64,000 bases of DNA, taken from contig JBQTHZ010000010.1 of NCBI GenBank assembly GCA_052388515.1, forward strand, positions 565 to 64,564. The letters run 5' to 3'. This DNA comes from Chloroflexota bacterium (GTDB lineage: Bacteria > Chloroflexota > Limnocylindria > QHBO01). How positions within the stretch are numbered: position 1 is the stretch's first letter; every line of letters starts with the position of its first letter. The notes under the pieces were generated by a model. It ran no database searches and was not told the DNA's origin. It worked only from the letters and a program-made list of their open reading frames with translations. Both the position numbers and the translations under genes were made by a program. This document shows, piece after piece, positions 1 to 64,000 of the stretch.

Positions 1-2
1 AC

Positions 3-128
3 CTCTCGCCTCGCATCCTGGCCGAGACAGGGAGCGCCATCACCAGCTTCGGGACCGACGAGGCCGGCGAGCTCTACGTGACCGATCTCGCCGGCGGCTT
101 CCTTGCGCGGATCGTGGCTGGCGGCTGA
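3..128 (+). CDS. partial CDS (3' end) of a beta-propeller sugar dehydrogenase-like protein (C-terminal ...GELYVTDLAGGFLARIVAGG*)
   Basis: An open frame runs from the window start to a TGA at 126-128. The C-terminal motif (LYVTD..G.I.RI) resembles soluble PQQ-dependent glucose/sorbosone dehydrogenase C-termini. It overlaps the RadC ORF convergently, and it is too short for the ORF track. Confidence 0.3.
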   Translation, partial: LSPRILAETGSAITSFGTDEAGELYVTDLAGGFLARIVAGG

Positions 129-820
129 CCGAGCGCGCCGAGCGCGCGCAGCGAGGTCCAGCGGCCCCGACCGATCACCAGGTGATCGAGCAGCTCGATG
201 TCGAGCAGACGTCCTGCCTCTGCCAGCTCGGCGGTGATGCGCAGGTCCTCGCCGGATGGGCCAGGATCTCCCGAGGGATGGTTGTGCGCGACGATGATCG
301 CGGCCGCACCGGCCCGAACGGCGTCGTGGTACACCTCGCCGACCCTGACCGATGAGCCGGCGAGGTTGCCGCGATAGACGGTCCGCTCGGCGGTGACCAC
401 GTTCTTGGTGTCCAGCAGCAGCACCCGCAGCTCTTCACGCTCGAGCGAGCCCATCGCGTCGACCAGCGGCTCCGCGACGTCGGTCGGCGTGCGGATCAGC
501 CACGGATCGGTCGGCCACGTCCGCGCCACCCGTCGTCCCAGCTCCGCACAGGCCGAGACCCGCAGGGCCGCCACGCGCGACAGGCCGGCAACGCGCAGCT
601 CGAGCGGAACGGCGTGCGCGAGATCGGACAGCGAGCCGAAGCGGTCGAGCAGGCGACGCGCGACGCGCGACGCGGCCACGCCATCGCCGATGATGAGGGC
701 CAGCAGATCCTCGGGCGCAATGGCCTCCGGACCGTGTCGCTCGAACCGATCGGCTGGCGGCCGTGGCCGGCGGCGGTCGCGGGAGAGCGGGATCGGATCG
801 GGAATCGGCTCCTGGGTCAT
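74..820 (-). CDS. radC: RadC-family JAMM/MPN protein (UPF0758)
   Basis: The 258-aa ORF has a HNHPSG...D JAMM metal-binding motif and a helix-hairpin-helix N-terminal region (EDLLALIIGDG). The start is placed at the internal Met MTQEPIP (ATG at 818-820). Confidence 0.85.
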   Translation of the reverse strand: MTQEPIPDPIPLSRDRRRPRPPADRFERHGPEAIAPEDLLALIIGDGVAASRVARRLLDRFGSLSDLAHAVPLELRVAGLSRVAALRVSACAELGRRVARTWPTDPWLIRTPTDVAEPLVDAMGSLEREELRVLLLDTKNVVTAERTVYRGNLAGSSVRVGEVYHDAVRAGAAAIIVAHNHPSGDPGPSGEDLRITAELAEAGRLLDIELLDHLVIGRGRWTSLRALGALGQPPATIRARKPPARSVT

Positions 821-879
821 GAGCGTCGACGATAGCGATCCGCCCATCACCAGCCGCTTACCGCCGGCTTATCGGCTCC

Positions 880-1800
880 CTACACCGGGAGGCGGACAAC
901 GTCGAAGCGGACGAGGAGTGCCAGCGCGACGGAGATGCCATTGACCATCGCGTGCATGGCGATCGGTGCGAGCAGGTTGCGCGTGCGCCGGTAGATCCAC
1001 GCGAGGGCGAGGCCCAGCAGGAAGATGGGCAGCACCGCGACCACCGAGATGTGGATGACGGCGAAGACCGCCGACGAACCGATGAATGCCCAGCGTGGTC
1101 CGCCCTCGCGCATCCAGGCGTTGAACACCACGCCGCGGAAGAAGACCTCCTCCGCGATCGGGGCGAGGATGACGACGGCCAGGATCACCAGCCATGGATC
1201 GACGAGCTGGATCGCCTGCTCCGCGGCCTGTGGCTGGGGTTCGAACCCCATCTGCTCCAACACCCAGACCACGCCGGCCGAGACGAGCGTCGCGCCGAGC
1301 CAGGCGACCACCCCCCAGCCGAGGCCGGCACGAACGGCGCCGGCGGGATCATGTCCGGGGAGCGACGGCAGCGCGGCGAGCGCTCCGGGCCGGAACACCA
1401 GGAACCAGCTGACCAGCAGGAGGGCGGCCTGCGTCGCGACGAGGAGCACGGCTCCCCCGAGGAAGGTGAGCTCGCCCTCGCCAAGGAGGAGCGCTGTCGC
1501 ATCGGTGCCGAAGGGGGCCGTGAAGATGGAGGCGAGCACCAGCACCAGGAGCAGGAGAACGAGCACGCCCGGTCCACGGTATCGCTCGGGTGGCAGGAAG
1601 CGGCGCACCCGAAGCTGCCGGATGGCGATGTAGAGGAGCCCCGTCGCGAACATGGCCGCGCCGAGCAGCGCGACCCAACCTAGCAGCGCGGAATCCTCCA
1701 CGCCGACCTGGCCTTCGATGGCCAGCGCACCGGTGCCCAGCGCGCCGATTCCGAGAAGGGCCCCGCCAACCACGAGGAGCGGACCCGGCCAGCGCGGCAT
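880..1800 (-). CDS. CPBP-family (CAAX/Abi) intramembrane metalloprotease
   Basis: A multi-TM ORF with the EEVFFRG...H motifs typical of the CPBP/Abi family. The start is placed at MPRWPG (ATG 1798-1800); the upstream ORF extension is Arg/Pro-rich and unlikely to be coding. Confidence 0.75.
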   Translation of the reverse strand: MPRWPGPLLVVGGALLGIGALGTGALAIEGQVGVEDSALLGWVALLGAAMFATGLLYIAIRQLRVRRFLPPERYRGPGVLVLLLLVLVLASIFTAPFGTDATALLLGEGELTFLGGAVLLVATQAALLLVSWFLVFRPGALAALPSLPGHDPAGAVRAGLGWGVVAWLGATLVSAGVVWVLEQMGFEPQPQAAEQAIQLVDPWLVILAVVILAPIAEEVFFRGVVFNAWMREGGPRWAFIGSSAVFAVIHISVVAVLPIFLLGLALAWIYRRTRNLLAPIAMHAMVNGISVALALLVRFDVVRLPV

Positions 1801-1895
1801 CGACACGCTCCGAGGGCCAGCCGTCGGATGCGGGCCGCTGGGCAACCCGCGTTGGCGTTCGGGCCCGTCTGGGTCCACGACCGACGCGCTCGGCG

Positions 1896-2507
1896 TCAGC
1901 TGTTGGTGGCGCCGCGCAGGCGGCCGTGCTCAGCCGTGGCGTCCGTGCTCGACTCCTCGTCGGCTGACGCCTCGACCGCCCCCGCCGCGGCCACCGGGGC
2001 CCGATTTCGGCGATGAGCCCGGGATGCGTCACGTCCGAAGTCCGTGCCGCAGAATGCGCACAGCGGCCAGTTCGGCTCCGCCAGGCGGTTGCACGATGGG
2101 CAGACACGGTGCAGGCGCGTGCGGCAGTTCGGACAGACGAGCCACTCGGTGTCGACACGGTCGCGGCAGACGGGGCAGAGCTCGTTCTTCTCCACCTCGG
2201 CCAGCAGGCTCTCCTCCGCGAGCGATCGCTCGTAGACCTCGGCGAGCGTCTCGCGCGGGCGCACGATCAGGAAGAGCACGACGGCGAAGATGAAGAGCAG
2301 CGGCGTGAAGAAGATGATGAGGGCGGCGGCGAAATACGGGAGGATCGGGTTCTCGGTCCGAGCCTGCATGTCGCGAAACGCCCAGTAGGCCGTGCCGAGC
2401 CAGAGGAGGACAACGTAGATCACGATCAGCTGGCTGGCCAGCTGCACGACCGGGTTGTTCAGGAACCCCTCCCAGAACTCACCGATCGGGTCGAGAATCG
2501 CTTCCAT
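1896..2507 (-). CDS. membrane protein with C-terminal double zinc ribbon
   Basis: Two N-terminal TM helices are followed by CPVCR...CPNCR...CPSC...CAFCG cysteine pairs. No specific family recognised. Confidence 0.55.
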   Translation of the reverse strand: MEAILDPIGEFWEGFLNNPVVQLASQLIVIYVVLLWLGTAYWAFRDMQARTENPILPYFAAALIIFFTPLLFIFAVVLFLIVRPRETLAEVYERSLAEESLLAEVEKNELCPVCRDRVDTEWLVCPNCRTRLHRVCPSCNRLAEPNWPLCAFCGTDFGRDASRAHRRNRAPVAAAGAVEASADEESSTDATAEHGRLRGATNS

Positions 2508-2648
2508 CAGTCGCTGTCAGGCCTCTCCTGCGTGGATGCGCGCCGCTCGGAGCGCCGTCGGCCATGCTAGCACGCATCATGCCCGCCGACCCCTCGGCGG
2601 CTGGTGCGCCCAGCACACGGCCGCACGTTCATGTGAGCTGCGCTCGAT

Positions 2649-3215
2649 CTATCGACGAAGCGCGGCGATGTCGGCCAGCGTGGCCACCAGCAGCCGATGC
2701 TCCTCCTCCAGGACGCGTGCGGCCAGCGCCTCGGGATCGTCGTTGGGCAGCACCGGGACGCGAGACTGGGCCAGGATCGGACCCGTGTCCAGGTCTGGCG
2801 TGACCTCGTGGATCGTCACGCCGGTCTCGGCGTCACCGGCCTGGAGCACCGACCGGTGAACGGCAAGCCCCGTCATCCCGGGGCCGCCATGTGCGGGAAG
2901 CAGGCTGGGATGGATGTTGATCGTCCGGCTACCGAACGCGGTGAAGTAGGACGGCCGCAGCAGCTGGTCGTATCCCGCCAGGAGCGCGAGCTCCACGGCC
3001 GCGCCGATGAAAGCCTCGCCGATCGCGGCGTCGCGCGCCTCCGCATCGGCGAAGTCGGCGCGGCGCAGGACCCGCACCGGGACCCCGTGGCCCGCGGCAA
3101 GCTCGAGCGCGCGCGCGGCCGGTCGATTGCTGATCACGAGCGTGACCGCGAAGCCGGCCCGCAGCACCGCCTCCAGGTTCGAGCCGCGTCCCGAGACGAG
3201 GACGCCCAGCCTCAT
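2649..3215 (-). CDS. purN: phosphoribosylglycinamide formyltransferase
   Basis: 188 aa with MRLGVLVSGRGSNLEA and the SLLP..G motif of PurN. Adjacent to purM. Confidence 0.9.
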   Translation of the reverse strand: MRLGVLVSGRGSNLEAVLRAGFAVTLVISNRPAARALELAAGHGVPVRVLRRADFADAEARDAAIGEAFIGAAVELALLAGYDQLLRPSYFTAFGSRTINIHPSLLPAHGGPGMTGLAVHRSVLQAGDAETGVTIHEVTPDLDTGPILAQSRVPVLPNDDPEALAARVLEEEHRLLVATLADIAALRR

Positions 3216-4243
3216 GCGAACCGGACGCGTGCCTCGCCATCGGGCACCGGGACCACCCGTCCGATGCGATACGCCTCGCCGAGCGCGGCGATCGCGACGT
3301 CCGCGAGGTCCGCCGGCACGACGGCGGTGAGCCCGATCCCCACGTTGAACGTCCGCACCATCTCCTCGTCGGCGATGTCACCGCTCGACTGGATGAGGCT
3401 GAAGATGCGCGGAGTTGGCCACGAGCCTGTCTCGATGTCGACACCCACGCCGGCGGGCAGCGTGCGCGGCACGTTCCCTTCCCAGCCGCCGCCGGTGATG
3501 TGGGCCATCGCGTGGATGTCGTCGCCTGCGTCGCGCAGTGCCCGACGCAGGATGCGCACCTCATCGAGGTACGATCGATGCGGCTCGAGCAGCGCATCGC
3601 CGATCGTGCGGCCATTGTCCGGCATCTGCCTGCCCCAGGTCTCTTCGGGCAGGATCCGGCGCGCCAGGCTGTAGCCGTTGGTGTGCAGGCCGGAGGATGG
3701 AAGGCCGATGACCGCATCGCCGCCCCGCGCCCGCGAGCCATCGACCAGGTCAGCTCGAGCCACGACGCCGACGATGAAACCCGCGAGGTCGTAATCGGCG
3801 CCCCGGTAGAGATCCGGCATCTGAGCCGTCTCACCGCCGATCAGCGGAATGCCCGCGGCGGCGCAGGCGGCAGCCACGCCGCCGACGATCTCCTCGACGA
3901 CGTCGGCGCGCAGGTCGCCGATGGCCAGGTAGTCCAGGAAGAAGAGTGGCGTCGCTCCGCTGACGACGATGTCGTTCATGCAGGCGTTGACGAGGTCGAC
4001 GCCGATGGTGTCGTGCCGCCCGAGCGCCACCGCGACCTTGAGCTTGGTCCCGACGCCATCCGTGCTCGACACCAGGATCGGATCGGCGTGGGCTCCGGGA
4101 TCGAAACGGAAGAGGCCACCGAATCCGCCGATCTCGCCCAGCACGGCCGGCGTCGCGGTCGCCGCCGCGGCCAGTGCGATGCGCTCGACGGCGCGCGCCG
4201 CCTCCTCCACGTCCACGCCGGCCGCGCGATACGTGCGTGCCAC
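3212..4243 (-). CDS. purM: phosphoribosylformylglycinamidine cyclo-ligase (AIR synthetase)
   Basis: AIRS motifs are present (DGVGTK, GGETAQMP). A GTG start at 4241-4243 overlaps the purF stop (GTGA); the longer ORF N-terminus looks non-coding. Confidence 0.9.
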   Translation of the reverse strand: MARTYRAAGVDVEEAARAVERIALAAAATATPAVLGEIGGFGGLFRFDPGAHADPILVSSTDGVGTKLKVAVALGRHDTIGVDLVNACMNDIVVSGATPLFFLDYLAIGDLRADVVEEIVGGVAAACAAAGIPLIGGETAQMPDLYRGADYDLAGFIVGVVARADLVDGSRARGGDAVIGLPSSGLHTNGYSLARRILPEETWGRQMPDNGRTIGDALLEPHRSYLDEVRILRRALRDAGDDIHAMAHITGGGWEGNVPRTLPAGVGVDIETGSWPTPRIFSLIQSSGDIADEEMVRTFNVGIGLTAVVPADLADVAIAALGEAYRIGRVVPVPDGEARVRFA

Positions 4244-4245
4244 GC

Positions 4246-5691
4246 TCAGGTGCGCTCCAGCGCGAGCTTGTCGAGCTCGAGCGGCACATCGGTGGGGTAG
4301 ACGCCATCGAAACAGGCGGTGCATCGCGCGTCGGTCCGTCCGCCCACTGCCTCGAGCATGGCCTCCCTGCTCAGGTAGCCGAGCGAGTCGGCGCCGATCG
4401 CGGCCCGGATGCCCTCGAGCGAATGGTTCGCCGCGATGAGCTCGTCGCGGCGACCGGTGTCGACGCCCATGTAGCACGGGTGCTTCATCTGCGGCGAGTG
4501 GATCCTGACGTGAACCTCGGCCGCGCCGGCGCGCCGCAGCATCTGGACGATCGGTCCGGTCGTGGTGCCGCGCACGATCGAGTCGTCGACGACGACCACC
4601 CGCTTGCCGGAGAGCAGCTCGGGCAGCGGGTTGAACTTCATGCGCACCGCCTCGTCGCGGCTGCGCTGGGCAGGCTGGATGAAGGTGCGCCCCACGTAGC
4701 GCGACTTGATGAGGCCCTCCCGGTATGGCAGGCGCGCCTCCTCCGCGTAGCCGATGGCAGCAGGAATGGCCGAGTCCGGGACCGCGATCACAAGGTCCGC
4801 TTCCGCGGGATGCTCACGCGCCAGGCGCCGACCCATCTCGAGGCGCGCCTCGTACAGGAGCCTGCCGTCGATGACGCTGTCCGGCCTTGCGAGATAGACG
4901 AACTCGAAGACGCAGAGCTTCTCGCGATCCGGTGCCGCGCGAGCGGACCGATCCGAACGCACGCCATCATCGTCGATGGTGAGCACCTCGCCGGCATCAA
5001 CGTCACGCACGAAGCGGGCGCCCATGGCATCGAGGGCAGCCGACTCGGAGGCCACGGCCCAGCCACCGCCCGGCAGCCGTCCCAGGGCCAGCGGGCGGAA
5101 TCCGATCGGGTCGCGCGCCGCCACGAGCGCCGTCTCGGTGAGCATCGTGAATGTGAACGCGCCGATCGCGCGGTGGAAGGCGTGGTCGACGCGCTGCGCC
5201 CAGGTCCGCCCCGGCGCGTGGGCGATCAGCTTGGCCAGAACCTCGGTGTCCGATGCGGATCCGAACTCGATCCCCTGCTCGCTCAGCTCGTCCCGCAGCC
5301 AGGTCGCGTTGGTCAGGTTCCCGTTGTGCCCCAGCATGAGCTCGCCGATGTCGGCGCGCGCGTAGACCGGCTGCACGTTGGGAAGGGTGTTCGATCCCGT
5401 GGTGCTGTACCGGGTGTGGCCGATGGCCGCCTTCGGCGCGCGGCCTCCCTCGTCACGGGCCTCCAGTCGAATCAGGGTCTCTTCGTCGAAGACGCTGCTG
5501 ACGAGGCCGAGCCGCTTGTGGAGGCTGAGCTGTCCGCCATCGGTGACGGCAATGCCGGCCGACTCCTGCCCGCGATGCTGGAGCGCATGAAGGCCGAAGA
5601 ACGCCATCCGCGCCACCGGCGAGCCAGGTGCCCAGATGCCGACGACGCCACACTCCTCGCGCGGCCCGTGCGGTGCGTACGGCGCCTGCAT
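4246..5691 (-). CDS. purF: amidophosphoribosyltransferase
   Basis: An Ntn-type MxxECGVVGI N-terminus and a PRTase domain (VVVVDDSIVRGTT). The start is at the second Met (MQAPY). Confidence 0.9.
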   Translation of the reverse strand: MQAPYAPHGPREECGVVGIWAPGSPVARMAFFGLHALQHRGQESAGIAVTDGGQLSLHKRLGLVSSVFDEETLIRLEARDEGGRAPKAAIGHTRYSTTGSNTLPNVQPVYARADIGELMLGHNGNLTNATWLRDELSEQGIEFGSASDTEVLAKLIAHAPGRTWAQRVDHAFHRAIGAFTFTMLTETALVAARDPIGFRPLALGRLPGGGWAVASESAALDAMGARFVRDVDAGEVLTIDDDGVRSDRSARAAPDREKLCVFEFVYLARPDSVIDGRLLYEARLEMGRRLAREHPAEADLVIAVPDSAIPAAIGYAEEARLPYREGLIKSRYVGRTFIQPAQRSRDEAVRMKFNPLPELLSGKRVVVVDDSIVRGTTTGPIVQMLRRAGAAEVHVRIHSPQMKHPCYMGVDTGRRDELIAANHSLEGIRAAIGADSLGYLSREAMLEAVGGRTDARCTACFDGVYPTDVPLELDKLALERT

Positions 5692-5960
5692 GGGTAGCGT
5701 CTCACCGGTCCGCTGCCGCAGGCGAATGGGCGCGCGCACGGGATCGGTCAAGCGGGTCGGTGCGAGGCCGGCACCGACCCATCATAGCGAGCGGTGGCTG
5801 CCCGTTGATGCCATCGACGGCAGATCGGCATGGGTACGGGTGGAGTACTGCACCAGAGCGCATCCGCGGGATAACGGCGCCAATTGCGAGAGTGCCGCCA
5901 CGCAACGCGGGACCATCGGCCCATGGTCGATCCGGACCCTCCCCGCCATGCTTGACCGCG

Positions 5961-7595
5961 ATGCTCTTCTTCGTACGCCTCCTCGGCTTTCTCGCACCCT
6001 TCGCCGTGGCCGGCCTGGTGGTCGTGGGCCTGGCGGTGGTTGCACAGACCCAGCCGACCGATCGAGGCTCGCTTGCCTTCGTGGCCGCGAGCGCCGTCGT
6101 GGCGGGGATGACGACGATGGCCCTCCTGGCATGGAGCTATATCGGCTGGCGCCTGAATCGCATCGCGCAGGCGCTCGAGCGCACCCTCGAGACGGATGAG
6201 CCGGTTCGACTGCGCGAGGGTGGGATTCCGGGCGAGCGACGGCTGGCCCGCGCCTTCAACGCCGCCAGCGGCGCCTTCATCCAGGTCGAGGCCCGCGCCA
6301 CCCACGATCGGCTCACCGGCATTCCCAACCGCGAGACGCTCCTCGCCACCCTCGGCTCGGAAGTCGAGCGCGCCGTGCGCCATTACAAGCCCTTCAGCCT
6401 GGCGTTCATCGACATCGACCGCTTCAAGCCGATCAACGACACCTACGGCCACAACGCGGGCGACGCGGTCCTGCGCCAGGTCGCGCGCCTGATCGCGGGC
6501 GGCGTGCGCGTCAACGATGTCTTCGGTCGCTACGGCGGCGAGGAGTTCATGCTGATCCTGCCCGAGACATTGCCGGATGACGCCGTGCGGCTGGCCGAGG
6601 AGCTGCGGGCCCTGGTTCAGCAGGAACCCCTGCGCGTCGCGGACGACCAGGTCGTGAACGTCACCATCAGCATCGGCATCGCAGGCGGTCGCGGCGCCGA
6701 GCTGCAGCTGGACATGCTCGTCGACCGAGCCGATGCGGCCATGTATGCCGCCAAGTCCCTTGGAAGGAACCGCACCTACCAGTTCCGTGATCTCGACGAC
6801 GAGGCACCCGTGCCGCGGGCACCGATCTCGGCCGAACGCCGGGCACAGGCGACCGCCATCGGCCAGTGGGCGAGTGACACGGCCACGCAGGCGCTCGCAT
6901 CGGTCCTTGCCCCGCAGGCGAACCACCGCGGACGCCCATCGGACATGATCGCGGCGCTCGCGACCGGGATCGGGCTCGAGATGGGACTGCCGTCGGAGGA
7001 GATCGAGCGGATCAGGATCGCCTCGCTCCTCCACGATTTGGGCAAGATCGCGATCCCCGAGGACATCCTCGACAAGCCGACCATGCTCACCGCTGCCGAA
7101 TGGCAGGCCATCGGCGAGCATCCGCGCATCGGCCAGGTCATCCTCGAGCAGGCGTCCAACCTGCGCGAAGCCATCCCTGTCGTCCTGCATCACCACGAGC
7201 GCTTCAACGGCGGCGGATATCCGCACGGCCTCAAGGGCAACGAGATCCCGCTCGGCGCCCGGATCGTCAGCGTCGCCGATGCATACCACGCCATGGTCCA
7301 CGAACGACCGTACAGCGCTGCGCTGACCCACGAGGAGGCTTTGGAGGAGCTCAGACGGCACGCAGGCACACAGTTCGATCCGGACGTCGTCGAGGTGTTC
7401 TGCGCCACCTACGACGCCGCGGTACCGCCGGATGGGCTGGAAGAGGTGTACCGCCTCCATGAACGGGCGCGCGGTGGCCTCGCGCACCTCCACCCCAGCG
7501 GTCACCACCACCCGCACCCCGGTGACGCGACCGGGCCCGACCCCGGGACCACGCGCCCGAGACGCAGGGCCCGCGCACGCGAGGCATCCGGCTGA
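5961..7595 (+). CDS. membrane-anchored diguanylate cyclase (GGDEF) fused to HD-GYP phosphodiesterase domain
   Basis: Two N-terminal TM helices, a GGDEF domain (RYGGEEF) and an HD-GYP domain (HHERFNGGGYPHGL). The start is ATG 5961 (MLFFVRLLG); the longer ORF upstream is Arg-rich junk. Confidence 0.85.
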   Translation: MLFFVRLLGFLAPFAVAGLVVVGLAVVAQTQPTDRGSLAFVAASAVVAGMTTMALLAWSYIGWRLNRIAQALERTLETDEPVRLREGGIPGERRLARAFNAASGAFIQVEARATHDRLTGIPNRETLLATLGSEVERAVRHYKPFSLAFIDIDRFKPINDTYGHNAGDAVLRQVARLIAGGVRVNDVFGRYGGEEFMLILPETLPDDAVRLAEELRALVQQEPLRVADDQVVNVTISIGIAGGRGAELQLDMLVDRADAAMYAAKSLGRNRTYQFRDLDDEAPVPRAPISAERRAQATAIGQWASDTATQALASVLAPQANHRGRPSDMIAALATGIGLEMGLPSEEIERIRIASLLHDLGKIAIPEDILDKPTMLTAAEWQAIGEHPRIGQVILEQASNLREAIPVVLHHHERFNGGGYPHGLKGNEIPLGARIVSVADAYHAMVHERPYSAALTHEEALEELRRHAGTQFDPDVVEVFCATYDAAVPPDGLEEVYRLHERARGGLAHLHPSGHHHPHPGDATGPDPGTTRPRRRARAREASG

Positions 7596-8662
7596 TGTCG
7601 TCTCGTGCCATCATCATCCTGGCGGTCTCGGCGGTGCTCTGCGGAGCACCGTCCTCGGCATCCGCGGCCGGGCGCAATGAACTGATCGCACCGCAGGCAT
7701 CGCCGACGTCGGGCACCATCGCGTCGACCTTCTCGTTCACTGTGACCTACGTCGGTGGCTTTCCCGCGCTTTCGGTGACGGTCGATGTCGCGGGTCGTAC
7801 GCTTCCCATGCTCCTCGCGAGTGGAACCCCGAGCAACGGCACATGGAGCATCTCGACGCTGCTCCCGCAAGGCAGCTGGTCCACGACCTTCCAGGCCGTC
7901 GCAAGCCAGGGAAAGGACCCCTCGGTCAGCGGCCCCGCGGTCACCGTCGGGACGCTATCGACGTCACCATCGCCGTCGACCAGGCCGATGTCGACGAATC
8001 CGGGCGCGCCGACCAGGTCAGCGCTCCCGAAGCCGGGCGGAGCGGGAGGCGGCTCGGATGGCCCGGGTGGCTCTGGGAGTCCGGCGTCGCCGGCCGCCCC
8101 GGCAGCGACCGACCAGCCCGCCGCCTTCTCCCAAAGCTCCAGTGAGCAACCGGGAGCGCCGCGCGCGAGCCTCACCCCGCTGCTCCCGACGCCGGTGCCG
8201 AGCGCGGCCGGCGCGGCCGGTCCGGTTCCATCCGGCGGCACCGCGGTGGACGAATCGCCCGGAGCCCGAGGGTCGATGATCGTGCCCGACGTGGGAGGAT
8301 CGCCCGTCCTGGCTCCGCGGCGAGCGGACGCCACGCCCGCCGTCGGCACAGCCCCGATCCCGTCCGAGAACGCTGTCGGGCCACTGGAACTCGCCGTTGG
8401 GCTCGGCGGCGCCGGGGTGCTCGTCCTCTTCGGATGGTTCGCTGTGCTGTCCGGCCGGCGACGCAGAGCGGCCACGGAGCCTTCGCGGGCTGGCGATGAG
8501 GTCGGGACGCCAGGCGGCACTGCCGATGAGCAGGTGACGGCGACCCTGTACCGCCGGACCCTGCGACGCTCGAAGATCCGATTCGACGAGGACCCGACCC
8601 GGGTTGGCGAGCGGGCGGCCGATCCGGTTCGGCGCTCGACCCGCAGGTCGCCTCCGACCTAG
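7595..8662 (+). CDS. secreted Pro/Ser/Ala-rich protein with C-terminal TM anchor
   Basis: Signal peptide MSSRAIIILAVSAVLCGAPSSASAAG, then a low-complexity P/S/A region and a C-terminal hydrophobic segment followed by RRRR. The start overlaps the upstream stop (TGATG). Confidence 0.5.
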   Translation: MSSRAIIILAVSAVLCGAPSSASAAGRNELIAPQASPTSGTIASTFSFTVTYVGGFPALSVTVDVAGRTLPMLLASGTPSNGTWSISTLLPQGSWSTTFQAVASQGKDPSVSGPAVTVGTLSTSPSPSTRPMSTNPGAPTRSALPKPGGAGGGSDGPGGSGSPASPAAPAATDQPAAFSQSSSEQPGAPRASLTPLLPTPVPSAAGAAGPVPSGGTAVDESPGARGSMIVPDVGGSPVLAPRRADATPAVGTAPIPSENAVGPLELAVGLGGAGVLVLFGWFAVLSGRRRRAATEPSRAGDEVGTPGGTADEQVTATLYRRTLRRSKIRFDEDPTRVGERAADPVRRSTRRSPPT

Positions 8663-10875
8663 AAGCCGGCCCGCCAGGCCTCGGCCAGCCGCGCGAGCGG
8701 AATCGTCAGCCGCGCATCGCCGAACCGCACATCGAGCACCGCACCACCGGTCACGCCCAGCCGCGCCGCGGGCACGCCCGCCTCGTCCGCCGTGCGCCGC
8801 AGGTCGGTGGCGCGGTCCTGCGGAACCGCAACGAGGATCCTGGCCGCTCGTTCACCGAAGGCGGCCGACGTCTCCTGGGCGGAGTCCACCACCACCTCCA
8901 CGCTCGCGCCGCTGCCGGCCTGGATCGCCATCCGCGCCAGTGCAACGCCCACGCCCCCAACGGAGCAGTCGTGCGCGGCGGTGACGAGCCCGTCGCGCGC
9001 GAGCGACGGCAGCAGCGCGATCACCCGCGCGCAAGCCCCCAGGGCGAGCGTCGGGACGCCGCTGCGAAGCCCGCGGCGCCATGCCAGCTCCGAGCCAGCC
9101 AGCGCGTTCGCATCGGTCCCGGGCTCGCCGAGCAGCCAGATCTCCTCGCCGGACGTCCATGCCATGCGCAGCGCGTTGCTTCGCTCCTCGAGCAGGCCGA
9201 TGGTGCCGATGACCGGCGTCGGGAGGATGGGACCATCCGGTGTCTCGTTGTAGAGGCTCACGTTGCCGGATACCACGGGAACGCCCAGCGCGCGGCAGGC
9301 ATCGGCGATACCGTCGATGGCCTGCTCGAGCTGCCAGGCGCCCAGGTCGGTCTCCGGCGAGCCGAAGTTCAGGCAATCCGTGATGCCGATCGGCGTTGCC
9401 CCCATGCACGCCACGTTGACTGCGCCCTCCACCACCGCCGAGATGCCTGCAAGGTACGGGTCGCGTGCGCCGATGCGGGCCGGCCCGGGGCCGTCGATCG
9501 CGAGCGCGAGCGCCCTGCGCGTGCCCTTCACGCGGAGCAGGGCGGCATCGCCGGCGCCCGGACCGACCAGGGTATTGGTGCCGTTCATGTGGTCATAGCG
9601 GCGCCAGACCGGCTTGCGATCGCGCGCATTCGGGGAGCCCAGCAACTCGAGCAGCGTCGCCTCCGTCGGGACCTCGGCGGCGAGCTCCTCGAGGCCGGCG
9701 GCATCCAACGAGCCGGGGGAGCCGGATACCGCGTAGCGTGGCGCGTCGTCCGCCAGCGCGCGGCCAGGCACCTCGCACACCAGCTCGCCGCCGGCTCGAC
9801 AGCGGACGACGGGCTCGCCCAGCACGGTGCCGATCTGCGCGGCCGCCAGCTCGTAGTGGTCGAAGATCGCCCGCACCGCGGGAACAGCTTCGGGCCGCAC
9901 GACGATGAGCATGCGCTCCTGGGACTCGGAGAGCATGACCTCGTATGGGGTCAACCCGCCCTCGCGTCGAGGGACGGCATCGAGGTCGACCTCGGCGCCG
10001 ACGCCGCCCCGAGCGGTCAGCTCAGCCAGCGCGCACGTCAGGCCCGCGGCGCCGAGATCCTGCATGGCAACCACGCCATCCAGCCGCGCGAGTTGCAGGC
10101 ATGCCTCCATGAGCAGCTTCTCGAGGAACGGGTTGCCGACCTGCACCGCCGGTCGGCGTGCGTCGCGATCCTCCCCCAGCGTCGCCGACGCGAACGAGGC
10201 GCCCTGGATCCCGTCCCGGCCGGTCGCGGCCCCCACCAGCAGCAGGACGTTCCCGACGCCGGCCGCTCGCGCCAGAACGATCTCGTCGTGGCTCGCGATC
10301 CCCACGCACATCGCGTTCACGAGCGGGTTGCCGGAGTAGGACGTGTCGAACGTGATCTCGCCGCCGACATCGGGGATGCCGATGCAGTTGCCATACCCCG
10401 CGATCCCGCCGATGACACCGTCGAACAGGTAGCGGTTGCGAGCGGCCACGTCGGCATCGGTCTCGCCATCGGCTTCCAGGGGGCCGAAGCGCAGGCTGTT
10501 CAGGAGCGCGATCGGTCGGGCGCCCATCGTGAAGATGTCGCGGATGATGCCGCCGACGCCGGTCGCGGCGCCCTGGTATGGCTCGACCGCGCTGGGATGG
10601 TTGTGCGACTCGACCTTGAAGACGACCGCCAACCCGTCACCGATGTCGATCGCTCCGGCGTTCTCACCCGGGCCGACCAGCACGCGCTCACCGGTGGACG
10701 GCAGCCGCCCGAGCAGAGGGCGCGAATGCTTGTACGCACAGTGCTCGGACCACATCGCGCCGAACATCCCGAGCTCCACCGCGTTCGGGACACGGCCGAG
10801 CGCTTCGACGACGAGGTCGTACTCCGTCTCGGTCAGGCCGTGCCGCTGCTCGGCCGGTGGTGGCGCGATGCTCAT
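8659..10875 (-). CDS. purL: phosphoribosylformylglycinamidine synthase subunit PurL
   Basis: Full-length small-type PurL (FGAM synthase II), ~738 aa, with N-terminal LTETEYDLVVEALGR...SEHCAYKHS. The start is at MSIAPPP (ATG 10873-10875). Confidence 0.95.
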   Translation of the reverse strand: MSIAPPPAEQRHGLTETEYDLVVEALGRVPNAVELGMFGAMWSEHCAYKHSRPLLGRLPSTGERVLVGPGENAGAIDIGDGLAVVFKVESHNHPSAVEPYQGAATGVGGIIRDIFTMGARPIALLNSLRFGPLEADGETDADVAARNRYLFDGVIGGIAGYGNCIGIPDVGGEITFDTSYSGNPLVNAMCVGIASHDEIVLARAAGVGNVLLLVGAATGRDGIQGASFASATLGEDRDARRPAVQVGNPFLEKLLMEACLQLARLDGVVAMQDLGAAGLTCALAELTARGGVGAEVDLDAVPRREGGLTPYEVMLSESQERMLIVVRPEAVPAVRAIFDHYELAAAQIGTVLGEPVVRCRAGGELVCEVPGRALADDAPRYAVSGSPGSLDAAGLEELAAEVPTEATLLELLGSPNARDRKPVWRRYDHMNGTNTLVGPGAGDAALLRVKGTRRALALAIDGPGPARIGARDPYLAGISAVVEGAVNVACMGATPIGITDCLNFGSPETDLGAWQLEQAIDGIADACRALGVPVVSGNVSLYNETPDGPILPTPVIGTIGLLEERSNALRMAWTSGEEIWLLGEPGTDANALAGSELAWRRGLRSGVPTLALGACARVIALLPSLARDGLVTAAHDCSVGGVGVALARMAIQAGSGASVEVVVDSAQETSAAFGERAARILVAVPQDRATDLRRTADEAGVPAARLGVTGGAVLDVRFGDARLTIPLARLAEAWRAGF

Positions 10876-10888
10876 GTGAGCCGGCCGG

Positions 10889-11584
10889 CTATCGTCCGGG
10901 TCCACCCAGGGGCTGGTCGCGTCCCAGCTCGAGCAGGACGGCACCCATCGCCGCCGCCGCGGATCCAAGGAACAGCAGCAGCTCGCCGATCCCCGCGACG
11001 CCGAAGCCGATCCGGTCGAGCGCGATCCCGAAGGCGATGAGCACGATCACCAGGGTGACCAACCGGAGGTGCGTGAAGGCAGGCACGCTTCCCGAGAAGA
11101 AGACCGTCACCGCGATCCCGATGAGCGCCAGCAACAGGATGAGGTCAACCGGATTCAGGAACCCATCGAACAGGCCGATGACCACGCCGAGCGCGGCGAC
11201 CGCCGCCCCGACACCGATCAGCCACGCCGACAAGGTGAGCGGCATCGTGACCGGCAGCCTCACCGGCGCGGGTGAATGATCTCGGCCGGGTCGACGCGGC
11301 GTCGTGGGCGTCGGACGTGGAGGCATCGCGGACTCGGCCGCCGGATTCGGTGGTGGAGCTGCCTCTTCGACACGCGTCGGCTCCTCGAAGCGATCCTCAT
11401 GAGCGTCAGCTGGCGACGCCTCGCTCGGCAGGCGCGCTCCGGGCTGGTCGGGCGCCTGGTCCGGCCACGCGGGCGCCGGAGGGATCTCGGTCTCGGTGGC
11501 CTGGTCGATCGGCTGCCCGCAGGTCGGGCAGAAGACAGCGGAGTCCTCGACCTCGGTCCCGCAGTTCGGGCAGTAGCGGGCCAT
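10889..11584 (-). CDS. zinc-ribbon membrane protein (N-terminal CPNCG...CPTCG ribbon, Pro-rich linker, 4 TM)
   Basis: 231 aa starting MARYCPNCGTEVEDSAVFCPTCG. The stop of the upstream gene is 2 nt before this start. The long ORF extension upstream is in-frame junk over the neighbouring gene. Confidence 0.6.
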   Translation of the reverse strand: MARYCPNCGTEVEDSAVFCPTCGQPIDQATETEIPPAPAWPDQAPDQPGARLPSEASPADAHEDRFEEPTRVEEAAPPPNPAAESAMPPRPTPTTPRRPGRDHSPAPVRLPVTMPLTLSAWLIGVGAAVAALGVVIGLFDGFLNPVDLILLLALIGIAVTVFFSGSVPAFTHLRLVTLVIVLIAFGIALDRIGFGVAGIGELLLFLGSAAAAMGAVLLELGRDQPLGGPGR

Positions 11585-11586
11585 GA

Positions 11587-12837
11587 TCAGCTCCGCCCGA
11601 ATCGCGTCAGAGTGCCGATCAGCACGATCAGCGAGGCGAGCAGGAAGATGATCCCGGCAGGCGTCAGGACGCGGAGCATCCCGACAAGGTCGCCGCTCCA
11701 GTTGCCAGCGAGCTCGACCACGATGAAGAGCACGATGAGACCCACGCTCCACAGCAGCGTGATGCCGAGGCCGAGCGTCTGCAGCGGACCCGGCACGGCA
11801 CGCATGAACCCGGCGAGCGCGAGAACGAGGAGGAGCACGCCCAGGAGCGGGACGGGACCGGCGAGTCCGAAGTAGGCCTGATCGGCGAGGCCGGCGCCGA
11901 CATCGGGGTAGCCGGACCAGAAGGCCAGGCCGTAGCCGTCGGAGCCCATGGCCCGGTCGAAGAGCGACCCCGACCCATACAGGAACGGAAGCAGGTAGCC
12001 CGTGGCGATGCCCACCAGGCCGATGAGCAGGACGACCGGTCCAAGGATGGCACCACGACGCTCGACACCCGCCGACTCCGCGCCCGGTTCGGCTGCCACC
12101 GCCGGCGGCACATATCCAGCCGCCGTGCCGCGAAGGTTCGCGCCACAGTTCTGGCAGAAGGCAACGCCGGCTCGATTGTGCGTGCCGCAGCGCGGACAGG
12201 CCATCGTGCCCTCGGGCGTCCCCGGGCGATCGAGGGTGCTGGCGACGCCGGCCGCGACCAGCCGCTGGCCGCAGTTGCGGCAGAACGCGAGGCCGGGGCG
12301 ATTCTCGGTCCCGCAGCGCGGGCATTGCGTGCTCTCGCCGATGCCGCCCTCGCTTGCCGGGACCGCGTGAGCCGCCGTCGCGGATGGAGCTGCTGCCGCA
12401 GCTGCCGCGACGTCGACATCGGCATCGGGTGGCGGGGTGAGCGGAGCCGGATAGGCCTCCACCTCGCTGGGAGGCGGCTCGGCTGCGTCCGATTCCGTCG
12501 AGGCCGTCGGTGTCGGCTCGAGGATCGGCTCATCGCCGCGCTCCGGCGCGGCTGTCGGCCAGTCGTCTGCGTCGCTGGACCCCGCGGCAGGGGGCTCGGT
12601 CGGCCATGGCTCGCGCTCCGAGCTGTCGGCCGGAGGAGCTGGCGATGCATCCTGGCTCGGCCAGCTCTCGATCTCGCCTGTTGCCATCACCGGCTCTTCC
12701 GGATCATCCACGGTCGGCGCATCCCAGCTGGCCGGCTCCGGCGGCTCGAGAGCGTCGGGTCGTATCGGGTCGGCCGATGCCGGCGACGCGTCCTCCGCGT
12801 CCCGCGGGTCGCGGCGATCGCGCTCGTGGTGATCCAC
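11587..12837 (-). CDS. zinc-ribbon membrane protein (acidic Pro-rich N-terminus, two CPRCGT..N..FC.NCG ribbons, multi-TM C-terminus)
   Basis: 416 aa with two tandem zinc ribbons, then ~5 TM helices. The exact start is uncertain (12837, or the internal Met MATGEIE). Confidence 0.6.
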   Translation of the reverse strand: MDHHERDRRDPRDAEDASPASADPIRPDALEPPEPASWDAPTVDDPEEPVMATGEIESWPSQDASPAPPADSSEREPWPTEPPAAGSSDADDWPTAAPERGDEPILEPTPTASTESDAAEPPPSEVEAYPAPLTPPPDADVDVAAAAAAAPSATAAHAVPASEGGIGESTQCPRCGTENRPGLAFCRNCGQRLVAAGVASTLDRPGTPEGTMACPRCGTHNRAGVAFCQNCGANLRGTAAGYVPPAVAAEPGAESAGVERRGAILGPVVLLIGLVGIATGYLLPFLYGSGSLFDRAMGSDGYGLAFWSGYPDVGAGLADQAYFGLAGPVPLLGVLLLVLALAGFMRAVPGPLQTLGLGITLLWSVGLIVLFIVVELAGNWSGDLVGMLRVLTPAGIIFLLASLIVLIGTLTRFGRS

Positions 12838-12867
12838 TCGTTCGCCTCCTGCGGCAGGTCTGGACGG

Positions 12868-13623
12868 TCAGCCCGATGATAGCCGACGTTCTACGGCCGC
12901 CGGCTGCTCCTGCAGCCAGCGTTCCAGCGAGCGGAAGAGCCGCAGGCCATCGGTTCCACCGACGGCCGCTTCGGAGGCGCGCTCAGGGTGCGGCATGAGG
13001 CCGAGCACATTGCCTCGCTCGTTGACGATCCCGGCGATTCCGCGGTCTGATCCATTGGGGTTCGACCCTGGTGTCATCTGCCCATCACGGTTGCTGTAGC
13101 GCAGCACGACCCGTTCTTCCCGCTCGAGGGCGTCGAGCGTCGCGGCATCCGCGACGTAGCGACCCTCGCCATGACTGATCGGAAGGCTGATGACGTCGCC
13201 GTCCGCCAGGTCACCCAGCCACGGTGACGCCATCCTCGGATGCTCGACCCGAAGCGACTGCCAGTCGCACCGGAACTCCAGGTGATCGTTGCGCATCAGG
13301 GCCCCCGGCAGCATGCCGGCCTCTGTCAGAACCTGGAACCCGTTGCACGAGCCGATCACCGGCCCACCGGCGGCAGCAAAGGCCTCGACCGAGCGCATGA
13401 TCGGCGAAAAGCGCGCGATGGCGCCCGTTCGCAGGTGATCGCCGTGCGCGAAGCCGCCGGGCAGCACGACCGCGTCCGGCGCGTCCAGGGCTTCATCGGC
13501 ATGCCAGACGAGACGTGTCTCCCAGCCGAGCACGGACTCGATGACGTGGACGAAATCACGCTCTGACCAGGTCCCGGGAAAGACCGCCACCGCCACGCGC
13601 GGCCTGCGAAACGTGTGCGTCAC
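12868..13623 (-). CDS. purQ: phosphoribosylformylglycinamidine synthase subunit PurQ (glutaminase)
   Basis: Class I glutamine amidotransferase signature GSCNGFQ and the ...GLMPHPER C-terminal motif. The start overlaps the purS stop (ATGA). Confidence 0.9.
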   Translation of the reverse strand: MTHTFRRPRVAVAVFPGTWSERDFVHVIESVLGWETRLVWHADEALDAPDAVVLPGGFAHGDHLRTGAIARFSPIMRSVEAFAAAGGPVIGSCNGFQVLTEAGMLPGALMRNDHLEFRCDWQSLRVEHPRMASPWLGDLADGDVISLPISHGEGRYVADAATLDALEREERVVLRYSNRDGQMTPGSNPNGSDRGIAGIVNERGNVLGLMPHPERASEAAVGGTDGLRLFRSLERWLQEQPAAVERRLSSG

Positions 13624-13901
13624 GGGTTCGGACCCTCGGCGTCCTGCTGCTCATCGGCTCGCAGCTCCCAGCTGGCCGTCTCCATGACCGGATTGGCGAG
13701 CAACCGCCGGCACATCTCGTCGACCGCGGCCTCGGCTGCCTCGTGGTCGTCGGCATCGAATGCGATCCGGATCAGCTTGCCGCTGCGCACCTCGCTCACC
13801 GTCGCGTAGCCCAGTGATCGCAGCGCCGAGCTGATCGTCTGCCCTTCGGGATCAGCGATCCCCGAACGAAGCGCCACGTGGACCTCTGCCAGCCAGCGCA
13901 T
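13620..13901 (-). CDS. purS: phosphoribosylformylglycinamidine synthase subunit PurS
   Basis: A ~93-aa protein (MRWLAEVHVALRSGIADPEGQT...) sitting in the canonical purS-purQ arrangement. The ORF upstream of the Met is non-coding. Confidence 0.85.
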   Translation of the reverse strand: MRWLAEVHVALRSGIADPEGQTISSALRSLGYATVSEVRSGKLIRIAFDADDHEAAEAAVDEMCRRLLANPVMETASWELRADEQQDAEGPNP

Positions 13902-13971
13902 CAGCTCGCGTGCCGCACCGGCGATGTGCGGTGCAGAGCCAGCAAACGCCGGCCGGCAACGCGGCTCGTCC

Positions 13972-14868
13972 TCAGTGCCACGGGCGCCCGGTGAGCCGCT
14001 CGAAGGCCGCGACGTACCGATCACGAGTGCCCCGGATGACGTCGTCAGGAAGCAGTGGCGCCGGTGGCTCCTTGTTCCATCCCGCGTCGGAAACGAAGTC
14101 ACGCACGAATTGCTTGTCGAAGCTCTGCGGGCTCGACCCCGGCGCATACTGCTCGGCGTCCCAGAAGCGAGACGAATCCGGGGTCAGCACCTCGTCGATG
14201 ACCGCCAGCGCGCCGTCGATGAAGCCGAACTCGAACTTCGTGTCCGCCAGGATCAGCCCGACCGCCTCCGCGCGTCGGGCGCCCTCGACGTAGAGCGCAA
14301 TCGATCGTTCCTCGAGCTGGCTCGCCAGGTCCGCGCCGACCAGGCCCGCGAGCTGCTCGCGGCTGATGTTCTCGTCGTGCCCGATCTCCGCCTTCGTCGA
14401 TGGCGTGAAGATCGGCTCCGGCAGACGGTCCGCCTCCCTCAGACCCTCCGGCAGTCGATGGCCGCACACGGATCGGCTGCGCTGGTACTCGGCCCAGCCT
14501 GAGCCAGCCAGGTAGCCGCGCACGACGCACTCCGCATCCACCCGGTCAGCCCGGCGCACGAGCATCGAGCGCGGGGCCAGCTCGCGGGTGCGCGCCGGCT
14601 CCGGCAGGCGTTCGCGGTCGGCACTGACGAAGTGAGAGCGGCCAAGCCCTGCGAGCTGCTCGAACCACCAGGCCGACAGGCGGGTCAGGACGGCGCCCTT
14701 GTCGGGAATCGGCTGCTCGAACACGACGTCGAAGGCAGAGATGCGGTCGGTGGCGACGAGCAGAAGATGGCGGTCGTCGACCTCGTACGTCTCCCGCACC
14801 TTGCCGCGGTGCACCAGTGGCATCGATGCGATCTCGCTGCGCAGCAGCGTCTTCGATGCGGTCATTCG
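13972..14868 (-). CDS. purC: phosphoribosylaminoimidazole-succinocarboxamide synthase (SAICAR synthetase)
   Basis: A ~298-aa protein beginning MTASKTLLRSEIASMPLVHRGKVRETYEV, the long actinobacterial-type PurC. The huge upstream ORF extension is Arg/Gly-rich junk. Confidence 0.9.
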   Translation of the reverse strand, partial: RMTASKTLLRSEIASMPLVHRGKVRETYEVDDRHLLLVATDRISAFDVVFEQPIPDKGAVLTRLSAWWFEQLAGLGRSHFVSADRERLPEPARTRELAPRSMLVRRADRVDAECVVRGYLAGSGWAEYQRSRSVCGHRLPEGLREADRLPEPIFTPSTKAEIGHDENISREQLAGLVGADLASQLEERSIALYVEGARRAEAVGLILADTKFEFGFIDGALAVIDEVLTPDSSRFWDAEQYAPGSSPQSFDKQFVRDFVSDAGWNKEPPAPLLPDDVIRGTRDRYVAAFERLTGRPWH

Positions 14869-15359
14869 TCCTCCTCTTGGCTCTTGTCGTCGATTGGCTC
14901 CGGCCCGCGGTGAGTCCGGATGTTGAGTCGGCGCTTCGCGATTCGTTCGAGTCGCTGAAAGACCTCCAGCGCCACGATCACCAGCACGGTGCTGACGCCG
15001 GCGATGACGAGGAGTCCAGCTCCGGCCGCCATGCCCACGGCCGCAACCGCCCAGAGCGACGCCGCCGTCGTCAGGCCGCGCACGGTGCCGCCGTAATGAA
15101 GGATGGCGCCACCGCCGAGGAAACCGATGCCCGACACGATCTGGGCTGCAATCCGAGTCGGATCCGATCCTGGGCCGGTCAATCCATATGCGCTGATGAC
15201 GGTGAAGATGGCCGCGCCGAGCGACACGAGCGCATGGGTCCGAAAGCCTGCCGGCATGCGCTGCAGCTCTCGTTCCCACCCGATCACGGCGCCGAGCACG
15301 AGCGCCACCACGAGACGGGCGGTGAGCTCGATCTGCGTCTCGAGGCTCAGGGTTTCCAC
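14862..15359 (-). CDS. MgtC/SapB family membrane protein
   Basis: 165 aa with the conserved MgtC N-terminal domain (LGAVIGWERE...GFRTHALVSLGAA). Confidence 0.75.
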   Translation of the reverse strand: METLSLETQIELTARLVVALVLGAVIGWERELQRMPAGFRTHALVSLGAAIFTVISAYGLTGPGSDPTRIAAQIVSGIGFLGGGAILHYGGTVRGLTTAASLWAVAAVGMAAGAGLLVIAGVSTVLVIVALEVFQRLERIAKRRLNIRTHRGPEPIDDKSQEEDE

Positions 15360-16246
15360 GGCGACTCAGGTCCTTCCGGATGCATCGGTCGCGAGGAGTC
15401 GCGACCACGTGGCGGCCGACCACGCATGGAGCGCTCCGCCGGCCAGGACCAGGCAGAGCCAGGTCGCCACGAAGCCTACCAGCAGCAGCCCGATGGCGAC
15501 CTCGATCTCTCCGCCACCATCCAACCGAACTCCGATCGGCGCCCACAGGACGGCGAGCAGCAGGGTTGAGAAGCCGAGGAAAGCGAGCTGGATCGCGCAC
15601 GCGGCGATCGCATGGATCGTCGACGACGCACCGAGCGTCACGGATGGCGCCGATCGCAGCACCCTCGAAAGGCCACCTCGACCTCGCAGGACGAGCCGAC
15701 CGGCCACGGCCGCGAGCGCGCCACCGGCCACCACCGTCACGCCCAGGAGGGCCAGGTATGGCGTGAGACTCGTGAGCGTGCGCAGGACTGGCCCACTGGC
15801 CGGGTCGGGTGCGTTGAACTCGCGCGGGGCGATCACGGCCGCAGCCAGCAGGACCACCAGCATCGCGAACACCGCGGGCAGCGCCGCGACGAGATAGACG
15901 GCCAGCAGACGAGCGGCGTCGGAGCTGGCCGACGCACGGCGCTCGAGCTGGGCGATGAGGATGGCGTTCGCGATCGCCGTCAGCGTGAACGCCGCAAGGA
16001 CGATGGTCACGATCACGGCGCCCATGAGGACCGCGTTCCAGGGCCAGGCGCCGGACGTCACGGTGCGGGCGCCAAGGAAGGTCAGCTCGGCCACCGATGG
16101 TGGTCTGGCGACCGCCACCAGGAACGGCAGCCATCCGACGCAGGATAGCCACGCAAGCGCCCCCGGCACCCACAGCTCCGGCCGGGCCGATACGAACCGC
16201 GCCGACTCGACCGCGGCTTCACGCCAGCGACGCAATGCGCACGCCT

Positions 16247-17554
<1,308 letters not shown>

Positions 17555-17601
17555 GGGCTGAATGGTACGTGGCGCGGCGCTTCCGCGGCCGGCCGCGTCG
17601 C

Positions 17602-18090
17602 CTACGTGAGTCGCGGGTCGATCCGCAGCTCGGCCTGCTGCGCCTGCTCAGTTCGGAACGCTGACACGTGATCGGCGATCGTCGAATCCGAGAGGGCAAG
17701 AATGCGTGCCGCGAGGTGCGCGGCATTCTTCGCCCCTGCGCTTCCGATGGCGACGGTCGCGACCGGAACGCCGGGCGGCATCTGGACGACGGCGTAGAGC
17801 GCGTCGGCCCCGCCCAGCGAGCCACCGTCAAGCGGGATTCCGATCACCGGCTTCGCGGTCAGGCTGGCCAGCACCCCGGGCAGGTGAGCGGCCAGCCCGG
17901 CTGCCCCGATGAACAGCTGCACGCCGGATCCTTCGGCACCGGCGACGTAGGCGTGCAGCGCATCGGCCTGGCGGTGGGCACTGATGACCGATGCCTCCCA
18001 GCTGATGCCATACCTGTCGAGCAGATCGAAGCAGCCCTTCAGGGTCGGCAGATCAGAGCGGGAGCCGCAGACGACGGCGACGGTCGGCAT
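17602..18090 (-). CDS. purE: 5-(carboxyamino)imidazole ribonucleotide mutase
   Basis: 162 aa PurE fold (VAVVCGSRSD...AHRQAD..., GVPVATVAIG). No purK is adjacent. Confidence 0.9.
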   Translation of the reverse strand: MPTVAVVCGSRSDLPTLKGCFDLLDRYGISWEASVISAHRQADALHAYVAGAEGSGVQLFIGAAGLAAHLPGVLASLTAKPVIGIPLDGGSLGGADALYAVVQMPPGVPVATVAIGSAGAKNAAHLAARILALSDSTIADHVSAFRTEQAQQAELRIDPRLT

Positions 18091-18165
18091 TGGTGGATAG
18101 GATAGTCGCCGTCCTTGCCGCCATCTTCCCGGTGCCGAACAGCGACCACCGTCTCGTCTGGATTC

Positions 18166-19479
18166 TCACCCGGCCTCGTGGCTGGACTGCGTGCTGCTGT
18201 TGATCTCTGATTCGCGTGCCCCGATATCGGTCCGATAGCGGCCACCCTCCAGGGTGACCGACGCCACCGCACGATAGGCCGCCTCGCGGGCATCCTCGAA
18301 CGACGGCCCGTGGCCGACCATGGTCAGGACGCGGCCGCCGGTCGTCTCGTGGCGCCCGTCGGCCAGCCGGGCCGTGCCGGCATGGAAGCAGAGCAGGTCA
18401 CCGTCATCGGACGGCGACGACGGCTCGGCACCTTCGAGCAGGCGCCCGGTCAACGGGGCGTCGGGGTATCCCTCGGACGCGACGACCACGCCCACCGCCG
18501 CGCCGCCGCGCATGGCGATCGAGCCTTCCATGAGCCCGCGGTCGGCGGTGGCACATCCGATGAGGGCGCTCGCCAGGTCACCGTCGAGCATCGGCATCAG
18601 CACCTGTGCCTCGGGGTCTCCGAAGCGGGCGTTGAACTCGAGGACCATCGGTCCGTCATCGGTCAACATGAGCCCCGCGTAGAGGACGCCGCGATACGAG
18701 AATCCGTCGCGCGCCATGCGCCATGCGATCGGCTCGAAGACGTCGGCCGCCACCTGCTCGAGCGCCGCCCGCCCGAATGACGGCACCGGGGCGTAGGCAC
18801 CCATGCCGCCGGTGTTCGGCCCCGTGTCGCCATCGCCCAGGCGCTTGTAGTCACGGGCCACCGCCAGCGGGACGACCGCTTCGTCGCTGACCAGGGCGAA
18901 GGCGCTCACCTCCGCACCCGACAATCGCTCCTCGAGGACGACGCGGGCGCCGGGAGCCACGCTCTCGAACAGCTCGCGCACCGCCGTCGCCGCTTCATCC
19001 ACGCTCTCCGGCACCACCACTCCCTTGCCCGCCGCCAGCCAGTCGGCCTTGACCACCGGCGGCCGTTCGGCGGCACGAACGTGCGCGAGCGCCGCATCGG
19101 GGTCCGTGAAGCTCTGCGCCGTCGCGGTCGGGACGCCGGCTCGCCGCATCTGCTCCTTTGCGAAGGCCTTGCTCGACTCCAGGCGGGCTGCCGCCCTGGT
19201 TGGTCCGAAGGTGGGGATCCTGGTCGAAGCCAGCTCATCGGCAAGGCCCGCGGCCAGGGGCGTTTCCGGACCGATGACAACAAGTCCGTAGCGCTCACGA
19301 GCGGCGTGACGCGCGACCGCCGCGACGTCGCGGATGTCCAAATCGGGCACCGATTCGCCAACCGCCAGCGTGCCGCCGTTGCCCGGCGCGATCCGAACGA
19401 GACGCACGCCCTCGTCGCGCGCCAGCCGCCACGCAAGCGCGTGCTCCCGTCCGCCGGACCCGATCACCAGTGCATCCAT
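18166..19479 (-). CDS. purD: phosphoribosylamine--glycine ligase
   Basis: 437 aa with the MDALVIGSGGREHALAWRL N-terminus and an ATP-grasp domain. Confidence 0.9.
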   Translation of the reverse strand: MDALVIGSGGREHALAWRLARDEGVRLVRIAPGNGGTLAVGESVPDLDIRDVAAVARHAARERYGLVVIGPETPLAAGLADELASTRIPTFGPTRAAARLESSKAFAKEQMRRAGVPTATAQSFTDPDAALAHVRAAERPPVVKADWLAAGKGVVVPESVDEAATAVRELFESVAPGARVVLEERLSGAEVSAFALVSDEAVVPLAVARDYKRLGDGDTGPNTGGMGAYAPVPSFGRAALEQVAADVFEPIAWRMARDGFSYRGVLYAGLMLTDDGPMVLEFNARFGDPEAQVLMPMLDGDLASALIGCATADRGLMEGSIAMRGGAAVGVVVASEGYPDAPLTGRLLEGAEPSSPSDDGDLLCFHAGTARLADGRHETTGGRVLTMVGHGPSFEDAREAAYRAVASVTLEGGRYRTDIGARESEINSSTQSSHEAG

Positions 19480-19549
19480 CAGGCGCCGAGTCTAGGCGGA
19501 CATCTCGTGGCCGGGACCCGACGATTGCACCCTCGCCCCGGAGGCGGCG

Positions 19550-19676
19550 TTGCTGCGTCGGCAACTATCGGCCAATGAGCGCCCCTGGGAGCCGGCTCAG
19601 CCGTCGTCGCTTGCCACCACGGCAACGCACGACCGAAGTCCGGTTGCTCCGTCGCCGTTAGTTGCCGCTCCAGCAA
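19550..19676. repeat. array of three TTGC-N7-GCAA palindromic elements (19550-19564, 19611-19625, 19662-19676), spacings 61 and 51 bp
   Basis: TTGCTGCGTCGGCAA, TTGCCACCACGGCAA and TTGCCGCTCCAGCAA in the purD / UPF0182 intergenic region. The flanks (cgtTTGC...GCAAc) are similar to the other arrays. Confidence 0.7.
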
Positions 19677-19710
19677 ACGACTGATGCGCGGGACGCCGGC
19701 GGGGCTGACG

Positions 19711-22701
19711 CTACTCCCCGGTCAGGTCAGCAAGGGACTCGAGCACGGCTTCCAGCTCGTCGATCCGTTCCTGGTAGGTGCCGAGGTCACCCGCATCGAG
19801 CGCCGCCTGCGCCTCGCCGTAGAGGCGCTGGGCCTCGGCAACCAGGTCGGCCACGTTGGACGGCAGCTCTCCCGGTGACTCGTCCGGTGCGCCGGGCGAG
19901 GGTGACGGAGCCGGTGACTCGCCGGGATCGGTCGGCTCCGGGACCTCCGGGGGAGGTGGCTCGGCCTCGCCGAGGAGCTGGCGAAGGCCCTCCTCCACCG
20001 TCTCCGCGAACGCGACGCGTCGCTGGTCGGCCATGATCACCCGCACGAACTCGGGGAACGGGGCGCCCTCCGCCTGGAGGAAGATCGGCTCGACATAGAG
20101 GAGCCCGTCCTCGCCGATCGGCAGGACCAGCAGGTTGCCGCGCACGACCCGTGAGCCGGCGCTCGACCACAGGGTGAACTGCTCGCTGATGGCATCGTCT
20201 GCGCCGATGCGCCCCTCGATCTGCACCGGGCCCTGCGTCGAGGTGCCGGTCGGGAACTGGAACGCGATGCGCTCGCCGTAGACGCCGGGGTCCATGCGGG
20301 CCGCGACCCAGGCGATCATGTTCGGACGGTCCTCGGGGACCATTGGCTGGATGAGGACGAACTCGGCCTCGTCCTCGCCCGGGATGCGCATGATCACGTA
20401 GTAGGGCTCCATCGGCTGCCCGTTGCCGGCCACCACGTCCTCGGGGATCGCCCAGCGATCGTCCTCGTTGTAGAAGGTCGTGGCGCCGTTCTCGGTCGCC
20501 GGCAGGTGGTAGAGCCGGTAGGCCTCGTTCTGCGCGACGAAGAGGTCCTCGGGGTATCGCAGGTGCGCCTGCAGGCCCTCCGGCATCGCGGAGAGCGGCT
20601 CGAACAGGTCCGGGAAGATGCGGGCGTAGGCGGCCACGATCGGGTCGTCCGGATCGGCCAGGAAGAAGCGGACCGTGCCGTCATAGGCATCGACCACCAC
20701 CTTCACGCTGTTCCGCACGTAGTTCGCGCCGGCGAAGCGGCTGGTCGACGGGAGGGGCTGCGCATTCGGATAGCGGTTGCTGACGGTGTAGGCGTCCCAG
20801 ACCCAGAGCAGCCGGTCGTCGGCGCTGACGATGTACGGATCTCCGTCGTACGCCAGGAACGGGGCGATCTCGGGCACGCGCTCACCGATGGCGCGCCGGA
20901 ATAGCACCTGCGACTCATCGGTCAGCTGGTTGCTGATCAGCATGTTGAAGTCGCCGAAGCGAAGCGCGAAGAGCGCGCGCGCCAGGGGATTTCCGATCCC
21001 CACGCCGGTCGAGCCGTTCCAGACCGTCTCGGCCCCGGCCTCGCCGCCCTCGCTTCCGTCGGTATCGAGCGGATAGTCGAACTCCGCGGTCGTGGTCCCG
21101 GTGACGATGTAGGTGTCGGTCTCCTCGCCGAAGTAGATGCGAGGCTGGTCCAGCGGCAGCTGCGGATCGCGGTTGATGCCGCTGACCAGGTAGTCCGGGG
21201 TGCCCTGGTCCGTGACCGCGTCGACCGGCACGGCGGTGATGCCGTAGCCATGGGTGTAGACGAGGCGCTCGTTCGTCCAGGTGCGGCTCTCGCCGAAGCG
21301 TTCGACGTCCAGCTCACGCGCGCTCAGCATGATCTGGCGCTGTTCGTCCCCGATCTCGTAGCGGTCGATGTCGACGTCGGAGAAGGTGTAGTAGCGACGC
21401 AGGATCTGCTGCTGGCCGAAGGTCGTCAACAGGGGCCGGTAGTCCCACAGCCGCAGGTTGTCGATGGTGGCCGCATCGTCCACGAAGACCTCGCGGGTCA
21501 GATCCTGCTCGCCGGTGAAGCGCCGCTGCTCGATCGCGTCGAGGTCGAAGGCGCGCCGCGTCGAGGTGATGTGGTCGACGATGTACTCGCGCTCGACGTT
21601 GAGCTCGTTCGGGTTGACCTGCACCGTCTGCACGAAGCTCGGGTAGAGGCCGCCGACCAGGATCGACAGCACGATCCAGGCGCCGGCCGCCAGGCCGAGC
21701 AGCCACAGGGTGCGGAACCAGGTGTTGAGCAGCAGGACGGCGGCGGCAGCGAGGGCGACGACGGTCAGGATCACCGAAGCAGGGAGCTGCGCGTTGACGT
21801 CGGTGTAGAGCGCTGCCTGCACGCTCCCGCTCAGCCCGCGCGTGGAGTAGGTGAGCTCGGCGATATCGAGCTGGTAGCCCCCGGCGATCACGGCGAGCAG
21901 CAAGGCGCCGATGACCGACAGGTGCGCCCGCACCGGCGCGCTGAGGCGGAACTGCCACCGCAGTGCCCGCGCCGCGTAGGCGCCAAGTGTCAGCAGCCCG
22001 ATGACGATGAGGGTCGTCGATCCCCATCCGAGCAGGAATCGCCAGAACGGCAGGTCGAACACGTAGAAGCCGACGTCGCGGCCCAGCGTCGGATCGGTGA
22101 CGCCCCACTCGCCGCCATTCAGGAAGAGCAGCACGAGCTCCCAGTTGCCGCTCCACGCAGCGGCGGAGCCGAGCGACAGGAGGACCGCCACGGCCGTGAG
22201 CCCAATGGCGATCGCGCGAGACGCATCCGGCATCTCGATCCCACCCAACTCCCGCACCGGCGACTGCGGCGCGATGCGGCTCGCCAGCCAGATGCTGAGC
22301 AACGCCGGCACGAGCATGGCGACGAAGCCGATCGCGAACAGCGCCACCTGCGACCAGAGCCGCGTCTGGAGCACGTCGCGTCGACCGAGCGCGTCGTACC
22401 ACATGACGTCGCTGATCAGGTTGACGACACCACCGAGCAGACCGAGCACGACGAGCAGGGCCAGGATTCCGCCACCGATCAGCAGGTATCGGCGCCATGG
22501 CACGTCACCGCCCGCGATCGGTGGGAAGGTGGGCCCGTCACCGCCACCGTTCGTTCGACGTTGCCCTCGCTCCTTGTCGATCGGCGTCACGTTGCGCTCG
22601 CGACCTGCACGACGCTCGAAGGGACGGCCTTCCCGGCGAGCATCCGCCTCTTCCTGGCGGCGCTGAAGGTCCTCGAGCAGCTTGTCGAACCAGCTTGACA
22701 T
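19711..22701 (-). CDS. UPF0182 family large membrane protein
   Basis: ~996 aa with N-terminal TM helices and the conserved GRDVGFYVFDLPFWRF and YY.F.DVDIDRY blocks typical of UPF0182. The start is placed at MSSWFDKLL (ATG 22699-22701). Confidence 0.8.
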   Translation of the reverse strand: MSSWFDKLLEDLQRRQEEADARREGRPFERRAGRERNVTPIDKERGQRRTNGGGDGPTFPPIAGGDVPWRRYLLIGGGILALLVVLGLLGGVVNLISDVMWYDALGRRDVLQTRLWSQVALFAIGFVAMLVPALLSIWLASRIAPQSPVRELGGIEMPDASRAIAIGLTAVAVLLSLGSAAAWSGNWELVLLFLNGGEWGVTDPTLGRDVGFYVFDLPFWRFLLGWGSTTLIVIGLLTLGAYAARALRWQFRLSAPVRAHLSVIGALLLAVIAGGYQLDIAELTYSTRGLSGSVQAALYTDVNAQLPASVILTVVALAAAAVLLLNTWFRTLWLLGLAAGAWIVLSILVGGLYPSFVQTVQVNPNELNVEREYIVDHITSTRRAFDLDAIEQRRFTGEQDLTREVFVDDAATIDNLRLWDYRPLLTTFGQQQILRRYYTFSDVDIDRYEIGDEQRQIMLSARELDVERFGESRTWTNERLVYTHGYGITAVPVDAVTDQGTPDYLVSGINRDPQLPLDQPRIYFGEETDTYIVTGTTTAEFDYPLDTDGSEGGEAGAETVWNGSTGVGIGNPLARALFALRFGDFNMLISNQLTDESQVLFRRAIGERVPEIAPFLAYDGDPYIVSADDRLLWVWDAYTVSNRYPNAQPLPSTSRFAGANYVRNSVKVVVDAYDGTVRFFLADPDDPIVAAYARIFPDLFEPLSAMPEGLQAHLRYPEDLFVAQNEAYRLYHLPATENGATTFYNEDDRWAIPEDVVAGNGQPMEPYYVIMRIPGEDEAEFVLIQPMVPEDRPNMIAWVAARMDPGVYGERIAFQFPTGTSTQGPVQIEGRIGADDAISEQFTLWSSAGSRVVRGNLLVLPIGEDGLLYVEPIFLQAEGAPFPEFVRVIMADQRRVAFAETVEEGLRQLLGEAEPPPPEVPEPTDPGESPAPSPSPGAPDESPGELPSNVADLVAEAQRLYGEAQAALDAGDLGTYQERIDELEAVLESLADLTGE

Positions 22702-22938
22702 GTGCGGGCATGCTACCGGGTCCCGCCTGGGTCCGCGCCGCAGCGCTGATGTGCCGTCAGGATCGGGTCGGCCAGGCTCGATCTTCGCCGGGCCAGCAAT
22801 TCCCGGCAGAGGTGGCCTCCAGCACGGCCACACGAGAGCTCGCGAGGTCCTTGCTCACGGTGTCGTCCGACTGCGCGCGTACCTTTCCGGATTGAGCGCT
22901 CGGTGAGTCCTTCAGGAGCAGGGCGCGCGGATCCGCGC

Positions 22939-24657
22939 TCACTCCCACTCGATGGTGGCGGGTGGCTTGGAGCTGATGTCGTAGACGACGCGGTTGACGC
23001 CGGGCACCTCGTTCACGATCCGCGATGAGATCTTCGCGAGCACGTCGTACGGGAGCCGCGCCCAGTCCGCGGTCATGCCGTCATCGGAGGTGACCGCGCG
23101 GATGGCGACCACGTTGGCGTACGTGCGTCCGTCGCCCATCACGCCGACCGAGCGCACCGGGGTGAGGATGGCGAACGACTGCCACAGAGACCGATACAGC
23201 CCGGCTGCCTTGATCTCGTCGATTACGATCCAGTCGGCCTCGCGCAGGGTGTCGAGCCGCTCCGCCGTCACTTCGCCGATGATCCGGATGGCGAGCCCGG
23301 GCCCCGGGAACGGCTGGCGCTGGACCATCGCCTCCGGCAGCCCGAGCTGCACGCCGACCCGGCGGACCTCATCCTTGAACAGGTGGCGCAGCGGCTCGAT
23401 GAGCTTGAAGCGCAGGTCGGGCGGCAGCCCGCCGACGTTGTGATGGGTCTTGATCTTCTGCGCCGCCTTCGTCTCGGCCGTGGTCGACTCGATGACGTCG
23501 GGGTAGAGCGTCCCCTGCGTCAGGAAGTCGATCTGCCCCAGCTTCGCGGCCTCCTCCTCGAAGACGCGGATGAACTCGTCGCCGATGATCCGCCGCTTCT
23601 CCTCCGGGTCCTCGACGGCCGCCAGCCGCGCCAGGAACCGATCCCGAGCATCGACCATCACCAGGTTCATGCCGAGGTCCCGCTCGAAGGTGACGCGCAG
23701 CAGCTCCGATTCGCGCTTTCGCATCAGCCCATGGTCGACGTAGATGCAGGTCAGCTGGTCGCCGATGGCACGATGCACCAGCGTCGCCGCCACCGCCGAG
23801 TCCACGCCGCCCGAGAGCGCGCAGATGACGTGGCCGGCACCGACCCGCTCCCGGATCTCGGCAACGGTGGTCTCGACGAGGTTGGCCGCCGTCCAGTTCG
23901 GTCGCGCCCCCGCCACGCCGACGACGAAGTTGCGCAGGACGTCACGTCCGATCGGCGTGTGCACGACCTCGGGGTGGAACTGGATGCCGTACAGGTTGCG
24001 GGCGGGATCGGCGAGGCCGGCGTACGGAGTTGCATCGGTCTGTGCCGTCGCGCGGAAGCCCTCAGGCGGTCGGAGGATGGCGTCGCCGTGGCTCATCCAC
24101 ACCGGCTGCTCGCGCTCGATGCCGGCAAACAGCCCATCGGGCTCGTTGATCGCCACCGTCGCCGGGCCGTACTCGCGCTTCGCCGATGGCACCACCTCGC
24201 CGCCCAGCTCGTGGGCCATCAGCTGAAGTCCGTAGCAGATTCCCAGCACCGGGATGCGGCCGGACCAGACGGCCGGATCCGCCTTCGGAGCACCGTCGTC
24301 ATAGACCGATGACGGACCACCCGACAGGATCACCGCCTTGACGCCTCGCCGCTCGAGCTCCGTCATCGCCGTGTCGTGCGGGAGGAGCTCGGAGTACACG
24401 TTGAGCTCGCGCACGCGCCGAGCAATCAGCTGGGCGAACTGGCTGCCGAAGTCGAGCACCACGACCGTGTCGGGCGGTTCGGCTGCCTCGGTCTCGATGC
24501 GCTGCGGTGGCGCGGCGTGGAGCGCCTGTTCGAGGTAGGCCTCGACCTCGGCATCGTCCGGGGCGAGGACGCGATGGCCCGCATTCGCCGCCTCGCCGTG
24601 GACCGTGCGCCCTCGGCCAGGCCGGCGCTGATCGTGCGTGTCGGATTCGTCGGCCAC
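22939..24657 (-). CDS. guaA: GMP synthase (glutamine-hydrolysing)
   Basis: GATase ([25 protein letters not shown]), PP-loop ATPase (SGGVDS) and C-terminal dimerisation domain. The ORF has a ~60-aa N-terminal extension, so the start is uncertain. Confidence 0.9.
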
Positions 24658-24761
24658 TGGTCTCAGTGTATCGGCCTCAGCCGACTGCGGAGCACGCGTT
24701 CCGCTCGGCGCGAGTCACGGCGCGAGCGCGACCAACGCCGCACCCAACGCGGCCGGCCCCC

Positions 24762-24900
24762 TTGCACCCCAGCGCAAGCATCTACGAGGATGCGGCCCCA
24801 ATCACGGCAGTCTGCTCGAGCTGGCGCCACCGCTTGCGGCTCGGGGCAAATTCAGGTCGTGATGAGCCCGAACCCCGTCGTTGGTTGCTTCTCGGCACAA
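24762..24900. repeat. degenerate copies of the same element (TTGC-N8-GCAA at 24762-24777 and 24834-24849; TTGCTTCTCGGCACAA at 24885) spaced 72 and 51 bp
   Basis: In the intergenic region between guaA start and the AAA ATPase gene end. Arms are conserved but the spacer is 8 nt. Weaker than the other arrays. Confidence 0.35.
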
Positions 24901-24922
24901 TCAGCGGAAACGCGTGGTCCGC

Positions 24923-26143
24923 TCAGCCGTCGAGCCATTCGCGAGGGTGGGCGAGGAGAAAGTCCTCGATCGGGATGCCGCCGGCGCCGACCACCAGGGA
25001 GCGCGCGCCGCGGTGCGCGTGCGTGAAGGCGATCAAGCCGCGGCTGGCTCGAGCATGGCCGCTGCGCACCTCGATCGCCGTCGGCTGATCGTGTGCCCGC
25101 ATCAGCTTTCCGGGCCGGATGACCCAGTCGACCTCGTCGTTGCCGTCGCGCCACCAGGTCAGCTCGTCGGGATCGGCGTGCGCCCAGAGATGGGCACCGA
25201 TGGCGGTCTCCACCAGGCGCGACCACGCCTCGTGATCGGCCTTCGTGCGCGCGAGGGTGGTCCGGGCGGTGGCGGTCATGAGCGCCGTGTTGAGCGCCAG
25301 GAGCTTCGGGCTCGACGCGCGGCGGCGGACGGCCGAGCCAGAGTACTTGCCGATGCCGGTCACCATGCCGGCGCCACCCAGCAGCTCGAGGTAGTGGGCG
25401 AGCGTGACGGTGTTGCCCGCGTCGGTCAGGGTCCCGAGCATCTTCGTATAGGACAGGACCTGACCCGAGTACGAGCAGGCCAGGCGGAAGAGCTGCCTCA
25501 GCAGTGCGGGCTTCTCGACGCGGTTCAGCATCAGGATGTCGCGCGACAGGTTCGTCTCGACGATCGAGTCGAGGATGTACTCCTCCCATCGGTCATGGCT
25601 CTTGATCAGGCGAGCAGCGCCGGGGTACCCGCCATAGAACAGGTAGGTGTCGAGATCCCAGCTGAAGGCGTCGCGCATCTCTGCGAAGGTCCAGTGCGTG
25701 ACGCGCACGATCTCGAAGCGGCCGGCCAGGCTGTCCGACAGGCCCTGCCGGACGAGCAGCGGCGCCGATCCCAGGAGCATCACCCGCAGTGGAATGCCTG
25801 ATGACGTGTCCTCGTCCCAGAGCTGCTTGACGACATCGGACCAGTCGCGGATCTTCTGGACCTCGTCGAGCACCAGCAACCCCCCTGCGCGTCCGCCCAT
25901 CGATGCCTGTCGGCGGCCGATCGTCCACTGCGTGTAGATCCAGCCGATGTCCTCCGGATCCGGCGCATCCGCGGACGCGAAATGGCCGGGAATGCCGATG
26001 GCGTCCATGACCTGCCGCGCGACCGTGGTCTTACCCACCTGTCGCGGGCCAGCGAGCACCTGGATGAACTGGCGCGGCTCGTGCGCGCGCTCCAGGATGG
26101 TCTCGAAGATCGGGCGCCTGTAGACTTGCGGCTTGCGGCTCAT
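24923..26143 (-). CDS. AAA-type ATP-binding protein (AAA_14 + DUF4143 architecture)
   Basis: A Walker A motif (GPRQVGKTT), a DExx-like LVLDEVQ box and a C-terminal domain resembling DUF4143. Confidence 0.8.
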   Translation of the reverse strand: MSRKPQVYRRPIFETILERAHEPRQFIQVLAGPRQVGKTTVARQVMDAIGIPGHFASADAPDPEDIGWIYTQWTIGRRQASMGGRAGGLLVLDEVQKIRDWSDVVKQLWDEDTSSGIPLRVMLLGSAPLLVRQGLSDSLAGRFEIVRVTHWTFAEMRDAFSWDLDTYLFYGGYPGAARLIKSHDRWEEYILDSIVETNLSRDILMLNRVEKPALLRQLFRLACSYSGQVLSYTKMLGTLTDAGNTVTLAHYLELLGGAGMVTGIGKYSGSAVRRRASSPKLLALNTALMTATARTTLARTKADHEAWSRLVETAIGAHLWAHADPDELTWWRDGNDEVDWVIRPGKLMRAHDQPTAIEVRSGHARASRGLIAFTHAHRGARSLVVGAGGIPIEDFLLAHPREWLDG

Positions 26144-26155
26144 GCACTCATTCGG

Positions 26156-26194
26156 CTGAGTGGAATTACTCAGTGTTGTGAGTAAGTTTACTCA
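26156..26194. promoter_or_regulatory. two adjacent TGAGT-N6-ACTCA palindromes (26157-26172, 26179-26194) in the promoter region of the AAA ATPase gene
   Basis: CTGAGTggaattACTCAG and TGAGTaagtttACTCA, 22 bp centre to centre, in a locally AT-richer stretch immediately upstream of ATG 26143 (minus strand). Candidate operator pair. Confidence 0.45.
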
Positions 26195-26255
26195 CTCGAT
26201 GCGAGCGGACGCGCTCGAGCGCGTCACCAGCGGCGCATCGCTCACTCGTCCCAGA

Positions 26256-26579
26256 TCACGCGCCGAGCCGGACGGCGGTGCCGGACGCGGTCACCATGAG
26301 CATGCTGCCACCCTGGCCGACCGTCTCGTAGTCGAGGTCGATGCCCACGACGGCATCGGCTCCACGCGTCGTGCCCTCGGCAGTGAGCTCGTCCATGGCG
26401 ATCTCCCGCGCCCGGCGCAGCTCCTCTTCGTAGGCGCCCGACCGTCCGCCGACGATGTCCCGCACGCCCGCGAACAGGTCGCGGACGATGTTCGCGCCGA
26501 GAATCGCCTCGCCGGTGACGACCCCCAGGTATTCAGTGATCGCTCGCCCGTCCACGCTCGGCGTGGTGGTCAGGATCAT
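26256..26579 (-). CDS. YbjQ/UPF0145 family heavy-metal-binding-like protein
   Basis: 107 aa and highly conserved throughout ([38 protein letters not shown]). Confidence 0.8.
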
Positions 26580-26959
26580 GATCGGTCCTCCAGCATGTAG
26601 AACTCACTGAACTCGCGACAGCGGCCGTCCGGCGCGAACTGCAGGAGGTAGGCGTTGTGATAGGTCCGTTGCGGATCGGCCTCGGTCGCCTCGTAGCGGC
26701 TGAACCCGATGGCTACGGCTCGATCGCCTTCCACTGCGTACGGCTCGTAGCGCGCTTCCCAGGTGCCCGGCGCATCGCGTTCCTCGAGCCATGACTCGGC
26801 GATGGCGGCGTTGCCGGTGGCAGTCTGCTTCGGGTCGCTGTACGGCCGATACCGATAGACGGCTTCCTCGGTGAACAGCGCCTTGATGAGCTCCGGATCA
26901 TTGGCTGCCCATGCCTCGACGTATCGGTCCAGCCAGGTCTGCACGTCAGATCGTTCCAT
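26576..26959 (-). CDS. SnoaL-like / NTF2-fold protein
   Basis: 127 aa with the [23 protein letters not shown] pattern typical of SnoaL-like/DUF4440 proteins. Confidence 0.6.
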
Positions 26960-26976
26960 GCGTCGATGCTACGCCG

Positions 26977-28017
26977 TCAGGCGTACAACGTGGCGAGCCG
27001 GTGCGCCTCCTCGTCCAGTTCGTGCCGCTCTGACGGCGTGAGGTCGCGGAGCGGCGCGAGTTGGATCTCGGAATGCTCGAAGCGCCACGTGCCGGCCACC
27101 TGCCCGTCAACCAGGAAGGTGTTGTGCGAATGCGGCGTCTTCGTGTTGAAGATGAGCGGCCGATACTCCTCGGGGAGCACCTGCGTTCGGCGAGCGTGGA
27201 CCAGGAGCATCGCGTCCCACACCGCCAGGAAGCGGGGTGGTGCGGGCGTCTCAGGATCCGGCAGCGGAGCACCCGGCAGATCGACCAGCGTCTTGCCGGC
27301 TTCGTCGTGCAGCGCGCGCAGCTCCATGCCATCGGCAACATGCTTCATCTGGCCAACGTTGAGTCCCATCCAGCTGGCGACGTCCCTGAGTGGCGCCGGG
27401 CCGAACGCGCCGAGGTAGCGGCGGATGAGATGCTCGATCCCGTCGTCCTCGCTGACCTCAACCGGAGGAATCCATTGATCGGCGGGGCCGTAGAGGTCCG
27501 CCCGGCGTTGCTCCCATGTCCCCGATGGTGGAACCCGGACCATATCGACCCACAGCCCAGCCCAGTTGGCCGAGCGCGGCGGGAAGCCGCGTGCCACCAA
27601 ACGTTGCGTCAGCTCATTCATGCGCAGCGGCCCGCTCGCGAGCTCGTCGCGGACGGCAACGGCGACGGCCTCCATGTCGGTGGTGCGGACGTCGCGCTGA
27701 ACCCTTGTGTACCACTCGCGGTTGACGCGCCGGATCCCGGCCATCATCGGCCAATAGTCGGCGGCCGAAACGGTATGGATGGTCGCCCGCATCATCGTCG
27801 CCTGGATGGCCCGTCGCTCCTCGAGAGCCTGCGTCAGCATCGGCCTGTCGAAGTCATGCATGCGCGACCACAGGCCGATGTAGCCCGCCGGGGCGTACTG
27901 CATCTGGATCCCGCCCATCTGCTCCATGACCTCGGTCAGGCTCAGTGCCGATCGCTCCAGGAGGGATTGGCGCGCGAGGAGCGCGCGGTTCAACGCGCGG
28001 GTTGTCACCGGCTTCAT
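26977..28017 (-). CDS. AlkZ/YcaQ-like winged-helix DNA glycosylase family protein (paralog 1)
   Basis: N-terminal MKPVTTRALNRALLARQSLL... is co-linear with the second copy at 37940. The family resemblance (HTH_42 / interstrand-crosslink glycosylase AlkZ/YcaQ) rests on length (~345 aa) and the conserved N-terminal block. The upstream 31-aa ORF extension is ignored. Confidence 0.7.
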   Translation of the reverse strand: MKPVTTRALNRALLARQSLLERSALSLTEVMEQMGGIQMQYAPAGYIGLWSRMHDFDRPMLTQALEERRAIQATMMRATIHTVSAADYWPMMAGIRRVNREWYTRVQRDVRTTDMEAVAVAVRDELASGPLRMNELTQRLVARGFPPRSANWAGLWVDMVRVPPSGTWEQRRADLYGPADQWIPPVEVSEDDGIEHLIRRYLGAFGPAPLRDVASWMGLNVGQMKHVADGMELRALHDEAGKTLVDLPGAPLPDPETPAPPRFLAVWDAMLLVHARRTQVLPEEYRPLIFNTKTPHSHNTFLVDGQVAGTWRFEHSEIQLAPLRDLTPSERHELDEEAHRLATLYA

Positions 28018-28049
28018 CGATGGCCGATGGTAGCCCTCGGATTCCGCCG

Positions 28050-28236
28050 TTGCCGAAGGAGCAACTAACGACAATGGAAGCGCCCTTGACTCGGCGGGCG
28101 TTGCTCGCATCGCAACATGCGACGGTCAAGCGCCGGTTCCGAGCGCCAACTCCGACAATAGTTGCCGGGCTGGCAAACGGCCGGGACCAGTGACGACGAA
28201 CAGCGCCAACTCCGTCGTTCGTTGCCGCGCCGGCAA
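28050..28236. repeat. array of four TTGC-N7-GCAA palindromic elements (28050-28064, 28101-28115, 28162-28176, 28222-28236), spacings 51, 61, 60 bp
   Basis: TTGCCGAAGGAGCAA, TTGCTCGCATCGCAA, TTGCCGGGCTGGCAA and TTGCCGCGCCGGCAA in the intergenic region between guaB3-like stop and AlkZ-like paralog 1 start. The last two units are ~45-bp direct repeats (agcgccaactccg...gttgccg.gc.ggcaa). Confidence 0.7.
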
Positions 28237-28267
28237 GCGCGTCGGAGACCGGGAGCGCGCGGAGCGG

Positions 28268-29431
28268 CTATTCGCTGCCGGCGAGCTGCCAGGACTTGCC
28301 CTCGGTGGCGATCGACGGCGCGATCACCATTTCCACCGCGTGCATCTCGCGAATGGTGCGCACCCCGAGCGCGGCCATCGACTGGCGCAGCGCGCCGACC
28401 AGGTTCTGGGTGCCGTGGGTCGTCTCCGACGGGCCGAACAGGATCTGCTGGAGCGGCAGACGTTCGCCGATGCGAATACGCGTCCCTCGCGGCAGCGTGG
28501 GCGAGGGAGCGGCCATGCCCCAGTTGAATCCGCGGCCGGGCGCCTCGATGGCCCCCGCAAGTGGTGAGCCGAGCATGACCGCATCGGCTCCCGAGGCGAT
28601 CGCCTTGGCAATGTCGCCGCCGGTCTTCATGCCGCCATCGGTGACGACGGGGACGTAGCGGCCGGTCTCGCGCTCGTATCGATCACGGGCCGCGGCCACC
28701 TCGAGGGTGGCAGACACCTGGGGAACGCCGATGCCGAGCACCTCGCGCGTCGTGCATGCGGCACCCGGCCCGACCCCCACGAAGATACCCGCTGCGCCCT
28801 GGTGCATGAGCTGGTAGGCGGCCTCACCGCTGACCGTGTTCCCTACGAGCACCGGCAGCTGGAGGCCGCCGGTCAGATCGGCAAGCGAGAGCACGCGCGT
28901 CGAGGTCGAGATGTGTCGAGCGGACGACACCTGCGACTGGACGAGCAGCAGATCGGCGCCGGCTTCCGCCGCCAGCTCGGCATGATGCCACGCCGCGGCG
29001 GGGGTCGTCGCCACCGCGGCGATCGACCCCTGTGCCTTGATGCGGGTGATGATCGCCGTGATGAGCTCGTCGCGCACCGGTTGCTCGTAGGCCTGCGCGA
29101 GGATGTGGGCCGCGGCCTGCCCGCTCTCGGCGGCCGCGACCCGCTCGATGAGCGAGTTGGCGTCCTCGTAGCGTGTGTAGATTCCCTCCAGGTTGACGAC
29201 CGCCAGCCCACCGTGCCGGCTCATGCGCACCGCGAAGTCCGCATCGGCGACGGCATCCATGGCCGCCGCGAGGAACGGGATCTCGAGTCGAAAGCCGCCG
29301 ATCTCGACGCCAACGTCGACCTCGGCCGGATCCGCAGTCACAGCACCCGGAACGAGCGCCACTTCGTCGAAGCCGTAGGCACGTCGCAAACGGGCTCCGG
29401 TCACGTCGCGGACGGGTGCCTGGTCGATCAA
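28268..29431 (-). CDS. IMP dehydrogenase family protein lacking the CBS subdomain (GuaB3-like)
   Basis: 387 aa IMPDH-like TIM barrel (GVDVGVEIGGFRLEIPFLAAAMD...GIGVPQ..) without the CBS pair. This resembles actinobacterial GuaB3-type paralogs. Confidence 0.8.
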   Translation of the reverse strand: MIDQAPVRDVTGARLRRAYGFDEVALVPGAVTADPAEVDVGVEIGGFRLEIPFLAAAMDAVADADFAVRMSRHGGLAVVNLEGIYTRYEDANSLIERVAAAESGQAAAHILAQAYEQPVRDELITAIITRIKAQGSIAAVATTPAAAWHHAELAAEAGADLLLVQSQVSSARHISTSTRVLSLADLTGGLQLPVLVGNTVSGEAAYQLMHQGAAGIFVGVGPGAACTTREVLGIGVPQVSATLEVAAARDRYERETGRYVPVVTDGGMKTGGDIAKAIASGADAVMLGSPLAGAIEAPGRGFNWGMAAPSPTLPRGTRIRIGERLPLQQILFGPSETTHGTQNLVGALRQSMAALGVRTIREMHAVEMVIAPSIATEGKSWQLAGSE

Positions 29432-29450
29432 CGGGACCTCCTCGGATAGG

Positions 29451-29480
29451 AAAAGGCCCGCGCGGCAGAGCGGCGCGGGC
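29451..29480 (-). terminator. rho-independent terminator (minus strand): GCCCGCGC-9nt-GCGCGGGC followed by UUUU
   Basis: On the minus strand the 8-bp GC stem-loop is followed by a T4 tract. It sits downstream of the photolyase remnant / small membrane protein genes and upstream of the guaB3-like start. Confidence 0.6.
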
Positions 29481-29572
29481 GGCGTTCGGCGTGGGTCGCG
29501 ATGACGGCGCGGATCGGATGCACGATTGGTGATCGCTGCGGCTTTGGCGAAGTATACGGCCGCGAACCTGGC

Positions 29573-29809
29573 TCATCGCGACGAAATGGCCCGGTAGCGT
29601 GCCAGCGTGCGCTGACGCGCATCGGCGTGGTCGAGGATGGGCGCTGGATAGTCACGCGGCGGCTCGGGTGCCCGCCACGGCTCGTGGATGTGCTCGTCCG
29701 GCAGATGCGCGAGCTCCGGCACCCATCGGCGCACGTAGGCCCCACGTGGATCGAACTTCCGTGAGGCGCAGATCGCGTCGAAACCAGGCGATCGCGCGGC
29801 GCGGCGCAT
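29573..29809 (-). pseudogene. remnant of a deoxyribodipyrimidine photolyase gene (C-terminal ~65 codons only)
   Basis: The translation ...KFDPRGAYVRRWVPELAHLPDEHIHEPWRAPEP..DYPAPILDHADARQRTLARYRA matches the extreme C-terminus of CPD photolyases/cryptochromes (KFDP.G.YIR.WLPEL...HEPW...DYP.PIV.H). No N-terminal photolyase or FAD domains are present upstream. Confidence 0.6.
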
Positions 29810-29852
29810 CGGTCACGCGCGCGCCCGCGATCGGATCACGAGTCGTGGATCC

Positions 29853-30116
29853 TCAGCGTTGGGAGGGGCGTACCAGGCGCAGCATGAGCGCAAGATTGAT
29901 GATCGTGGGAGCCCACAGGCCGACGAAGATCGCTCCGTGCTTGTGCCCACGCAGGTAGAGGCCGATGGCCGCCGCGATCGAGACGCCCGTCGCGGCGATG
30001 TACGCGTCGGTCGGGATCTGCTCGGCCAGTTGCTCGGCCTGCCGCATGCCGGGTGCATGGCGCTCGCCGCCGAGCAGCGCGTCGAAATCGGTCCTGTCGG
30101 TGATGGTCTGGGTCAT
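29853..30116 (-). CDS. small hypothetical membrane protein (87 aa)
   Basis: Two predicted TM helices (GVSIAAAIGLYL, IFVGLWAPTIINLALML) with a start at ATG 30114-30116. The long ORF extension upstream is Arg-rich junk. Confidence 0.4.
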   Translation of the reverse strand: MTQTITDRTDFDALLGGERHAPGMRQAEQLAEQIPTDAYIAATGVSIAAAIGLYLRGHKHGAIFVGLWAPTIINLALMLRLVRPSQR

Positions 30117-30184
30117 GGTGCGGAGCCTCGTGGGGTTTGACATCCCCCGAGTCGCACGTCGCGTGCCGGGTTGCCGATCACCGA

Positions 30185-31303
30185 TCACCGAGGGGCGGGA
30201 CGCGGCTCCCCTACGGTAGCGTCCGTCGACGACTGGTCGTCGAGCGAGCGGCGGATGCTGTCGCGGATCTCTTCGGCGCGCGACCGTGCCGGCATCGGCT
30301 CGGGCATCTCCATCGGCGCATCCGTCGGCGTCGGCGCGGGCTCGTCGGAGACGTGGCGTGGCGCCGAGCGCACCGCGCGACGCACGGCCAGCTCGCGGTC
30401 CTCGACGATTCGCTCCGCGATGCGGCGGACCTCGGTCGTGAGCCACAGGTAGGCGGTCGAATCGAGCGTGTAGTCGGCCTCCGCGAACGCGTGGATGCGG
30501 CCATCGCGCTGGAGCGAGCTGATCTGCTCGAACTGGGCCAGCGACCCGCGCTGGTAGACGCCGAATGCCAGTCCACCGTTGGCTCGCACGACCGACCACG
30601 CAGGGACATCGGACGGGCCGTCGGCGATGTAGATCATGTGCTCGAATGGCACACGACGAAGATCCGCCGAGAGTGCCGAGTTGACGTGGATCTCGGGCCG
30701 CTTGTTCGTGCCCTTGTTGATTTCGAACAACGCGCGCGTCTTGCTGGTGTTGTCGATCTGGTATCCGAGGGCCGTGATCTCGCTGCTCGGAAAGAGCTGC
30801 CGCTGCTCGGGCCTGACGTAGCCAGGCGGGTGGTGCGCCTCGATGAACTCGCACGCCCACACGTCCTCCACGTATCGGCGAATGGCGCTGCCCTCGATCA
30901 TGGGCCGCAGGCCGGTGCTGACCACGTAGTGCTCGAGCGTGACGTCCGCGCGCTGGAAGGCGGGCTCCTCCTGGACCGAATCGCGCAGCCTGGCAAGAAA
31001 GTCGGGCATCCCGGGGTGATAGGTCAGCTCGGCGCCGAGCTCGAGCAGCGTCGCATTCGACAGCCCCTTGAACACGCCTGCGCGGACGTACTCGAGGATG
31101 TGGTTGAGATACAGCGAGTCATCGGCGACACGCCGGGCGCCGTGGGCCAGGTAGAAGTCACCGAGCGCGTCGACCTCGTCCCAGAACGCACGTTCGTCCA
31201 CCCCGTAGCGCGCGAACAGCGGCGACTGCATGTTGCCCGGGATGAGCGTCTTGTCGAAGTCCCAGACGACGGCAATCACCGTCTGGCTGAAGGGTCCTGC
31301 CAT
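30185..31303 (-). CDS. HAD-superfamily hydrolase
   Basis: HAD motif I (VVWDFDKTL), motif III/IV (IYIADGPSDV) and a long cap region. The start is placed at MAGPFSQ (ATG 31301-31303). The C-terminal ~60 aa are low complexity. Confidence 0.7.
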   Translation of the reverse strand: MAGPFSQTVIAVVWDFDKTLIPGNMQSPLFARYGVDERAFWDEVDALGDFYLAHGARRVADDSLYLNHILEYVRAGVFKGLSNATLLELGAELTYHPGMPDFLARLRDSVQEEPAFQRADVTLEHYVVSTGLRPMIEGSAIRRYVEDVWACEFIEAHHPPGYVRPEQRQLFPSSEITALGYQIDNTSKTRALFEINKGTNKRPEIHVNSALSADLRRVPFEHMIYIADGPSDVPAWSVVRANGGLAFGVYQRGSLAQFEQISSLQRDGRIHAFAEADYTLDSTAYLWLTTEVRRIAERIVEDRELAVRRAVRSAPRHVSDEPAPTPTDAPMEMPEPMPARSRAEEIRDSIRRSLDDQSSTDATVGEPRPAPR

Positions 31304-31438
31304 GCGACTCGATGTGCGGGCTGTCAACGGAGCGTGCAGTCTAGCCGTGCTCGTCAACGCTGCCTCATGGCCCAATGGTCCCGTGGAGGACGACAGCCTT
31401 GCCGACGAGAACTCCTCCGCGGATTCGTGGCCGGTCAT

Positions 31439-32344
31439 TCAGCCGGCGGCAAGCTCCACGCCTGCGGCGAGCGCATCCGCGCGAAGCTCCGCGAGAGGCT
31501 CATCCGAGTCGGCGGATGCCTGGAGGAGGCCGATGACGCGCGATACCCCCAGTTCGGAATAGTCGGCCAGGAGGCCCTGACGTGCCGAGCCCGGCTCGCG
31601 CCAGTCGGGCATCCCCCACCAGGCATGGACCGATACGGCAAGACTGTCCGGGTCTCGCCCGATCTCCTCGCAGCGGGCACGGATGGTGGGCAGCGCCTCC
31701 CGCACCTCGTCCGGCGCGAGGCCGTCGAGGTTCAGCTCATCGGCGTAGCGTGCGGCGAGCCGCCACGTCACGTTCGGCCCATTGCCGCCGACCATGATCG
31801 GCATGCCGCTCTCCTGGATCGGCTTCGGCAGGTTGCGAGCATCCTTCACGCTGTGATTCTCACCGTCGTAGGTGGCGTGCGTCGTGCGGCCCGGCTCGAG
31901 CATGCGTGTCACGACCTCGAGCGCGTCGTGCAGCATGCCAAGGCGCTCGTTCGTCTCCGGAAAGCCATACCCATAGGCGAGCCACTCTTCCTCCTTCCAG
32001 CCGGCACCGATCCCGAGCTCGAATCGCCCACCGGAGATCGTATCGAGGGTCGAGGCCATTTTGGCCGTCAGCGCAGGGTTGCGGAAGCCATTGCAGATGA
32101 CGATCTGACCCAGCCGAACGCGTTCGGTGAGCGCCGCCACGGCGGCGAGCGACGTGAATGACTCGAAGGTCAGCTCGTCGGTCGGCTTCGGCACGGTGTG
32201 GAAGTGATCGAACAGCCAGACCGACTCGAACCCGAGCCGATCGGCAAGCTGCGCGACCTCGACCGTGCGTGCCCACGCGCGCTGCGGCTCCCAGCCATCG
32301 TACTCACCCGTCCATCCCTGCGGAGCGATGACTCCCAGCTTCAT
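31439..32344 (-). CDS. LLM-class flavin/F420-dependent oxidoreductase (luciferase-like monooxygenase family)
   Basis: 301 aa TIM barrel with a luciferase-like pattern (GFESVWLFDHF, ...LGIGAGW). The subfamily and cofactor are not assignable from sequence alone. Confidence 0.8.
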   Translation of the reverse strand: MKLGVIAPQGWTGEYDGWEPQRAWARTVEVAQLADRLGFESVWLFDHFHTVPKPTDELTFESFTSLAAVAALTERVRLGQIVICNGFRNPALTAKMASTLDTISGGRFELGIGAGWKEEEWLAYGYGFPETNERLGMLHDALEVVTRMLEPGRTTHATYDGENHSVKDARNLPKPIQESGMPIMVGGNGPNVTWRLAARYADELNLDGLAPDEVREALPTIRARCEEIGRDPDSLAVSVHAWWGMPDWREPGSARQGLLADYSELGVSRVIGLLQASADSDEPLAELRADALAAGVELAAG

Positions 32345-32386
32345 GCTTCGTTCTCCCTGCGGAACCGGATCGCCCGCGGTCCCGAC

Positions 32387-33691
32387 TCAACGGACGATCA
32401 TCTGGGCACGTTCCGGGCCAACGCTGACGTGGGAGATCGGCACGGCGGCGAGCTCCTCCAGCCGCTCGACGTACGCACGCGCCGGTGCCGGCAGGTCGGA
32501 CCAGGAGCGGCAGGCGGTCGTATCGGCCTGCCATCCTGGAAGCTCTTCGTACACCGCTTCCAGCCGCTCGTAGACCGACGTCGACGCGGGAACGGTGGTC
32601 ATCTCGCGGCCATCCACCGGATCTCGATAGGCGTATCCGACACGGATGCGATCGAAGCCGTCGAGAACATCGAGCTTGGTGAGCGCGATGCTCGAGTATC
32701 CGGCCAGCCGCACACTGAATCGGACGGCCACGGCGTCGTACCAGCCACATCGTCGCGCCCGGCCCGTCGATGTGCCGTACTCCTCGCCGCGCTCGCGGAG
32801 TGCCTCGCCCTCGGCATCGGTGAGCTCCGTCGGGAGTGGCCCGGCGCCGACGGCCGTCGTGTACGCCTTGGCGACGCCGAGGACCTGGTCGATCGCCACC
32901 GCGGGCAGGCCGGCGCCGAGGCTCGCGCCGCCCGGGATCGGCGACGAGCTGGTCACGTAGGGGTAGATGCCCCAATCGAGGTCACGCATCGTGCCGAGCT
33001 GGCCCTCGAGCAGGACGCGGTCGCCACGATCCACTGCCGCGTTCACGAGGGCCTGTCCGTCCACGACATGTCCGGCGAGGCGTTCGCCCGCGCCGAGATA
33101 GTCGTCCATGATGCGTCCCTCGTCCGTCGCAGCCGCGATCTCATCGGCCAGCTCATCGGCAGCGGCCGGGTAGCCGGCGACCACGCGCCGGATGCGGGGC
33201 AGCGTTTCGGCAAGGCGGGCACGGAAGCCGTCGGGCTCGACCAGGTCGATGACCCGGATCCCGCGCCGGGCGACCTTGTCGACATAGGCTGGCCCGATGC
33301 CGCGCGACGTCGTTCCCAGCTTTGCAGCGCCGCGCTCACGCTCCTCGAGCTGATCGAGAAGGACGTGGTAGGGCATGACGAGGTGGGCTCGATCGCTGAT
33401 GTACAGGTTTTCGCAGGCGAACCCCGCTGCCACGAGGCCGTCGAGCTCGCTGACCAGCGCTGGCGGATTGATGACCACGCCGTTGCCGAGGAGGTTGCGC
33501 GTGCGGGCGTAGAAGATGCCCGACGGGATCAGGTGAAGCTTGAAGTGCCCGTGCGGGTTGACCACGGTGTGCCCGGCGTTGTTGCCACCACCGTAGCGGA
33601 TGACGAGGTCGGCCTCCTCTGCCAGGTAGTCGACCACTCTGCCCTTTCCCTCATCGCCCCATTGGGCGCCGACAACGGCGGTGACGGACAT
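32387..33691 (-). CDS. purA: adenylosuccinate synthetase
   Basis: 434 aa beginning MSVTAVVGAQWGDEGKGRVVD... with GGGNNAGHTV, the canonical PurA signature. Confidence 0.95.
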   Translation of the reverse strand: MSVTAVVGAQWGDEGKGRVVDYLAEEADLVIRYGGGNNAGHTVVNPHGHFKLHLIPSGIFYARTRNLLGNGVVINPPALVSELDGLVAAGFACENLYISDRAHLVMPYHVLLDQLEERERGAAKLGTTSRGIGPAYVDKVARRGIRVIDLVEPDGFRARLAETLPRIRRVVAGYPAAADELADEIAAATDEGRIMDDYLGAGERLAGHVVDGQALVNAAVDRGDRVLLEGQLGTMRDLDWGIYPYVTSSSPIPGGASLGAGLPAVAIDQVLGVAKAYTTAVGAGPLPTELTDAEGEALRERGEEYGTSTGRARRCGWYDAVAVRFSVRLAGYSSIALTKLDVLDGFDRIRVGYAYRDPVDGREMTTVPASTSVYERLEAVYEELPGWQADTTACRSWSDLPAPARAYVERLEELAAVPISHVSVGPERAQMIVR

Positions 33692-33927
33692 GGCGTGACG
33701 ACGGCGACCTCAAGGTGCGTGGGACGCGGCCATCCTACCGCCGTCCGGATGGCTGCCCGCGCCGGATTCGACCGATATCTCGGTCTCGGCCAGGCGTTGT
33801 GGCTGCTCACGCGCGGCCATCACCCTGGGTGCCGTCCGGGATTTCGGTCACTCCCGGCCCGGGCGGCTGGCTTGGGCGGGCGTTGGCCGATCCATCGGAT
33901 CCGGCCGCGCTCACGCGCGCGCAGAGC

Positions 33928-34401
33928 TCAGGCCCGAGCTCGCACCTTGTCAAAACAGTTCGAGCAGTAGACCGGTCGATCGTTGCGTGGCAGGAACGGC
34001 ACGAGAGCCTGTCCTCCGCACTCCGCGCAGACGGCAGCGTGCATCTCCCGCTCGCCTCCGCCATTTCCACCTCCGCTCCCGATGCCCAGGGCGCGGTTCT
34101 GCTTTGCGATCGCCCGGCAGCTCTGGCAGCGCTGTGGCTCGTTCACCAGGCCCTTGCTGGCGTAGAACTCCTGCTCGCCCGCTGAGAACACGAAGTCCAT
34201 GCCGCAGTCGCGACAGCGGATGGTCTTGTCGGCGTACACCCTTTCCAGTGCCTCCTGCTCTCGCACGCCCGGTCCGAATTGGACGGTCGCGGTCTGCGAG
34301 AGGGCCGTGATCTGCGTGGCAGCGAGGCGCGGATCGAGCAAACTCGGGCCAGACGTTGAGGACCGGTCGTTCCTAGCGCCCGAGTGTACACGGCTGTACA
34401 A
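33928..34401 (-). CDS. zinc-binding protein with two CxxC...CxxC zf-trcl-like repeats
   Basis: Repeats RCRDCGMDFVFSAGEQEFYASKGLVNEPQRCQSCR and CAECGG..(n)..YCSNCF. The true start is probably internal to the 157-aa ORF. Confidence 0.5.
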   Translation of the reverse strand: MYSRVHSGARNDRSSTSGPSLLDPRLAATQITALSQTATVQFGPGVREQEALERVYADKTIRCRDCGMDFVFSAGEQEFYASKGLVNEPQRCQSCRAIAKQNRALGIGSGGGNGGGEREMHAAVCAECGGQALVPFLPRNDRPVYCSNCFDKVRARA

Positions 34402-34436
34402 GCCCTTTCGACGCTCGACCGCTTGCTCGTTCGAAG

Positions 34437-35804
34437 TCAGTAGGCGGAGATCTCTTCCCGCGCAGCGACGGTGTAGAAGCGGGTGTTCGCCTTGCGGAAC
34501 TGGAGTGGCACCTCGCCGATGGGCCCGTTGCGGTGCTTGGCCACCTTCGCTTTGACGAGCTCGACCTCGGCATCCGGGTTCTGCTCACCATCGCGGTACA
34601 GGAAGATCACGACGTCCGAGTCCTGCTCGATGCTGCCTGACTCGCGGAGGTCGCTCAGCCGGGGCTCGGCGGTGCCGCGCTGCTCGACGCCGCGCGAGAG
34701 CTGCGAGAGGGCGACCACCGGGACCTTGAGCTCACGGGCGAGCTGCTTGAGCCCACGACTGATCTCGGAAACCTCTTGGACGCGGTTCGAATCCTTGTTC
34801 GAGATCGATGCCTGCATCAGCTGGAGATAGTCGACGATGACGAGGTCGAGTCCGTGCTGCTCGGCCTCGAGCCGACGCGCCTTGGTACGCAGCTCCATGA
34901 CCGAGAGCGCGGGCGAGTCATCGATCCACATCGGCGCACTGGCCATGTCGTTCATGACCTGGGCGATCTTGCTCCAATCGGTCTCGTCCACGAAGCCGGT
35001 CTGGAGCGGGCGCGGGTTGATACCGGTCTCCGCGCTGAGCAGGCGCAGGGCAAGCTGCTCTCGGCTCATCTCGAGGCTGAAAACGGCAACCTTCTTGCGC
35101 TCGCGGACCGCGGCATGTTGGGCGATGTTGAGCGCCATCGAGGTCTTTCCGACCGAAGGACGGGCGGCCAGGATGATGAGGTCTGACGGCTGGAGGCCGC
35201 CGAGCAGCGCGTCGAGCTGGCCGAGGCCGGTTGGCACCCCGAGGATCTGGCCGCGGTGCTCGTGGAGATACTCGAGGCGATCGTACGCCTGGCCGAGAAG
35301 GATCGAGAGCGACTCGAAGCCGCCGTCGCTCCTGCGCTGGCTGATCTCGAACAGGATCGACTCGGCGCGGTCAATCGCCACCTCGGCGTCGTTGGCCTCC
35401 TCGTAGCCGACCGCCGCGATCTTGCCGGCGGCGCCGATGAGGTTGCGCAGGACCGCCTTGCGCTCGACGATGCGGCCATAGTGCTCGGCGTGAACGGCAG
35501 TGGGCACCGCGTTCATCAGCGACGTCAGATACGCGGGTCCGCCCACCGCCTCCAGCCGGTCGCGTCGGCGCAGCTCATCACCGAGGGTCACGAGGTCGAT
35601 CGGCTCGCGCTGACCGTGCAGGGCGAGCATGGCCTCGTAGACGTCCGAGTGTTGAGCGCGATAGAAGTCCGCAGGCTTCAGGAAGTCGCCGACCTTGAGG
35701 ATGGCGTCCGCGTCGATGAGGATCGAGCCCAGCACGCTCTGCTCGGCCTCGACCGCCTGCGGCGCCAGCCTGTCGATGTCGCTGCGGGCCGTGGTGAGGG
35801 TCAT
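34437..35804 (-). CDS. dnaB: replicative DNA helicase DnaB
   Basis: ~455 aa with the N-terminal DnaB domain (AVEAEQSVLGSILID) and RecA-like Walker A/B motifs (GARPSVGKT, DLVIVDYLQLM). No intein. The start is placed at MTLTTARSD. Confidence 0.9.
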   Translation of the reverse strand: MTLTTARSDIDRLAPQAVEAEQSVLGSILIDADAILKVGDFLKPADFYRAQHSDVYEAMLALHGQREPIDLVTLGDELRRRDRLEAVGGPAYLTSLMNAVPTAVHAEHYGRIVERKAVLRNLIGAAGKIAAVGYEEANDAEVAIDRAESILFEISQRRSDGGFESLSILLGQAYDRLEYLHEHRGQILGVPTGLGQLDALLGGLQPSDLIILAARPSVGKTSMALNIAQHAAVRERKKVAVFSLEMSREQLALRLLSAETGINPRPLQTGFVDETDWSKIAQVMNDMASAPMWIDDSPALSVMELRTKARRLEAEQHGLDLVIVDYLQLMQASISNKDSNRVQEVSEISRGLKQLARELKVPVVALSQLSRGVEQRGTAEPRLSDLRESGSIEQDSDVVIFLYRDGEQNPDAEVELVKAKVAKHRNGPIGEVPLQFRKANTRFYTVAAREEISAY

Positions 35805-36202
35805 GACAGGCGAGACACGGGCACGGCGAGGCGGACTCCGATCGGTGGGTGAGGATTGCGCCCGGCCGGTCCGGGATGAATGAGGACCGTCGAGCACCGG
35901 GCGCATGGCCATCGTCGCAGCCGAGGCAAGTGGCTTTCCCACCGAACGATGCCGGATGGGTCGTCCGTTGGTGGATATCGCCCCTGCCGATGTGGAAAAC
36001 AGGGTCTCATCGTGCGCGACGTGGACATGACTCGAACGTATGCTCGGTTCGTGACAACCGTCTGTCGCAATCGGCACATCGTCAGGTCAACGGGCATGCA
36101 CCCGCACAGCGTGGCGCGGCGTCTGTTGCATGCATCGGCTCATCTGTTCGCCTCGAGGGCGACCCGACGCGCATGCATCGCCATCGGCCGGCGCCCGAGG
36201 GG

Positions 36203-36649
36203 TCAGGATTCGGCGACGACGCTCACGCTCAGGACAGCCTCCACGCCCGGCATCAGGCGCACGTCGATCTTGTAGTCACCGAGGGCCTTGATCGGCTCGC
36301 GCAGATGGAGCGCATGCCGATCCAGGGCGATGCCCTCGCGATTCACGAGCTCTCCGATCTGGTGCCCGGTCACGGCGCCGAAGAGGCGTCCGCGCTCGCC
36401 GGCCTTGACCGGTACCTCGAGCTTGAGCTCGCTGATCTTCGCGGCGGTCGCCTCGGCCTCGGCGCGCACGCCGCGGTCTCGCTCCTCGCGCTGATCCTTG
36501 TGGCGCTCCCAGTTCGCGATGGCTCCCCTGTCGGCGATCACAGCGGCACTGCTGGGCAGCAGGAAGTTTCGAGCGTAGCCGTCCTTGACGTCCTTCAGGT
36601 CTCCCTCGCGGCCGAGGCCCTTCACGTCGCGCTTCAGAATGACTCTCAT
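36203..36649 (-). CDS. rplI: 50S ribosomal protein L9
   Basis: 148 aa beginning MRVILKRDVKGLGREGDLKDVKDGYARNFLLP, the classical bL9 N-terminus. It lies immediately upstream of dnaB, as in many bacteria. Confidence 0.9.
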   Translation of the reverse strand: MRVILKRDVKGLGREGDLKDVKDGYARNFLLPSSAAVIADRGAIANWERHKDQREERDRGVRAEAEATAAKISELKLEVPVKAGERGRLFGAVTGHQIGELVNREGIALDRHALHLREPIKALGDYKIDVRLMPGVEAVLSVSVVAES

Positions 36650-37140
36650 TCGAGCTCCTTCGGTGCGGAGTGGTGGTGAGCGGTTCGTCGTCGCCGCCAC
36701 GTGGCGAGGGCCCGCTTCAGCTCGTCAGGATCGCGCAGACGACCGTAACGGTCCAGCAGCTCCGGCAGGTCGTCCCTGATCCGATCGAATCGGTCGCCCA
36801 TCAGGACGCGGAGGCGCGCAACGTCCCGATCCAGGTCGGCCGTACCGTTGCGGGCGCGTGCCGAGTGCTCGGCGCGCACTTCCGGCGGTGCGTTCTGGAT
36901 GAAGAGATCGAGCACCAGCAGCAGCACGGTGAGGTCGTCCGCCTGGCCGAGAATCGGTATCACGTCCGGGATCAGGTCGACCGGCAGCACCACGTAGGCG
37001 AGGGCGGCCGCCAGCATGCCCTTGAGACCGATGGGCGTACGCGGATCGCGAACGAGCCCCCACACCATGCGGGCATAGGTCGGGAGCTTGACGACGAGGC
37101 GCGCCATGCGCAGGTAGCGCGACGACGAGGACAGATTCAC
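36646..37140 (-). CDS. DUF1232 (YkvA-like) membrane protein
   Basis: The core LAAALAYVVLPVDLIPDVIPILGQADDLTVLLLVL is diagnostic of DUF1232. The gene is divergent from lexA. Confidence 0.6.
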   Translation of the reverse strand: MNLSSSSRYLRMARLVVKLPTYARMVWGLVRDPRTPIGLKGMLAAALAYVVLPVDLIPDVIPILGQADDLTVLLLVLDLFIQNAPPEVRAEHSARARNGTADLDRDVARLRVLMGDRFDRIRDDLPELLDRYGRLRDPDELKRALATWRRRRTAHHHSAPKELE

Positions 37141-37212
37141 TGGACAACTCCGGGTGTGGTCCGGGCGGGTGGAAATGATAACAGGGCAGGCGGTTGGCTT
37201 CGGTTTGACATT

Positions 37213-37226
37213 AGAACATGCGTTCT
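37213..37226. promoter_or_regulatory. LexA (Cheo/SOS) box AGAACATGCGTTCT upstream of lexA
   Basis: GAAC-N4-GTTC palindrome 50 nt upstream of the lexA ATG, in the divergent intergenic region shared with the DUF1232 gene. Confidence 0.75.
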
Positions 37227-37275
37227 GCTACGGTGCTGTCCAATCCGATGAACGCACCGATGTGCGGAGGACACC

Positions 37276-37929
37276 TTGACCAGGCACGATGCAGAGCGAC
37301 GACAGCGCATCCTCGACTGTATTGCGCAGACCGTGGAGGAACGCGGATACCCACCGTCGGTCCGCGAGATCGCCGATGCCGTCGGCCTCGCGTCGACGAG
37401 CGCTGTCCATCATCACCTGCTCGCCCTCGAGCGCGACGGTCTGCTCGAGCGCGGGACCCACTCCTCCAGGGCGTTGCGCCTGACCGCGCCGCGGCCGCAG
37501 GCGGCCGATCCGGCGAAGGTGACGCCGTTCCGGATGCCCGTCGAGCGTGACACCCTCACGCTGCCGGTGATGGGCGAGATCGCCGCCGGTCAGCCGATCG
37601 AGGCCTACGCAGATGCTTCCGAGACGCTCGCCGTCCCACGCTCGATGGAGGCGCGCGAGGACTCCTATGTCTTGCGGGTCCGCGGCAAGAGCATGATCGA
37701 TGCGCTCATCGACGACGGTGACTTCGTCATCGTCCAGCCGCAGGCCACTGCCCGCGACGGCGACATCGTCGTCGCCCTGCTCGAGGACAACGGCGTCACG
37801 CTCAAGCGCTACTTCATGGAGAAGGACCGCATCCGGCTTCAGCCGGCGAACGCCGAGATGGAGCCAATCTACGCCACCGAGGTCCAGATCCAGGGCAAGG
37901 TGGTCGGCGTCATCCGCCGCCTCGCCTGA
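37276..37929 (+). CDS. lexA: LexA repressor
   Basis: 217 aa with an N-terminal wHTH (SVREIADAVGLASTSAVHHHLLALERDGLLER), the AG cleavage site and an S24 peptidase domain (RVRGKSM...K). Confidence 0.9.
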   Translation: MTRHDAERRQRILDCIAQTVEERGYPPSVREIADAVGLASTSAVHHHLLALERDGLLERGTHSSRALRLTAPRPQAADPAKVTPFRMPVERDTLTLPVMGEIAAGQPIEAYADASETLAVPRSMEAREDSYVLRVRGKSMIDALIDDGDFVIVQPQATARDGDIVVALLEDNGVTLKRYFMEKDRIRLQPANAEMEPIYATEVQIQGKVVGVIRRLA

Positions 37930-37939
37930 TCAAAGCTGC

Positions 37940-39121
37940 ATGGCGCCCATCACGGCGCGCGAGCTGAATCGCGCCACGCTGGCGCGCCAGGGCCTGCTCG
38001 AGCCGATGGCCACGGTGACCGCCGGTGAGGCGGTCAGGCGGTTTGGATCATTACAGGCCCAGCATCCGGAATGGCCGCCCGTGGCGCTGGCATCGCGCGC
38101 TGCTGATGCGGCGACCTGCGATCTCACGGGCGGATTGACCCGCCGCGAGATCGTACGCAGCTCGCTGATGCGGAACACGATCCACGTCATCGCCACCGGC
38201 GACCTGTGGCCCATGTTCGCGGTGTGCCAGCCTCTTCGCCTCAACCAGTGGCGGCTGCTCATGAAGGCCGATCCCATCGACTCCACGCTCGGCAGGCAGA
38301 TGGCGGCCGCGCACCCCGCCGCCATCGCCGCGCTCCGCGAGCAACCTCGATCGTCGCTCGAGATCGACCGCCTCATGGGGGAGGAGCTCGGTCCTGGCAC
38401 CACGTCCGTTTCGCGACCGGCTCGGCGCGAGCCGGAGGCGCGCGTGGTGGTTCGGGCGGCCTGGCGCCACTTCTCCGCATTCGTACCGCTCGTGCACGTG
38501 CCGCACGACGGAGAAGGCTACGGCCGATCCAGGTACGCACTCGCCGCCGATTGGATCGGAGAGCAGCGGCCACCGGTGGATGAGGCAGGAGCACGCGCGC
38601 ACGTGGCTCGGCGGTACCTGGCCGCGTTCGGTCCTGCCAGCGTCGACGACCTCGTCGCGTACGTGGGGCGCGGCAAGGGCGGCATCGGGCCGTGGCGGCA
38701 CGCGGTTGCGTCGCTCGCGGGCGAGCTGATCGAGCTCCGCGACGAAGCGGGACGCACGCTGTACGACATCGGTGACGCTCCGCGCCCCGACGCGGATGTT
38801 CCGGTTCCGCCGCGCCTGCTGGCTCGTTGGGACAGCCTCCTGTTGTCGCATGCCCCGAAGCATCGAGGCCGGATCATCGCCGACACGCACCGGCCGGCCG
38901 TATTCAGCAAGAATGCAGACGTGCTTCCGACGTTCCTGGTGGATGGAGTGGTCGCCGGCACATGGGAGCTGTCAAGGGCCCCCGATCGCATCGCGATCGA
39001 ACTGCGACCGTTTGCCCGCCTCGCCCGCCCTGAGCGGTTCGCTCTCGAGTCGGAGGCGCAACGGGTCCTGGAGCTGCTTGCGCGCCACGCGTCGACACGT
39101 CAGATCGCGTTCGCACGCTGA
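37940..39121 (+). CDS. AlkZ/YcaQ-like winged-helix DNA glycosylase family protein (paralog 2), in the lexA operon
   Basis: 393 aa beginning MAPITARELNRATLARQGLLEP, paralogous to the 26977-28017 gene. It starts 10 nt after the lexA stop and ends 20 nt before dinB. Confidence 0.7.
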   Translation: MAPITARELNRATLARQGLLEPMATVTAGEAVRRFGSLQAQHPEWPPVALASRAADAATCDLTGGLTRREIVRSSLMRNTIHVIATGDLWPMFAVCQPLRLNQWRLLMKADPIDSTLGRQMAAAHPAAIAALREQPRSSLEIDRLMGEELGPGTTSVSRPARREPEARVVVRAAWRHFSAFVPLVHVPHDGEGYGRSRYALAADWIGEQRPPVDEAGARAHVARRYLAAFGPASVDDLVAYVGRGKGGIGPWRHAVASLAGELIELRDEAGRTLYDIGDAPRPDADVPVPPRLLARWDSLLLSHAPKHRGRIIADTHRPAVFSKNADVLPTFLVDGVVAGTWELSRAPDRIAIELRPFARLARPERFALESEAQRVLELLARHASTRQIAFAR

Positions 39122-39141
39122 CGGCTCGGCAGGACCGGACG

Positions 39142-40422
39142 ATGGTACGACGCCGACCGGACGCGCACCATGGCCAAGCGATGCGCACGATCATCCACGC
39201 CGATCTCGATGCCTTCTATGCCAGCGTCGAAGTGCTGGATGACCCTTCACTGAGGGGGAAACCCGTCATCGTCGGCGGCCGGCCCGACGAACGCGGGGTG
39301 GTGAGCGCGGCATCGTACGAGGCGCGCCGATACGGCGTTCAGTCCGCGATGCCGTTGCGCACCGCGGGACGGCGCTGCCCGCACGGCGTCTTTCTTCCGG
39401 GCCGGCCCGATCGATACCGCGAGGTGTCACGGCAGGTCATGGCCGTCGTTACCTCCTACACCCCGCTGGTCGAGCCGATCAGCCTGGACGAGGCATTCCT
39501 CGACGTGACCGCCAGCGCTGCGGCGTTCGGTGACGGACCGACCATTGCGCGCCGGATCAAGGAGCGCGTTCGCGACGAGATCGGGCTGGTGGTATCGGTC
39601 GGTGTCGCCACGAACAAGCTGTGCGCCAAGGTCGCCTCCGACCTGCGGAAGCCCGATGCGCTCGTGATCGTGGCGCCCGGCGACGAGGCCGGCTTCCTCG
39701 CACCGCTTCCCATCCGGCGACTCTGGGGTGTCGGGCCACAGGCACAGCAGGCGCTCGGCGACTATGGCGTCTCGACCATCGGCCAGCTGGCAGCCCTGGA
39801 CCCGGCCACGCTCGAGCGTCGCTTTGGACGGCACGGCGCCGCCCTGGCATCTCGGGCTCGCGGCATCGACACGGCCCGGGTGGAGCCGCTGCAGACGCCG
39901 AAGAGCGTCGGACACGAGCACACATACGACGTTGACAGCGCTGATGCCGGCCGGCTCGAGGCAACCCTTCTCGACCTCGCTGAATCGGTCGCCAGCCGCC
40001 TGCGGCGCCATGACCTCGCGGCCGGTGCCGTGCAGCTGAAGCTCCGCTACGAGGGGTTCGAGACGCTGACTCGCCAGGCACCGCTGCCCTACCAGACCCG
40101 CGACACCGACCCACTGTTCGACACGGGCGTCGCGCTGCTGCGTCGCACGCTGGTCGCGGGTCGCGGCGTGCGGCTGATCGGCCTCACGGCGATCTCGCTC
40201 TCCGCCGCGCAGCAGCTCACCCTGTTCGGCGCGCCCGAACGCGAGGACCGCCTGGCGCGCTCCATCGATGCCGTGCGGGAACGATTCGGCGACGGCGCCA
40301 TCACGCGCGCCCGACTGCTCGCCGAACGACCGCACCGACGCTTCGACTTCGGCGAGCGACCGCGAGTGAGCGCCGATGCGTCTGACGCGGGGGTTGACGA
40401 ACCGAACAGGCGTTCGGTATAG
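39142..40422 (+). CDS. dinB: DNA polymerase IV (Y-family translesion polymerase)
   Basis: IIHADLDAFYASVEVLDDPSLRGKPVIVGG and the YEAR.YGV.SAMP motifs of DinB. The alternative start is ATG 39181. The 3' end overlaps the SOS promoter of the downstream gene. Confidence 0.85.
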   Translation: MVRRRPDAHHGQAMRTIIHADLDAFYASVEVLDDPSLRGKPVIVGGRPDERGVVSAASYEARRYGVQSAMPLRTAGRRCPHGVFLPGRPDRYREVSRQVMAVVTSYTPLVEPISLDEAFLDVTASAAAFGDGPTIARRIKERVRDEIGLVVSVGVATNKLCAKVASDLRKPDALVIVAPGDEAGFLAPLPIRRLWGVGPQAQQALGDYGVSTIGQLAALDPATLERRFGRHGAALASRARGIDTARVEPLQTPKSVGHEHTYDVDSADAGRLEATLLDLAESVASRLRRHDLAAGAVQLKLRYEGFETLTRQAPLPYQTRDTDPLFDTGVALLRRTLVAGRGVRLIGLTAISLSAAQQLTLFGAPEREDRLARSIDAVRERFGDGAITRARLLAERPHRRFDFGERPRVSADASDAGVDEPNRRSV

Positions 40423-40450
40423 TCTCCGTCTGAATCGAACGCCTGTTCGA
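40394..40450 (+). promoter_or_regulatory. SOS promoter: -35 TTGACG (40394-40399), 18-nt spacer, -10 TATAGT (40418-40423) with two perfect LexA boxes CGAACAGGCGTTCG (40403-40416) and TCGAACGCCTGTTCGA (40435-40450)
   Basis: Box 1 lies in the spacer and box 2 just after the predicted TSS. The two boxes are reverse complements of each other. An AGGAGCA RBS precedes the downstream ATG at 40488. Confidence 0.75.
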
Positions 40451-40487
40451 GTGCCCGAGCAGGTTCCCCGCACCCAGGAGCAGACAC

Positions 40488-40751
40488 ATGGCACTCGTAC
40501 AGATCTCCCCCATCGAAGCGCACGTCCGCTGGGATCGGCACGCCAAGCGCCCGTCCGAGGTGCGCTGGAACGGTCATCATCTCCGCGTCGTGCAGCTCGA
40601 CGCAGTCCGCGACGAGCGATCCGCCTATCCGGCCGAGCGCGGCCCCCGCGTGACGTTCGTCCTGCGCACCACCGACGGTGGCCGGGCCTCCGTGGTCTAC
40701 GACGGCCGACGCAGGCGCTGGTTCCTGGAGGCAGTCGAGCGCGCCGCCTGA
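40488..40751 (+). CDS. small SOS-regulated protein of unknown function (87 aa, Arg-rich, no TM)
   Basis: Good RBS (AGGAGCA, 7-nt spacing) and a promoter with a double LexA operator. Followed by a perfect 8-bp hairpin terminator. No family recognised. Confidence 0.6.
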   Translation: MALVQISPIEAHVRWDRHAKRPSEVRWNGHHLRVVQLDAVRDERSAYPAERGPRVTFVLRTTDGGRASVVYDGRRRRWFLEAVERAA

Positions 40752-40774
40752 TCCGGCCCGCGACGCGCTTACAA

Positions 40775-40796
40775 TCGGCCCGGCGTCGTCCGGGCC
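40775..40796 (+). terminator. stem-loop CGGCCCGG-cgtcgt-CCGGGCCG after the small SOS ORF
   Basis: A perfect 8-bp GC stem 24 nt after the stop. No strong U-tract follows, as is common in high-GC genomes. Confidence 0.5.
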
Positions 40797-40839
40797 GATT
40801 CGCGCATCCGGCGGCCACCGCACCGAGGAACCGCCGCCG

Positions 40840-41478
40840 ATGGATACGCGCATCCCCGAGATGACCGTTCGCACGCTGGTCGAGCGCCTGGCGACCAGTG
40901 ATCCGGCACCGGGCGGGGGCAGCGCGGCCGCCGTGGCCGGCGCGATGGGGGCAGCGCTCGTCCAGATGGTCGTCGAGCTCACCATCGGCAGGCCCGCAGC
41001 GGAAGGTCATGAGGAGACGCTGGCGCAGATCCGGACGGCCGCCGCGGCATGGCAGTCGGAGCTGATCAACCTCGCGGAGCTCGACGCGAACGCCTATGAC
41101 GCGGTGGTCCGCGCCCGGCGGCTGCCGCGGGACTCCGAGCTCGCGCGAAACGCCCGGAGCGTCCAGGTCGATGGCGCTGTGCGCGAGGCGACACGAATTC
41201 CACTCGCCACCGCCCAGGCGGCCTCGGCGGTGCTCGATCTCGCCGAGCAGGCCGCGCCGATCGGCAACCGTCATGCAATCAGCGACGTGGGTGTGGCCGG
41301 GCTGCTTGCCGTATCTGCGCTGCGCGGAGCCGCGCTGAACGTCCAGATCAACCTGCCCTATCTCACCTCTGACGAGGGCCTGCGCAACGAAGCGGCCGCC
41401 GAGATCGGCAGCCTCCTTGCGAACGCGGACGAGCGAGACATGGCGGTCCGACGCGCAGTCGCGGAGCGTTTTCGGTGA
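40840..41478 (+). CDS. formiminotetrahydrofolate cyclodeaminase / methenyl-THF cyclohydrolase domain protein (FTCD_C family)
   Basis: ~212 aa with TLVERLATSDPAPGGGSAAAVAGAMGAALVQMV, the hallmark start of the FTCD C-terminal cyclodeaminase domain. GAGGAA RBS. The stop overlaps the folD GTG start. Confidence 0.75.
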   Translation: MDTRIPEMTVRTLVERLATSDPAPGGGSAAAVAGAMGAALVQMVVELTIGRPAAEGHEETLAQIRTAAAAWQSELINLAELDANAYDAVVRARRLPRDSELARNARSVQVDGAVREATRIPLATAQAASAVLDLAEQAAPIGNRHAISDVGVAGLLAVSALRGAALNVQINLPYLTSDEGLRNEAAAEIGSLLANADERDMAVRRAVAERFR

Positions 41479-42326
41479 CCGCTCGCCGGCTGGACGGGCG
41501 GGACCTCGCCTCCCATCTGCGGCGTGACCTTGAGCACCGCGTCGAGCGGCTGACGGATGGTGACCCCGACGCTTCGCCACGGCTCGCCATCCTCCGATCC
41601 GGATCGAGCGAAGCGGCGGCGCTCTATGCCGCCAGCCTGGAACGTGTCGCGCGGAGCGTTGGCGTGGCGCCGCTGCTCATGGCCGACGCTGCGGAATCGT
41701 TGCTGAAGGTCATCGGTCGCCTCAACGAGGATCCGCACGTGGCCGGCATCGTCGTCGCCCAGCCCCTCTCCGACGCGGCGCACGGCCGGCGCCTGGTCGA
41801 GCAGATCGACCCGGCGAAAGACGTCGACGGTGCGACGCCGACGAACGCGGGGTGGTTGGCGCGCGGGGAGCCGGCCTTCGTGCCGGCGACGGCGCTGGCC
41901 GTGATCGCCATCCTGGAGGCCTACGGCATCCCGCTCAGCGGCCGGCGCGCGGTGATCATCGGCCGCTCGGCGGTGGTCGGACGACCGGTTGCGTCATTGC
42001 TGGTCGCTCGCGACGCAACCGTGGTGATCTGTCACCGCTCGACGCGAAACCTCGCCCGCGAGACGCGGCGTGCCGAGATCCTGGTCGCCGCGGCCGGCGT
42101 CCCGGGCCTCGTGCGACCAGAGATGGTGAACCGTTCGTCAGTGATCATCGACTGTGGAATCAATGCCGTCGAGGCAGGGATCGTGGGAGACGTCGACTTC
42201 GCCACGGTTGCGCCGGTGGTTCGGGCCATCAGCCCGGTGCCGGGTGGAGTCGGCCCGGTGACTCCGATGATGGTCCTGCGTCAGACGGTGGAGTCTGCCG
42301 AACGAGCTGCGTCAGCGCGCCAGTAG
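41475..42326 (+). CDS. folD: bifunctional methylenetetrahydrofolate dehydrogenase / methenyl-THF cyclohydrolase
   Basis: 283 aa with a GTG start, Rossmann GRS.VVGRPVA and a PGGVGPVT C-terminal motif. Confidence 0.9.
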   Translation: MTARRLDGRDLASHLRRDLEHRVERLTDGDPDASPRLAILRSGSSEAAALYAASLERVARSVGVAPLLMADAAESLLKVIGRLNEDPHVAGIVVAQPLSDAAHGRRLVEQIDPAKDVDGATPTNAGWLARGEPAFVPATALAVIAILEAYGIPLSGRRAVIIGRSAVVGRPVASLLVARDATVVICHRSTRNLARETRRAEILVAAAGVPGLVRPEMVNRSSVIIDCGINAVEAGIVGDVDFATVAPVVRAISPVPGGVGPVTPMMVLRQTVESAERAASARQ

Positions 42327-42603
42327 GGATCGTTCAGCACGCCTCGCGCGTACGGGGAGAGCTCGGCCAGCGTCATGACGCTCGAATCATCGCGCGAACC
42401 TCGACGTGCATACAGCGACCGCAGCAGGCAGAGCCGCTCGAATCGTTGACGGTGTTCGTACGTGGCGGGCGTGTTCATCTCTGCATATTCCCCTGCACGA
42501 CTGGCATCGCCTATCTGGCCGGTTACGGCGCCCAGGTCGGCGTCCGGACAAGCGTCCTGGATGCCCCGCTGGCCCATGTCGGCAAGATGTCATGGCATGG
42601 GTC

Positions 42604-42629
42604 AAATGACGGACGCGCTGACGTCATTT
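42604..42629. promoter_or_regulatory. inverted repeat AAATGACG-N10-CGTCATTT upstream of the 42793 gene
   Basis: An 8-bp perfect arm palindrome in a lower-GC stretch ~165 nt upstream of the ATG. Candidate operator. Confidence 0.3.
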
Positions 42630-42792
42630 GGCGGATGACAATGACCACCTCGCCAAGGCCCATCGTGGGCAACAACGTGACACGACCGAGCGATGTTCGC
42701 ACTCCATCGGCCCGGTCTCGACGTCAACGGCACTCGGCTGCCCGCCGATCGCCCCGAGACGGTCGGCTCAGCCAATCGAAGAGGAGACCCAC

Positions 42793-43770
42793 ATGACTGA
42801 CCGGGAATTCGTCATTGAGCTTGAGGACGAGGCCGAAGGCCACTCCGGCCGAGGCATCGTCGAGACCGACGACGCCGCATGGCTGGAGCAGAAGCTCCGA
42901 AGCGACAGCGGCACCAAGCGGCTGCGCGTACTGCCCGACGATCGCGATGACACCGAGGGCCACGTCAGCGACATCCTCGTTCAGGTCATCCTCGAGGACG
43001 AGGACGACACCGAGGGCCACGCGATCGCGATCCACTTCCCGTCGCGTGCGGAGGCCGACGCCTTCCGCAGGCGCCTTCTGGTGACGGGCGTGCTCGTCGG
43101 CACGGTGGCGCTCGGCGCGGCTGGTGGCGTGGGGCTGTCGGCACTGCAGACCGGCGGAGATGCCACCGGGGCGAACGCCGCGGCGATCCAGGCCGACGCG
43201 AACTACCAGGCGGCTGCCGCCGCCGAGGCGGAGCGTCAGGGGGCGGCCGGCGCGGCGCTTCAGGCACAGGCCAATTATGAGGACGCCTCCGCGGCCGTCG
43301 CGGAGCGCCAGGCAGGTTCCGGTGCTGCGGCTCAGACCGGACCGCTGGACGCCCACGAGGCGCCGGCGTTCGAGGGCACGAACCTCAGCGCTGCCGACCA
43401 GGCATACGCCGATCGGCTCAGCGGACAGGCTGCAGGGACCCAGGTCGGACCGCTGGACGCCCACGAGGCGCCGGCGTTTCAGCAGTCGGCATCCTCGACG
43501 GATGCCGATCGCGACATCGGCATCATGGACGGCTCCGGTGCGAATGCGGCGACGCAGGTCGGACCGATGGACGCCCACGAGGCCCCCGCGTTTCAGCAGT
43601 CGGCAACCTCGACGGATGCCGATCGCGACATCGGCATCATGGACAGCTCCGGTGCGGATGCGGCGACGCAGGTCGGACCGATGGACGCCCACGAGGCGCC
43701 CGCCTTCCAGTCATCGACCACCGACGACGGCGAGAAGGTGCGCGGTACCGGTGGCCCGACGCCGCGGTGA
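42793..43770 (+). CDS. hypothetical membrane-anchored protein with DDTEGH pair and four tandem ~40-aa repeats (QVGP[LM]DAHEAPAFQQS..TDADRDIGIMD)
   Basis: GAGGAG RBS. An acidic N-domain with two DDTEGH motifs, then one TM segment, then 4 near-identical repeats encoded by ~120-bp DNA tandem repeats. Confidence 0.55.
   Translation: MTDREFVIELEDEAEGHSGRGIVETDDAAWLEQKLRSDSGTKRLRVLPDDRDDTEGHVSDILVQVILEDEDDTEGHAIAIHFPSRAEADAFRRRLLVTGVLVGTVALGAAGGVGLSALQTGGDATGANAAAIQADANYQAAAAAEAERQGAAGAALQAQANYEDASAAVAERQAGSGAAAQTGPLDAHEAPAFEGTNLSAADQAYADRLSGQAAGTQVGPLDAHEAPAFQQSASSTDADRDIGIMDGSGANAATQVGPMDAHEAPAFQQSATSTDADRDIGIMDSSGADAATQVGPMDAHEAPAFQSSTTDDGEKVRGTGGPTPR
43330..43730 (+). repeat. ~120-bp tandem DNA repeats (3-4 copies) inside the 42793-43770 CDS
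   Basis: Near-identical units ...gcgacgcaggtcggaccgatggacgcccacgaggcScccgcSttYcag... Boundaries are approximate. Confidence 0.6.
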
Positions 43771-43843
43771 TGGCGCCGTGATGGACAGAGCGAACCGGAG
43801 GCCGGTCATTCCGGCCTCGGGTTCACCTATCTAGGAATGTCGT

Positions 43844-44838
43844 CTAGGGATTTGTCGCCAGCATCTCCTCGATCGGCACGGATCCATCGATGAAGCCGAG
43901 GCGAACCATCGTCTCGTAGCCCACTGCCCACGTCTCCTCGTCGATGGCACCATCGGCGAATCCATCGCCCTCCCAGAGCGCCACGGTGGCATCCAGGACG
44001 GAGCGCGCCACCTCGGGATCTTCGGCGATGGTCGGAACCGATGCCTCCGCCGCGGTGAAGCCGAGATCCGGATCGGCGATGACCGCCGCCTGCGCGGCCG
44101 CGGTTGCCTCGACGAATGCCCGGACCAGCTCAGGGTCCGCGGCCAGCAGGTCGTCACCCACGATCATCCCCGGCCCCGGGAGCGGAGCCACCTCGTCCAC
44201 GGTGAGGAGACCAACCTCCGTCCCGCGCGCCTGCAGCCGCAGGGGCTCATTGTTCCGGAATCCGGTGATCAGGCGGACGTCACCATTCGAGAGGCCGTCG
44301 ACCTGGTTGAACTGCGGGTACTCGCGGATCTCGACGTCATCCTCGCTCAGTCCGCCGGCCTCGAGCAGCGCGAGCAGCGCGTGCCAGGACGACCCGAACT
44401 TCCCCGGCGTGCCGATCGACATGCCGGCCAGGCCAGCCGGATCGGTCGGAATATCCGCGGCCTCGCCGATGACCGCGACGGGGAAACTCTGGTACAGCGT
44501 CGAGACATAGCGGATCGGGATGCCGGATGTCCGCGCGATCATCACATCGGTCGCATCGGCAACACCGAACTCGGCCTGGCCATCGGCGACGAGACGCTGG
44601 ACGTCCGGCGCCGGATGATGCTCGATGCTGACATCGAGACCAGCATCGGCGTAGAACCCCTCGCGCTGGGCGACGTAGAACGGCGCGAACTGGACGTCCG
44701 GGCGATACCCGAGAGCGAGCGTGACGGTCCGGAGCTCGTCGGAGACGCCGGCGGAGCCGGGCGACTGGCCGCAGGCGGCCAGGAGAAGGGCGAGGGACGC
44801 GATGAGGATGCGCGACGGAGGCATCGGTCTTCCTTTCA
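43844..44838 (-). CDS. ABC transporter substrate-binding lipoprotein (NMT1/THI5-like; SsuA/TauA/ThiY-type)
   Basis: Lipobox LLLAACGQ and a class-II SBP fold resembling sulfonate/nitrate/HMP binders. The start is either ATG 44838 or 44823 (an AAGGAAG RBS favours 44823). Confidence 0.8.
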
Positions 44839-45576
44839 TTGGCTGAGGACGCGCCGTTCGACGAAGACGACCAGCCCGTAGAAAGCGAGGCCGACGATCG
44901 CGAGCATGGCGAGCGCGACGAACATGAGTGGGGTGTCGAAGAGCCCCTGGTTGGCGATGTTGATGAGCACGCCGAGCCCGATCGAGGCACCCGCCCATTC
45001 GGCGACCACCGCGCCGATGACGGCCAGCGTCACGCCGACGCGCAGGCCGCCGAAGATGACCGGGAGGGCGGACGGGATCTCCAGCACACGGGTGCGCTGC
45101 GGTGTCGTGGCGCCCAGGCTGCGAAGCATCTCGGTCAGCAACGGGTCGGTGGAGCGGATCCCGACCATGGTGGCGATGGCGATCGGGAAGAAGACGATGA
45201 GCGCACAGATGACGACGCGCGCCAGCAACCCGCCGCCGAACCAGATGTCGAGGAGCGGCGCCAGCGCCAGGATCGGGACCGCCTGCGCGGCCACGATGTA
45301 GGGCGACAGGACCCGCTCGATGAGCACGCTCTTGCCGAGCGCGATCCCTGTCAGCACGGCCGTCGTGGCGCCGACCGCGAAGCCGAGCACGATCTCGAGC
45401 AGTGTCACGACGGTGTGCTCCCACAGGATGCCGGAGCCGATCGCGCGCCAGGCGCGCTCGCCGACGACCTCTGGCGCGGGCAGGATGTACTCCGGGTACC
45501 CGCCGATGACAGTCGCCAGCTTCCAGATCACGATGAACGCCCCAAGGCTGAGCAGCGCGGCGGCGATGCGTTTCAC
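44836..45576 (-). CDS. ABC transporter permease (binding-protein-dependent, SsuC/TauC-like)
   Basis: ~246 aa with 6 TM and an EAA-like loop (LRSLGATTPQRTRVLEIP). A GTG start overlaps the ATPase stop (GTGA). The longer ORF N-terminus is junk. Confidence 0.85.
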   Translation of the reverse strand: MKRIAAALLSLGAFIVIWKLATVIGGYPEYILPAPEVVGERAWRAIGSGILWEHTVVTLLEIVLGFAVGATTAVLTGIALGKSVLIERVLSPYIVAAQAVPILALAPLLDIWFGGGLLARVVICALIVFFPIAIATMVGIRSTDPLLTEMLRSLGATTPQRTRVLEIPSALPVIFGGLRVGVTLAVIGAVVAEWAGASIGLGVLINIANQGLFDTPLMFVALAMLAIVGLAFYGLVVFVERRVLSQ

Positions 45577-46400
45577 GCGGCCCCCTCCTGCTCCGCCCAC
45601 GGCCGCAGCTCGAGCGCGTGCACCGAGAGGAGCGCATCCCGCACCTCGGCGGCCAGCTCGGCAGCGCGTGGGTGACCCAGTAATTCGGTGGGTCGCGGGC
45701 GAGGCAGATCCACGTCCACGATGCGCGCCACGCGGCCCGGCCGCGGTGTCATGACGACCACCCGGTCGCCGAGGGCGATCGCCTCGCTGACGCTGTGGGT
45801 GACGAGGACCACCGTCCGGCGCTGGTCCAGCCACAGCCGCTGCAGCTCGCCGTCGAACGTCTCCCTGGTCAGGGCGTCGAGCGCGCTGAACGGCTCGTCG
45901 AGCAGGAGCACTGGCGGGTCGCCGATGAGCGCCCGGGCCAGCGCGGCGCGCTGCGCCATTCCACCCGAGAGCTCCCGCGGCAACAGGCTCGCGGCACCCG
46001 CGAGGCCGAGCCGGTCGAGGGCGCGTGCCGCGCGCTTGCGCCGCTCGCCCGACGGAGCGCCGGACAGCTCGAGCGGAAGGGCGACATTCTCGAGCGTCGA
46101 GCGCCACGGCACCAGCCTCGGCTGCTGGAAGGCGAGTCCGACCCTCCCGTCACCTGGCAGCGGTGCTCGCCCATCCACCGAGACGGCACCCGTCGTCGGC
46201 GAGAGCAGGCCGGCCACGAGCCTCAGCAGGGTGCTCTTGCCGCATCCGTTCGGCCCGATGATGACCGTGAATGAGCCGGCCTCGATCTCCAGGCTGCAGC
46301 CGGACAGGGCCTCGACGCCGCCGCCCCGCGCGCCGAAGCGCACGCCGACGTCGTCGATCCTGACGTCGAGGCCGGCGAGTGCGGTCGGCTGCAAGCTCAT
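45573..46400 (-). CDS. ABC transporter ATP-binding protein
   Basis: Walker A GPNGCGKST, signature LSGGMAQR and Walker B LLLDEP. Confidence 0.9.
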   Translation of the reverse strand: MSLQPTALAGLDVRIDDVGVRFGARGGGVEALSGCSLEIEAGSFTVIIGPNGCGKSTLLRLVAGLLSPTTGAVSVDGRAPLPGDGRVGLAFQQPRLVPWRSTLENVALPLELSGAPSGERRKRAARALDRLGLAGAASLLPRELSGGMAQRAALARALIGDPPVLLLDEPFSALDALTRETFDGELQRLWLDQRRTVVLVTHSVSEAIALGDRVVVMTPRPGRVARIVDVDLPRPRPTELLGHPRAAELAAEVRDALLSVHALELRPWAEQEGAA

Positions 46401-46996
46401 CGTGCTCCCGTGCTGGCGTTGTCATCGCGCACGGGGCATCGCCACCGCCTCCGCCGAGGCGCGGCGGAGTGCGTGGCCGTCTTCTCCCTTCCGGACTGTG
46501 ACCGTCGGCCCTGTCTACCCCGGCGCTGCGCCGGGGGTCAGGTCAGCCGCATCAATGCCTGATCGATGCGGTTCGCGGGCTGGCTCGGTCTCGAGCCGAC
46601 CGCCGGTGGGGACTTTCACCCCGCCCCGAAGACGATGGATGGTTCGATTGGCCCGATCGTGGCACGCGCCGCGGTGGCGGTCAACTCCCTGCCGCCGTTC
46701 GTCGTGCATCAGTTTGGGGTACGACGCCCGACCGCCACAACCACCGGAACACGAGCGAGGCTGCTGCGACGCCGAGTGCGGTCGGGGTGCTCGGGACCGG
46801 CAGTACCTCGCGTTCCATCGAGGCCACAGCGCCGGAGGTCGATGGGAGGCGCGACTCTCGCGATTCACGACCACGGCACGCGCCTGACCTGCGCCCGGGG
46901 GCGGGGGCTTACGCGTGGTGGTTTCGCCAGACCGCGAGAATCGCGCCCGAGACGGACCTCGGGCGTCCAGGTCTACATAGATCGCGACGCGGACGG

Positions 46997-47650
46997 TCAG
47001 GCCATCGAAGAGTGTCGGCGACGGCGTCTGCCCCACCACCATCGGCCGACGAAGAGCACGACCAACCCGATGACGACGGCGTAGATCACGTACTCGTATG
47101 GCTTCATGGCCGCTGAGATCTCGGGATAGTTGTCGCCGACAACAAGGCCGGCATAGATGAGGGCCGCGTTCCATGGCAGGGATCCGAGGGTGCTGAAGAG
47201 GACGAACCGCCCCAGCGGCATGCGGGCGATGCCGGCTGGATAGCTGACGAAGGTGCGCACCAGCGGCACCATGCGGCCGAGGAAGACTGCCCACGATCCC
47301 CAGCGCTCGAACCATCGGTCCGCCAGGTCGAGGTCGGACGCGCCGATGCCGACGTAGCGGCCGTATCGGTCCAAAATCGGTCGGCCGCCCCAGGCGCCGA
47401 TCGCGTAGCCCACCAGCGCGCCGACGATGCTTCCCACCGTCGCGAGCGTCACCGCCAGCGGGATGTTCCACGGGAGACCGGTCAACGGCTCGACGACGGA
47501 TGGATCAGCGACCGATTGGCTCACCTTCCAGCCGGCCATCGGCAGGATCACCTCGGACGGGATGGGTGCCACGATCGTCTCGAGCGCAACGGCCGCGGCT
47601 ACGCCCACGTACCCGACCGCGTCGTACATCTGGAGGATGAACGGGATCAC
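46997..47650 (-). CDS. DedA/VTT-domain family membrane protein
   Basis: 217 aa with the conserved DedA region (E.IV.PIPSEVILPMAG...FLGRM.P.VRTFVS.PAG). Confidence 0.8.
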   Translation of the reverse strand: MIPFILQMYDAVGYVGVAAAVALETIVAPIPSEVILPMAGWKVSQSVADPSVVEPLTGLPWNIPLAVTLATVGSIVGALVGYAIGAWGGRPILDRYGRYVGIGASDLDLADRWFERWGSWAVFLGRMVPLVRTFVSYPAGIARMPLGRFVLFSTLGSLPWNAALIYAGLVVGDNYPEISAAMKPYEYVIYAVVIGLVVLFVGRWWWGRRRRRHSSMA

Positions 47651-47677
47651 CTCGTGGTCGATGAAGTCGAGCAGTGC

Positions 47678-48484
47678 TCAGCCCTCGGTCGACGTGCGGC
47701 GCGGAACGGCCACCCGCCGGCCCCGGGGATGGGTCGCGGCCTCAGCCAGCTCTCGCGCGCGTGCCCGCTCGTCGACGCCGAGGACGTGGACCGCCACCAG
47801 GATGGCCAGCAGGGAGCCGCCGGCCATCCACCCGCCGAGCACGTCCATCGGGTAGTGCGCACCGAGGTAGATTCGGGTGGCACTGATCGCCCCGATGGCG
47901 ATGGCGGCAACCACGTACGCGACCATGCCCTGGCGGTGGTCGTGGGCGAGTCGCGCCACGCAGAACGCAGCGATGCCGTACAGGACGGTCGCACGCAGTG
48001 CGTGCCCGGCCGGGAAGTCGGCGATGTCGTCGAGGCCGACGTCGTTGACGTTGAAGATGGCGCTGACGAGCCCCGGCAGGCTGATCGCCTCGGACGAGGT
48101 GAAGTACTTGAGCGCCCACTCCATCGGGAAGCAGAGCGTGCCGAGGGCGAGAAGGAGCGCGAGGTCGCGGCGCCCGTTCGCCAGGGCGAGGAGCCCCAGG
48201 GCCGCGAACACGAGCGCCACGAACCATCCGCTGCCCAGCGCGCTGATGCCGATGATCATGAGCTCGACCGGAGGAAGGTTGGCCTCGACCCATCCATGCA
48301 CCGCCGGGACGAGGGTCGACATCATCCACTCCTCCGGAGCCGTGTAGATCGTGGTCCGCTTGAGCATGATGAGCCAGAAGAGGCCGGGCAGCGCGATCAC
48401 GGCCAGCAGGAATGCGGCGGCGGGGCTCGGGACGGCGCCACCAAGGCGGTACGCTGCCTCGTCGCTGACCACGAGGCGGCTCAT
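47678..48484 (-). CDS. PAP2-family phosphatase (phosphatidic acid phosphatase type 2 fold)
   Basis: PAP2 motifs are present: KYFTSS..(KxxxxxxRP-like), DFPAGHA (PSGH) and SRIYLGAHYPMDV (SRxxxxxHxxxD). The start is at MSRLVV (ATG 48482-48484). Confidence 0.75.
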   Translation of the reverse strand: MSRLVVSDEAAYRLGGAVPSPAAAFLLAVIALPGLFWLIMLKRTTIYTAPEEWMMSTLVPAVHGWVEANLPPVELMIIGISALGSGWFVALVFAALGLLALANGRRDLALLLALGTLCFPMEWALKYFTSSEAISLPGLVSAIFNVNDVGLDDIADFPAGHALRATVLYGIAAFCVARLAHDHRQGMVAYVVAAIAIGAISATRIYLGAHYPMDVLGGWMAGGSLLAILVAVHVLGVDERARARELAEAATHPRGRRVAVPRRTSTEG

Positions 48485-48525
48485 GGGATCCGGCAGCCGT
48501 CGCACGGTGCGTAGTATAGGGATCG

Positions 48526-50055
48526 ATGCCGCCCCTTCCGCTGTCCGGCCGGGACCTGACCATCGAGAACGTGATCGAGGTGGCGCGCGGGCGACGAGCT
48601 GTTTCCCTCGACCCTGACGCCGCTCACCGAATGCGCGAATCGCGCCAGGTCATCGAGCGCCTCGTTGCCGACGGCGCCACCGTGTATGGCGTCACCACAG
48701 GCTTCGGGGACCTCGCCGACGTGCGGATCGAGCCCGCGCAGACAGCCGAGCTGCAGCGCAACCTGGTGCGGTCGCATGCCGCCGGCGTCGGAGATCCGCT
48801 GCCGGACGACGTGGTGCGTGCGATGCTGGTCCTGCGCGCCAACACGCTCGCGGTCGGGCTGTCCGGCGTGCGCGTCGAGGTGGCCGAGCTCTTGGCAGGG
48901 ATGCTCAACGCGGCCATCCATCCGGTGGTTCCTTCGCGTGGCAGCCTGGGAGCATCGGGTGACCTGGCACCGCTTGCCCACCTTGCCCTCGTCCTCATCG
49001 GCGAAGGAGAGGCAACCGTCGACGGCGCCGGACCGGGCTCGGGAGCCGATGCCCTCGCGCGGGCGAGCCTTGCGCCACTCGCGCTCCAGGCCAAGGAGGG
49101 CCTGGCCCTGCTGAACGGCACGCAGCTCATGGCCGGCATCGGCGCGCTGGCGCACCACGACGCGCTCCGCCTGGCGATCACGGCCGACGTGGTCGGTGCC
49201 ATGAGCCTCGAAGCCATGCTCGGGACGGGCGCGGCCTTCGCAGCATCACTGGTTGCCGCGCGGCCACATCCTGGCCAGGTCGCCTCGGCGGCACACCTTC
49301 GAGCGCTTCTCGCTCAGAGCGAGATCGGCGACTCACACGCCGAGAGCGACCACCGCGTGCAGGACGCGTACAGCCTGCGCTGCATGCCGCAGGTTCACGG
49401 CGCGGCGCGTGACGCGCTGCGCGAGCTCGAGCGCGTGCTGAACGTCGAGATCAACGCGGCCACCGACAACCCGCTCGTGTTCCCGAGTGGCGAGGTGATC
49501 AGTGGCGGCAACTTCCACGGTGAGCCGCTCGCGCTCGCCCTCGACTACGCGACGCTCGCCGTCGCGGAGGTGGCGTCGATCTCCGAACGACGCACGGCTC
49601 GACTGGTGGATGCGCATCTCTCCGGCCTGCCAGCGTTCCTGGCCGAGGATCCCGGCGTCGAGAGCGGGCTGATGATCGCGCACTACACCGCGGCGGCGCT
49701 TGTGAACGAGCTCCAGACGCTCGCGCATCCGTCATCGGTGGACACGATCCCCACCAGCGCAAACCAGGAGGACCACGTCAGCATGGGTGCCACCTCGGCG
49801 CTCCACCTGCGCGACGCCATCGACCGGGCCGAGCAGGTGCTGGCCATCGAGGCGCTCTGCGCCGCCCAGGGCCTCGACTTCCGTGCGCCGCTCCGGCCCG
49901 GCAACGGCGTCGCCCGCGCGCATGCCATCGTCAGATCCCGTGTCCCGCACCTTGACGCCGACCGATCGCCGGCGCCGGACATCGGGCTCGTACGGGACCT
50001 GGTCCACTCCGGCGAGCTGCTGGCGAACGGTGCAACGCAGGAAGCCCATGCCTGA
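48526..50055 (+). CDS. hutH: histidine ammonia-lyase
   Basis: 509 aa with the MIO-forming GSLGASGDLAPLAH motif (Ala-Ser-Gly). Confidence 0.9.
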   Translation: MPPLPLSGRDLTIENVIEVARGRRAVSLDPDAAHRMRESRQVIERLVADGATVYGVTTGFGDLADVRIEPAQTAELQRNLVRSHAAGVGDPLPDDVVRAMLVLRANTLAVGLSGVRVEVAELLAGMLNAAIHPVVPSRGSLGASGDLAPLAHLALVLIGEGEATVDGAGPGSGADALARASLAPLALQAKEGLALLNGTQLMAGIGALAHHDALRLAITADVVGAMSLEAMLGTGAAFAASLVAARPHPGQVASAAHLRALLAQSEIGDSHAESDHRVQDAYSLRCMPQVHGAARDALRELERVLNVEINAATDNPLVFPSGEVISGGNFHGEPLALALDYATLAVAEVASISERRTARLVDAHLSGLPAFLAEDPGVESGLMIAHYTAAALVNELQTLAHPSSVDTIPTSANQEDHVSMGATSALHLRDAIDRAEQVLAIEALCAAQGLDFRAPLRPGNGVARAHAIVRSRVPHLDADRSPAPDIGLVRDLVHSGELLANGATQEAHA

Positions 50056-50803
50056 GATGACCTTCGAGCTCGTCGACGAGGTTACCTTCGACGACATCCC
50101 GGACCCCGCCCAGCCTCGTGCGCGCTGCCGGACCTGCGACTACTGGGAACGGATCGATGGCGGCCGTGATGCCCCCGAGGACGATGCTCGTGATGCGAAC
50201 GCGCAGGCAACCCTCAAGCGCCATCGGCTCCTGGCCGGGGCAGAGGTCTCCGGCTCGTACGCCATGGTCGCCTACCGCACCGATGCGGTGCAGCGCACGG
50301 CCATCGGCTATGCGCAGTTCGGACCGCTCAGCGCCTACCCAAGAGCCCAGTCGATCCGGGACCGCTACCCACAGCTCCCCGAATCACCTGCCCCCTGGGT
50401 GATCACCTGCCTCCAGGTCAGCGGCGAGGTCGACGACCGGTCAACGATCGGGATCGAGCTCCTGGAGGCCGTGTGCAACGAGCTCGACGGACGCGGCATC
50501 ACCGCCGTCGAGGCATATCCGGAACGCGTCGACGACGCGTGGCGTCCGTCCCCCGGCCCGGCAACGGTCTACGAGGCTTCCGCCTTCGAGCGGGCCGCCG
50601 GCGACGAGCGCTTTCCGGTCTACCGGCGTGAGCTCACCGGCGAGACCGATGCGGACGCGTGGTCCGGCCTCCTCCGCGCCAGCCGGCCGGACGACGAAGA
50701 TGATGATTGGCCGCTGCCGATGCCACCGAAGCGCGATCCCGATGATCTCTTTCGCCTCCCGCCCGAGAAGCCGAAGCGACCGAATCCGTTCGGCGACGAC
50801 TGA
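50048..50803 (+). CDS. hypothetical protein, possibly GNAT-fold
   Basis: Starts at ATG 50048 (MPEMTFELVD), overlapping the hutH stop. The core ...YAMVAYRTD..IGYAQFGP...ITCLQVSGEVDDRSTIGIELLEAVCNELDGRGITAVEAY is compatible with an acetyltransferase-like fold. Acidic/Pro-rich tail. Confidence 0.45.
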   Translation: MPEMTFELVDEVTFDDIPDPAQPRARCRTCDYWERIDGGRDAPEDDARDANAQATLKRHRLLAGAEVSGSYAMVAYRTDAVQRTAIGYAQFGPLSAYPRAQSIRDRYPQLPESPAPWVITCLQVSGEVDDRSTIGIELLEAVCNELDGRGITAVEAYPERVDDAWRPSPGPATVYEASAFERAAGDERFPVYRRELTGETDADAWSGLLRASRPDDEDDDWPLPMPPKRDPDDLFRLPPEKPKRPNPFGDD

Positions 50804-50854
50804 GCCTGCAGCAATCGCGCGCCGTATCATCCCGGCTTGACATAGGAGGAGCGC

Positions 50855-52534
50855 ATGACGAGCGTCGCCGCCGAGAGCGGTCCCCGAACCGTGCGAGCAC
50901 CGCGCGGCGTCGAGCTCTCCTGCAAGGGCTGGCAGCAGGAAGCCGCCCTGCGGATGCTCATGAACAACCTCGACCCAGACGTGGCCGAGGATCCGGACCA
51001 CCTCGTCGTGTACGGGGGGACGGGGCGGGCGGCTCGCTCGTGGGACGCCTTCGACGCCATCGTCGGCGAGCTTCGGCGTCTCGAGAACGACGAGACCCTG
51101 CTGGTCGGATCCGGCAAGCCGGTCGGCGTCTTCCGGACCACGACGGATGCGCCACGCGTCCTCATCGCCAACGCGAACCTCGTGCCGCACTGGGCGACCT
51201 GGGAGCAGTTCCGCGAGCTCGAACGCGCCGGTCTGACGATGTACGGACAGATGACTGCCGGCTCATGGATCTACATCGCCACCCAGGGAATCATCCAGGG
51301 CACCTACGAGACGTTCGGCGAGGTCGCACGCCAGCACTTCGGGGGGTCGCTGCGCGCGACTGCCACGCTCACAGCGGGACTTGGCGGAATGGGCGGCGCG
51401 CAGCCGTTGGCCGTCACCATGAACGAGGGCGCGTGCCTCGTCATCGAGGTCGATGAGGCACGCGCTCGGCGACGCCTCGACGCCGGCTACGTGGACGAGC
51501 TTACCGGCGACATCGACGAAGCCACCGCGCTCGTTGACCGATGGCGTGGCGCCGGCGACGCCCGCAGCGTCGCGCTGATCGGCAACGCCGCCGATCTGCT
51601 CCCGGTGCTGGTGGCGCGGGGCTGGCGACCGGACGTGGTGACGGACCAGACGAGCGCGCACGACCCGTTGGGCGGCTACGTGCCGGGGAGCATCGGTCTC
51701 GGTCAGGCGCTCGCCATGCGTGATGCTGATCCCGACGAGTACGTCCGCCGCGCGAAGTCCTCGATGGCCGACCACGTGCGCGCCATGCTCGCCTTCCGGG
51801 AGGCGGGCGCCATCACCTTCGACTATGGCAACAACATCCGCGCGCACGCCAGGGAGGCCGGCGTGGAGAACGCCTTCGACTTCCCCGGCTTCGTGCCGGC
51901 ATTCATTCGCCCACTCTTCTGCGAAGGGCGCGGACCGTTCCGGGTGGCTGCCCTATCCGGCGACCCGGGCGACATCGCGCGCATCGATCGCGCGTTGGCC
52001 GAGCTCTTCCCGGCCGATGAGGGCCTCCAGCGCTGGCTGCACCTGGCGGCCGAGAAGGTGCCGGTCCAGGGTCTGCCGGCGCGGATCTGCTGGCTCGGCT
52101 ATGGCGAGCGGGCGAAGGCCGGCGCCGCCATCAACGCGCTGGTGGCGTCCGGCGAGGTGACCGCACCGATCGTCATCGGCCGCGACCATCTCGACGCAGG
52201 CTCCGTTGCCTCGCCGTATCGCGAGACGGAAGCCATGCGGGACGGGTCCGACGCGATCGCCGACTGGCCGATCCTCAACGCGCTCGTCAACACGGCAGCT
52301 GGCGCCACCTGGGTCAGCTTCCACCATGGCGGCGGCGTGGGGATCGGCTACTCGCTGCATGCCGGCATGGTGGTCGTCGCCGACGGGACTCCCGAGGCAG
52401 GCGCGCGCCTCGAGCGTGTCCTCACCTCCGATCCCGGGATGGGCGTCATCCGCCACGCCGATGCCGGCTACGAACGTGCCATCGAGGTGGCCGCCGAGCG
52501 GGGTGTGCGGATCCCGATGCAGCGCGGGGACTGA
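50855..52534 (+). CDS. hutU: urocanate hydratase
   Basis: 559 aa and highly conserved ([44 protein letters not shown]). Confidence 0.9.
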
Positions 52535-52540
52535 TCGCCG

Positions 52541-53734
52541 GTGGCGCGACGCGCGGCGAATGAGCCGCTGCCCGGAGCCCCGGACCCGTGGGCGGCGTCC
52601 GAGCCGCCGGCCTTCCGCGGCCGTCCGCCCTACCTGATGAGCGAGATGATCGCCGCGGAGCCGGCGCTCGCCGGGCGCCTCATGCTTCGGCTGGCGGAGG
52701 ACGACGCCGTCGAACAGCTGGTCCGCGCCATCCACGAAGCAGCGTCCGCCGGGCGTCCGATGCAGGCAACTGGCTGCGGCACCTCCGAGCACGCCGCCAT
52801 GGGAATCGCGGTCATGCTCTCCGAGGCGCTCGGCCTTCCAGCGGGCCACGAGGTGCGCTCGATTCCGGCACTCGAGGCGCTGTCACGGCCGCTCGCCGAT
52901 GGGCTGCTGATCGGCGTCTCGCACGAGGGCGGCACCGAGACCACCAACGCGGCGCTGCGGGCGGCGCAGGACGCCGGTGCTCGCACGGCACTGATCACCG
53001 TGAGCGGCGATTCTCCCGGAGCCGAGATCGCCGATCTCGTGGTTCGAACCGAGGAGCAGGATCAGAGCTGGTGCCACACCGTCGGCTACCTGTCGCCGCT
53101 CCTGGTGGGGGTGACGCTCGCCGCGCGACTGGCGCGTGCTGGGATCGATGCCCTGGCGATCCGCGCGCTCCTCGACGTGGCCAACGACCCGCATGCCGCG
53201 GCTGCAACCGCCTCAGAGTTGGCGGGCAGCGATCGGCTCATCGTCGCCGCTGCCGGTGCCGACTTCATCTCGGCGCGCGAGCTTGCGCTCAAGGTGGCGG
53301 AGGGCGCGCGGATGCCGGCCATGGCCCTCGAGCTCGAGACGGTGATGCACGGGCACCTCGCGGCCGCCACGCGTTGGACAGGGCTCGTGCTCCTGCTCAC
53401 GCAGCCCGAGCAGCCGGATGGACCGATTCGTCAACGGGGCACCCGGCTCCTCGCTGCCGCGAGCGCGCTGAAGGTTCCGGCCGCCGCCATCCTCTCGGCC
53501 GAGATCGCGACATCCATTGCGGCCGAGGGCACGCCCGCCGGGAGGATCGTCCTGCCGAAGGTGGGAAGGATCAAGGGCGTCGCCGGCTCGCTCCTCGGAT
53601 CCGCGCTCGCTCTCCAGCTGCTGACCGAGCGCCTCGCGCGCGCGCGCGGCGTGAACCCCGATACGCTCGGCCGCGAGGATCGCGCGCAGGCCGCCGCACA
53701 CGAGGAACCGGCACGCAGTGCGTCGCTCCCGTGA
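52541..53734 (+). CDS. SIS-domain sugar-phosphate isomerase/aminotransferase-like protein (GlmS C-terminal-like, no glutaminase domain)
   Basis: SIS signature ATGCGTSEHAA, then a second SIS-like half. The start may be the internal Met MSEMIAAEP (52637). Confidence 0.6.
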   Translation: MARRAANEPLPGAPDPWAASEPPAFRGRPPYLMSEMIAAEPALAGRLMLRLAEDDAVEQLVRAIHEAASAGRPMQATGCGTSEHAAMGIAVMLSEALGLPAGHEVRSIPALEALSRPLADGLLIGVSHEGGTETTNAALRAAQDAGARTALITVSGDSPGAEIADLVVRTEEQDQSWCHTVGYLSPLLVGVTLAARLARAGIDALAIRALLDVANDPHAAAATASELAGSDRLIVAAAGADFISARELALKVAEGARMPAMALELETVMHGHLAAATRWTGLVLLLTQPEQPDGPIRQRGTRLLAAASALKVPAAAILSAEIATSIAAEGTPAGRIVLPKVGRIKGVAGSLLGSALALQLLTERLARARGVNPDTLGREDRAQAAAHEEPARSASLP

Positions 53735-53768
53735 AGTCGCTCACGAGCCCAGCGCACGCGGCGCGCCG

Positions 53769-54851
53769 TCAACCGCGCAGGAGCCTGAAAAGGCGGACGT
53801 AGAAGCGCAGGTTGTGCAGCGTCGCGAGGCGCTCCGCCGACAGGTCGCCGACCTTGAACAGGTGATGGAGGTAGGCAGCCGAGTGGCGTGAGCAGACGAG
53901 GCAGTCACACCCCTCCTCGACCGGCTCGTGGTCGGTCCGGTATTGGGGGTCATGGATGCGGACCGCGCGGTAGAAGTGATCGCCGGGGGACGGCCGTCGA
54001 TCCATCCAGCCCTCTCGGAAGGCGTACAGCCGTCCGTGGCGCCCGTCGCGGGTCGGGAGGGCGCAGTCGAAGATCGAGTAGCCCAGCGAGAAGGCGTTGA
54101 CGACGTGATCGGGCCGACCGATCCCGAGCGCGTGCTTGGGAGCATCGGGTGGCAGCGACTCGGCCACCCAGCGCAATGGATCGGACAGGAGGGAGCCATC
54201 GGCCTCGAGCGGCCAGCCGCCGAAGCCGTACCCGTCGAAACCGATTTCGGCCAGGGCACGCGCGCACTGCCGCCGCAGTGCCTCGGATCCACCACCCTGG
54301 ACGACGGCGACGATCCGCGGCGGGTCAGGGTCGCGACGCTCCGCGAGCTGGCGATCAAACGCTTCGCGGCAGCGCATCGCCCACCGGACCGTCCGCTCGA
54401 CCGAACGCTCCTGCTCGGACTCGGGAGCGTCCGCATCGGTGCAGTCGTCCAGGCAGACCGCGATGTCGCTGCCGAGCTGGAACTGGAGCCCGATGATCCG
54501 TTCGGGACTCAGGTTCCACTTCTGGCCCGTGGACGGCTCCCGGAAGATGACCTCGTTGTCGCGGATCACGCCGCGGTTCGGGTCCTGGCGGATGAGGCTC
54601 CACACCTGGAATCCGCCGGAGTCGCTCAGGATCGGTCCATTCCAGTCCATGAACCGATGGATCCCGCCGGCGGCCTGCACCACTCGCGCGCCCGGACGCC
54701 GGAGGAGGTGGAAGGCGTTCACGACCACGCCCTCGATGCCGATCCCGCGCAGATCCTCAGCGCTCACACCACGCACGCCGGCCCGCGTCGCATCGGGCAG
54801 GAAGGTGGGCACCGGCAGCGTGCCGCGCCGCGTGACGATCGGCTCAGCCAT
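53769..54851 (-). CDS. tgt: queuine tRNA-ribosyltransferase family protein
   Basis: TGT fold (LPDATRAGV..., DSGGFQV, VQGGG, zinc site CDCLVCSRHSAAYLHHL). Somewhat shorter N-terminus than E. coli Tgt. Confidence 0.85.
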   Translation of the reverse strand: MAEPIVTRRGTLPVPTFLPDATRAGVRGVSAEDLRGIGIEGVVVNAFHLLRRPGARVVQAAGGIHRFMDWNGPILSDSGGFQVWSLIRQDPNRGVIRDNEVIFREPSTGQKWNLSPERIIGLQFQLGSDIAVCLDDCTDADAPESEQERSVERTVRWAMRCREAFDRQLAERRDPDPPRIVAVVQGGGSEALRRQCARALAEIGFDGYGFGGWPLEADGSLLSDPLRWVAESLPPDAPKHALGIGRPDHVVNAFSLGYSIFDCALPTRDGRHGRLYAFREGWMDRRPSPGDHFYRAVRIHDPQYRTDHEPVEEGCDCLVCSRHSAAYLHHLFKVGDLSAERLATLHNLRFYVRLFRLLRG

Positions 54852-55638
54852 GCAGCGTCAGCACGAAGACGAGCTCATTCGGGACCGATGCCTCCGCCAC
54901 CTCACGGACCCGTCCGACATCCGCACCCAGCCGCTCCAACCGCTCGCGGTACGTGCGCTCCATCCCACTTCCTCGCCCGCCGAGGGATCGTTTCGGGAAG
55001 CTGACCACCGCGTGCCTGACACGGAGCGCGCCGAGCATGCGCGCCGCGGCCGCCCGGTCCTGGCGATCGATCGTCGTCACGAGCTTGAGCAGGAGGGCGA
55101 CATCCGCGGCGTCTGTCGGAGTCGTCCCCACCACGTCGCGGACGTCGACCCGATGCGGCTGTCCCACCAGTTCGAGAAAGGATGAGACCGTGCCCAGGGG
55201 CCTCCGGTCGACATCGGACGCAAGGTAGTTGGCGTCGGGACCGATCCCCATCCACGGCAGGCTGAGCGGGTTGAGCCCACAGCCGAGGTCCATGAGGCTA
55301 CCCGGCTCGCCCGTCAGCGACCAGATGCCGTCGTAGAAGGCGTCCAGGTGCTCGACGCGCTCGCGTGTCGATGCGTGAGCGCGAAGTGCATCGGCGCAGG
55401 CCCGCCGAAATGCTGGGTCGGCAAGATCGCCGGACCACGCGGCGGCGAGCGCATCCGGCTGCGCCGTGCCGCGAAAGGCGCCCACCGCCTGGTGCAGCCG
55501 GCGCTTCACTCGCTTCACCGCTTCGTCGGTGCTGCGGGCGTTGGGCAGCTCCTCCCCGGCCAGGCGGGCCACCAACGAGCGATCGACATCGCGGTAGCGC
55601 GATGAGCGGAGCACGCGCTCCACGATCTCCGCGCTCAT
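54844..55638 (-). CDS. 16S rRNA (guanine1405-N7)-methyltransferase family protein (ArmA/Rmt/Kgm/FmrO family)
   Basis: Co-linear with ArmA over the full length. Blocks match: IVERVLRSSRYRDVD (ArmA VVKKILESKKYENLD), KRRLHQAVGAF (KKKLHQIWGSY), HASTRERVEHLDAFY (HSSTNERVATLNDFY), LMDLGCGLNPLSL (ILDFGCGFNPLAL) and VVSFPKRSLGGRGSGM (VISFPIKSLSGKEKGM). The start ATGA overlaps the rsmI stop. The stop overlaps tgt by 8 nt. Confidence 0.8.
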   Translation of the reverse strand: MSAEIVERVLRSSRYRDVDRSLVARLAGEELPNARSTDEAVKRVKRRLHQAVGAFRGTAQPDALAAAWSGDLADPAFRRACADALRAHASTRERVEHLDAFYDGIWSLTGEPGSLMDLGCGLNPLSLPWMGIGPDANYLASDVDRRPLGTVSSFLELVGQPHRVDVRDVVGTTPTDAADVALLLKLVTTIDRQDRAAAARMLGALRVRHAVVSFPKRSLGGRGSGMERTYRERLERLGADVGRVREVAEASVPNELVFVLTLHG

Positions 55639-56465
55639 CGGTCTCGAAGCCGCAGCACGAGCGCATACGCGTCGCGCTTCGAGAGGCCATGGCGCTGCCT
55701 CAGCAGCTCCTGGACGGCACGCGCGGACGTATCGGCCTCGAGCAGGAGCACGGCATCAGCCGTGGCATCCTCGGTCACGCCCGATCGTTCGACCGCGCCG
55801 CCGATGAGGAGCGTGCACTCGCCGCGCACCGGTCCCTCAGCCTCCAGCTCGGAGATCAGCTCGGAGAGCGGTCCGCGCTGGTATCGCTCGTGCGGCTTGG
55901 TGATGCTGCGCGCCAGGCAGGCATCCCGGTCGCCGAGCGTGGCGAGCGCGTCGCGAAGCGCATCGGTCAGGCGCCCTGGAGCTTCGAAGCCGATCAACGT
56001 TGCCTCGTCGCCGCGCACGTGCTCGAAGATCGCGCGCCGGGCAGCCGCCGTGCGCGGCAGGAAGCCGAGGAAGCGGAATGGGTGAGGCGGCAATCCCGAC
56101 GCTGCGAGTGCCGTGGTCACTGCCGATGCGCCGGGCAGGCTGGTGACCCTGACCCGTGCCTCGATCGTCGCGCGTACGAGACGATATCCGGGATCGCTGA
56201 TGAGCGGCGTGCCCGCGTCACTGACGAGGGCCACGTCGGCTCCGGCTTTCAGCGTCGCAAGGAGCTCCGGAGTGCGCGACTTCTCGTTGTGATCGTGATA
56301 GCTGACGGCCCGCGTCTCGATGCCGTGGTGCCGTGCCAGTGTCGCGAAGTGGCGCGTGTCCTCCGCCGCGACGACCTCCACGGCTCGCAGCGTCTCAAGC
56401 GCCCGGGCGCTCAGGTCGTCCGGGTTGCCGATCGGTACCGCGACGATGAACAGGGTGCCGTTCAT
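55635..56465 (-). CDS. rsmI: 16S rRNA (cytidine1402-2'-O)-methyltransferase
   Basis: Tetrapyrrole-methylase fold (LFIVAVPIGNPDDLSARALETLRAVEVVAAEDTR). The start is at MNGTLF (ATG 56463-56465). Confidence 0.85.
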   Translation of the reverse strand: MNGTLFIVAVPIGNPDDLSARALETLRAVEVVAAEDTRHFATLARHHGIETRAVSYHDHNEKSRTPELLATLKAGADVALVSDAGTPLISDPGYRLVRATIEARVRVTSLPGASAVTTALAASGLPPHPFRFLGFLPRTAAARRAIFEHVRGDEATLIGFEAPGRLTDALRDALATLGDRDACLARSITKPHERYQRGPLSELISELEAEGPVRGECTLLIGGAVERSGVTEDATADAVLLLEADTSARAVQELLRQRHGLSKRDAYALVLRLRDR

Positions 56466-56848
56466 GCATCGTCTCGCACGTACACCGCGCCCGCCCACTC
56501 GACGCAGCTCAGTCGACGGAGCGCCAGCGTCCAGCTCGGTTCCGGATCTCCCGGCGCCTGCTGCACCACGAGAAGGAGGTGATCGTCGCGACGAACAATC
56601 GCCGATGCGTTGAGGATGGTGGTGACCGGCATCTCGCTCGGAGCGTAGCAGGGCCTCACGGGCCGTTCATTGCCGGCGCGGGTGCACATTGCCGAACTGC
56701 GGTCGTGACTCGAACAATGCTCGCGCTGGTGAGCGTTGCCGGCCCCTCACGCCGGTGACGGAACGTCCTTGAGCGTGACGGGCGACCCATTGGGTCTGAT
56801 TCTCTGTCCAGTGCTCACTGAAGTGATCATTGTTCCAACCAGTCGCAC

Positions 56849-57871
56849 GTGGGGCACGCAAGGCTCGTTCCGGCGATCATCGTCGATCGTCGCCGCCTGG
56901 CGCCGCCCGGCACAAAGGCCGCCGGCTCAACGACCCAACTCGCTACGATCAACCGCGTGCCGGGATTGATCGAGTGCGTGCCGAACTTCAGCGAGGGGCG
57001 CCGCGACGAGGTCGTCGAGCAGATCGTGCGCGCGATCGGCCAGATCGAGGGCGTGACGGTTCTCGATCACACCCGTGACGAGACCCACAACCGCAGCGTC
57101 GTCACGTTCGCCGGCAGCGCCGAGCCGGTCGTCCGGGCGGCGACGGCGGCGGTCGGCCGGGCGCTCGAGCTGATCGACATGGAGCAGCACCTGGGCGCGC
57201 ATCCTCGCATCGGCGCCGTGGACGTCATCCCCTTCGTCCCGCTGGGCACCACCCGGATCGAAGAGTGCGTTGACCTGGCGCGCAGGTTCGGCGAGCAGAT
57301 CGCGACGCGCTTCGAGATCCCCGTCTACCTGTATGGCGATGCGGCACTGCGCCCGGATCGCCGGCGGCTGGCCGACGTCCGACGCGGCCAGTACGAGGTG
57401 ATCCGCGATGAGATCGGCACGAACCCGATGCGAGCTCCAGACTTCGGCCCGCTCAAGACGCACCCTCGTGGCGGTGCCGTGGCGGTCGGAGCGCGGAAGC
57501 CGCTGATTGCCTTCAACATCAACCTGCGCACCGATGAGCTCGCCACCGCCATCAAGATCGCGAGCGCGATCCGGGAGAGCTCGGGCGGCATGCCGGCGGT
57601 CCAGGCCATGGGAGTCCTGCTCGAGAACCCTGGCGTGCGCCCCATGGCGCAGGTCAGCACCAACCTGGTGGACTGGGAGCGCACCGGCATCGCTTCCGTC
57701 GTGCGCGAGGTACGGCGGCTCGCACAGGAGGCCGGAACGGATGTTGACCATTGCGAGCTCATCGGTCTGGCCCCGACCGGCGCGCTGCTCGAGGTGGCGG
57801 CCGACACCCTGGGGCTGGCCGACTTCAGCGCGGACCAGGCGCTCGAGCTGCGCCTCGCTCGCGACCGTTAG
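56849..57871 (+). CDS. glutamate formimidoyltransferase (formiminotransferase domain, FTCD N-terminal type)
   Basis: LIECVPNFSEGRRDEVVEQIV is the hallmark N-terminus of the formiminotransferase domain. The true start is probably a GTG/TTG shortly before this motif rather than ATG 56849. Confidence 0.8.
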   Translation: MGHARLVPAIIVDRRRLAPPGTKAAGSTTQLATINRVPGLIECVPNFSEGRRDEVVEQIVRAIGQIEGVTVLDHTRDETHNRSVVTFAGSAEPVVRAATAAVGRALELIDMEQHLGAHPRIGAVDVIPFVPLGTTRIEECVDLARRFGEQIATRFEIPVYLYGDAALRPDRRRLADVRRGQYEVIRDEIGTNPMRAPDFGPLKTHPRGGAVAVGARKPLIAFNINLRTDELATAIKIASAIRESSGGMPAVQAMGVLLENPGVRPMAQVSTNLVDWERTGIASVVREVRRLAQEAGTDVDHCELIGLAPTGALLEVAADTLGLADFSADQALELRLARDR

Positions 57872-58158
57872 CCTGCGGTGCCAGCCGGCACCGGAATCCG
57901 CGCGATCTGGCAGATGCCTTGCAAGGCTCATCAAGGGAGACCTGGTAACACAGCCACAGCGAGAGACGTCGACACACCGATGATGCCCAGCACACGGCCA
58001 GCCGCACGCAGCCGCCCGAACCGAGTCCTCGTTGCCCTTGCGGCCGCATGGATGGTCCTGTCCCTGGCCATCGGAGGCGCCGTTCAGGCCGACGCGAGCC
58101 CCGAGGTTCGCCCAGGTCCCGCCGTCGCAGGGTCGAGCCAGGACTGACGACCGGCCGC

Positions 58159-58184
58159 TCGGCGTCGAGGCGCTAGACTCGACG
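58159..58184 (+). promoter_or_regulatory. inverted repeat GGCGTCGAG-N8-CTCGACGCC immediately 5' of argS start codon
   Basis: A 9-bp perfect arm hairpin ending 5 nt before the argS ATG. It may be a terminator for upstream transcription or an RBS-occluding structure. Confidence 0.35.
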
Positions 58185-58188
58185 CCCC

Positions 58189-59841
58189 ATGAGCCTTCGA
58201 GCCGATCTCACCCGTGCCATCGTCGAGGCGCGTGACCGCGCCATCGAGGGCGGCGAGCTGACGGTCGCCGAGGGCGCGCAGCTCCCCGCTGTTGGCCTCG
58301 AGCGTCCCGCCAAGCCGGAACACGGCGACTGGGCGAGCAACGTGGCCATGCAGCTCGCCCCCCTCGTCCGCGCCGCGCCAATCCGCATCGCCGAGACGAT
58401 CGTCGCGCGCCTCGATCAGCCAGCGTCCATCGCGAAGGTTTCGATTGCGCCGCCGGGATTTGTCAACCTTCACCTGGACGCTGGATGGGTGGCAGCACAG
58501 GCAGGCCCGATCCGCGCGGCCGGATCGACCTACGGCCACAACACCGTTGATGAGCCGCGCCGCATCAACGTCGAGTTCGTCAGTGCCAATCCAACCGGCC
58601 CCCTCCATGTCGGCAATGCTCGCGGGGCGTTCGTTGGTGACGTGCTGTCTCGGGTCCTTGGCGCGGTCGGCCACCATGTCGAGCGGGAGTACTACTTCAA
58701 TGATTTCGGGGCCCAGGTCATCAACCTGGGCCACTCCGTCCTCGCGCGTCGAGATGCGACGGAGCTTCCCGATGACGGCTATCGAGGCGAGTACGTGGAG
58801 GCACTTGCCGCGGAGCTTCCCGACGACGTCGCCGCACGGGCTGCGGAGCAGCCCGGCGAGGCCGGACGGGTCGTCGGCGCGTGGGCCACCGAGCGCGTGC
58901 GTGCCGGCATCGAGGCCAGTCTTGCGCGACTGGGCGTCGAGTTCGACGTGTGGAAAGAGGAGTCGTCGCTGCACGACGGCGGATGGGTGGAGCGGGCAGT
59001 GGGGCAGCTGCGCGCCAGCGGCCACGTGTTCGAGGATGATGGCGCGACCTGGTTCAGGTCCACAGCCTTCGGCGACGACAAGGACCGCGTGATCTATCGG
59101 TCCAATGGTCTGCCCACCTACTTTGCGTCCGATATCGGCTATGTCACCGAGAAGCTCAGCCGTGGCTTCCACGAGCTCATCTACATCTGGGGCGCCGATC
59201 ACCACGGCACGGTCGCCCGCGTCCGCAACGCAGCCGAGGCGATGGGCTTCGACCGCGAGGCGGTGCGGATGTTGCTGATCGCCTGGGTCCGATTCGTCCG
59301 CGACGGCGTCGAGATCCCGATGAGCAAGCGGTCCGGCGAGTTCATCACCCTCGACGACGTGCTCAACGAGGTCGGCGTCGACGCGGCGCGCTGGTACTTC
59401 AGCTCGCGCGCGTACACGACCGGCATCGACTTCGACCTGGAGCTGGCGAAGAAGCAGAGCAACGAGAACCCCGTCTACTACGTGCAGTACGCGCACGCGC
59501 GGGCCTCGTCGATCCTCCGTCACGCCGCCGATGCCGGAGTCACGCCCGACGCCTCGCGCACTGCCGAGCTGCTCCGGCATCCGGCCGAACAGGCGCTCCT
59601 GCGCCAGCTGCTCGACTTCCCCGATGCGCTGGCCACCGCCGCCGAGCGTCGCGAGACCCACGAGGTGCCACGCTTCTGCTACGAGCTGGCGAGCGCCTTC
59701 TCCGCGTTCTATCGCGATTGCAAGGTGCTCACCGAGGATGAGCCGCTCTCGGCTGCGCGACTGGCGCTGGTGCACGCCACCCGTTCGGTCCTCGCCAACG
59801 GCCTTGATCTTCTTGGGATCTCAGCCCCGGACTCCATGTAA
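58189..59841 (+). CDS. argS: arginine--tRNA ligase
   Basis: 550 aa with an N-terminal Arg-tRNA-binding domain, class I HIGH-like PTGPLHVGNARG and a C-terminal DALR anticodon-binding domain. Confidence 0.9.
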   Translation: MSLRADLTRAIVEARDRAIEGGELTVAEGAQLPAVGLERPAKPEHGDWASNVAMQLAPLVRAAPIRIAETIVARLDQPASIAKVSIAPPGFVNLHLDAGWVAAQAGPIRAAGSTYGHNTVDEPRRINVEFVSANPTGPLHVGNARGAFVGDVLSRVLGAVGHHVEREYYFNDFGAQVINLGHSVLARRDATELPDDGYRGEYVEALAAELPDDVAARAAEQPGEAGRVVGAWATERVRAGIEASLARLGVEFDVWKEESSLHDGGWVERAVGQLRASGHVFEDDGATWFRSTAFGDDKDRVIYRSNGLPTYFASDIGYVTEKLSRGFHELIYIWGADHHGTVARVRNAAEAMGFDREAVRMLLIAWVRFVRDGVEIPMSKRSGEFITLDDVLNEVGVDAARWYFSSRAYTTGIDFDLELAKKQSNENPVYYVQYAHARASSILRHAADAGVTPDASRTAELLRHPAEQALLRQLLDFPDALATAAERRETHEVPRFCYELASAFSAFYRDCKVLTEDEPLSAARLALVHATRSVLANGLDLLGISAPDSM

Positions 59842-59882
59842 CTTCGGCCGTCATCGCAATCGAACGAGTCGCGCGCAATGAC

Positions 59883-61217
59883 TCAGTCCGCGGCGTTCAC
59901 CGTCTGAGCCAGCAGCTCATCGGTCGAAGCGTGAGCGACGAGGATCTCGCCATTGGGCAGCTCCGTGACGGAGGCCGGAAAGTCCAGCCCGTCCACCACG
60001 GTTCCGTAGGCGGCAAGGAACTCGTTCGCGTCGGCCGGGGAGTCCCAGGCCAGTCGCCAAGCCACGGCGAATGCGTCGTCCGGGCCGGTCACGATCACCG
60101 CCCGATCGCCGCCCCACCCGTCACTCGCCTCCTGGGCATCGAGCAGCGACACGCCGAAGTACTCGAGCATGATGTTGATGGTGGCCTCCCCGATCGGCGT
60201 GGCGTCGACCTCCTCCCATCCATCGCCAAGCGCAGCTGCGAGGTCCGGCAGCTGGACGGTATCAGGCGTCTCACGGGACTCCCACGCCTCGAGGTCGATG
60301 ATCTGCTCGGTCGATGCAGGCGGGTCGTCGTACGCGGCGTCGATCTCGGCGAAGTCTGGATTGGTCGGGTCGCCACCGGCCAGCGCGGTGCTCCAGGTCA
60401 GCCCGGCATCGTAGGGAAAGGCAAGCTGCGCGACCATCCATGACGGGATGCCGCTGGTGTCCGGGATCTCGACGCTCTCGAAGTACTCGAGAATCTCGCC
60501 CTGGCTCAGGTGCTGAAGCATCCAGGACAGCATGGTCACGGTCGCGTCTCCCTCGATGAGCGCGACCCGCGCAAGGCCTCGGTCATCCTCGCCGTCGGCG
60601 TCCGTCTCGAGTGAGTCGAGCCCGAAGGCGGCGTCCTGGAGGGCATGCGTGTACTCGTGGGCATAGGTGATGCGTGCCTCGACGTCGAGCCCGGCGTCGG
60701 AGACGATGACCATCCGCTTCTCGATGTCATCGTAGAAGCCGAGCACCTGGTCACCGAGCAGCTCGAGCTGGAGCTCGGCGATGTCCTGGTCCGCCGCGAG
60801 CAGGCCCAGCGCGCGCAACGCGATGTTGTCCCGCTCGCGCTCCTCGAGCGGATACTCCTCGTCGAACAGCTCCAGCAGCTCTTCGGCGAGCTCCTCGCGG
60901 CTGATGATCTCGGCGGGTCCGATGTCGGCCTCTGCCAGGCCTCGGATCGCCGTCACCTGCTGCTCGATCTCGTCGAGGATGGCCTGCGCCTCGGCCGCAC
61001 CCGGGATCGACGCCTCCGGGCTGGCACTGCCAGCCACTGATGCCTCGGCGCTGGGACTGGCGCCGGACGGGGCCGACGGTCGACTCGTCGGAATTGCCTC
61101 AGGGCCGAGGCCGATCTCGGCGCCGCCGGCGCGCAGGCCGAGGATTGCGACCGCCGCGACCAGGAGGATGGAGACCAGGAGGAGGACGAGTCGGTGGGCA
61201 GCAGCCATCGACGCCAT
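59883..61217 (-). CDS. hypothetical secreted/membrane-anchored protein with HExxH motif (HEYTHALQD), putative zinc metallopeptidase-like
   Basis: N-terminal TM/signal anchor, then a Ser/Ala/Pro linker and an acidic globular domain with a single HExxH motif. Confidence 0.5.
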   Translation of the reverse strand: MASMAAAHRLVLLLVSILLVAAVAILGLRAGGAEIGLGPEAIPTSRPSAPSGASPSAEASVAGSASPEASIPGAAEAQAILDEIEQQVTAIRGLAEADIGPAEIISREELAEELLELFDEEYPLEERERDNIALRALGLLAADQDIAELQLELLGDQVLGFYDDIEKRMVIVSDAGLDVEARITYAHEYTHALQDAAFGLDSLETDADGEDDRGLARVALIEGDATVTMLSWMLQHLSQGEILEYFESVEIPDTSGIPSWMVAQLAFPYDAGLTWSTALAGGDPTNPDFAEIDAAYDDPPASTEQIIDLEAWESRETPDTVQLPDLAAALGDGWEEVDATPIGEATINIMLEYFGVSLLDAQEASDGWGGDRAVIVTGPDDAFAVAWRLAWDSPADANEFLAAYGTVVDGLDFPASVTELPNGEILVAHASTDELLAQTVNAAD

Positions 61218-61445
61218 TCTACGCAGCCGTCGGGTCCCGACCCGGGCAACGTTCAGGTTTCTTAAGGTGCGGCAAGCCCACGGTTTAGATCGGGCCCCTA
61301 GTGTTCAAGCTGCGAGTTGGAGATCCCTAGGGTTTCTACCTCCACCCTCCCTCCTTCGAGCCCCGGTGTCATTGGGCGGGCACCGGGGCTCGTGCTATGT
61401 CCCGGACCGCCACCATGCGCGCAAGCCCGCCTTCACCGCGCCGTT

Positions 61446-61606
61446 TTGCTGGCCCAGCAACTAATGCGTTTGCTGGCCCAGCAACTAATGGTGGACTTCG
61501 GGCCACGAACCGGGCTTCCGTCGTCGCCTGTTGCTGGCCCACCAACTCAGAACCAGCGAGGCCGCCGAACGGGTGTCTCCACTGCAGATAGTTGCTCCCC
61601 CAGCAA
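61446..61606. repeat. array of four TTGC-N7-GCAA palindromic elements (61446-61460, 61470-61484, 61531-61545, 61592-61606), spacings 24, 61, 61 bp
   Basis: TTGCTGGCCCAGCAA x2 (a near-perfect 24-bp tandem duplication cgtttTGCTGGCCCAGCAActaatg), TTGCTGGCCCACCAA and TTGCTCCCCCAGCAA. All lie in the divergent intergenic region upstream of the MBL hydrolase gene. Confidence 0.7.
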
Positions 61607-61673
61607 GGAATACGATCAGGCGCGATGCGATGAGGCGAGGCCGCAGCCACGCACGCGCTCCATCGGCGCTACC

Positions 61674-62327
61674 ATGCGCGCACCGATGGAAATCACCTGG
61701 TACGGGCGCGCCTGCTTCCGGCTGAAGGGCAAGGACGCCACCGTCATCACCGATCCATGCCCACCGTCCACCGGTTTCGTGGCCGGCAAGCATGACGTCG
61801 AGCTGCTCACGATCAGTCACGCCCATCCCGATCACTCCTACACCCGATCGATCACCGCCGGCCTGACGCTGACGCGACCCGGCGAGTACGAGTTCAGCGA
61901 CCTCCTCGTCACCGGCATCCGCACATTTCACGACGGCGAGGCCGGCGACGCACGCGGCGAGAACATGGTCTTCGCCGTCGAGGTCGACGGAGTGCACATC
62001 TGTCACCTCGGGGATCTCGGGCATCTCCTGACCGATGAGCAGCTCACCGAGCTTGGCCCCGTGGACGTGCTCCTCGTCCCGGTCGGGGGCGAGACCACGC
62101 TCACGCCTGCAGAAGCCGCCGAGGTCGTCGCGCAGATCGGTCCGAAGATCGTGATCCCGATGCACTTCGCGGTGGACGGAGCCTCCAGGGACCTGCTCGG
62201 ACCGGAGAAGTTCCTTCACGAGATGGCCGCCGAGCCCATTCGCCAGCCGAAGGCGCAGGTGACGGTCAGCTCCCTGCCTGACGAGACCCAGGTCGTCGTC
62301 CTCGAGGCCCGCGGCCGCACCTCCTGA
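61674..62327 (+). CDS. MBL-fold metallo-hydrolase (UlaG-like / Zn-dependent hydrolase)
   Basis: ITDPCPP..., the HAHPDH metal-binding motif, and ...VLLVPVGG, ...IPMHF. The start is ATG 61674 (MRAPMEITWYG) or 61686. Confidence 0.75.
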   Translation: MRAPMEITWYGRACFRLKGKDATVITDPCPPSTGFVAGKHDVELLTISHAHPDHSYTRSITAGLTLTRPGEYEFSDLLVTGIRTFHDGEAGDARGENMVFAVEVDGVHICHLGDLGHLLTDEQLTELGPVDVLLVPVGGETTLTPAEAAEVVAQIGPKIVIPMHFAVDGASRDLLGPEKFLHEMAAEPIRQPKAQVTVSSLPDETQVVVLEARGRTS

Positions 62328-62580
62328 GATCGGCGGGCCAACCGCCGATCGGCAGTCGCCATTGGTACTGGGACCAGCGTTGCCTGAGCGCACCGGGAAT
62401 TCGCGCACCGTCCTCCCCGGACCTCAGCGGACGCCACAAAACTCCCAAAACTTCCCTATTACCAAAGTACCGGTCGCTCCCTATACTCGCCGAGCCGATG
62501 AGCGTTGGGACTCATTTCATAGCCCAGACGATCGGTAGCAGGGGTGCTGGATTTCATCCAGGGGAAGGAACGGATTTATC

Positions 62581-63654
62581 GTGAGACTCAATCGTAGGAG
62601 CAGGGGGTCGCGGTTGCTCGTGCTGACGAGCTCGATGACGCTTCTGCTCTCCAGCGTGTACTTCGCCGCGATCCCGGTGCTCGCGGCGCACACCATCACC
62701 ATCAACGACTACGACGAGACCGCGCACGAGTGCGGCAACGACGGCGGCTTCAAGATCGAGGCCGAATGGGTCCAGGATGGTGAGCACACCTACCACCTTC
62801 GCGACGGCGCCGACAACCTCCTCTTCAGCGTGAAGATCGACGCCACGTTCGATGACGAGAACGAGTTCAAGGAGTTCGACTACTCGAACGCGAACCCGGT
62901 TCCCGAATACGTCGTCGTGTTCGGCGCCGGCCAGGAGAAGGAGTATCCGGGTGGCGCGAGCGGCAACAATCTCACGACCCTGACGGGCCAGGAGATCAGC
63001 CACATCTCGTTCTGTGGCGAGGAAGAGGTGACGGCGACCGCGACGGCAACGGCGACCGCGACGGCGACCGCGACGGCAACGGCAACCGCGACCGCAACGC
63101 CGCGCGAGGAGGAAGAGGACGACGCCGCGCTGAACATCCGCAAGGTGGATGAGGACGGCAACCGACTCGAGGGCGCCGTCTTCACCGTCGAGGGGATGGA
63201 CGGCACGTTCACCACCAACGACCGTGGCTTCTTCTGCATCACCGGTCTCGAGAACGACTCGGAGTGGCTGGTGACCGAGATCGAGGCGCCCGAAGGCTAC
63301 GAGATTGCCGACGAGCCGTCTCAGATGGTCGAAGTCGATGACGACGGCGACTGCAGCAGCCCGGACGCGGTGTTCGTGAACACCCTTGCCGAGGAGGAGC
63401 CGGAGGAGCCGGAGCAGCCGGAGGAGCCGGGCGGGACGACGGAGCCGAACCAGAGCGGCCCATCGCCGACGCCCCGCGAGGACACTGCCGGTGGCAACCC
63501 GACCCCGAAGCCGCGCCGCGGCGCCCTGCCCGACACGGCGATCTCGGAAGGCTCGTCCGCTCCGATTCCTGCCGGGGTGGCTGCCCTGGTGGCCCTTGCA
63601 TCCCTCAGCGTCCTGGCCGGAGTCCGGTTCGCGGAGGTCCGCTCGCGCCGGTAG
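62581..63654 (+). CDS. cell-surface protein with SpaA/prealbumin-like fold domain, (Thr-Ala)n and (Glu-Pro)n low-complexity linkers and C-terminal sorting-signal-like LPDTA + TM + basic tail
   Basis: GTG start with a GGAAGGA RBS and a signal peptide. The central domain LNIRKVDEDGNRLEGAVFTVEG...GFFCITGLENDSEWLVTEIEAPEGYEI is typical of SpaA-like isopeptide/adhesin B domains. The C-terminus RRGALPDTAISEG...AGVAALVALASLSVLAGVRFAEVRSRR looks like a sortase-type sorting signal. Confidence 0.7.
   Translation: MRLNRRSRGSRLLVLTSSMTLLLSSVYFAAIPVLAAHTITINDYDETAHECGNDGGFKIEAEWVQDGEHTYHLRDGADNLLFSVKIDATFDDENEFKEFDYSNANPVPEYVVVFGAGQEKEYPGGASGNNLTTLTGQEISHISFCGEEEVTATATATATATATATATATATATPREEEEDDAALNIRKVDEDGNRLEGAVFTVEGMDGTFTTNDRGFFCITGLENDSEWLVTEIEAPEGYEIADEPSQMVEVDDDGDCSSPDAVFVNTLAEEEPEEPEQPEEPGGTTEPNQSGPSPTPREDTAGGNPTPKPRRGALPDTAISEGSSAPIPAGVAALVALASLSVLAGVRFAEVRSRR
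63031..63096 (+). repeat. simple sequence repeat (ACGGCGACCGCG)n encoding (Thr-Ala)11
   Basis: ~5.5 copies of a 12-nt unit with minor A/G variation, in-frame inside the surface-protein gene. Confidence 0.8.
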
Positions 63655-63673
63655 ACGGCGACGAGCCAACGCT

Positions 63674-63705
63674 GTCACGGCCCCGGATCAGCCTGGGGCC
63701 GTGAC
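63674..63705 (+). terminator. stem-loop GTCACGGCCCC-10nt-GGGGCCGTGAC downstream of the surface-protein gene
   Basis: An 11-bp perfect stem 20 nt after the stop codon. Confidence 0.5.
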
Positions 63706-63808
63706 CCAGACGCCGGAGGCGTCGGTCGTCAGGATCGGCGCCTCGGAAACCCAGGGTGGCGCAAGCGCACGTTTCTTGGCCCATTGATCCAGCCCCCCTG
63801 GCAGGGAC

Positions 63809-63840
63809 GGGGTAGAGGTTCGCCTCTACCCCGTCTTCTG
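63809..63840 (+). terminator. stem-loop GGGGTAGAGG-ttcg-CCTCTACCCC followed by GUCUUCUG
   Basis: A 10-bp perfect stem with a tetraloop and a U-rich tail. This is the second hairpin after the surface-protein gene. Confidence 0.5.
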
Positions 63841-64000
63841 ATGCCACCCGTGGCGTCGTAGCCGCTAGGGCCGGGTGCGTCTCGGCCGCTCCGTTGGCTG
63901 TGGCTTCGAGGACTGCTCCGGGTTCGCGGTGTGCGCCGGCTTCGGCGTTCGGTCCGGCTTCGCTGATGGGTGGGGCTTCGGCGTTCGGTCCGAGCGCGGC

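Follow-up and report, generated by a model that had tools for sequence, protein, structure and literature searches.

A dispersed three-box intergenic element built on TTGC-N7-GCAA palindromes in a Limnocylindria (Chloroflexota) genome

The window analyzed here is a stretch of 64,000 nucleotides (64 kb) from contig JBQTHZ010000010.1 of an uncultured Limnocylindria bacterium. Three of its intergenic regions, one beside purD, one between AlkZ-like and IMPDH-like genes, and one between a divergent Hvo_1808-like gene and an MBL hydrolase gene, carry arrays of the palindromic box TTGC-N7-GCAA (Table 1, W1 to W3), and two further spacers, upstream of guaA and purA, carry sites of other form. The sole Rfam match in the window is an FMN riboswitch. 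The preliminary description of this DNA had proposed a pattern scan for intergenic enrichment and 51/61-bp phasing; when run on the 64-kb window, this returned 10 exact matches against 0.45 expected (maximum of 2 in 100 shuffles, with 0 of 100 reaching 10), all of them intergenic and with the phasing evident, which confirms that the observation is real and non-random.

Table 1. Box arrays and related sites in the window
Feature	Position	Strand	Boxes and spacing (bp)	Setting
W1, 127 bp	19550..19676	.	R 19550-19564, M 19611-19625, F 19662-19676; spacing 61 then 51	purD start 19479 on one side, UPF0182 stop 19711 on the other
W2	28050..28236	.	R 28050-28064, M 28101-28115, F 28162-28176; R-F 127 bp; spacing 51, 61, 60	AlkZ-like start (ATG) 28017 to IMPDH-like stop 28268
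W2 extra box F'	28222-28236		Duplicated F; 60-bp unit, 82% identity over 38 nt	
W3	61446..61606	.	R 61470-61484, M 61531-61545 (arm mismatch CCAA), F 61592-61606; R-F 137 bp; spacing 24, 61, 61	Intergenic, divergent Hvo_1808-like gene / MBL hydrolase (ATG 61686)
W3 extra box R'	61446-61460		Perfect 24-bp tandem duplicate of R	
Exact TTGC-N7-GCAA starts	19550, 19611, 19662; 28050, 28101, 28162, 28222; 61446, 61470, 61592			W1; W2; W3
Variant site	24762..24900	.	TTGC-N8-GCAA at 24762 and 24834; TTGCTTCTCGGCACAA 24885-24900	Upstream of guaA; end 22 nt from AAA/DUF4143 gene stop
Second-family candidate	33772..33898	.	CCGATATCTCGG 33772, CCGGGATTTCGG 33836, CCGATCCATCGG 33887; spacing 64 + 51; 127 bp	Upstream of purA

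Eleven 15-mers with invariant arms had been claimed; ten are exact, and the eleventh, at 61531 (TTGCTGGCCCACCAA), carries a single arm mismatch. The statement that they occur only in intergenic DNA holds for every site once the starts of the AlkZ-like and MBL hydrolase genes are corrected to the positions in Table 1. Weight matrices built from metagenomic copies alone recover exactly these 11 sites at 10-37 bits, against null maxima of ~7-13, without any other convincing site in the window. The arms are invariant and the centers are variable, without covariation. Changing the distance between the arms gives no window match for N3 to N6, ten for N7, two for N8, one for N9, and none for N10 to N12; the N9 site (37672) is coding and both N8 sites lie in a single spacer, so that N7 is strict and only the addition of one base pair (N8) is tolerated. 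That spacer, 24762-24900, had been described as holding degenerate N8 versions, and two N8 sites are indeed present, but they are weak in the weight-matrix model (≤4.7 bits); this is probably a decayed or variant copy.

The boxes are the conserved parts of a composite element, R-M-F, that is dispersed through intergenic DNA and usually has three boxes, sometimes four or five. The earlier reading had captured genuine box arrays while overlooking this fixed three-box unit, an intergenic repeat of 127/137 bp that is undescribed. The outer boxes, R and F, are inverted relative to each other (cgTTGC-N7-GCAACTAa and tTAGTTGC-N7-GCAAacg), the middle box, M, is symmetric (GTCG-N4-TTGC-N7-GCAA-N4-CGAC), and the total span from R to F is 127 or 137 bp. 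The flanks had been considered related, and they are: "atagTTGC" and "GCAActaa" are one flank seen from opposite strands. Our alignment (A3) of 15 elements, 12 of them metagenomic and the other 3 from the window, shows shared R, M, and F boxes, with R and F 111-113 or 122 bp apart from start to start. The metagenomic search pattern prescribed the flanks of R and F and allowed an R-F gap of 85-105, leaving totals beyond 106-126 invisible. Sequence between the boxes is unalignable across copies, both in the window and in A3. Adjacent boxes are 50-52 or 60-62 bp apart in 39 of 40 cases, with no distance from 53 to 59, and the spacer cores are 16 or 26 nt (±1), fixed in length and free in sequence. 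The phasing claim, of distances of 51 or 61 bp equal to about five or six helical turns, therefore stands as to the two quantized distances but not as to whole turns; at 10.5 bp per turn, 51 bp corresponds to 4.9 and 61 bp to 5.8 turns, and the robust feature is only the one-turn difference between them.

The same box and spacing are found well beyond this genome. A metagenome scan detected ~12 additional copies at unrelated loci, and the many organisms with the box and spacing include some with 51-62% GC, contrary to the suggestion that the element might be species specific. Full 21-bp boxes, TAG-TTGC-N7-GCAA-CTA, are present in the lower-GC arrays, which are also the only ones with A+T-rich centers; in Limnocylindria copies the centers are G+C-rich and variable. 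Relatives keep the geometry with other arms, namely GTGC, AGTC, and CCGAT. One locus (L003) has GTGC-N7-GCAC boxes, each preceded by GTAG-N4, with spacing of 61/62, 39 nt beyond a purE stop, and also of 50/71; another (L051) has AGTC-N7-GACT boxes at 50/62/50. The CCGAT type also occurs in the window, at 33772..33898, possibly a second family sharing the architecture, and its box type (CCGAT-N2-ATCGG) recurs at L005 (boxes at 1354/1404/1468/1518, spacing 50/64/50). Comparison of orthologous spacers in ~70 relatives, which had been put forward as a check, showed the purD, guaA, and IMPDH spacers mostly without boxes; elements have been gained and lost there, as in REP-type repeats, and this turnover together with the dispersal bears out the alternative proposal of a dispersed REP-like family. 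Most elements have a stop codon 11-44 nt away from one of their outer boxes, and among outer boxes within 50 nt of a gene end, ~15 face 3' ends versus 1 facing a 5' end. Some elements sit between convergent genes (L083, L079, and the L099 box pair, which has no middle box) and others inside co-directional gene pairs. The flanking genes are functionally unrelated (signal peptidase, MarR, DAO, CbiQ, Rieske, PIN, DnaJ, and others), and many copies are near contig ends.

The explanation that we favor, tentatively and at somewhat less than an even chance, is that the element is a helically phased, cooperative docking array for a dimeric DNA-binding protein, located at gene ends and not acting as a switch for neighboring genes. 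Each 15-bp box (31 bp for M, with its GTCG/CGAC outer tetrads) would be bound as a duplex by a dimer of one helix-turn-helix-type protein, and with permitted spacings one helical turn apart, the three dimers could touch each other and bend or wrap ~130 bp. Conservation of only the box arms and exact spacer lengths points to a protein-DNA architecture and not to a hairpin. The earlier suggestion of recognition sites for a dimeric protein thus gains support at the sequence level, from the invariant arms, non-covarying centers, strict N7, 51/61 quantization, and free spacers. The binding protein and the role of the arrays are putative; more speculatively, the arrays at transcription-unit ends might have an architectural function or work as roadblock (boundary) sites, or they may be tolerated selfish repeats. 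They spread and decay much as REPs and BIMEs do: they come and go at orthologous spacers, their modules duplicate in tandem, and there are sister families with other arms. No candidate for the binding protein emerged: among the ~55 window ORFs scanned, no Lrp/AsnC, LysR, transposase, or unexplained helix-turn-helix gene lies beside an array, and a local test covering the window and the Limnocylindria loci detected no Lrp/AsnC gene.

The closest precedent for such an arrangement is the tripartite operator of Ss-LrpB, an Lrp/AsnC protein of Sulfolobus solfataricus with the consensus box 5'-TTGCAAAATTTGCAA-3', where three dimers bind three regularly spaced 15-bp boxes cooperatively and wrap ~100 bp, and where the box center tolerates the addition of 1 bp while the removal of 1 bp abolishes binding (PMC1802622, PMC2995911, PMC4046817). 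Its consensus reads as TTGC-N7-GCAA, a 15-bp dyad in which each half-site has four conserved base pairs, and the element likewise has three regularly spaced boxes; the tolerance of the Ss-LrpB center parallels the window census, with ten sites at N7, two at N8, and none at N6 or less. The likeness has limits, however. Ss-LrpB is archaeal and acts at one autoregulatory operator, whereas the element is a dispersed family; Ss-LrpB needs an A+T-rich center contacted in the minor groove, unlike the G+C-rich, variable centers of Limnocylindria; its type of operator lies in a promoter or control region, whereas the element arrays are mostly at gene 3' ends; and the GTCG/CGAC tetrads of the middle box are additional.

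Of the alternatives, a REPIN- or MITE-like non-autonomous mobile element is unlikely but carries appreciable weight. In such an element, R and F would anneal within single-stranded DNA, giving a hairpin of ~127 nt, moved by a single-copy RAYT (Y1) or another transposase encoded elsewhere. The inverted R and F boxes have a (T/A)TAG head adjoining the palindrome, which recalls the GTAG head of REPs, as does GTAG-N4 at L003, and they form a doublet of fixed distance, intergenic in every copy, as do REPINs, for which the distance in P. fluorescens is 71 or 110 bp (PMC3116915). The extragenic position near 3' ends, the frequent position near contig ends, the turnover in orthologous spacers, and the lineage-specific arm variants would also fit. 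Compared with shuffles, whole elements give better folds on either strand (mean z of about -2.7), and most predicted folds pair R with F, which leaves room for a long-hairpin, REPIN-like form. The finer tests speak against it. Within boxes, positions 5/11 form Watson-Crick pairs at 22 of 54 sites, against 19.2 expected, and 6/10 and 7/9 do so less often than expected, so there is no excess of pairing, and at most 4-5 bp per box are pairable. The spacers show neither complementarity between S1 and S2 (mean duplex z of -0.44) nor self-structure of their cores (z of -0.55 and -0.23), whereas REPIN spacers keep their hairpin potential via compensatory changes (PMC3116915). Covariation between R and F, at 0.177, is slightly above the 0.153 of shuffles, which is not significant, as 23 of 500 shuffles reach 0.177; the values are 0.103 versus 0.110 shuffled for local hairpins and 0.110 versus 0.109 for a three-way junction. 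A 10-bp quantum in unstructured spacers also lacks an obvious single-strand meaning, and the middle box has no REPIN counterpart. From the side of MITEs, R and F resemble terminal inverted repeats, but internal sequence is unalignable, the window holds no near-identical dispersed copies, and visual inspection of the flanks revealed no target-site duplication. The window yielded no Pfam transposase, and no Y1 transposase turned up in the window or in 1.2 Mb of fetched loci, the latter a weak test by tblastn with an approximate IS200 TnpA query.

A transcribed RNA element, whether a small RNA or a 3'-UTR or intercistronic structure that stabilizes or terminates the upstream mRNA, appears improbable. 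Elements begin 11-44 nt past stops in both co-directional and convergent settings, where a palindrome is usable both ways, predicted folding energies of -43 to -79 kcal/mol are lower than those of shuffles, and in one locus (L089) a hairpin resembling an intrinsic terminator follows the array. However, the fold z-scores are equal on both strands and thus carry no strand signal, no structure model gains covariation support, the spacers are unstructured, and invariant stems with variable "loops" are the reverse of typical functional RNAs. W3, moreover, is flanked by divergent gene starts, a scan of one element region, W1, predicted no T-tract terminator, and a known RNA family was rejected, with no Rfam 15 match at E ≤ 1 in 19480-19720 and 28010-28280.

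We regard core-type sites of a site-specific (tyrosine) recombinase, with inverted arms YAGTTGC / GCAACTR and a 7-bp crossover that sets partner specificity, as very improbable. The 7-4/7-7 geometry with a center of exactly 7 variable base pairs resembles that of lambda-type and Xer-type core sites, the lower-GC arrays contain 21-bp boxes of this form, and the two boxes of L099 share identical centers. Dozens of dispersed copies would, however, destabilize a chromosome, the window ORFs scanned include no integrase or recombinase gene, and we know of no recombinase system with regular 51/61-bp arrays that lack cassettes between sites.

Gene-specific operators through which a local purine, DNA-repair, or LysR-type regulator would control the adjacent purD, guaA, AlkZ-like, and MBL hydrolase genes are already largely refuted and barely tenable. 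This reading drew on three arrays upstream of the purD, guaA, and AlkZ-like starts in a large purine gene cluster and on a 4-N7-4 geometry that fits LysR-type T-N11-A boxes, but copies found by pattern lie just beyond stops, between convergent genes, and beside unrelated genes, the bias is toward 3' ends, orthologous spacers are mostly box-free, and no LysR-family or PurR gene is among the ORFs scanned in the 64-kb window. CRISPR arrays, which have sequence-identical direct repeats of at least 23 bp and unique spacers of constant length, were rightly excluded from the start, given the 4+4 conserved base pairs, variable center, inverted R and F, two spacer lengths, and absence of cas genes from the window.

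If the docking-array reading is set beside known intergenic repeats, it has partial parallels in several. The REPIN/REP-RAYT system of Pseudomonas and Enterobacteria likewise consists of dispersed, extragenic, inverted pairs of short palindromes at fixed distance, with less conserved spacers and lineage-specific variants (PMC3116915). REP units, in contrast, conserve ~16 bp or more and form hairpins, whereas the element has 4+4(+3) fixed bases, variable centers, unpaired spacers, and a third box. The BIMEs of E. coli, which are bound by the host proteins IHF, gyrase, and Pol I, are mosaics whose palindromic units alternate in orientation, with two linker-length classes, variable module number, and a location at transcription-unit ends, but their units are stable G+C-rich hairpins unlike the boxes in sequence and size, and to our knowledge strict 10-bp quantization with sequence-free linkers is not a described BIME feature. 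The MITE-like ERIC/IRU, Correia, BOX, and RUP families share imperfect palindromes, intergenic position, modularity, and similar size (ERIC is ~127 bp, and BOX has modules A-B(n)-C); the ERIC/IRU-type families are, however, conserved over their full length, unlike three short boxes and their spacer lengths.

Knowledge of dispersed intergenic repeats such as REP, BIME, and ERIC, most of it from Proteobacteria, goes back forty years, and the functions of these repeats are still debated. An element family from an uncultured Chloroflexota class is unusually informative here because only arms and exact spacer lengths are conserved, and it offers a precise target: a 15-bp box, three per array, with a leeway of one helical turn. 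A cognate protein, should there be one, would represent either a new nucleoid-associated or boundary factor or an enzyme that maintains a new repeat system, and the sister families with swapped arms would form a natural experiment in protein-site co-evolution. On the practical side, the elements disrupt metagenome assemblies and may serve as lineage markers. A more far-reaching proposal, rather unlikely in our estimate, is an undescribed class of chromosomal boundary elements in Limnocylindria and some lower-GC bacteria, in which helically phased arrays of at least three dyad boxes, set just beyond transcription units, would each be wrapped by an oligomer of a dedicated sequence-specific protein and act as a bidirectional roadblock, insulator, or domain organizer where canonical terminators are scarce. 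Parallel families with their own boxes (TTGC-N7-GCAA, GTGC-N7-GCAC, AGTC-N7-GACT, and CCGAT-N2-ATCGG) would in that case suggest that pairs of protein and site diversify and supplant each other.

For the roadblock reading, the many dispersed intergenic copies have a precedent in the "stoperators" of mycobacteriophage L5, repressor sites in short intergenic regions at which bound protein blocks elongating RNA polymerase. Stoperators are single asymmetric 13-bp phage sites, whereas the element consists of phased triple dyad boxes, is chromosomal, and has only a putative link to a repressor. Box pairs from viral contigs lack the 50-52/60-62 preference. A further point in favor of the docking-array reading is that phage-like contigs carry intergenic TTGC-N7-GCAA pairs 50 bp apart, and in one of them (L119) an additional box pair, 108 bp apart, adjoins an Xre-type repressor gene.

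It is clear from our results that the palindromes form a real intergenic repeat family, which is apparently undescribed, as narrow full-text literature searches for the motif string and for 'Limnocylindria' with 'repetitive' found nothing. TTGC-N7-GCAA occurs 10 times in the window against 0.45 expected, while other arm spacings are either absent (N3-N6 and N10-N12) or rare (N8 twice, both at 24762-24849; N9 once, at 37672 within the lexA coding region, which looks like chance). The preliminary description counted eleven copies, all intergenic; ten are exact but the eleventh (61531) carries one arm mismatch, and every site is indeed intergenic once the true starts of the AlkZ-like (ATG 28017) and MBL hydrolase (ATG 61686) genes are used. 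Weight matrices made solely from metagenomic copies and then run on the window retrieve 11 window sites at 10-37 bits, with the rest of the window not clearly above null, and in 75 related loci (1.1 Mb) the motif stands at chance level (5 matches, comparable to other spacings).

The related flanks reported earlier, atagTTGC and GCAActaa, are a single flank seen from opposite strands, so that each locus is one composite element of three boxes, with two inverted outer boxes, R and F, around a middle box, M. From R to F, the first two loci (19550-19676 and 28050-28176) measure 127 bp and the third (61470-61606) 137 bp; F is duplicated at the second locus (a 60-bp duplication, family D17) and R at the third (a perfect 24-bp duplication). 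Within the boxes, position 5 is mainly a pyrimidine and position 11 mainly a purine. The 51/61-bp phasing proposed at the outset extends to the metagenomic copies, as 39 of 40 adjacent box distances are either 50-52 bp (16) or 60-62 bp (23), none is 53-59 bp, and the 24-bp duplication accounts for the last. Between the conserved flanks, the spacer cores measure 16 or 26 nt (+/-1), with unalignable sequences. In viral contigs, used as a control, distances between GTTGC-N7-GCAAC pairs are broad and dominated by multiples of three because of coding repeats. A five-box array in one comparison locus (L076, 35-274; spacings 61, 52, 51, 61) arose when a 164-bp M-F-R unit was duplicated in tandem, indicating that arrays grow by duplicating modules.

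A metagenome search with the pattern TTGC-N7-GCAACTA, 85-105 nt, TAGTTGC-N7-GCAA, from which the middle box was left out, returned 24 loci. Twelve high-GC matches have an R-M-F layout identical to that of the window, and in all of these the distance from the middle box to either neighbor is exactly 50-52 or 60-62 bp, though that box was outside the search pattern; all 12 were aligned with the three window elements (alignment A3). Contigs of 51-62% GC also hold full-box arrays (YAG-TTGC-N7-GCAA-CTR, spacing 50/61/50), and the family, judged by GC content, therefore reaches beyond high-GC Limnocylindria-like genomes. One such array (L096) has upstream of it a 5S rRNA match, weak and truncated (22.9 bits, below gathering), and, by eye, a terminator-like sequence; the contig of another (L089) carries whiA and cggR. 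Matches in low-GC loci L077, L078, and L100 were dropped as coding repeats, and those in L084, L088, and L092 as a different element with terminal inverted repeats. The latter (L084 125-248, L088 3030-3156, and L092 1618-1741; 36-40% GC) have in common a 124-127-bp element whose terminal inverted repeats (GCTAACTATTTTGCAAAATGTGCAACTAA) are near-perfect but whose interiors are unrelated, a separate MITE-like family that fitted the search pattern.

No gene context is common to the window and the metagenomic loci, and the neighbors of the pattern-found copies are unrelated (signal peptidase, MarR, a kinase-like AAA protein, DAO, CbiQ, Rieske, DUF1905/OmdA, PIN, and DnaJ). Most elements begin 11-44 nt past a stop codon, convergent-gene spacers hold those of L079 and L083 as well as a pair of boxes in L099 that has no M, and, by our own tally of outer boxes within 50 nt of a gene end, ~15 face a 3' end and one a 5' end (the AlkZ-like start). 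Orthologous spacers are variably occupied. In the window, the UPF0182-purD spacer contains a TTGC-type array; the closest relative, L035, has a degenerate version with N8 there, L038 and L069 each have a single box, CCGAT(A/C)...-type palindromes occupy the spacer in L001, L002, L004, L005, L013, and L061, and the others have nothing. After the IMPDH-like gene, only the window and L051 have an array in the spacer. Such occupancy fits a dispersed repeat with turnover, in line with the REP-like element suggested initially, but the element does not look species-specific, given the arrays at 51-62% GC. REPINs and BIMEs are the closest known kinds in genomic behavior, with fixed-distance inverted doublets, mosaic arrays, and lineage-specific variants (PMC3116915), yet the hairpin that defines them was tested for and not found here. 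A conserved local operator is ruled out by the variable occupancy together with the unrelated neighbors. A purine regulon was likewise rejected, as the flanking genes are unrelated at other loci.

What is conserved points to duplex DNA that carries candidate sites for protein binding, in a helically phased array, where transcription units end. Length is conserved exactly, by increments of one helical turn, while sequence and pairing are not, a pattern expected of proteins torsionally phased on B-DNA but not of folded RNA or single-stranded DNA. Three explicit fold models were scored on A3. A long R-F hairpin with M at its apex scores 0.177 against 0.153 for shuffled alignments, a level matched by 23 of 500 shuffles and at most suggestive in view of the false-positive rates stated for the tool. 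A local hairpin in each box finds no surplus complementarity (observed versus composition-expected, 22 versus 19.2 for positions 5/11, 15 versus 18.6 for 6/10, and 14 versus 16.3 for 7/9) and scores 0.103 against 0.110 shuffled, and a three-way-junction RNA, with spacers as hairpins and N7 centers as junction strands, shows no covariation (0.110 against 0.109; both A3). Whole elements do fold below shuffles, equally on both strands (mean z ~ -2.7); the palindromic boxes themselves account for this, since the spacer cores lack mutual complementarity (mean z -0.44) and no self-structure was found in them. Known RNA families were excluded: Rfam at a relaxed threshold gave no match for the window elements and only a weak rliB-like match for the L096 array (19.5 bits, E 0.12). 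A scan of 19550-19676 for a sigma-70 promoter and an intrinsic terminator found neither, and ECF-type and sigma-54 motifs do not fit by eye.

By analogy, the closest mechanistic precedent for phased protein sites is Ss-LrpB (Lrp/AsnC), whose consensus box 5'-TTGCAAAATTTGCAA-3' is TTGC-N7-GCAA, whose own operator comprises three regularly spaced boxes that bind three dimers cooperatively and wrap ~100 bp, and whose center tolerates 1 additional bp while loss of 1 bp abolishes binding (PMC1802622, PMC2995911, PMC4046817). The window counts mirror this tolerance (N7, 10; N8, 2; N6 or less, 0). Unlike in Ss-LrpB, the centers here are G+C-rich and the arrays lie scattered at 3' ends. Searches by tblastn with Lrp and Y1 transposase queries, each a weak test, gave no relevant match, and the ~55 window ORFs scanned include none encoding a transposase, an integrase, or a LysR or Lrp/AsnC protein. 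The LysR-like operator entertained at first is excluded on the survey of these ~55 ORFs and on the copies between convergent genes, and the earlier exclusion of CRISPR repeats stands. As to function, we infer either a use to the host (as boundary, roadblock, or architectural site) or mere selfish persistence; any identity given to the protein would have the same standing.

Sister arrays with other arms occur in relatives and in the window itself (see table). A fixed architecture with exchangeable dyad arms suggests, from sequence, that the families may be cognate pairs of protein and site; a histogram of same-arm 4-N7-4 pair distances over the relatives was too sparse for a general peak and identified individual arrays only. 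BLAST of 28050-28236 against plasmids and phages gave no match, and scanning viral sequences for the complete R...F pattern gave a single match, a coding repeat. Six phage-like viral contigs (L101, L103, L105, L118, L123, and L129) have dense arrays of 5-8 GTTGC-N7-GCAAC boxes 18-24 bp apart (e.g., GTTGCCGAATCAGCAAC), which look like iteron, centromere, or operator arrays of a related box type. Neighbors of TTGC-N7-GCAA pairs in phage contigs, checked to name a protein family, included one suggestive Xre-type protein (L119).

Box types, sister arrays, and other features (window positions unless a comparison locus is named)
Feature	Position	Strand	Sequence	Details
R box			cgTTGC-N7-GCAACTAa	outer
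M box			GTCG-N4-TTGC-N7-GCAA-N4-CGAC	middle, symmetric
F box			tTAGTTGC-N7-GCAAacg	outer, inverse of R
Second family, CCGAT-N2-ATCGG type	33772/33836/33887 (33772-33898)		CCGATATCTCGG, CCGGGATTTCGG, CCGATCCATCGG	64 + 51 bp, 127 bp total; upstream of purA
Sister array, L003	9687/9737/9808		GTGC-N7-GCAC	
Second array, L003	16480/16541/16603		GTGC-N7-GCAC	61 + 62 bp, 138 bp total; 39 nt past purE stop
Sister array, L051	4342/4392/4454/4504		AGTC-N7-GACT	spacing 50, 62, 50
Sister array, L005			CCGAT-N2-ATCGG	spacing 50/64/50
Conserved hexamer	19489-19494	-	TAGACT/TACACT	~7-11 nt upstream of purD ATG
SOS-like cluster	37276-40422			
lexA	37276-37929			SOS-like cluster
Second AlkZ-like glycosylase paralog	37700-39121			SOS-like cluster
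DinB-type polymerase	39142-40422			SOS-like cluster
Tandem repeat	43315-43710			114 bp, ~3.4 copies, 93% matches; within ORF 42628-43770
FMN riboswitch RF00050	46475-46637	-		79.7 bits
Short in-frame tandem repeats	63030-63099, 63393-63430		GACGGC-type; GGAGGAGCC	6/18/30-bp; 9-bp x4

The window (67-74% GC) is a housekeeping region, and the best-matching segment of its UPF0182 protein is 89-93% identical to those of MAGs labeled Candidatus Limnocylindria or Chloroflexota. Its first part holds purM, purF, purL, purQ, purS, purC, purB, purE, and purD, followed by UPF0182, guaA, an AAA/DUF4143 gene, YbjQ, SnoaL, an AlkZ-like gene, an IMPDH-like gene, and purA; dnaB, rplI, lexA, a second AlkZ-like gene, dinB, folD, hutH, hutU, tgt, and argS are also present. 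The nine leading pur genes, then guaA, the IMPDH-like gene, and purA, make up an unusually complete purine supercluster (3212-19479 and 22939-33691), broken up by zinc-ribbon proteins, a GGDEF-HD protein, and MgtC. The hexamer upstream of purD is found at the same position in most of ~15 relatives inspected (L001-L069) and, as sequence, looks like the -10 box of a leaderless or near-leaderless transcript. A perfect 11-bp G+C-rich stem-loop (GAGCCCCGGTG...CACCGGGGCTC, 61358-61391) is found in the stretch from the Hvo_1808-like surface-protein gene to the third array (61446-61606); a purine-rich GAAGGAGGGAGGG tract comes next on the minus strand. The short in-frame repeats are in or beside the gene for a SpaA/prealbumin-fold surface protein (62581-63654), and the protein containing the 114-bp repeat has no match in Pfam or NCBIfam. 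The FMN riboswitch is upstream of genes for an ABC-transporter ATPase (45573-46400) and an NMT1/THI5-like binding protein (43844-45637), which may constitute a riboflavin-related uptake system.

Follow-up and report, generated by a model that had tools for sequence, protein, structure and literature searches.

A class-wide lexA-alkZ1-dinB gene order in Limnocylindria, predicted to be a single LexA-controlled operon

In a 64,000-nt stretch of Chloroflexota DNA (the window), lexA is followed at short distance by a gene for an AlkZ-like DNA glycosylase, here called alkZ1, and then by dinB. This layout is real, because it is common to relatives across Limnocylindria, and it is a variant of known SOS operons rather than a new type of system. 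The three genes probably form one autorepressed, damage-inducible transcription unit; we infer co-transcription, LexA binding and induction from the DNA sequence. The features concerned are:

37205-37210, plus strand: -35 hexamer TTGACA of the lexA promoter, from sequence reading
37213-37226, no strand assigned: predicted LexA operator, Cheo-type box AGAACATGCGTTCT, within the 18-nt promoter spacer
37229-37234, plus strand: -10 hexamer TACGGT of the lexA promoter, 18 nt past the -35 (TAnnnT conserved)
37266-37271, plus strand: Shine-Dalgarno sequence GGAGGA of lexA, 4 nt ahead of its TTG start
37276-37929, plus strand: lexA, 217 aa, TTG start, with LexA_DNA_bind and Peptidase_S24 domains (Pfam)
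37940-39121, plus strand: alkZ1, 393 aa, AlkZ-like (HTH_42) DNA glycosylase, ATG start without a Shine-Dalgarno sequence
39142-40422, plus strand: dinB (DNA polymerase IV), 426 aa from the ATG at 39142 or 413 aa from the ATG at 39181
26977-28017, minus strand: gene of a second AlkZ-like protein, the AlkZ2 paralogue

The lexA promoter reads as sigma-70-type and near consensus, and a single putative LexA operator fills its 18-nt spacer. LexA recognises GAAC-N4-GTTC in Firmicutes and Actinobacteria and variants of it in Chloroflexi (PMC4951493), and this core occurs four times in the 64 kb against 0.48 expected, a count reached by 1 of 100 shuffles. A scan of the window with the promoter consensus recovered just two such promoters. 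Against a position weight matrix (PWM) built from 182 orthologous sites, the operator scores 29.5. It ends 49 nt before the lexA start codon, which agrees with a preliminary description of this DNA that had placed one LexA box about 50 nt ahead of lexA. That description had also called it the sole box upstream of the block, correctly, though two strong boxes (40403-40416 and 40436-40449) adjoin the 3' end of dinB.

The lexA product is predicted to be a LexA repressor at equivalog level (NCBIfam TIGR00498, 199.4 bits against a cut-off of 110.95), with Pfam matches to PF01726 (E 1.7e-21) and PF00717 (E 3.7e-32). It carries A104-G105 in IAAGQP, S139 in GKSM and K177 in LKRY; by assignment from E. 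coli LexA, we take Ala104-Gly105 to be the cleavage site and Ser139/Lys177 the catalytic dyad.

Both the gene pair and its promoter are conserved. Loci for the synteny counts were found through the glycosylase gene alone, and lexA lies directly before alkZ1 in 73/73 related Limnocylindria loci having upstream sequence. The gap between the two genes is 10 nt in the window, as described earlier, and 4-61 nt across loci (median 13). All 73 loci keep the -35 as (T/A/G/C)TTGACA and an exact GAAC-N4-GTTC at the identical promoter position, so that the promoter as a whole, TTGACA-(A/T)T-AGAAC-N4-GTTCT-GC-TAnnnT, is retained while its flanks diverge. Chance adjacency of lexA and alkZ1 was rejected because synteny and operator are kept in every one of these loci. 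From this comparison comes a clean model of operator and promoter for LexA in an uncultured Chloroflexota class. In one sublineage the lexA-alkZ1 spacer is 49-61 nt long and carries a GC-rich hairpin, and the expression of the two genes may for that reason be uncoupled there.

The middle protein had been described as "AlkZ/YcaQ-like", and the first half of that label held while the second did not. Both profile searches and inspection of the QxQ/QxD catalytic motifs, which had been proposed as checks, favoured the AlkZ-like assignment: AlkZ1 matches PF06224 over profile positions 1-328 of 329 (Pfam, E 9.5e-56), and its Q39-A-Q41 aligns with the QAQ catalytic motif of AlkZ. Sequence identity to AlkZ is about 20% (E 7e-8). 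An AF2 model (pLDDT 84.6, pTM 0.84), with an additional low-confidence segment around residues 150-170, was matched by Foldseek to AlkZ (5UUJ; E 2.2e-18, TM 0.76/0.80) and next to AlkX/YcaQ (9ZD6), at a TM of about 0.6. YcaQ-type (YQL) identity was rejected on this lower TM, on the presence of Q-phi-Q rather than Q-phi-D, and on BLASTP, which found no similarity between AlkZ1 and E. coli YcaQ (best E 0.95). The AZL subfamily is defined by a (Q/H)-phi-Q motif (PMC9040887), and by sequence and model AlkZ1 is classed as AlkZ-type (AZL), not YcaQ-type. Q-phi-Q is invariant across the 20 homologues of a protein-search alignment; it also appears as QAQ, QGQ or QSQ in 79/79 alkZ1 orthologues from a genome-locus scan, a conservation that is partly by construction because SLQAQHPE was one seed of that scan, a bias that the 20-sequence alignment does not share. 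The putative activity of AlkZ1 is excision of N7-alkylguanines or unhooking of crosslinks.

The linkage of alkZ1 to lexA is absolute (73/73) and tighter than that to dinB, and one might ask whether AlkZ1 is primarily a repair enzyme at all, or instead a winged-helix DNA-binding partner of LexA that serves as co-regulator, damage sensor or anti-repressor. The HTH_42 family is made of winged-helix modules, and alkZ1 synteny is fixed, unlike that of the diverse Streptomyces AlkZ-like genes, of which roughly one in five belongs to a biosynthetic cluster (PMC9040887). We nevertheless regard such a role as very improbable: the Q-phi-Q motif, required for base excision by AlkZ, is invariant, the predicted fold matches AlkZ over the full length, and the characterised single-domain HTH_42 members are all glycosylases (PMC7367128, PMC9040887, PMC11228520). 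The AlkZ2 paralogue (PF06224, E 2.7e-67) lies outside the operon and behind a TTGC-N7-GCAA array, as the preliminary description had it; its gene is on the minus strand, the array has four sites (28050-28236), and the PWM scan found no LexA site before its gene (best -15.4).

The dinB product is, at equivalog level, a predicted DNA polymerase IV (NCBIfam NF002677, 368.7 bits against a cut-off of 256). It contains the Pfam domains IMS, IMS_HHH and IMS_C (PF00817, E 8e-50; PF11799, E 1.4e-25) and both catalytic acidic motifs, DLDAFYASVE and SLDEAFLDV. Its start is read in two ways. From the ATG at 39142 the gap to alkZ1 is 20 nt, the value given earlier; from the ATG at 39181 it is 59 nt, and this later start (MRTIIH) lines up with most orthologues and matches the gene calls in the nearest relatives.

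Whether dinB belongs to the unit is a separate matter from the lexA-alkZ1 pair. Under one alternative, which we consider unlikely, only lexA and alkZ1 form the conserved unit, and dinB is a neighbour by ancestry, transcribed mainly from a LexA-independent promoter of its own, located in the last part of alkZ1 or in the spacer, and not truly under SOS control. dinB is indeed less constant in the unit than the glycosylase gene: it directly follows alkZ1 in 56/66 loci, against 73/73 for lexA-alkZ1, and is displaced by inserted genes in the other 10/66. For the displaced copies with readable upstream DNA (L001, L002/L005 and L020), no exact LexA box is present, so dinB can be expressed apart from the lexA promoter, and in the distant lineage L088 it is unlinked from lexA and again boxless. 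In the window and its closest relatives, the conserved MRT start also lies unusually far from alkZ1 (59-60 nt). Against this, most loci have an alkZ1-dinB gap of 19 nt or less, with a median of 9 nt over all 66 measured pairs, and in six loci the genes overlap by 1 or 4 nt (ATGA or TGATG type). Shine-Dalgarno-like sequences are rare, standing ahead of 11/60 dinB starts and 14/77 alkZ1 starts. A closer search for internal promoters, which the preliminary description had proposed, found no consensus promoter inside the three-gene block and no terminator between its genes; the lone terminator-like hairpin of the block lies within dinB and is at chance level, and RNA folding across the lexA/alkZ1 and alkZ1/dinB junctions is unremarkable (z -1.7 and +0.6). 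Likewise, dinB had been said to lack a LexA box of its own, and the PWM scan agrees, since the best score from the start of lexA to that of dinB is -9.9, compared with 29.5 for the operator and at most 12.1 in shuffles. Promoters at 69% G+C may deviate from consensus, so that a weak one could lie within the last part of alkZ1 or the 20-59 nt that precede dinB; even then, read-through from the lexA promoter would induce dinB. Overall, the sequence-level predictions of the preliminary description are all favoured, with gene order, tiny gaps and the promoter-embedded box kept class-wide.

In the three-gene model that we prefer, LexA in an undamaged cell would sit between the -35 and -10 hexamers and hold the unit low, its own gene included. 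DNA damage would lead to RecA filaments and LexA self-cleavage at Ala104-Gly105, opening the promoter, and one mRNA would then yield new repressor, an AlkZ-type monofunctional glycosylase and polymerase IV. Translation of alkZ1 and dinB is probably coupled to that of the upstream gene, because they mostly lack ribosome-binding sites and start close to, or overlapping, the preceding stop. AlkZ1 would break the N-glycosidic bond of N7-alkylguanines that are bulky or crosslinked, so that interstrand crosslinks are unhooked and abasic sites remain, and polymerase IV could copy past the unhooked remnant or an abasic or alkylated template. We infer this functional pairing of glycosylase and polymerase.

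At the end of dinB stands a second promoter, also predicted to be LexA-controlled, which belongs to the next gene and thus to a neighbouring SOS unit:

40394-40449, plus strand: second promoter, predicted LexA-controlled
40394-40399, plus strand: its -35 hexamer TTGACG
40403-40416: its box 1, CGAACAGGCGTTCG, PWM score 24.4
40418-40423, plus strand: its -10 hexamer TATAGT, overlapping the dinB stop codon
40436-40449: its box 2, CGAACGCCTGTTCG, PWM score 28.0
40488-40751, plus strand: s87, gene of a conserved 87-aa all-beta protein with C-terminal Ala-Ala

This promoter is conserved in 46/58 loci compared (for the remaining 12, the interval taken did not include it, and exact boxes are listed there), and a distant lineage, L088-L091, keeps it too. 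In the window the two boxes are exact reverse complements of each other, and they are predicted to form a 16-bp RNA hairpin (z -4.85). We rejected the reading of the twin boxes as a mere terminator hairpin: their central four bases are non-complementary in most relatives, whereas conservation is seen in the GAAC/GTTC arms and in the -35/-10 context. RNAalifold on the s87 leader found nothing beyond the LexA palindrome itself.

No T-tract terminator was found past dinB, so the transcript may continue into the next LexA-controlled unit. A transcript of more than three genes, reading through into s87 and perhaps the FTCD-like gene and folD, with the twin-box element serving as an SOS promoter inside it under tighter repression, is possible though doubtful. 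In its favour, the two hexamers of the s87 promoter are located inside dinB and over its end (40394-40423), and the order dinB-s87-FTCD-folD persists in loci whose lexA and alkZ1 are apart. Opposing this, LexA on two operators would be a roadblock in uninduced cells, and the twin-box hairpin of the window could stop or pause transcription. A unit of three genes followed by a separately controlled s87 remains our preferred reading.

The s87 protein is possibly a stand-alone ImuB-C-like domain. ImuB-C has been described as a beta-rich domain, linked to DinB and LexA, in which a C-terminal Trp and basic residues are conserved (PMC3765255). The features of s87 fit this description: its model has six strands (pLDDT 89), W78 and R41 are invariant and R54 near-invariant, and the gene adjoins dinB under predicted LexA control. 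Profile evidence is slight. DUF6504 (Pfam) was weakly matched by 2 of 36 s87 orthologues (best E 0.015) and, at E 1.7e-4 and thus below the cut-off, by P0282, a distant member, compared with E 6.5e-3 for residues 430-500 of S. meliloti ImuB, a sequence taken from unannotated pSymA. An hhalign alignment covered 12 columns only (E 0.14), and a search of the s87 fold against the PDB found no match.

Taken at its widest, the locus may tie an AlkZ-type glycosylase for interstrand crosslinks or bulky adducts straight to the SOS master repressor, as the first HTH_42 member under LexA control, dedicated with polymerase IV to an unhook-then-bypass module and completed by s87, a previously undescribed twin-operator product that is probably short-lived because of its C-terminal Ala-Ala and that may be a divergent stand-alone ImuB-C acting on DinB; this combined reading is plausible but tentative. 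The survey of Streptomyces asked for gene-neighbourhood study outside that genus (PMC9040887). On what HTH_42 glycosylases do outside antibiotic producers and how they are regulated, we find that a whole class puts an AlkZ-type gene in the lexA operon beside polymerase IV, which suggests that crosslinking or bulky alkylating genotoxins are a regular hazard for Limnocylindria in soil. The locus offers a testable model of damage-inducible crosslink unhooking coupled to lesion bypass and flags s87 as a new small SOS protein; the general understanding of the SOS response is unchanged by it.

The closest precedent is the lexA-imuB-C-polY (lexA-dinB) operon of Geobacter sulfurreducens, which is reported to be damage-induced and a single transcription unit (PMC6511836, citing Jara et al. 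2003). It too has an autoregulated lexA first, one gene between and a Y-family polymerase last. Its middle gene encodes a stand-alone ImuB-C domain, whereas here it encodes a 393-aa AlkZ-like glycosylase, and the possible ImuB-C-like s87 sits past dinB behind its own twin-operator promoter; the LexA motifs also differ (GGTT-N10-AACC in Geobacter, GAAC-N4-GTTC here; PMC8565304). lexA-imuA-imuB-dnaE2 and other LexA-headed cassettes, such as that of Opitutus terrae, likewise join lexA to translesion functions in one LexA-repressed operon (PMC4951493, PMC6511836), but these mutagenesis cassettes have no glycosylase and carry an inactive ImuB with DnaE2, in contrast to the glycosylase and, to judge from sequence, active-type DinB found here.

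Among glycosylases, the best match of AlkZ1 in both sequence and fold is Streptomyces sahachiroi AlkZ (5UUJ; AZL subfamily of HTH_42), with which it has Q-phi-Q in common. Streptomyces AZL genes are diverse and multi-copy (PMC9040887), whereas alkZ1 is conserved, syntenic and chromosomal, inside a lexA operon. E. coli YcaQ and A. baumannii AlkX (YQL) belong to the same superfamily and fold and are encoded by chromosomal general-repair genes in a conserved neighbourhood, but their catalytic motif is Q-phi-D. E. coli ycaQ is constitutive and is not induced alongside lexA and uvrA (PMC7367128); mechlorethamine and acid both induce alkX in A. baumannii, according to a paper that nowhere mentions LexA (PMC11228520). 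With Geobacter as the closest precedent and E. coli ycaQ constitutive, LexA control of HTH_42 glycosylases appears unreported. A precedent for a LexA-controlled base-excision glycosylase does exist in the uracil-DNA-glycosylase/radical-SAM operon of Verrucomicrobia and Bacteroidetes (PMC4951493, PMC8565304), which differs in that its glycosylase is of an unrelated family, lies outside the lexA operon and is unlinked to dinB.

The block under study is laid out as follows (window coordinates):

37205–37210: −35 element (TTGACA) of the lexA promoter, near consensus with an 18-nt spacer
37213–37226: LexA palindrome AGAACATGCGTTCT, within the promoter spacer
37229–37234: −10 element (TACGGT) of the lexA promoter
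37276–37929: lexA, TTG start preceded by GGAGGA
37940–39121: alkZ1, the AlkZ-like gene, ATG start, 393 codons, 10 nt past the end of lexA
39142–40422: dinB, ATG start, 20 nt past the end of alkZ1

The preliminary description had placed these three genes behind a single LexA box, and its layout, box position and gaps match the sequence exactly. A second in-frame ATG in dinB at 39181 would give the N-terminus MRTIIH, which most orthologues share and which is annotated in the closest relatives; depending on the start used, the alkZ1–dinB gap is 20 or 59 nt. In 64 kb there are four copies of the LexA core GAAC-N4-GTTC (0.48 expected): at lexA, twice at or just past the end of dinB and once within a HAD-like gene.

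We scored the block with a weight matrix built from 182 orthologous LexA sites. The operator scored 29.5 and the top shuffle 12.1, while no internal match rose above −9.9, which bears out the earlier statement that dinB has no LexA box in front of it. A more careful search for internal promoters had also been proposed; a generic promoter scan of the block returned nothing promoter-like, and its one terminator-like hairpin, within dinB, is at chance level. RNA folds over the lexA/alkZ1 and alkZ1/dinB junctions were no more stable than shuffles. A scan of both strands of the whole window with the organism's own conserved promoter shape (TTGACA with at most one mismatch, N16–19, TAnnnT) gave just two matches, both LexA-box-bearing promoters, indicating that the SOS promoters are unusually near consensus for a genome of 69% G+C, in which promoters may go undetected by consensus scans. 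Taken together, lexA, alkZ1 and dinB are probably co-transcribed in the window, and our confidence is higher for lexA–alkZ1 than for all three genes; this and all other regulatory claims made here are drawn from sequence and synteny.

The source organism is uncultured, and the proteins nearest to AlkZ1 are encoded in metagenome-assembled genomes of Candidatus Limnocylindria. A locus scan with one genome per species and glycosylase seeds only, one of which included the catalytic motif, returned 80 loci, of which 75 are orthologous (47–76% identity) and nearly all labelled Limnocylindria or Chloroflexota. Three extra loci came from contig look-up, one being the contig of locus L005, and gap statistics cover 78 loci (77 without the duplicate). 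Seven loci with full Limnocylindria synteny (L021, L023, L031, L035, L049, L056 and L058) were deposited as Steroidobacteraceae, Angelobacter, Pleomorphomonadaceae, Methylomirabilota or Zixiibacteriota, names that probably stem from contigs mis-binned or mislabelled in the source assemblies.

The recurring gene order is rplI (minus), DUF1232 (minus), lexA, alkZ1, dinB, s87 (an 87-aa protein gene), an FTCD-like gene and folD. lexA lies directly 5′ of alkZ1 in all 73 loci with sufficient upstream sequence (gap 4–61 nt, median 13), and the promoter TTGACA-(A/T)T-AGAAC-N4-GTTCT-GC-TAnnnT is kept in 73 of 73, with diverging flanks. In 56 of 66 loci dinB starts no more than 60 nt after alkZ1 (median gap 9 nt over the 66 measured pairs, six overlapping by 1 or 4 nt), and in the remaining 10 it is parted from alkZ1 by other genes, for example by a large guanylate-cyclase/AAA/TPR gene plus an opposite-strand gene (L001:6225–10459 and L002:6223–9807). 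Where the DNA upstream is readable (L001, L002/L005 and L020), no exact LexA box precedes the displaced dinB. This contrast between a constant lexA–alkZ1 pair and a dinB that can be displaced marks lexA–alkZ1, on synteny, as the invariant core of the unit. In a more distant lineage (L088), lexA is inverted, carries a box of its own and has no alkZ neighbour, and dinB is boxless. Within the window's own clade, joining lexA–alkZ1 appears to be how dinB comes under LexA control. Near the five outgroup loci (37–41% identity, from Actinobacteria plus a single Limnocylindrales paralogue), both lexA and any box are missing.

Few starts are preceded by a Shine-Dalgarno-like sequence (14 of 77 for alkZ1, 11 of 60 for dinB), a scarcity that points to translational coupling of both genes. 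In one sublineage of ten loci (L036, L040, L041, L045, L047, L049, L050, L053, L057 and L082), lexA and s87 start 7–8 nt past the −10 element, so that both mRNAs appear leaderless. The lexA–alkZ1 spacer of the same loci is 49–61 nt long, with a GC-rich hairpin (GGCGGCCGC...GCGGCCGC) and then TAGGCTGGAG.

The encoded proteins were assigned by profile, motif and fold. LexA matches the equivalog TIGR00498 (199 bits, cut-off 111), with LexA_DNA_bind and S24 domains, and should be cleavable given Ala104-Gly105, Ser139 and Lys177. The dinB product scores as a polymerase IV equivalog and carries the two catalytic acidic motifs. AlkZ1 matches the Pfam AlkZ-like family PF06224 over its full length (E 9.5e-56). 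By sequence, S. sahachiroi AlkZ is the sole relative of solved structure (E 7e-8); its QAQ aligns with Q39-A-Q41 of AlkZ1, and the AlphaFold model of AlkZ1 (pLDDT 85) superposes on 5UUJ with TM 0.76/0.80 and on AlkX/YcaQ with about 0.6. Published criteria assign (Q/H)-φ-Q to the AlkZ-like (AZL) and Q-φ-D to the YcaQ-like (YQL) subfamily (PMC9040887, PMC7367128), and by this motif AlkZ1 is AlkZ-like. Of the original label 'AlkZ/YcaQ-like', the first half therefore holds on profile and fold; the second was dropped because the motif is Q-φ-Q instead of Q-φ-D and no pairwise similarity to E. coli YcaQ was detectable.

We propose that LexA bound in the promoter spacer would repress its own operon and that RecA-stimulated self-cleavage would derepress it, one mRNA then yielding LexA, the glycosylase and polymerase IV, with alkZ1 and dinB translated by coupling. 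An AlkZ-type enzyme would unhook crosslinks or remove bulky N7-guanine adducts, and the resulting abasic sites and remnants would be copied by the translesion polymerase; from this we infer a functional logic of unhooking followed by bypass that joins AlkZ1 with polymerase IV.

A second AlkZ-like paralogue and a repeated motif are found elsewhere in the window:

19550–19676: TTGC-N7-GCAA array
26977–28017, minus strand: AlkZ2 (PF06224, E 2.7e-67)
28050–28236: TTGC-N7-GCAA array
61446–61606: TTGC-N7-GCAA array

AlkZ2 is 34% identical to AlkZ1 and its motif, QMQ, is also Q-φ-Q, which completes the profile and motif check suggested for both proteins. As described earlier, it stands outside the lexA operon: the weight matrix found no LexA-like site upstream, and four TTGC-N7-GCAA sites lie there, between AlkZ2 and an IMPDH-family gene upstream of it. 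After each of the four comes a repeated ...CGGAGTTGGCGCT-like stretch. The motif occurs 10 times in the window (0.45 expected), spaced by about 24 to 122 nt overall and about 50–61 nt in the first two arrays.

Within the end of dinB, a twin-box promoter opens a second SOS unit:

40394–40399: −35 element (TTGACG) of the s87 promoter, in the end of dinB
40403–40416: LexA box 1, within the promoter spacer
40418–40423: −10 element (TATAGT), after an 18-nt spacer, overlapping the dinB stop codon
40436–40449: LexA box 2, 20 nt downstream
40488–40751: s87, 87 codons

Promoter and boxes are conserved in 46 of 58 loci compared; for the remaining 12 the promoter fell outside the stretch extracted, and exact boxes are listed there nonetheless. 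The arrangement is also kept in the distant L088–L091 lineage, which is without the lexA–alkZ fusion. In the window the two boxes are exact reverse complements, with a predicted 16-bp hairpin (z −4.85). Box 2 can also pair through its 3′ half (CCTGTTCG) with CGAGCAGG six bases downstream (40440–40465); this 3′ arm varies in relatives, with pairing mostly kept via G-U, and RNAalifold did not call the helix.

The s87 protein has no match in Pfam or NCBIfam and no fold match among solved structures, and is confidently predicted to form six beta strands. Its family has 94 representatives in a 50%-clustered library, nearly all stand-alone and 85–125 aa long, which almost always end in Ala-Ala (RAA, PAA, TAA and similar; family alignment A5). 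This end resembles the C-terminal signal on ssrA-tagged proteins recognised by ClpXP, which by analogy suggests a short-lived SOS effector. For stand-alone ImuB-C domains, DinB is the most frequent linked partner and LexA a frequent one (PMC3765255); s87 fits that description, with statistical links below significance, and we regard an ImuB-C-like identity as a lead.

Among other sites, a degenerate LexA-like sequence, CGAACGTATGCTCG (36030–36049), scores 16.8, above every shuffle, in a 420-nt gene-free gap from rplI to dnaB. The equivalent region carries exact boxes in three relatives (L025:2205, L050:2193 and L073:1766) and, in most relatives, a SnoaL-like ORF that the window lacks. The exact GAACGCACGTTC at 31184–31195, in the 5′ part of the HAD-like hydrolase gene (30185–31438, minus strand), is probably a chance match given the poor fit of its flanks (12.3). 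An FMN riboswitch lies at 46475–46637 on the minus strand (Rfam RF00050, 79.7 bits, E 1.8e-16).

Firmicutes and Actinobacteria use GAAC-N4-GTTC as their LexA motif, and variants of it occur in Chloroflexi (PMC4951493). LexA-headed operons with appended translesion functions are well known, such as lexA-imuA-imuB-dnaE2. Closest in shape to lexA–alkZ1–dinB is Geobacter lexA-imuB-C-polY, reported as a single, damage-induced transcription unit (PMC6511836). Glycosylases of another family are under SOS control (PMC4951493, PMC8565304), and our literature search found no HTH_42 glycosylase reported as LexA-controlled. E. coli ycaQ, when tested, was not induced alongside lexA and uvrA (PMC7367128); mechlorethamine and acid induce alkX of A. 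baumannii, in a paper that leaves LexA unmentioned (PMC11228520); and a 2026 study on repair-gene loss in Limnocylindria mentions neither LexA nor the HTH_42 family (PMC13212565). About one-fifth of Streptomyces AZL genes lie within biosynthetic gene clusters (PMC9040887). AlkZ1 shares the chemistry of AZL by motif and resembles YQL genes in its conserved, fixed neighbourhood, and would thus combine AZL chemistry with the conserved setting of a YQL-like lifestyle.

Follow-up and report, generated by a model that had tools for sequence, protein, structure and literature searches.

A likely Arm/Rmt-type 16S rRNA methyltransferase gene as a conserved partner of rsmI and a divergent tgt in Limnocylindria

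The window analysed here, a 64-kb stretch of DNA from a metagenome-assembled genome (MAG) of an uncultured member of Limnocylindria (Chloroflexota), holds on its minus strand three overlapping open reading frames in the order rsmI, an FmrO-family gene, and tgt (positions 53769–56465, from the sequence and the ORF list). Sequence comparison makes it likely that the FmrO gene encodes an m7G1405 methyltransferase of the Arm/Rmt type, and that the gene, part of the vertically inherited core, is coupled with rsmI and tgt and can be expected to give aminoglycoside resistance. The gene is already annotated by NCBI, and a published tree includes Chloroflexi homologues, its legend being the sole mention of them that we found (10.1101/712810); no report was found in the literature that joins FmrO with Chloroflex, or rmtE with transglycosylase. 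What is new is that FmrO genes stand beside one particular Tgt clade, here called GGWP after its pocket motif, in species genomes spanning several phyla, in MAGs of Clostridia-like bacteria, and on plasmids carrying rmtB2, rmtD2, rmtE2, and rmtG, and that the rmtG plasmid segment matches a native rsmH-tgt-rmt-rsmI operon at 85–97% DNA identity.

The three-gene overlapping layout proposed in the first-pass annotation is seen directly in the sequence. The stop codon of rsmI (55635–56465, minus strand) and the start codon of the FmrO gene (54844–55638, minus strand) share the 4-nt ATGA at 55635–55638, and the FmrO stop and the start of tgt (53769–54851, minus strand) share the 8-nt ATGGCTGA at 54844–54851. 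Identical overlaps of 4 and 8 nt are present in the called genes of three related contigs (L001–L003). Among 17 Limnocylindria-type species genomes (L014–L030), with start codons picked heuristically, the 8-nt FmrO/tgt overlap is kept in 14 and both overlaps in eight; given this recurrence in relatives, the pattern can be said to exceed chance. Scans for promoters and terminators between 53500 and 57000 found none, such scans being uninformative for Chloroflexota.

The RsmI protein matches the TP_methylase family (PF00590, E 4.8e-29) and passes the RsmI model TIGR00096 (213.9 bits against a cut-off of 167.9), while failing the enterobacterial model NF011570 (213 against 502 bits), and is assigned as the 16S rRNA C1402 2′-O-methyltransferase. 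Counted from the first GTG, the reading frame covers 55635–56498, but the in-frame GTG at 56498 is a mechanical ORF start, and translation likely begins at ATG 56465, giving 276 aa as in the 276–277-aa orthologues. This ATG overlaps, again as ATGA, the stop codon of what we regard as a NUDIX gene remnant (56462–56632, minus strand), with the N- and C-terminal ends retained and the Nudix-box core gone. In tblastn, residues 1–56 of the NUDIX protein from the related contig L002 match 56632–56465 at 46% identity, convincingly only over about the first 36 residues, and residues 115–124 match 56524–56495 in the same frame. In both L002 and L003, rsmI is overlapped by an intact NUDIX gene of 149 aa, which stands first in the operon in these relatives.

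The 264-aa FmrO protein matches PF07091 over the whole profile (E 4.2e-53; residues 11–259 against positions 1–255 of 255; score 180.8 bits, cut-off 27). Its best match of solved structure is Sgm (3lcu; E 1.2e-44, 37% identity, residues 4–260), and single alignments join its residues 4–260 with residues 19–279 of Sgm, 10–278 of RmtC, and 11–256 of 6pi9_A, a 260-residue G1405 methyltransferase chain. The protein is accordingly predicted to consist of an N-terminal helical 30S-binding domain (N1/N2) and a C-terminal Rossmann methyltransferase domain. The alignment with ArmA along its length, claimed in the first-pass annotation, covers residues 4–259 at 27% identity, and the C-terminal ArmA-type motif quoted there is present as VSFPKRSLGGRG. 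The characterised family enzymes are only 27–37% identical to the window protein. With NF000466, the curated equivalog “Rmt family 16S rRNA (guanine(1405)-N(7))-methyltransferase” used for AMR naming, the score of 212.6 bits (positions 2–253 of 254 aligned) is below the cut-off of 250, which places the protein outside the NCBI curated Rmt naming set. The residues that matter are nevertheless kept. The SAM-binding residues R111, D160, D188, and Q212 and the functionally critical residues of RmtC have been defined (10.1101/712810); the former correspond to R94, D142, D168, and Q193 in the window protein, where the DxxCGxNP motif reads DLGCGLNP. The RmtC residues needed to recognise the 30S subunit and for activity, K20, R50, H54, R211, K236, R241, and M245, correspond to R14, K45, H49, R192, R217, R222, and M226, each either unchanged or a K/R exchange such as also occurs among the characterised enzymes. 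The end-to-end profile match, the full-length matches to solved structures, and these residues bear out the placement in the FmrO/Rmt/Kgm family.

A neighbour-joining (NJ) tree of 106 sequences, a limited sampling of the family, groups the window protein with a Limnocylindria clade (bootstrap 96–100) on the side that holds Sgm, ArmA, and RmtB–G. Many Anaerolineae loci carry two tandem FmrO genes that are only 24–31% identical to each other, and the second of these forms its own clade, in which the C-terminal loop is altered (deletion of G244, M245L, and Q212R); the window protein retains the loop residues R217, R222, G225, M226, and E227. The paralogue clade is linked to rsmF-like genes and has a bootstrap of 95 in the NJ tree, the wider and key deep split one of 77. 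With at least one paralogue clade of the FmrO family still uncharacterised, the target nucleotide is not fixed by family membership alone.

The Tgt protein (360 aa) belongs to the tRNA-guanine transglycosylase family (PF01702, E 3.3e-96; 2e-72 against Zymomonas mobilis TGT) and passes TIGR00430 marginally (312.4 against 306.75 bits). Conservation extends to the catalytic D102 and D280, to D156 and Q203, which bind guanine, and to the CxCxxC zinc site, and the motifs DSGGFQV, LDDCT, FDCALPTR, and CDCLVC are present. The canonical pocket segment GGL(A/S)VGE (residues 229–235 in Z. mobilis), which holds the L231/A232 peptide switch and E235, is replaced by GGWPLEA. GGWP is found in 65 of 65 FmrO-linked Tgt sequences, so that position 235 lacks Glu and position 232 is a Pro, which offers no amide N-H, and the base specificity of these enzymes is uncertain for that reason. 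FmrO-linked and canonical Tgt clades are split in 100 of 100 NJ bootstraps. Compared with the E. coli and Z. mobilis enzymes, the fold family is common and the mean identity about 35%, but the FmrO-linked clade has GGWP(L/I)(D/E)x for GGL(A/S)VGE and HALG(I/V)G for YLMGVG. The gene context differs as well, canonical tgt genes being set in queA-tgt-yajC (yajC directly downstream in four of five examples, queA also upstream in two of these four, the fifth without annotated neighbour), whereas the window tgt follows the FmrO gene and converges on a SIS-domain gene, with no queA-tgt-yajC neighbourhood around it. Of 80 loci, 12 have a queuosine-precursor transporter gene close to the module; a preQ1 riboswitch, sought in the window and 13 loci, was not found. 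Of the wobble-base transglycosylase named in the first-pass annotation, the family profile and catalytic residues stand, but the partner comes from a divergent subfamily with a changed pocket, and the label of a standard wobble-base Tgt is therefore one that we infer.

The surroundings of the trio are those of a housekeeping locus. More than 100 homologues of the window FmrO protein at 71–83% identity are mostly from Chloroflexota or Limnocylindria where named. Across Limnocylindria, in a comparison that used contigs of relatives, the trio is flanked by FTCD/argS on one side and SIS/hutU on the other, and the three related contigs and the 17 species genomes agree in synteny and overlaps, with orthologues diverged to 65–83% identity. 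The GC content is flat across trio and flanks, and the window includes genes for purine biosynthesis, dnaB, dinB, hut genes, and argS. No transposase or mobile-element families are among the family matches listed for the 64-kb window, and none lie near the trio in relatives. The aminoglycoside biosynthetic cluster that a producer would carry was also looked for within the window, and no aminoglycoside-biosynthesis families are among the family matches listed. An intrinsic, housekeeping-integrated gene rather than a recent cassette, as proposed at the outset, is supported by these features.

Beyond Limnocylindria, a genome scan with a 12-sequence alignment of close relatives as query yielded 80 species genomes, which come from Chloroflexota classes, Latescibacterota, and Chthonomonadales; tgt is the immediate neighbour of FmrO in 59 of them, with rsmF-like (C1407), rsmE (U1498), and queuosine-precursor transporter genes among the other neighbours. 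Clostridia-like MAGs, found in a search with RmtG itself, show the FmrO–tgt adjacency in the order rsmH-tgt-FmrO-rsmI; rsmH is absent from all 80 genome loci, being present only in these operons and on pKP13f. The module carriers comprise anaerobic and aquatic lineages besides soil lineages, and Bellilinea caldifistulae GOMI-1 is a cultured example. FmrO with the special Tgt clade, usually together with rsmI or rsmH, is an old and widespread module, and the window operon is one lineage’s version of it. The trio described in the first-pass annotation is real, but it is less singular than it seemed there, both because of this spread and because earlier papers record the linkage of the clinical genes rmtG and rmtD with tgt, rsmH, and rsmI (PMC9311965, PMC3904158, and PMC8446631). 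As a separate observation, the GGWP Tgt clade is monophyletic, occurs in several phyla, and stays beside FmrO through at least four gene orders, its pocket remodelled and its catalytic residues intact.

In the mechanism that we consider most likely, the FmrO protein would dock on the assembled 30S subunit via its N-terminal helical domain and use SAM to methylate the N7 position of G1405, a helix-44 nucleotide of 16S rRNA that lies three nucleotides from C1402, which RsmI would 2′-O-methylate. The FmrO gene would be co-transcribed and translationally coupled with rsmI and tgt by the 4-nt and 8-nt overlaps, so that the cell would produce in concert three proteins with targets in the decoding centre and at the tRNA wobble base. 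The bacterium should then carry m7G1405 constitutively and be insensitive to 4,6-disubstituted deoxystreptamine aminoglycosides (kanamycin, gentamicin, amikacin, and tobramycin).

Other readings of the locus have to be weighed against this one. The window protein could be an FmrO-family paralogue that acts on another nucleotide or RNA, or is catalytically silent, with neither m7G1405 nor aminoglycoside resistance as a result. The family, with 1516 clusters at 50% identity, far exceeds the characterised set, the tandem Anaerolineae paralogues include one with its own clade and an altered C-terminal loop, and the window protein scores under the NF000466 cut-off, all of which speak for such a paralogue. 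It is unlikely, since the window protein clusters with Sgm, ArmA, and Rmt and not with the divergent clade, the loop residues as well as H49, R94, D142, D168, and Q193 are as in characterised enzymes, and the linkage to tgt is common to the proven m7G1405 enzymes RmtB, RmtD, RmtE, and RmtG. A rather unlikely, though slightly better, prospect concerns the partner: the GGWP Tgt might be a distinct transglycosylase, with another base (e.g., preQ0 or a 7-substituted guanine) or another RNA as substrate, that co-evolved with m7G1405 methylation, so that FmrO, GGWP Tgt, and rsmI/rsmH would form a dedicated, horizontally mobile decoding-centre module and the natural reservoir of clinical rmt genes. 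That the FmrO gene protects an aminoglycoside producer from its own product, like fmrO, sgm, grm, and kgm of actinomycetes, is very improbable. The best relative of solved structure is the producer enzyme Sgm, and reviews give intrinsic 16S methylation as a producer trait (PMC9311965), but the window matches point to purine, hut, replication, and tRNA-synthetase genes instead of aminoglycoside biosynthesis, the gene lies within an rRNA/tRNA-modification operon in every relative examined, and it is conserved class-wide and in several phyla. Equally hard to credit is a recently acquired resistance cassette inserted by chance between rsmI and tgt; the family is notoriously mobile in pathogens, with 1583 matching plasmid records, but here the GC content of the gene equals that of its flanks, the matches listed contain no mobile-element genes nearby, gene order and codon-level overlaps are identical in orthologues at 65–83% identity, and the Limnocylindria sequences form one clade.

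Considerably more plausible than any of these, if somewhat short of probable, is that m7G1405 is made but was selected for tuning of the ribosome, among the other decoding-centre and wobble-base modifications, with resistance as a side effect. Consistent with such a role, the gene is always found alongside constitutive modification genes (rsmI, rsmH, rsmF-like, rsmE, and tgt), the genes appear translationally coupled, and anaerobic, aquatic, and soil lineages all carry it. In E. coli, methylation by ArmA/Rmt enzymes is reported to come at a cost and to block RsmF methylation of C1407, which suggests no obvious benefit. Drug protection and decoding tuning are both candidates for the selected benefit; a core gene for a predicted m7G1405 methyltransferase, expected to confer resistance, is the reading that we prefer.

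The window enzyme and its setting can be compared with three known systems besides canonical Tgt. ArmA and RmtA–H belong to the same family, with 27–36% identity to the window protein, the same critical residues, and the same gene partners, but their genes are plasmid-borne beside ISCR/IS91, IS26, and Tn3, and the clinical order is tgt then rmt, in contrast to the order rsmI, FmrO, tgt in the window, whose protein is close to none of the clinical enzymes. The producer Arm-type enzymes (Sgm, and by name FmrO, GrmA, and KgmB) share the Pfam family, the two-domain layout, and the SAM-binding and loop residues; the window gene differs in lying outside a biosynthetic cluster, in a modification operon of a Chloroflexota host, and in its class-wide conservation. 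The third is the Clostridia-like operon (L099, L100, L102, and L103), which is chromosomal and likewise housekeeping, with an FmrO gene, rsmI, a GGWP-type tgt, core-gene flanks, and overlaps of 4 and 8 nt. It differs in gene order, in the presence of rsmH, and in coming from another phylum (spo0A and a T-box leader nearby). Its FmrO proteins are of the RmtG/RmtD lineage, 50–94% identical to RmtG, which is itself 30.5% identical to the window protein.

On plasmids, a GGWP-clade tgt adjoins rmtB2, rmtD2, rmtE2, and rmtG. On the rmtG plasmid, rmtG is preceded by rsmH and followed by a fragment of rsmI, and in pKP13f, with the order tgt then rmtG, the equivalent junction is again an 8-nt overlap. 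The Clostridia-like rsmH-tgt-rmt-rsmI operon is probably the source context of rmtG, and ISCR/IS91 elements would have captured clinical rmt genes from modules of the FmrO–Tgt kind. The Chloroflexota loci and the 50%-identity family representatives were also considered as direct donors; their best matches to the clinical enzymes are only 33–40% identical, and the Chloroflexota lineages are for this reason not direct donors.

The origins of acquired rmt genes have so far been largely unknown, and reviews still assign intrinsic G1405 methylation to aminoglycoside-producing actinomycetes (PMC9311965). The window shows a third case, that of a bacterium which is no producer but whose Rmt-type core gene appears coupled within a ribosome and tRNA modification operon. 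This arrangement is frequent among uncultured members of Chloroflexota, Latescibacterota, and Armatimonadota and among Clostridia-like bacteria, with a Tgt that is always of the GGWP clade. Relatives of enzymes that give hospital pathogens resistance to most aminoglycosides are here a conserved core gene, and the clinical rmtB2, rmtD2, rmtE2, and rmtG still hold pieces of such operons. Two questions become testable in this way, the source of pan-aminoglycoside resistance genes and the physiological role of m7G1405 beyond drug protection. Intrinsic insensitivity to kanamycin- and gentamicin-class drugs is predicted for abundant soil and freshwater lineages, which would bear on strategies for their enrichment and isolation.

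The three genes lie consecutively on the minus strand, in the overlapping arrangement described by the first-pass annotation. The ORF call places rsmI at 55635-56465 when counted from an ATG (276 aa; the earliest GTG gives 55635-56498), and this length agrees with the 276-277 aa of the RsmI orthologues in related contigs. It is followed by an FmrO/Arm-Rmt-family methyltransferase gene (54844-55638, 264 aa) and by tgt (53769-54851, 360 aa). The FmrO gene is coupled at the codon level to both neighbours, its start sharing ATGA (4 nt) with the rsmI stop and its stop overlapping the tgt start by 8 nt, ATGGCTGA. The outer genes are identified as RsmI by TIGR00096 (213.9 bits, cut-off 167.9) and the TP_methylase family PF00590 (E 4.8e-29), and as Tgt by TIGR00430 (312.4 bits, cut-off 306.75) and the TGT Pfam family (E 3.3e-96). 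Upstream of rsmI, a short minus-strand ORF at 56462-56632 is a NUDIX-gene remnant: about 36 residues from the N-terminus and 20 from the C-terminus are left in frame, and the Nudix box is lost; its stop still shares ATGA with the rsmI ATG. An intact 149-aa NUDIX gene overlaps rsmI as the first gene of the operon in two related contigs (L002 and L003). The sole Rfam match in the window is an FMN riboswitch (RF00050, 79.7 bits, gathering score 66.2) at 46475-46637 on the minus strand, upstream of the minus-strand gene 45573-46400.

The middle protein matches the whole of the FmrO profile PF07091 with an E-value of 4.2e-53, which bears out the family assignment made in the first-pass annotation. 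The general Rmt model NF000466 also aligns end to end, at 212.6 bits and thus under its curated 250, and by these profiles the protein is a PF07091 member outside the curated Rmt equivalog of NCBI. Solved-structure matches over residues 4-260 include Sgm (E 1.2e-44), which is the nearest structurally characterised relative, the G1405 methyltransferase chain 6pi9_A (260 residues), RmtC, RmtB, and ArmA. The alignment with ArmA previously claimed across the length of the protein holds for residues 4-259 at 27% identity, and the C-terminal motif quoted with it is found as VSFPKRSLGGRG. A protein of 100% identity, encoded on an NCBI contig of 68 kb, bears the name "16S rRNA methyltransferase [Chloroflexota bacterium]", and the next-closest relatives are 71-83% identical, all those named being Candidatus Limnocylindria.

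In an alignment with RmtF, RmtB, RmtE, RmtC, and ArmA from plasmid records, all SAM-binding and functionally critical residues defined in the RmtC study (10.1101/712810) are identical or conservatively replaced in the window protein. His54, Arg111, Asp160, Asp188, Arg211, Gln212, Arg241, and Met245 of RmtC correspond to His49, Arg94, Asp142, Asp168, Arg192, Gln193, Arg222, and Met226, and Lys20, Arg50, and Lys236 are replaced by Arg14, Lys45, and Arg217. By sequence, the gene encodes an intact Arm/Rmt-type methyltransferase with all known functional residues. Orthologues in Limnocylindria keep these residues, except for a few assemblies with a truncated or broken FmrO or tgt match, which is consistent with frameshifts. 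An exhaustive HMMER search returned 1516 clusters of the FmrO family at 50% identity, 298 of them with E < 1e-30, and the family is accordingly much larger than its characterised set.

The view that the gene is intrinsic and integrated with housekeeping functions, and not a recently acquired cassette, is supported by its context. Three related contigs carry rsmI-FmrO-tgt with identical 4-nt and 8-nt overlaps, flanked on one side by formiminotransferase and arginyl-tRNA synthetase genes and on the other by a SIS-domain gene and urocanase. When one genome per species was scanned, all 17 Limnocylindria-type loci had the order rsmI > FmrO > tgt, and the 8-nt FmrO/tgt overlap is kept in 14 of them. 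The GC content of the operon, about 0.69-0.71, is the same as that of its surroundings; the remaining window genes include purine biosynthesis genes, guaA, dnaB, dinB, hut genes, and argS, and neither a transposase family nor an aminoglycoside-biosynthesis family is among the matches listed for the 64-kb window (25 families per list). The FmrO gene is conserved by vertical descent across this non-producer class.

The rsmI-FmrO-tgt trio represents one form of a module that is widespread. In total, the one-genome-per-species scan gave 80 loci, which belong to Limnocylindria, Anaerolineae (with Bellilinea caldifistulae as a cultured isolate), Caldilineae, Chloroflexia, Ktedonobacteria, Latescibacterota, and Chthonomonadales. 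Complete genomes with the module include NZ_OZ244997.1, OY969578.1, OZ241372.1, and OZ252228.1, besides that of Bellilinea. A tgt gene resembling that of the window is directly beside the FmrO gene in 59 loci (43 tgt > FmrO, 16 FmrO > tgt) and within about 2.3 kb in nine more; it is missing from the vicinity in 12, four of which are cut by a contig end. The cluster contains an rsmI-like gene in 41/80 loci, and the orders rsmI-tgt-FmrO, tgt-FmrO-rsmI, and FmrO-rsmI-tgt are all met. Recurrent neighbours are genes for an RsmF-like C1407 methyltransferase (23/80), the U1498 enzyme RsmE (16/80), and a queuosine-precursor transporter (12/80). In eight Anaerolineae loci (L056, L059, L061, L062, L068, L069, L083, and L084), a short rsmI-like gene (~208 aa, at about 3210-3840 in most) lies upstream of tgt; its product is only 30-36% identical to the window RsmI and may represent another TP_methylase paralogue. 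L061, L068, and L084 also have, a few kilobases away on the opposite strand, a second rsmI that is closer to that of the window (39-43% identical).

Many Anaerolineae have two tandem FmrO genes that are just 24-31% identical to each other. The second always directly precedes an rsmF-like gene, as in the comparison loci L061 (from 5810), L055 (from 5894), and L092 of B. caldifistulae GOMI-1 (5001-5759), and in 17 other loci, often in tandem with the tgt-linked copy. It forms a neighbour-joining clade of its own (bootstrap 95), and its C-terminal loop is changed by the deletion of Gly244 and the replacements M245L and Q212R. The window protein is on the same side of the paralogue split (bootstrap 77) as Sgm, ArmA, and RmtB-G, in line with the relationship to these enzymes proposed earlier.

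The Tgt proteins of the module constitute a distinct clade. We aligned 65 FmrO-linked Tgt sequences, i.e., that of the window and 64 from other loci and plasmids, with six canonical proteins (E. coli, Brevibacillus, Pusillibacter, Enterococcus, Xanthomonas, and Z. mobilis). The FmrO-linked proteins share a mean identity of 53% among themselves and 35% with the canonical set, and the two groups separate in 100/100 neighbour-joining bootstraps. The pocket segment GGL(A/S)VGE is replaced by GGWP(L/I)(D/E)x in all 65, and the canonical YLMGVG is mostly HALG(I/V)G. In Z. mobilis TGT, this pocket segment comprises the Leu231/Ala232 peptide switch and Glu235, by which the enzyme distinguishes between guanine and preQ1; with a proline at position 232, the amide N-H is lost. 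Because its catalytic and zinc-site residues are all kept but the pocket segment is remodelled, the FmrO-linked Tgt is a transglycosylase with a base preference that is not fixed by sequence. The queuosine-precursor transporter genes nearby speak for a continued role in 7-deazaguanine metabolism; searches of the window and 13 loci revealed no preQ1 riboswitch.

The FmrO-tgt partnership recurs not only across phyla, but also in mobilised clinical genes. When 72,556 plasmids were searched by tblastn with the window Tgt, rmt-linked tgt genes ranked first at 45-51% identity, whereas ordinary chromosomal-type genes reached about 36%. On pS68, an IS91-family transposase gene is followed by a truncated tgt that overlaps the rmtE2 start by 11 nt, and K. 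pneumoniae 2964TF has tgt > rmtD2. Plasmid pKP13f carries rsmH > tgt > rmtG (8-nt overlap), then an N-terminal rsmI fragment that matches the window RsmI (E 5e-16) and an IS91-like element. In Providencia p12100-NDM (4980-7721), a YaeI-like metallophosphoesterase gene is located between tgt and rmtB2; this three-gene order is absent from all 80 genome loci, and the source context of rmtB is therefore unmatched.

A search with RmtG identified uncultured homologues that are 94, 89, and 77% identical, on contigs with a complete chromosomal operon rsmH > tgt > FmrO > rsmI. In one of these, MAG GCA_965348695.1, the operon is located among murF, ddl, a class-Ib tRNA synthetase gene, pgi, and spo0A. 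The pKP13f segment (4021-7069) is 84.9% identical in DNA to this MAG (5937-8988 of locus L099) over 3.06 kb; for two metagenome contigs (L103 and L104), the values are 93.9% and 96.8%. The plasmid still carries the 3' end of the tRNA synthetase gene, and homology is lost inside rsmI, at the start of the IS91-like element. The operon recurs in Clostridia MAGs with more distant relatives. The rmtG region thus has counterparts of 85-97% DNA identity in the chromosomes of bacteria that are uncultured and spo0A-bearing (Clostridia-like), which gives a concrete lead to its donor lineage. The window system resembles this native operon, but differs in gene order and in being without rsmH. Among the 80 genome loci, that of an unclassified bacterium with 37% GC (L041, 3929-6655) has tgt > FmrO > rsmI with 8-nt and 4-nt overlaps; a transporter gene and alr flank the three genes, and rpsB, tsf, and tmRNA are close by. 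The FmrO protein of this bacterium groups with ArmA and RmtB-G (bootstrap 82) at an identity of only about 32-35%, and its Tgt with the plasmid-borne proteins (bootstrap 73).

Parts of this picture are already known. Homologues from Chloroflexi are included in the tree of the RmtC study (10.1101/712810), the window gene is already annotated, and tgt/rsm genes have been noted next to clinical rmt genes, as a "putative tRNA ribosyltransferase" upstream of rmtG (PMC3904158) and as "IS91-rmtD1-tgt-groEL-IS91" (PMC8446631), without further discussion of the tgt neighbour there. In the literature searched, we found nothing on how broadly the module is distributed, on its dedicated Tgt clade, on a second FmrO paralogue, or on the source context of rmtG.

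As expected from its family, the enzyme would bind mature 30S subunits and methylate G1405 of helix 44 at N7, only three nucleotides away from C1402, on which RsmI acts; rsmI, the FmrO gene, and tgt would be expressed as one transcript. Ribosomes with m7G1405 would, as a result of this methylation, bind 4,6-disubstituted deoxystreptamines poorly. The selected benefit may be protection against such drugs or a tuning of decoding. Because the gene neighbours encode enzymes for C1402, C1407, U1498, and the wobble base, the context favours a constitutive decoding-centre programme, in which resistance would be a built-in consequence.
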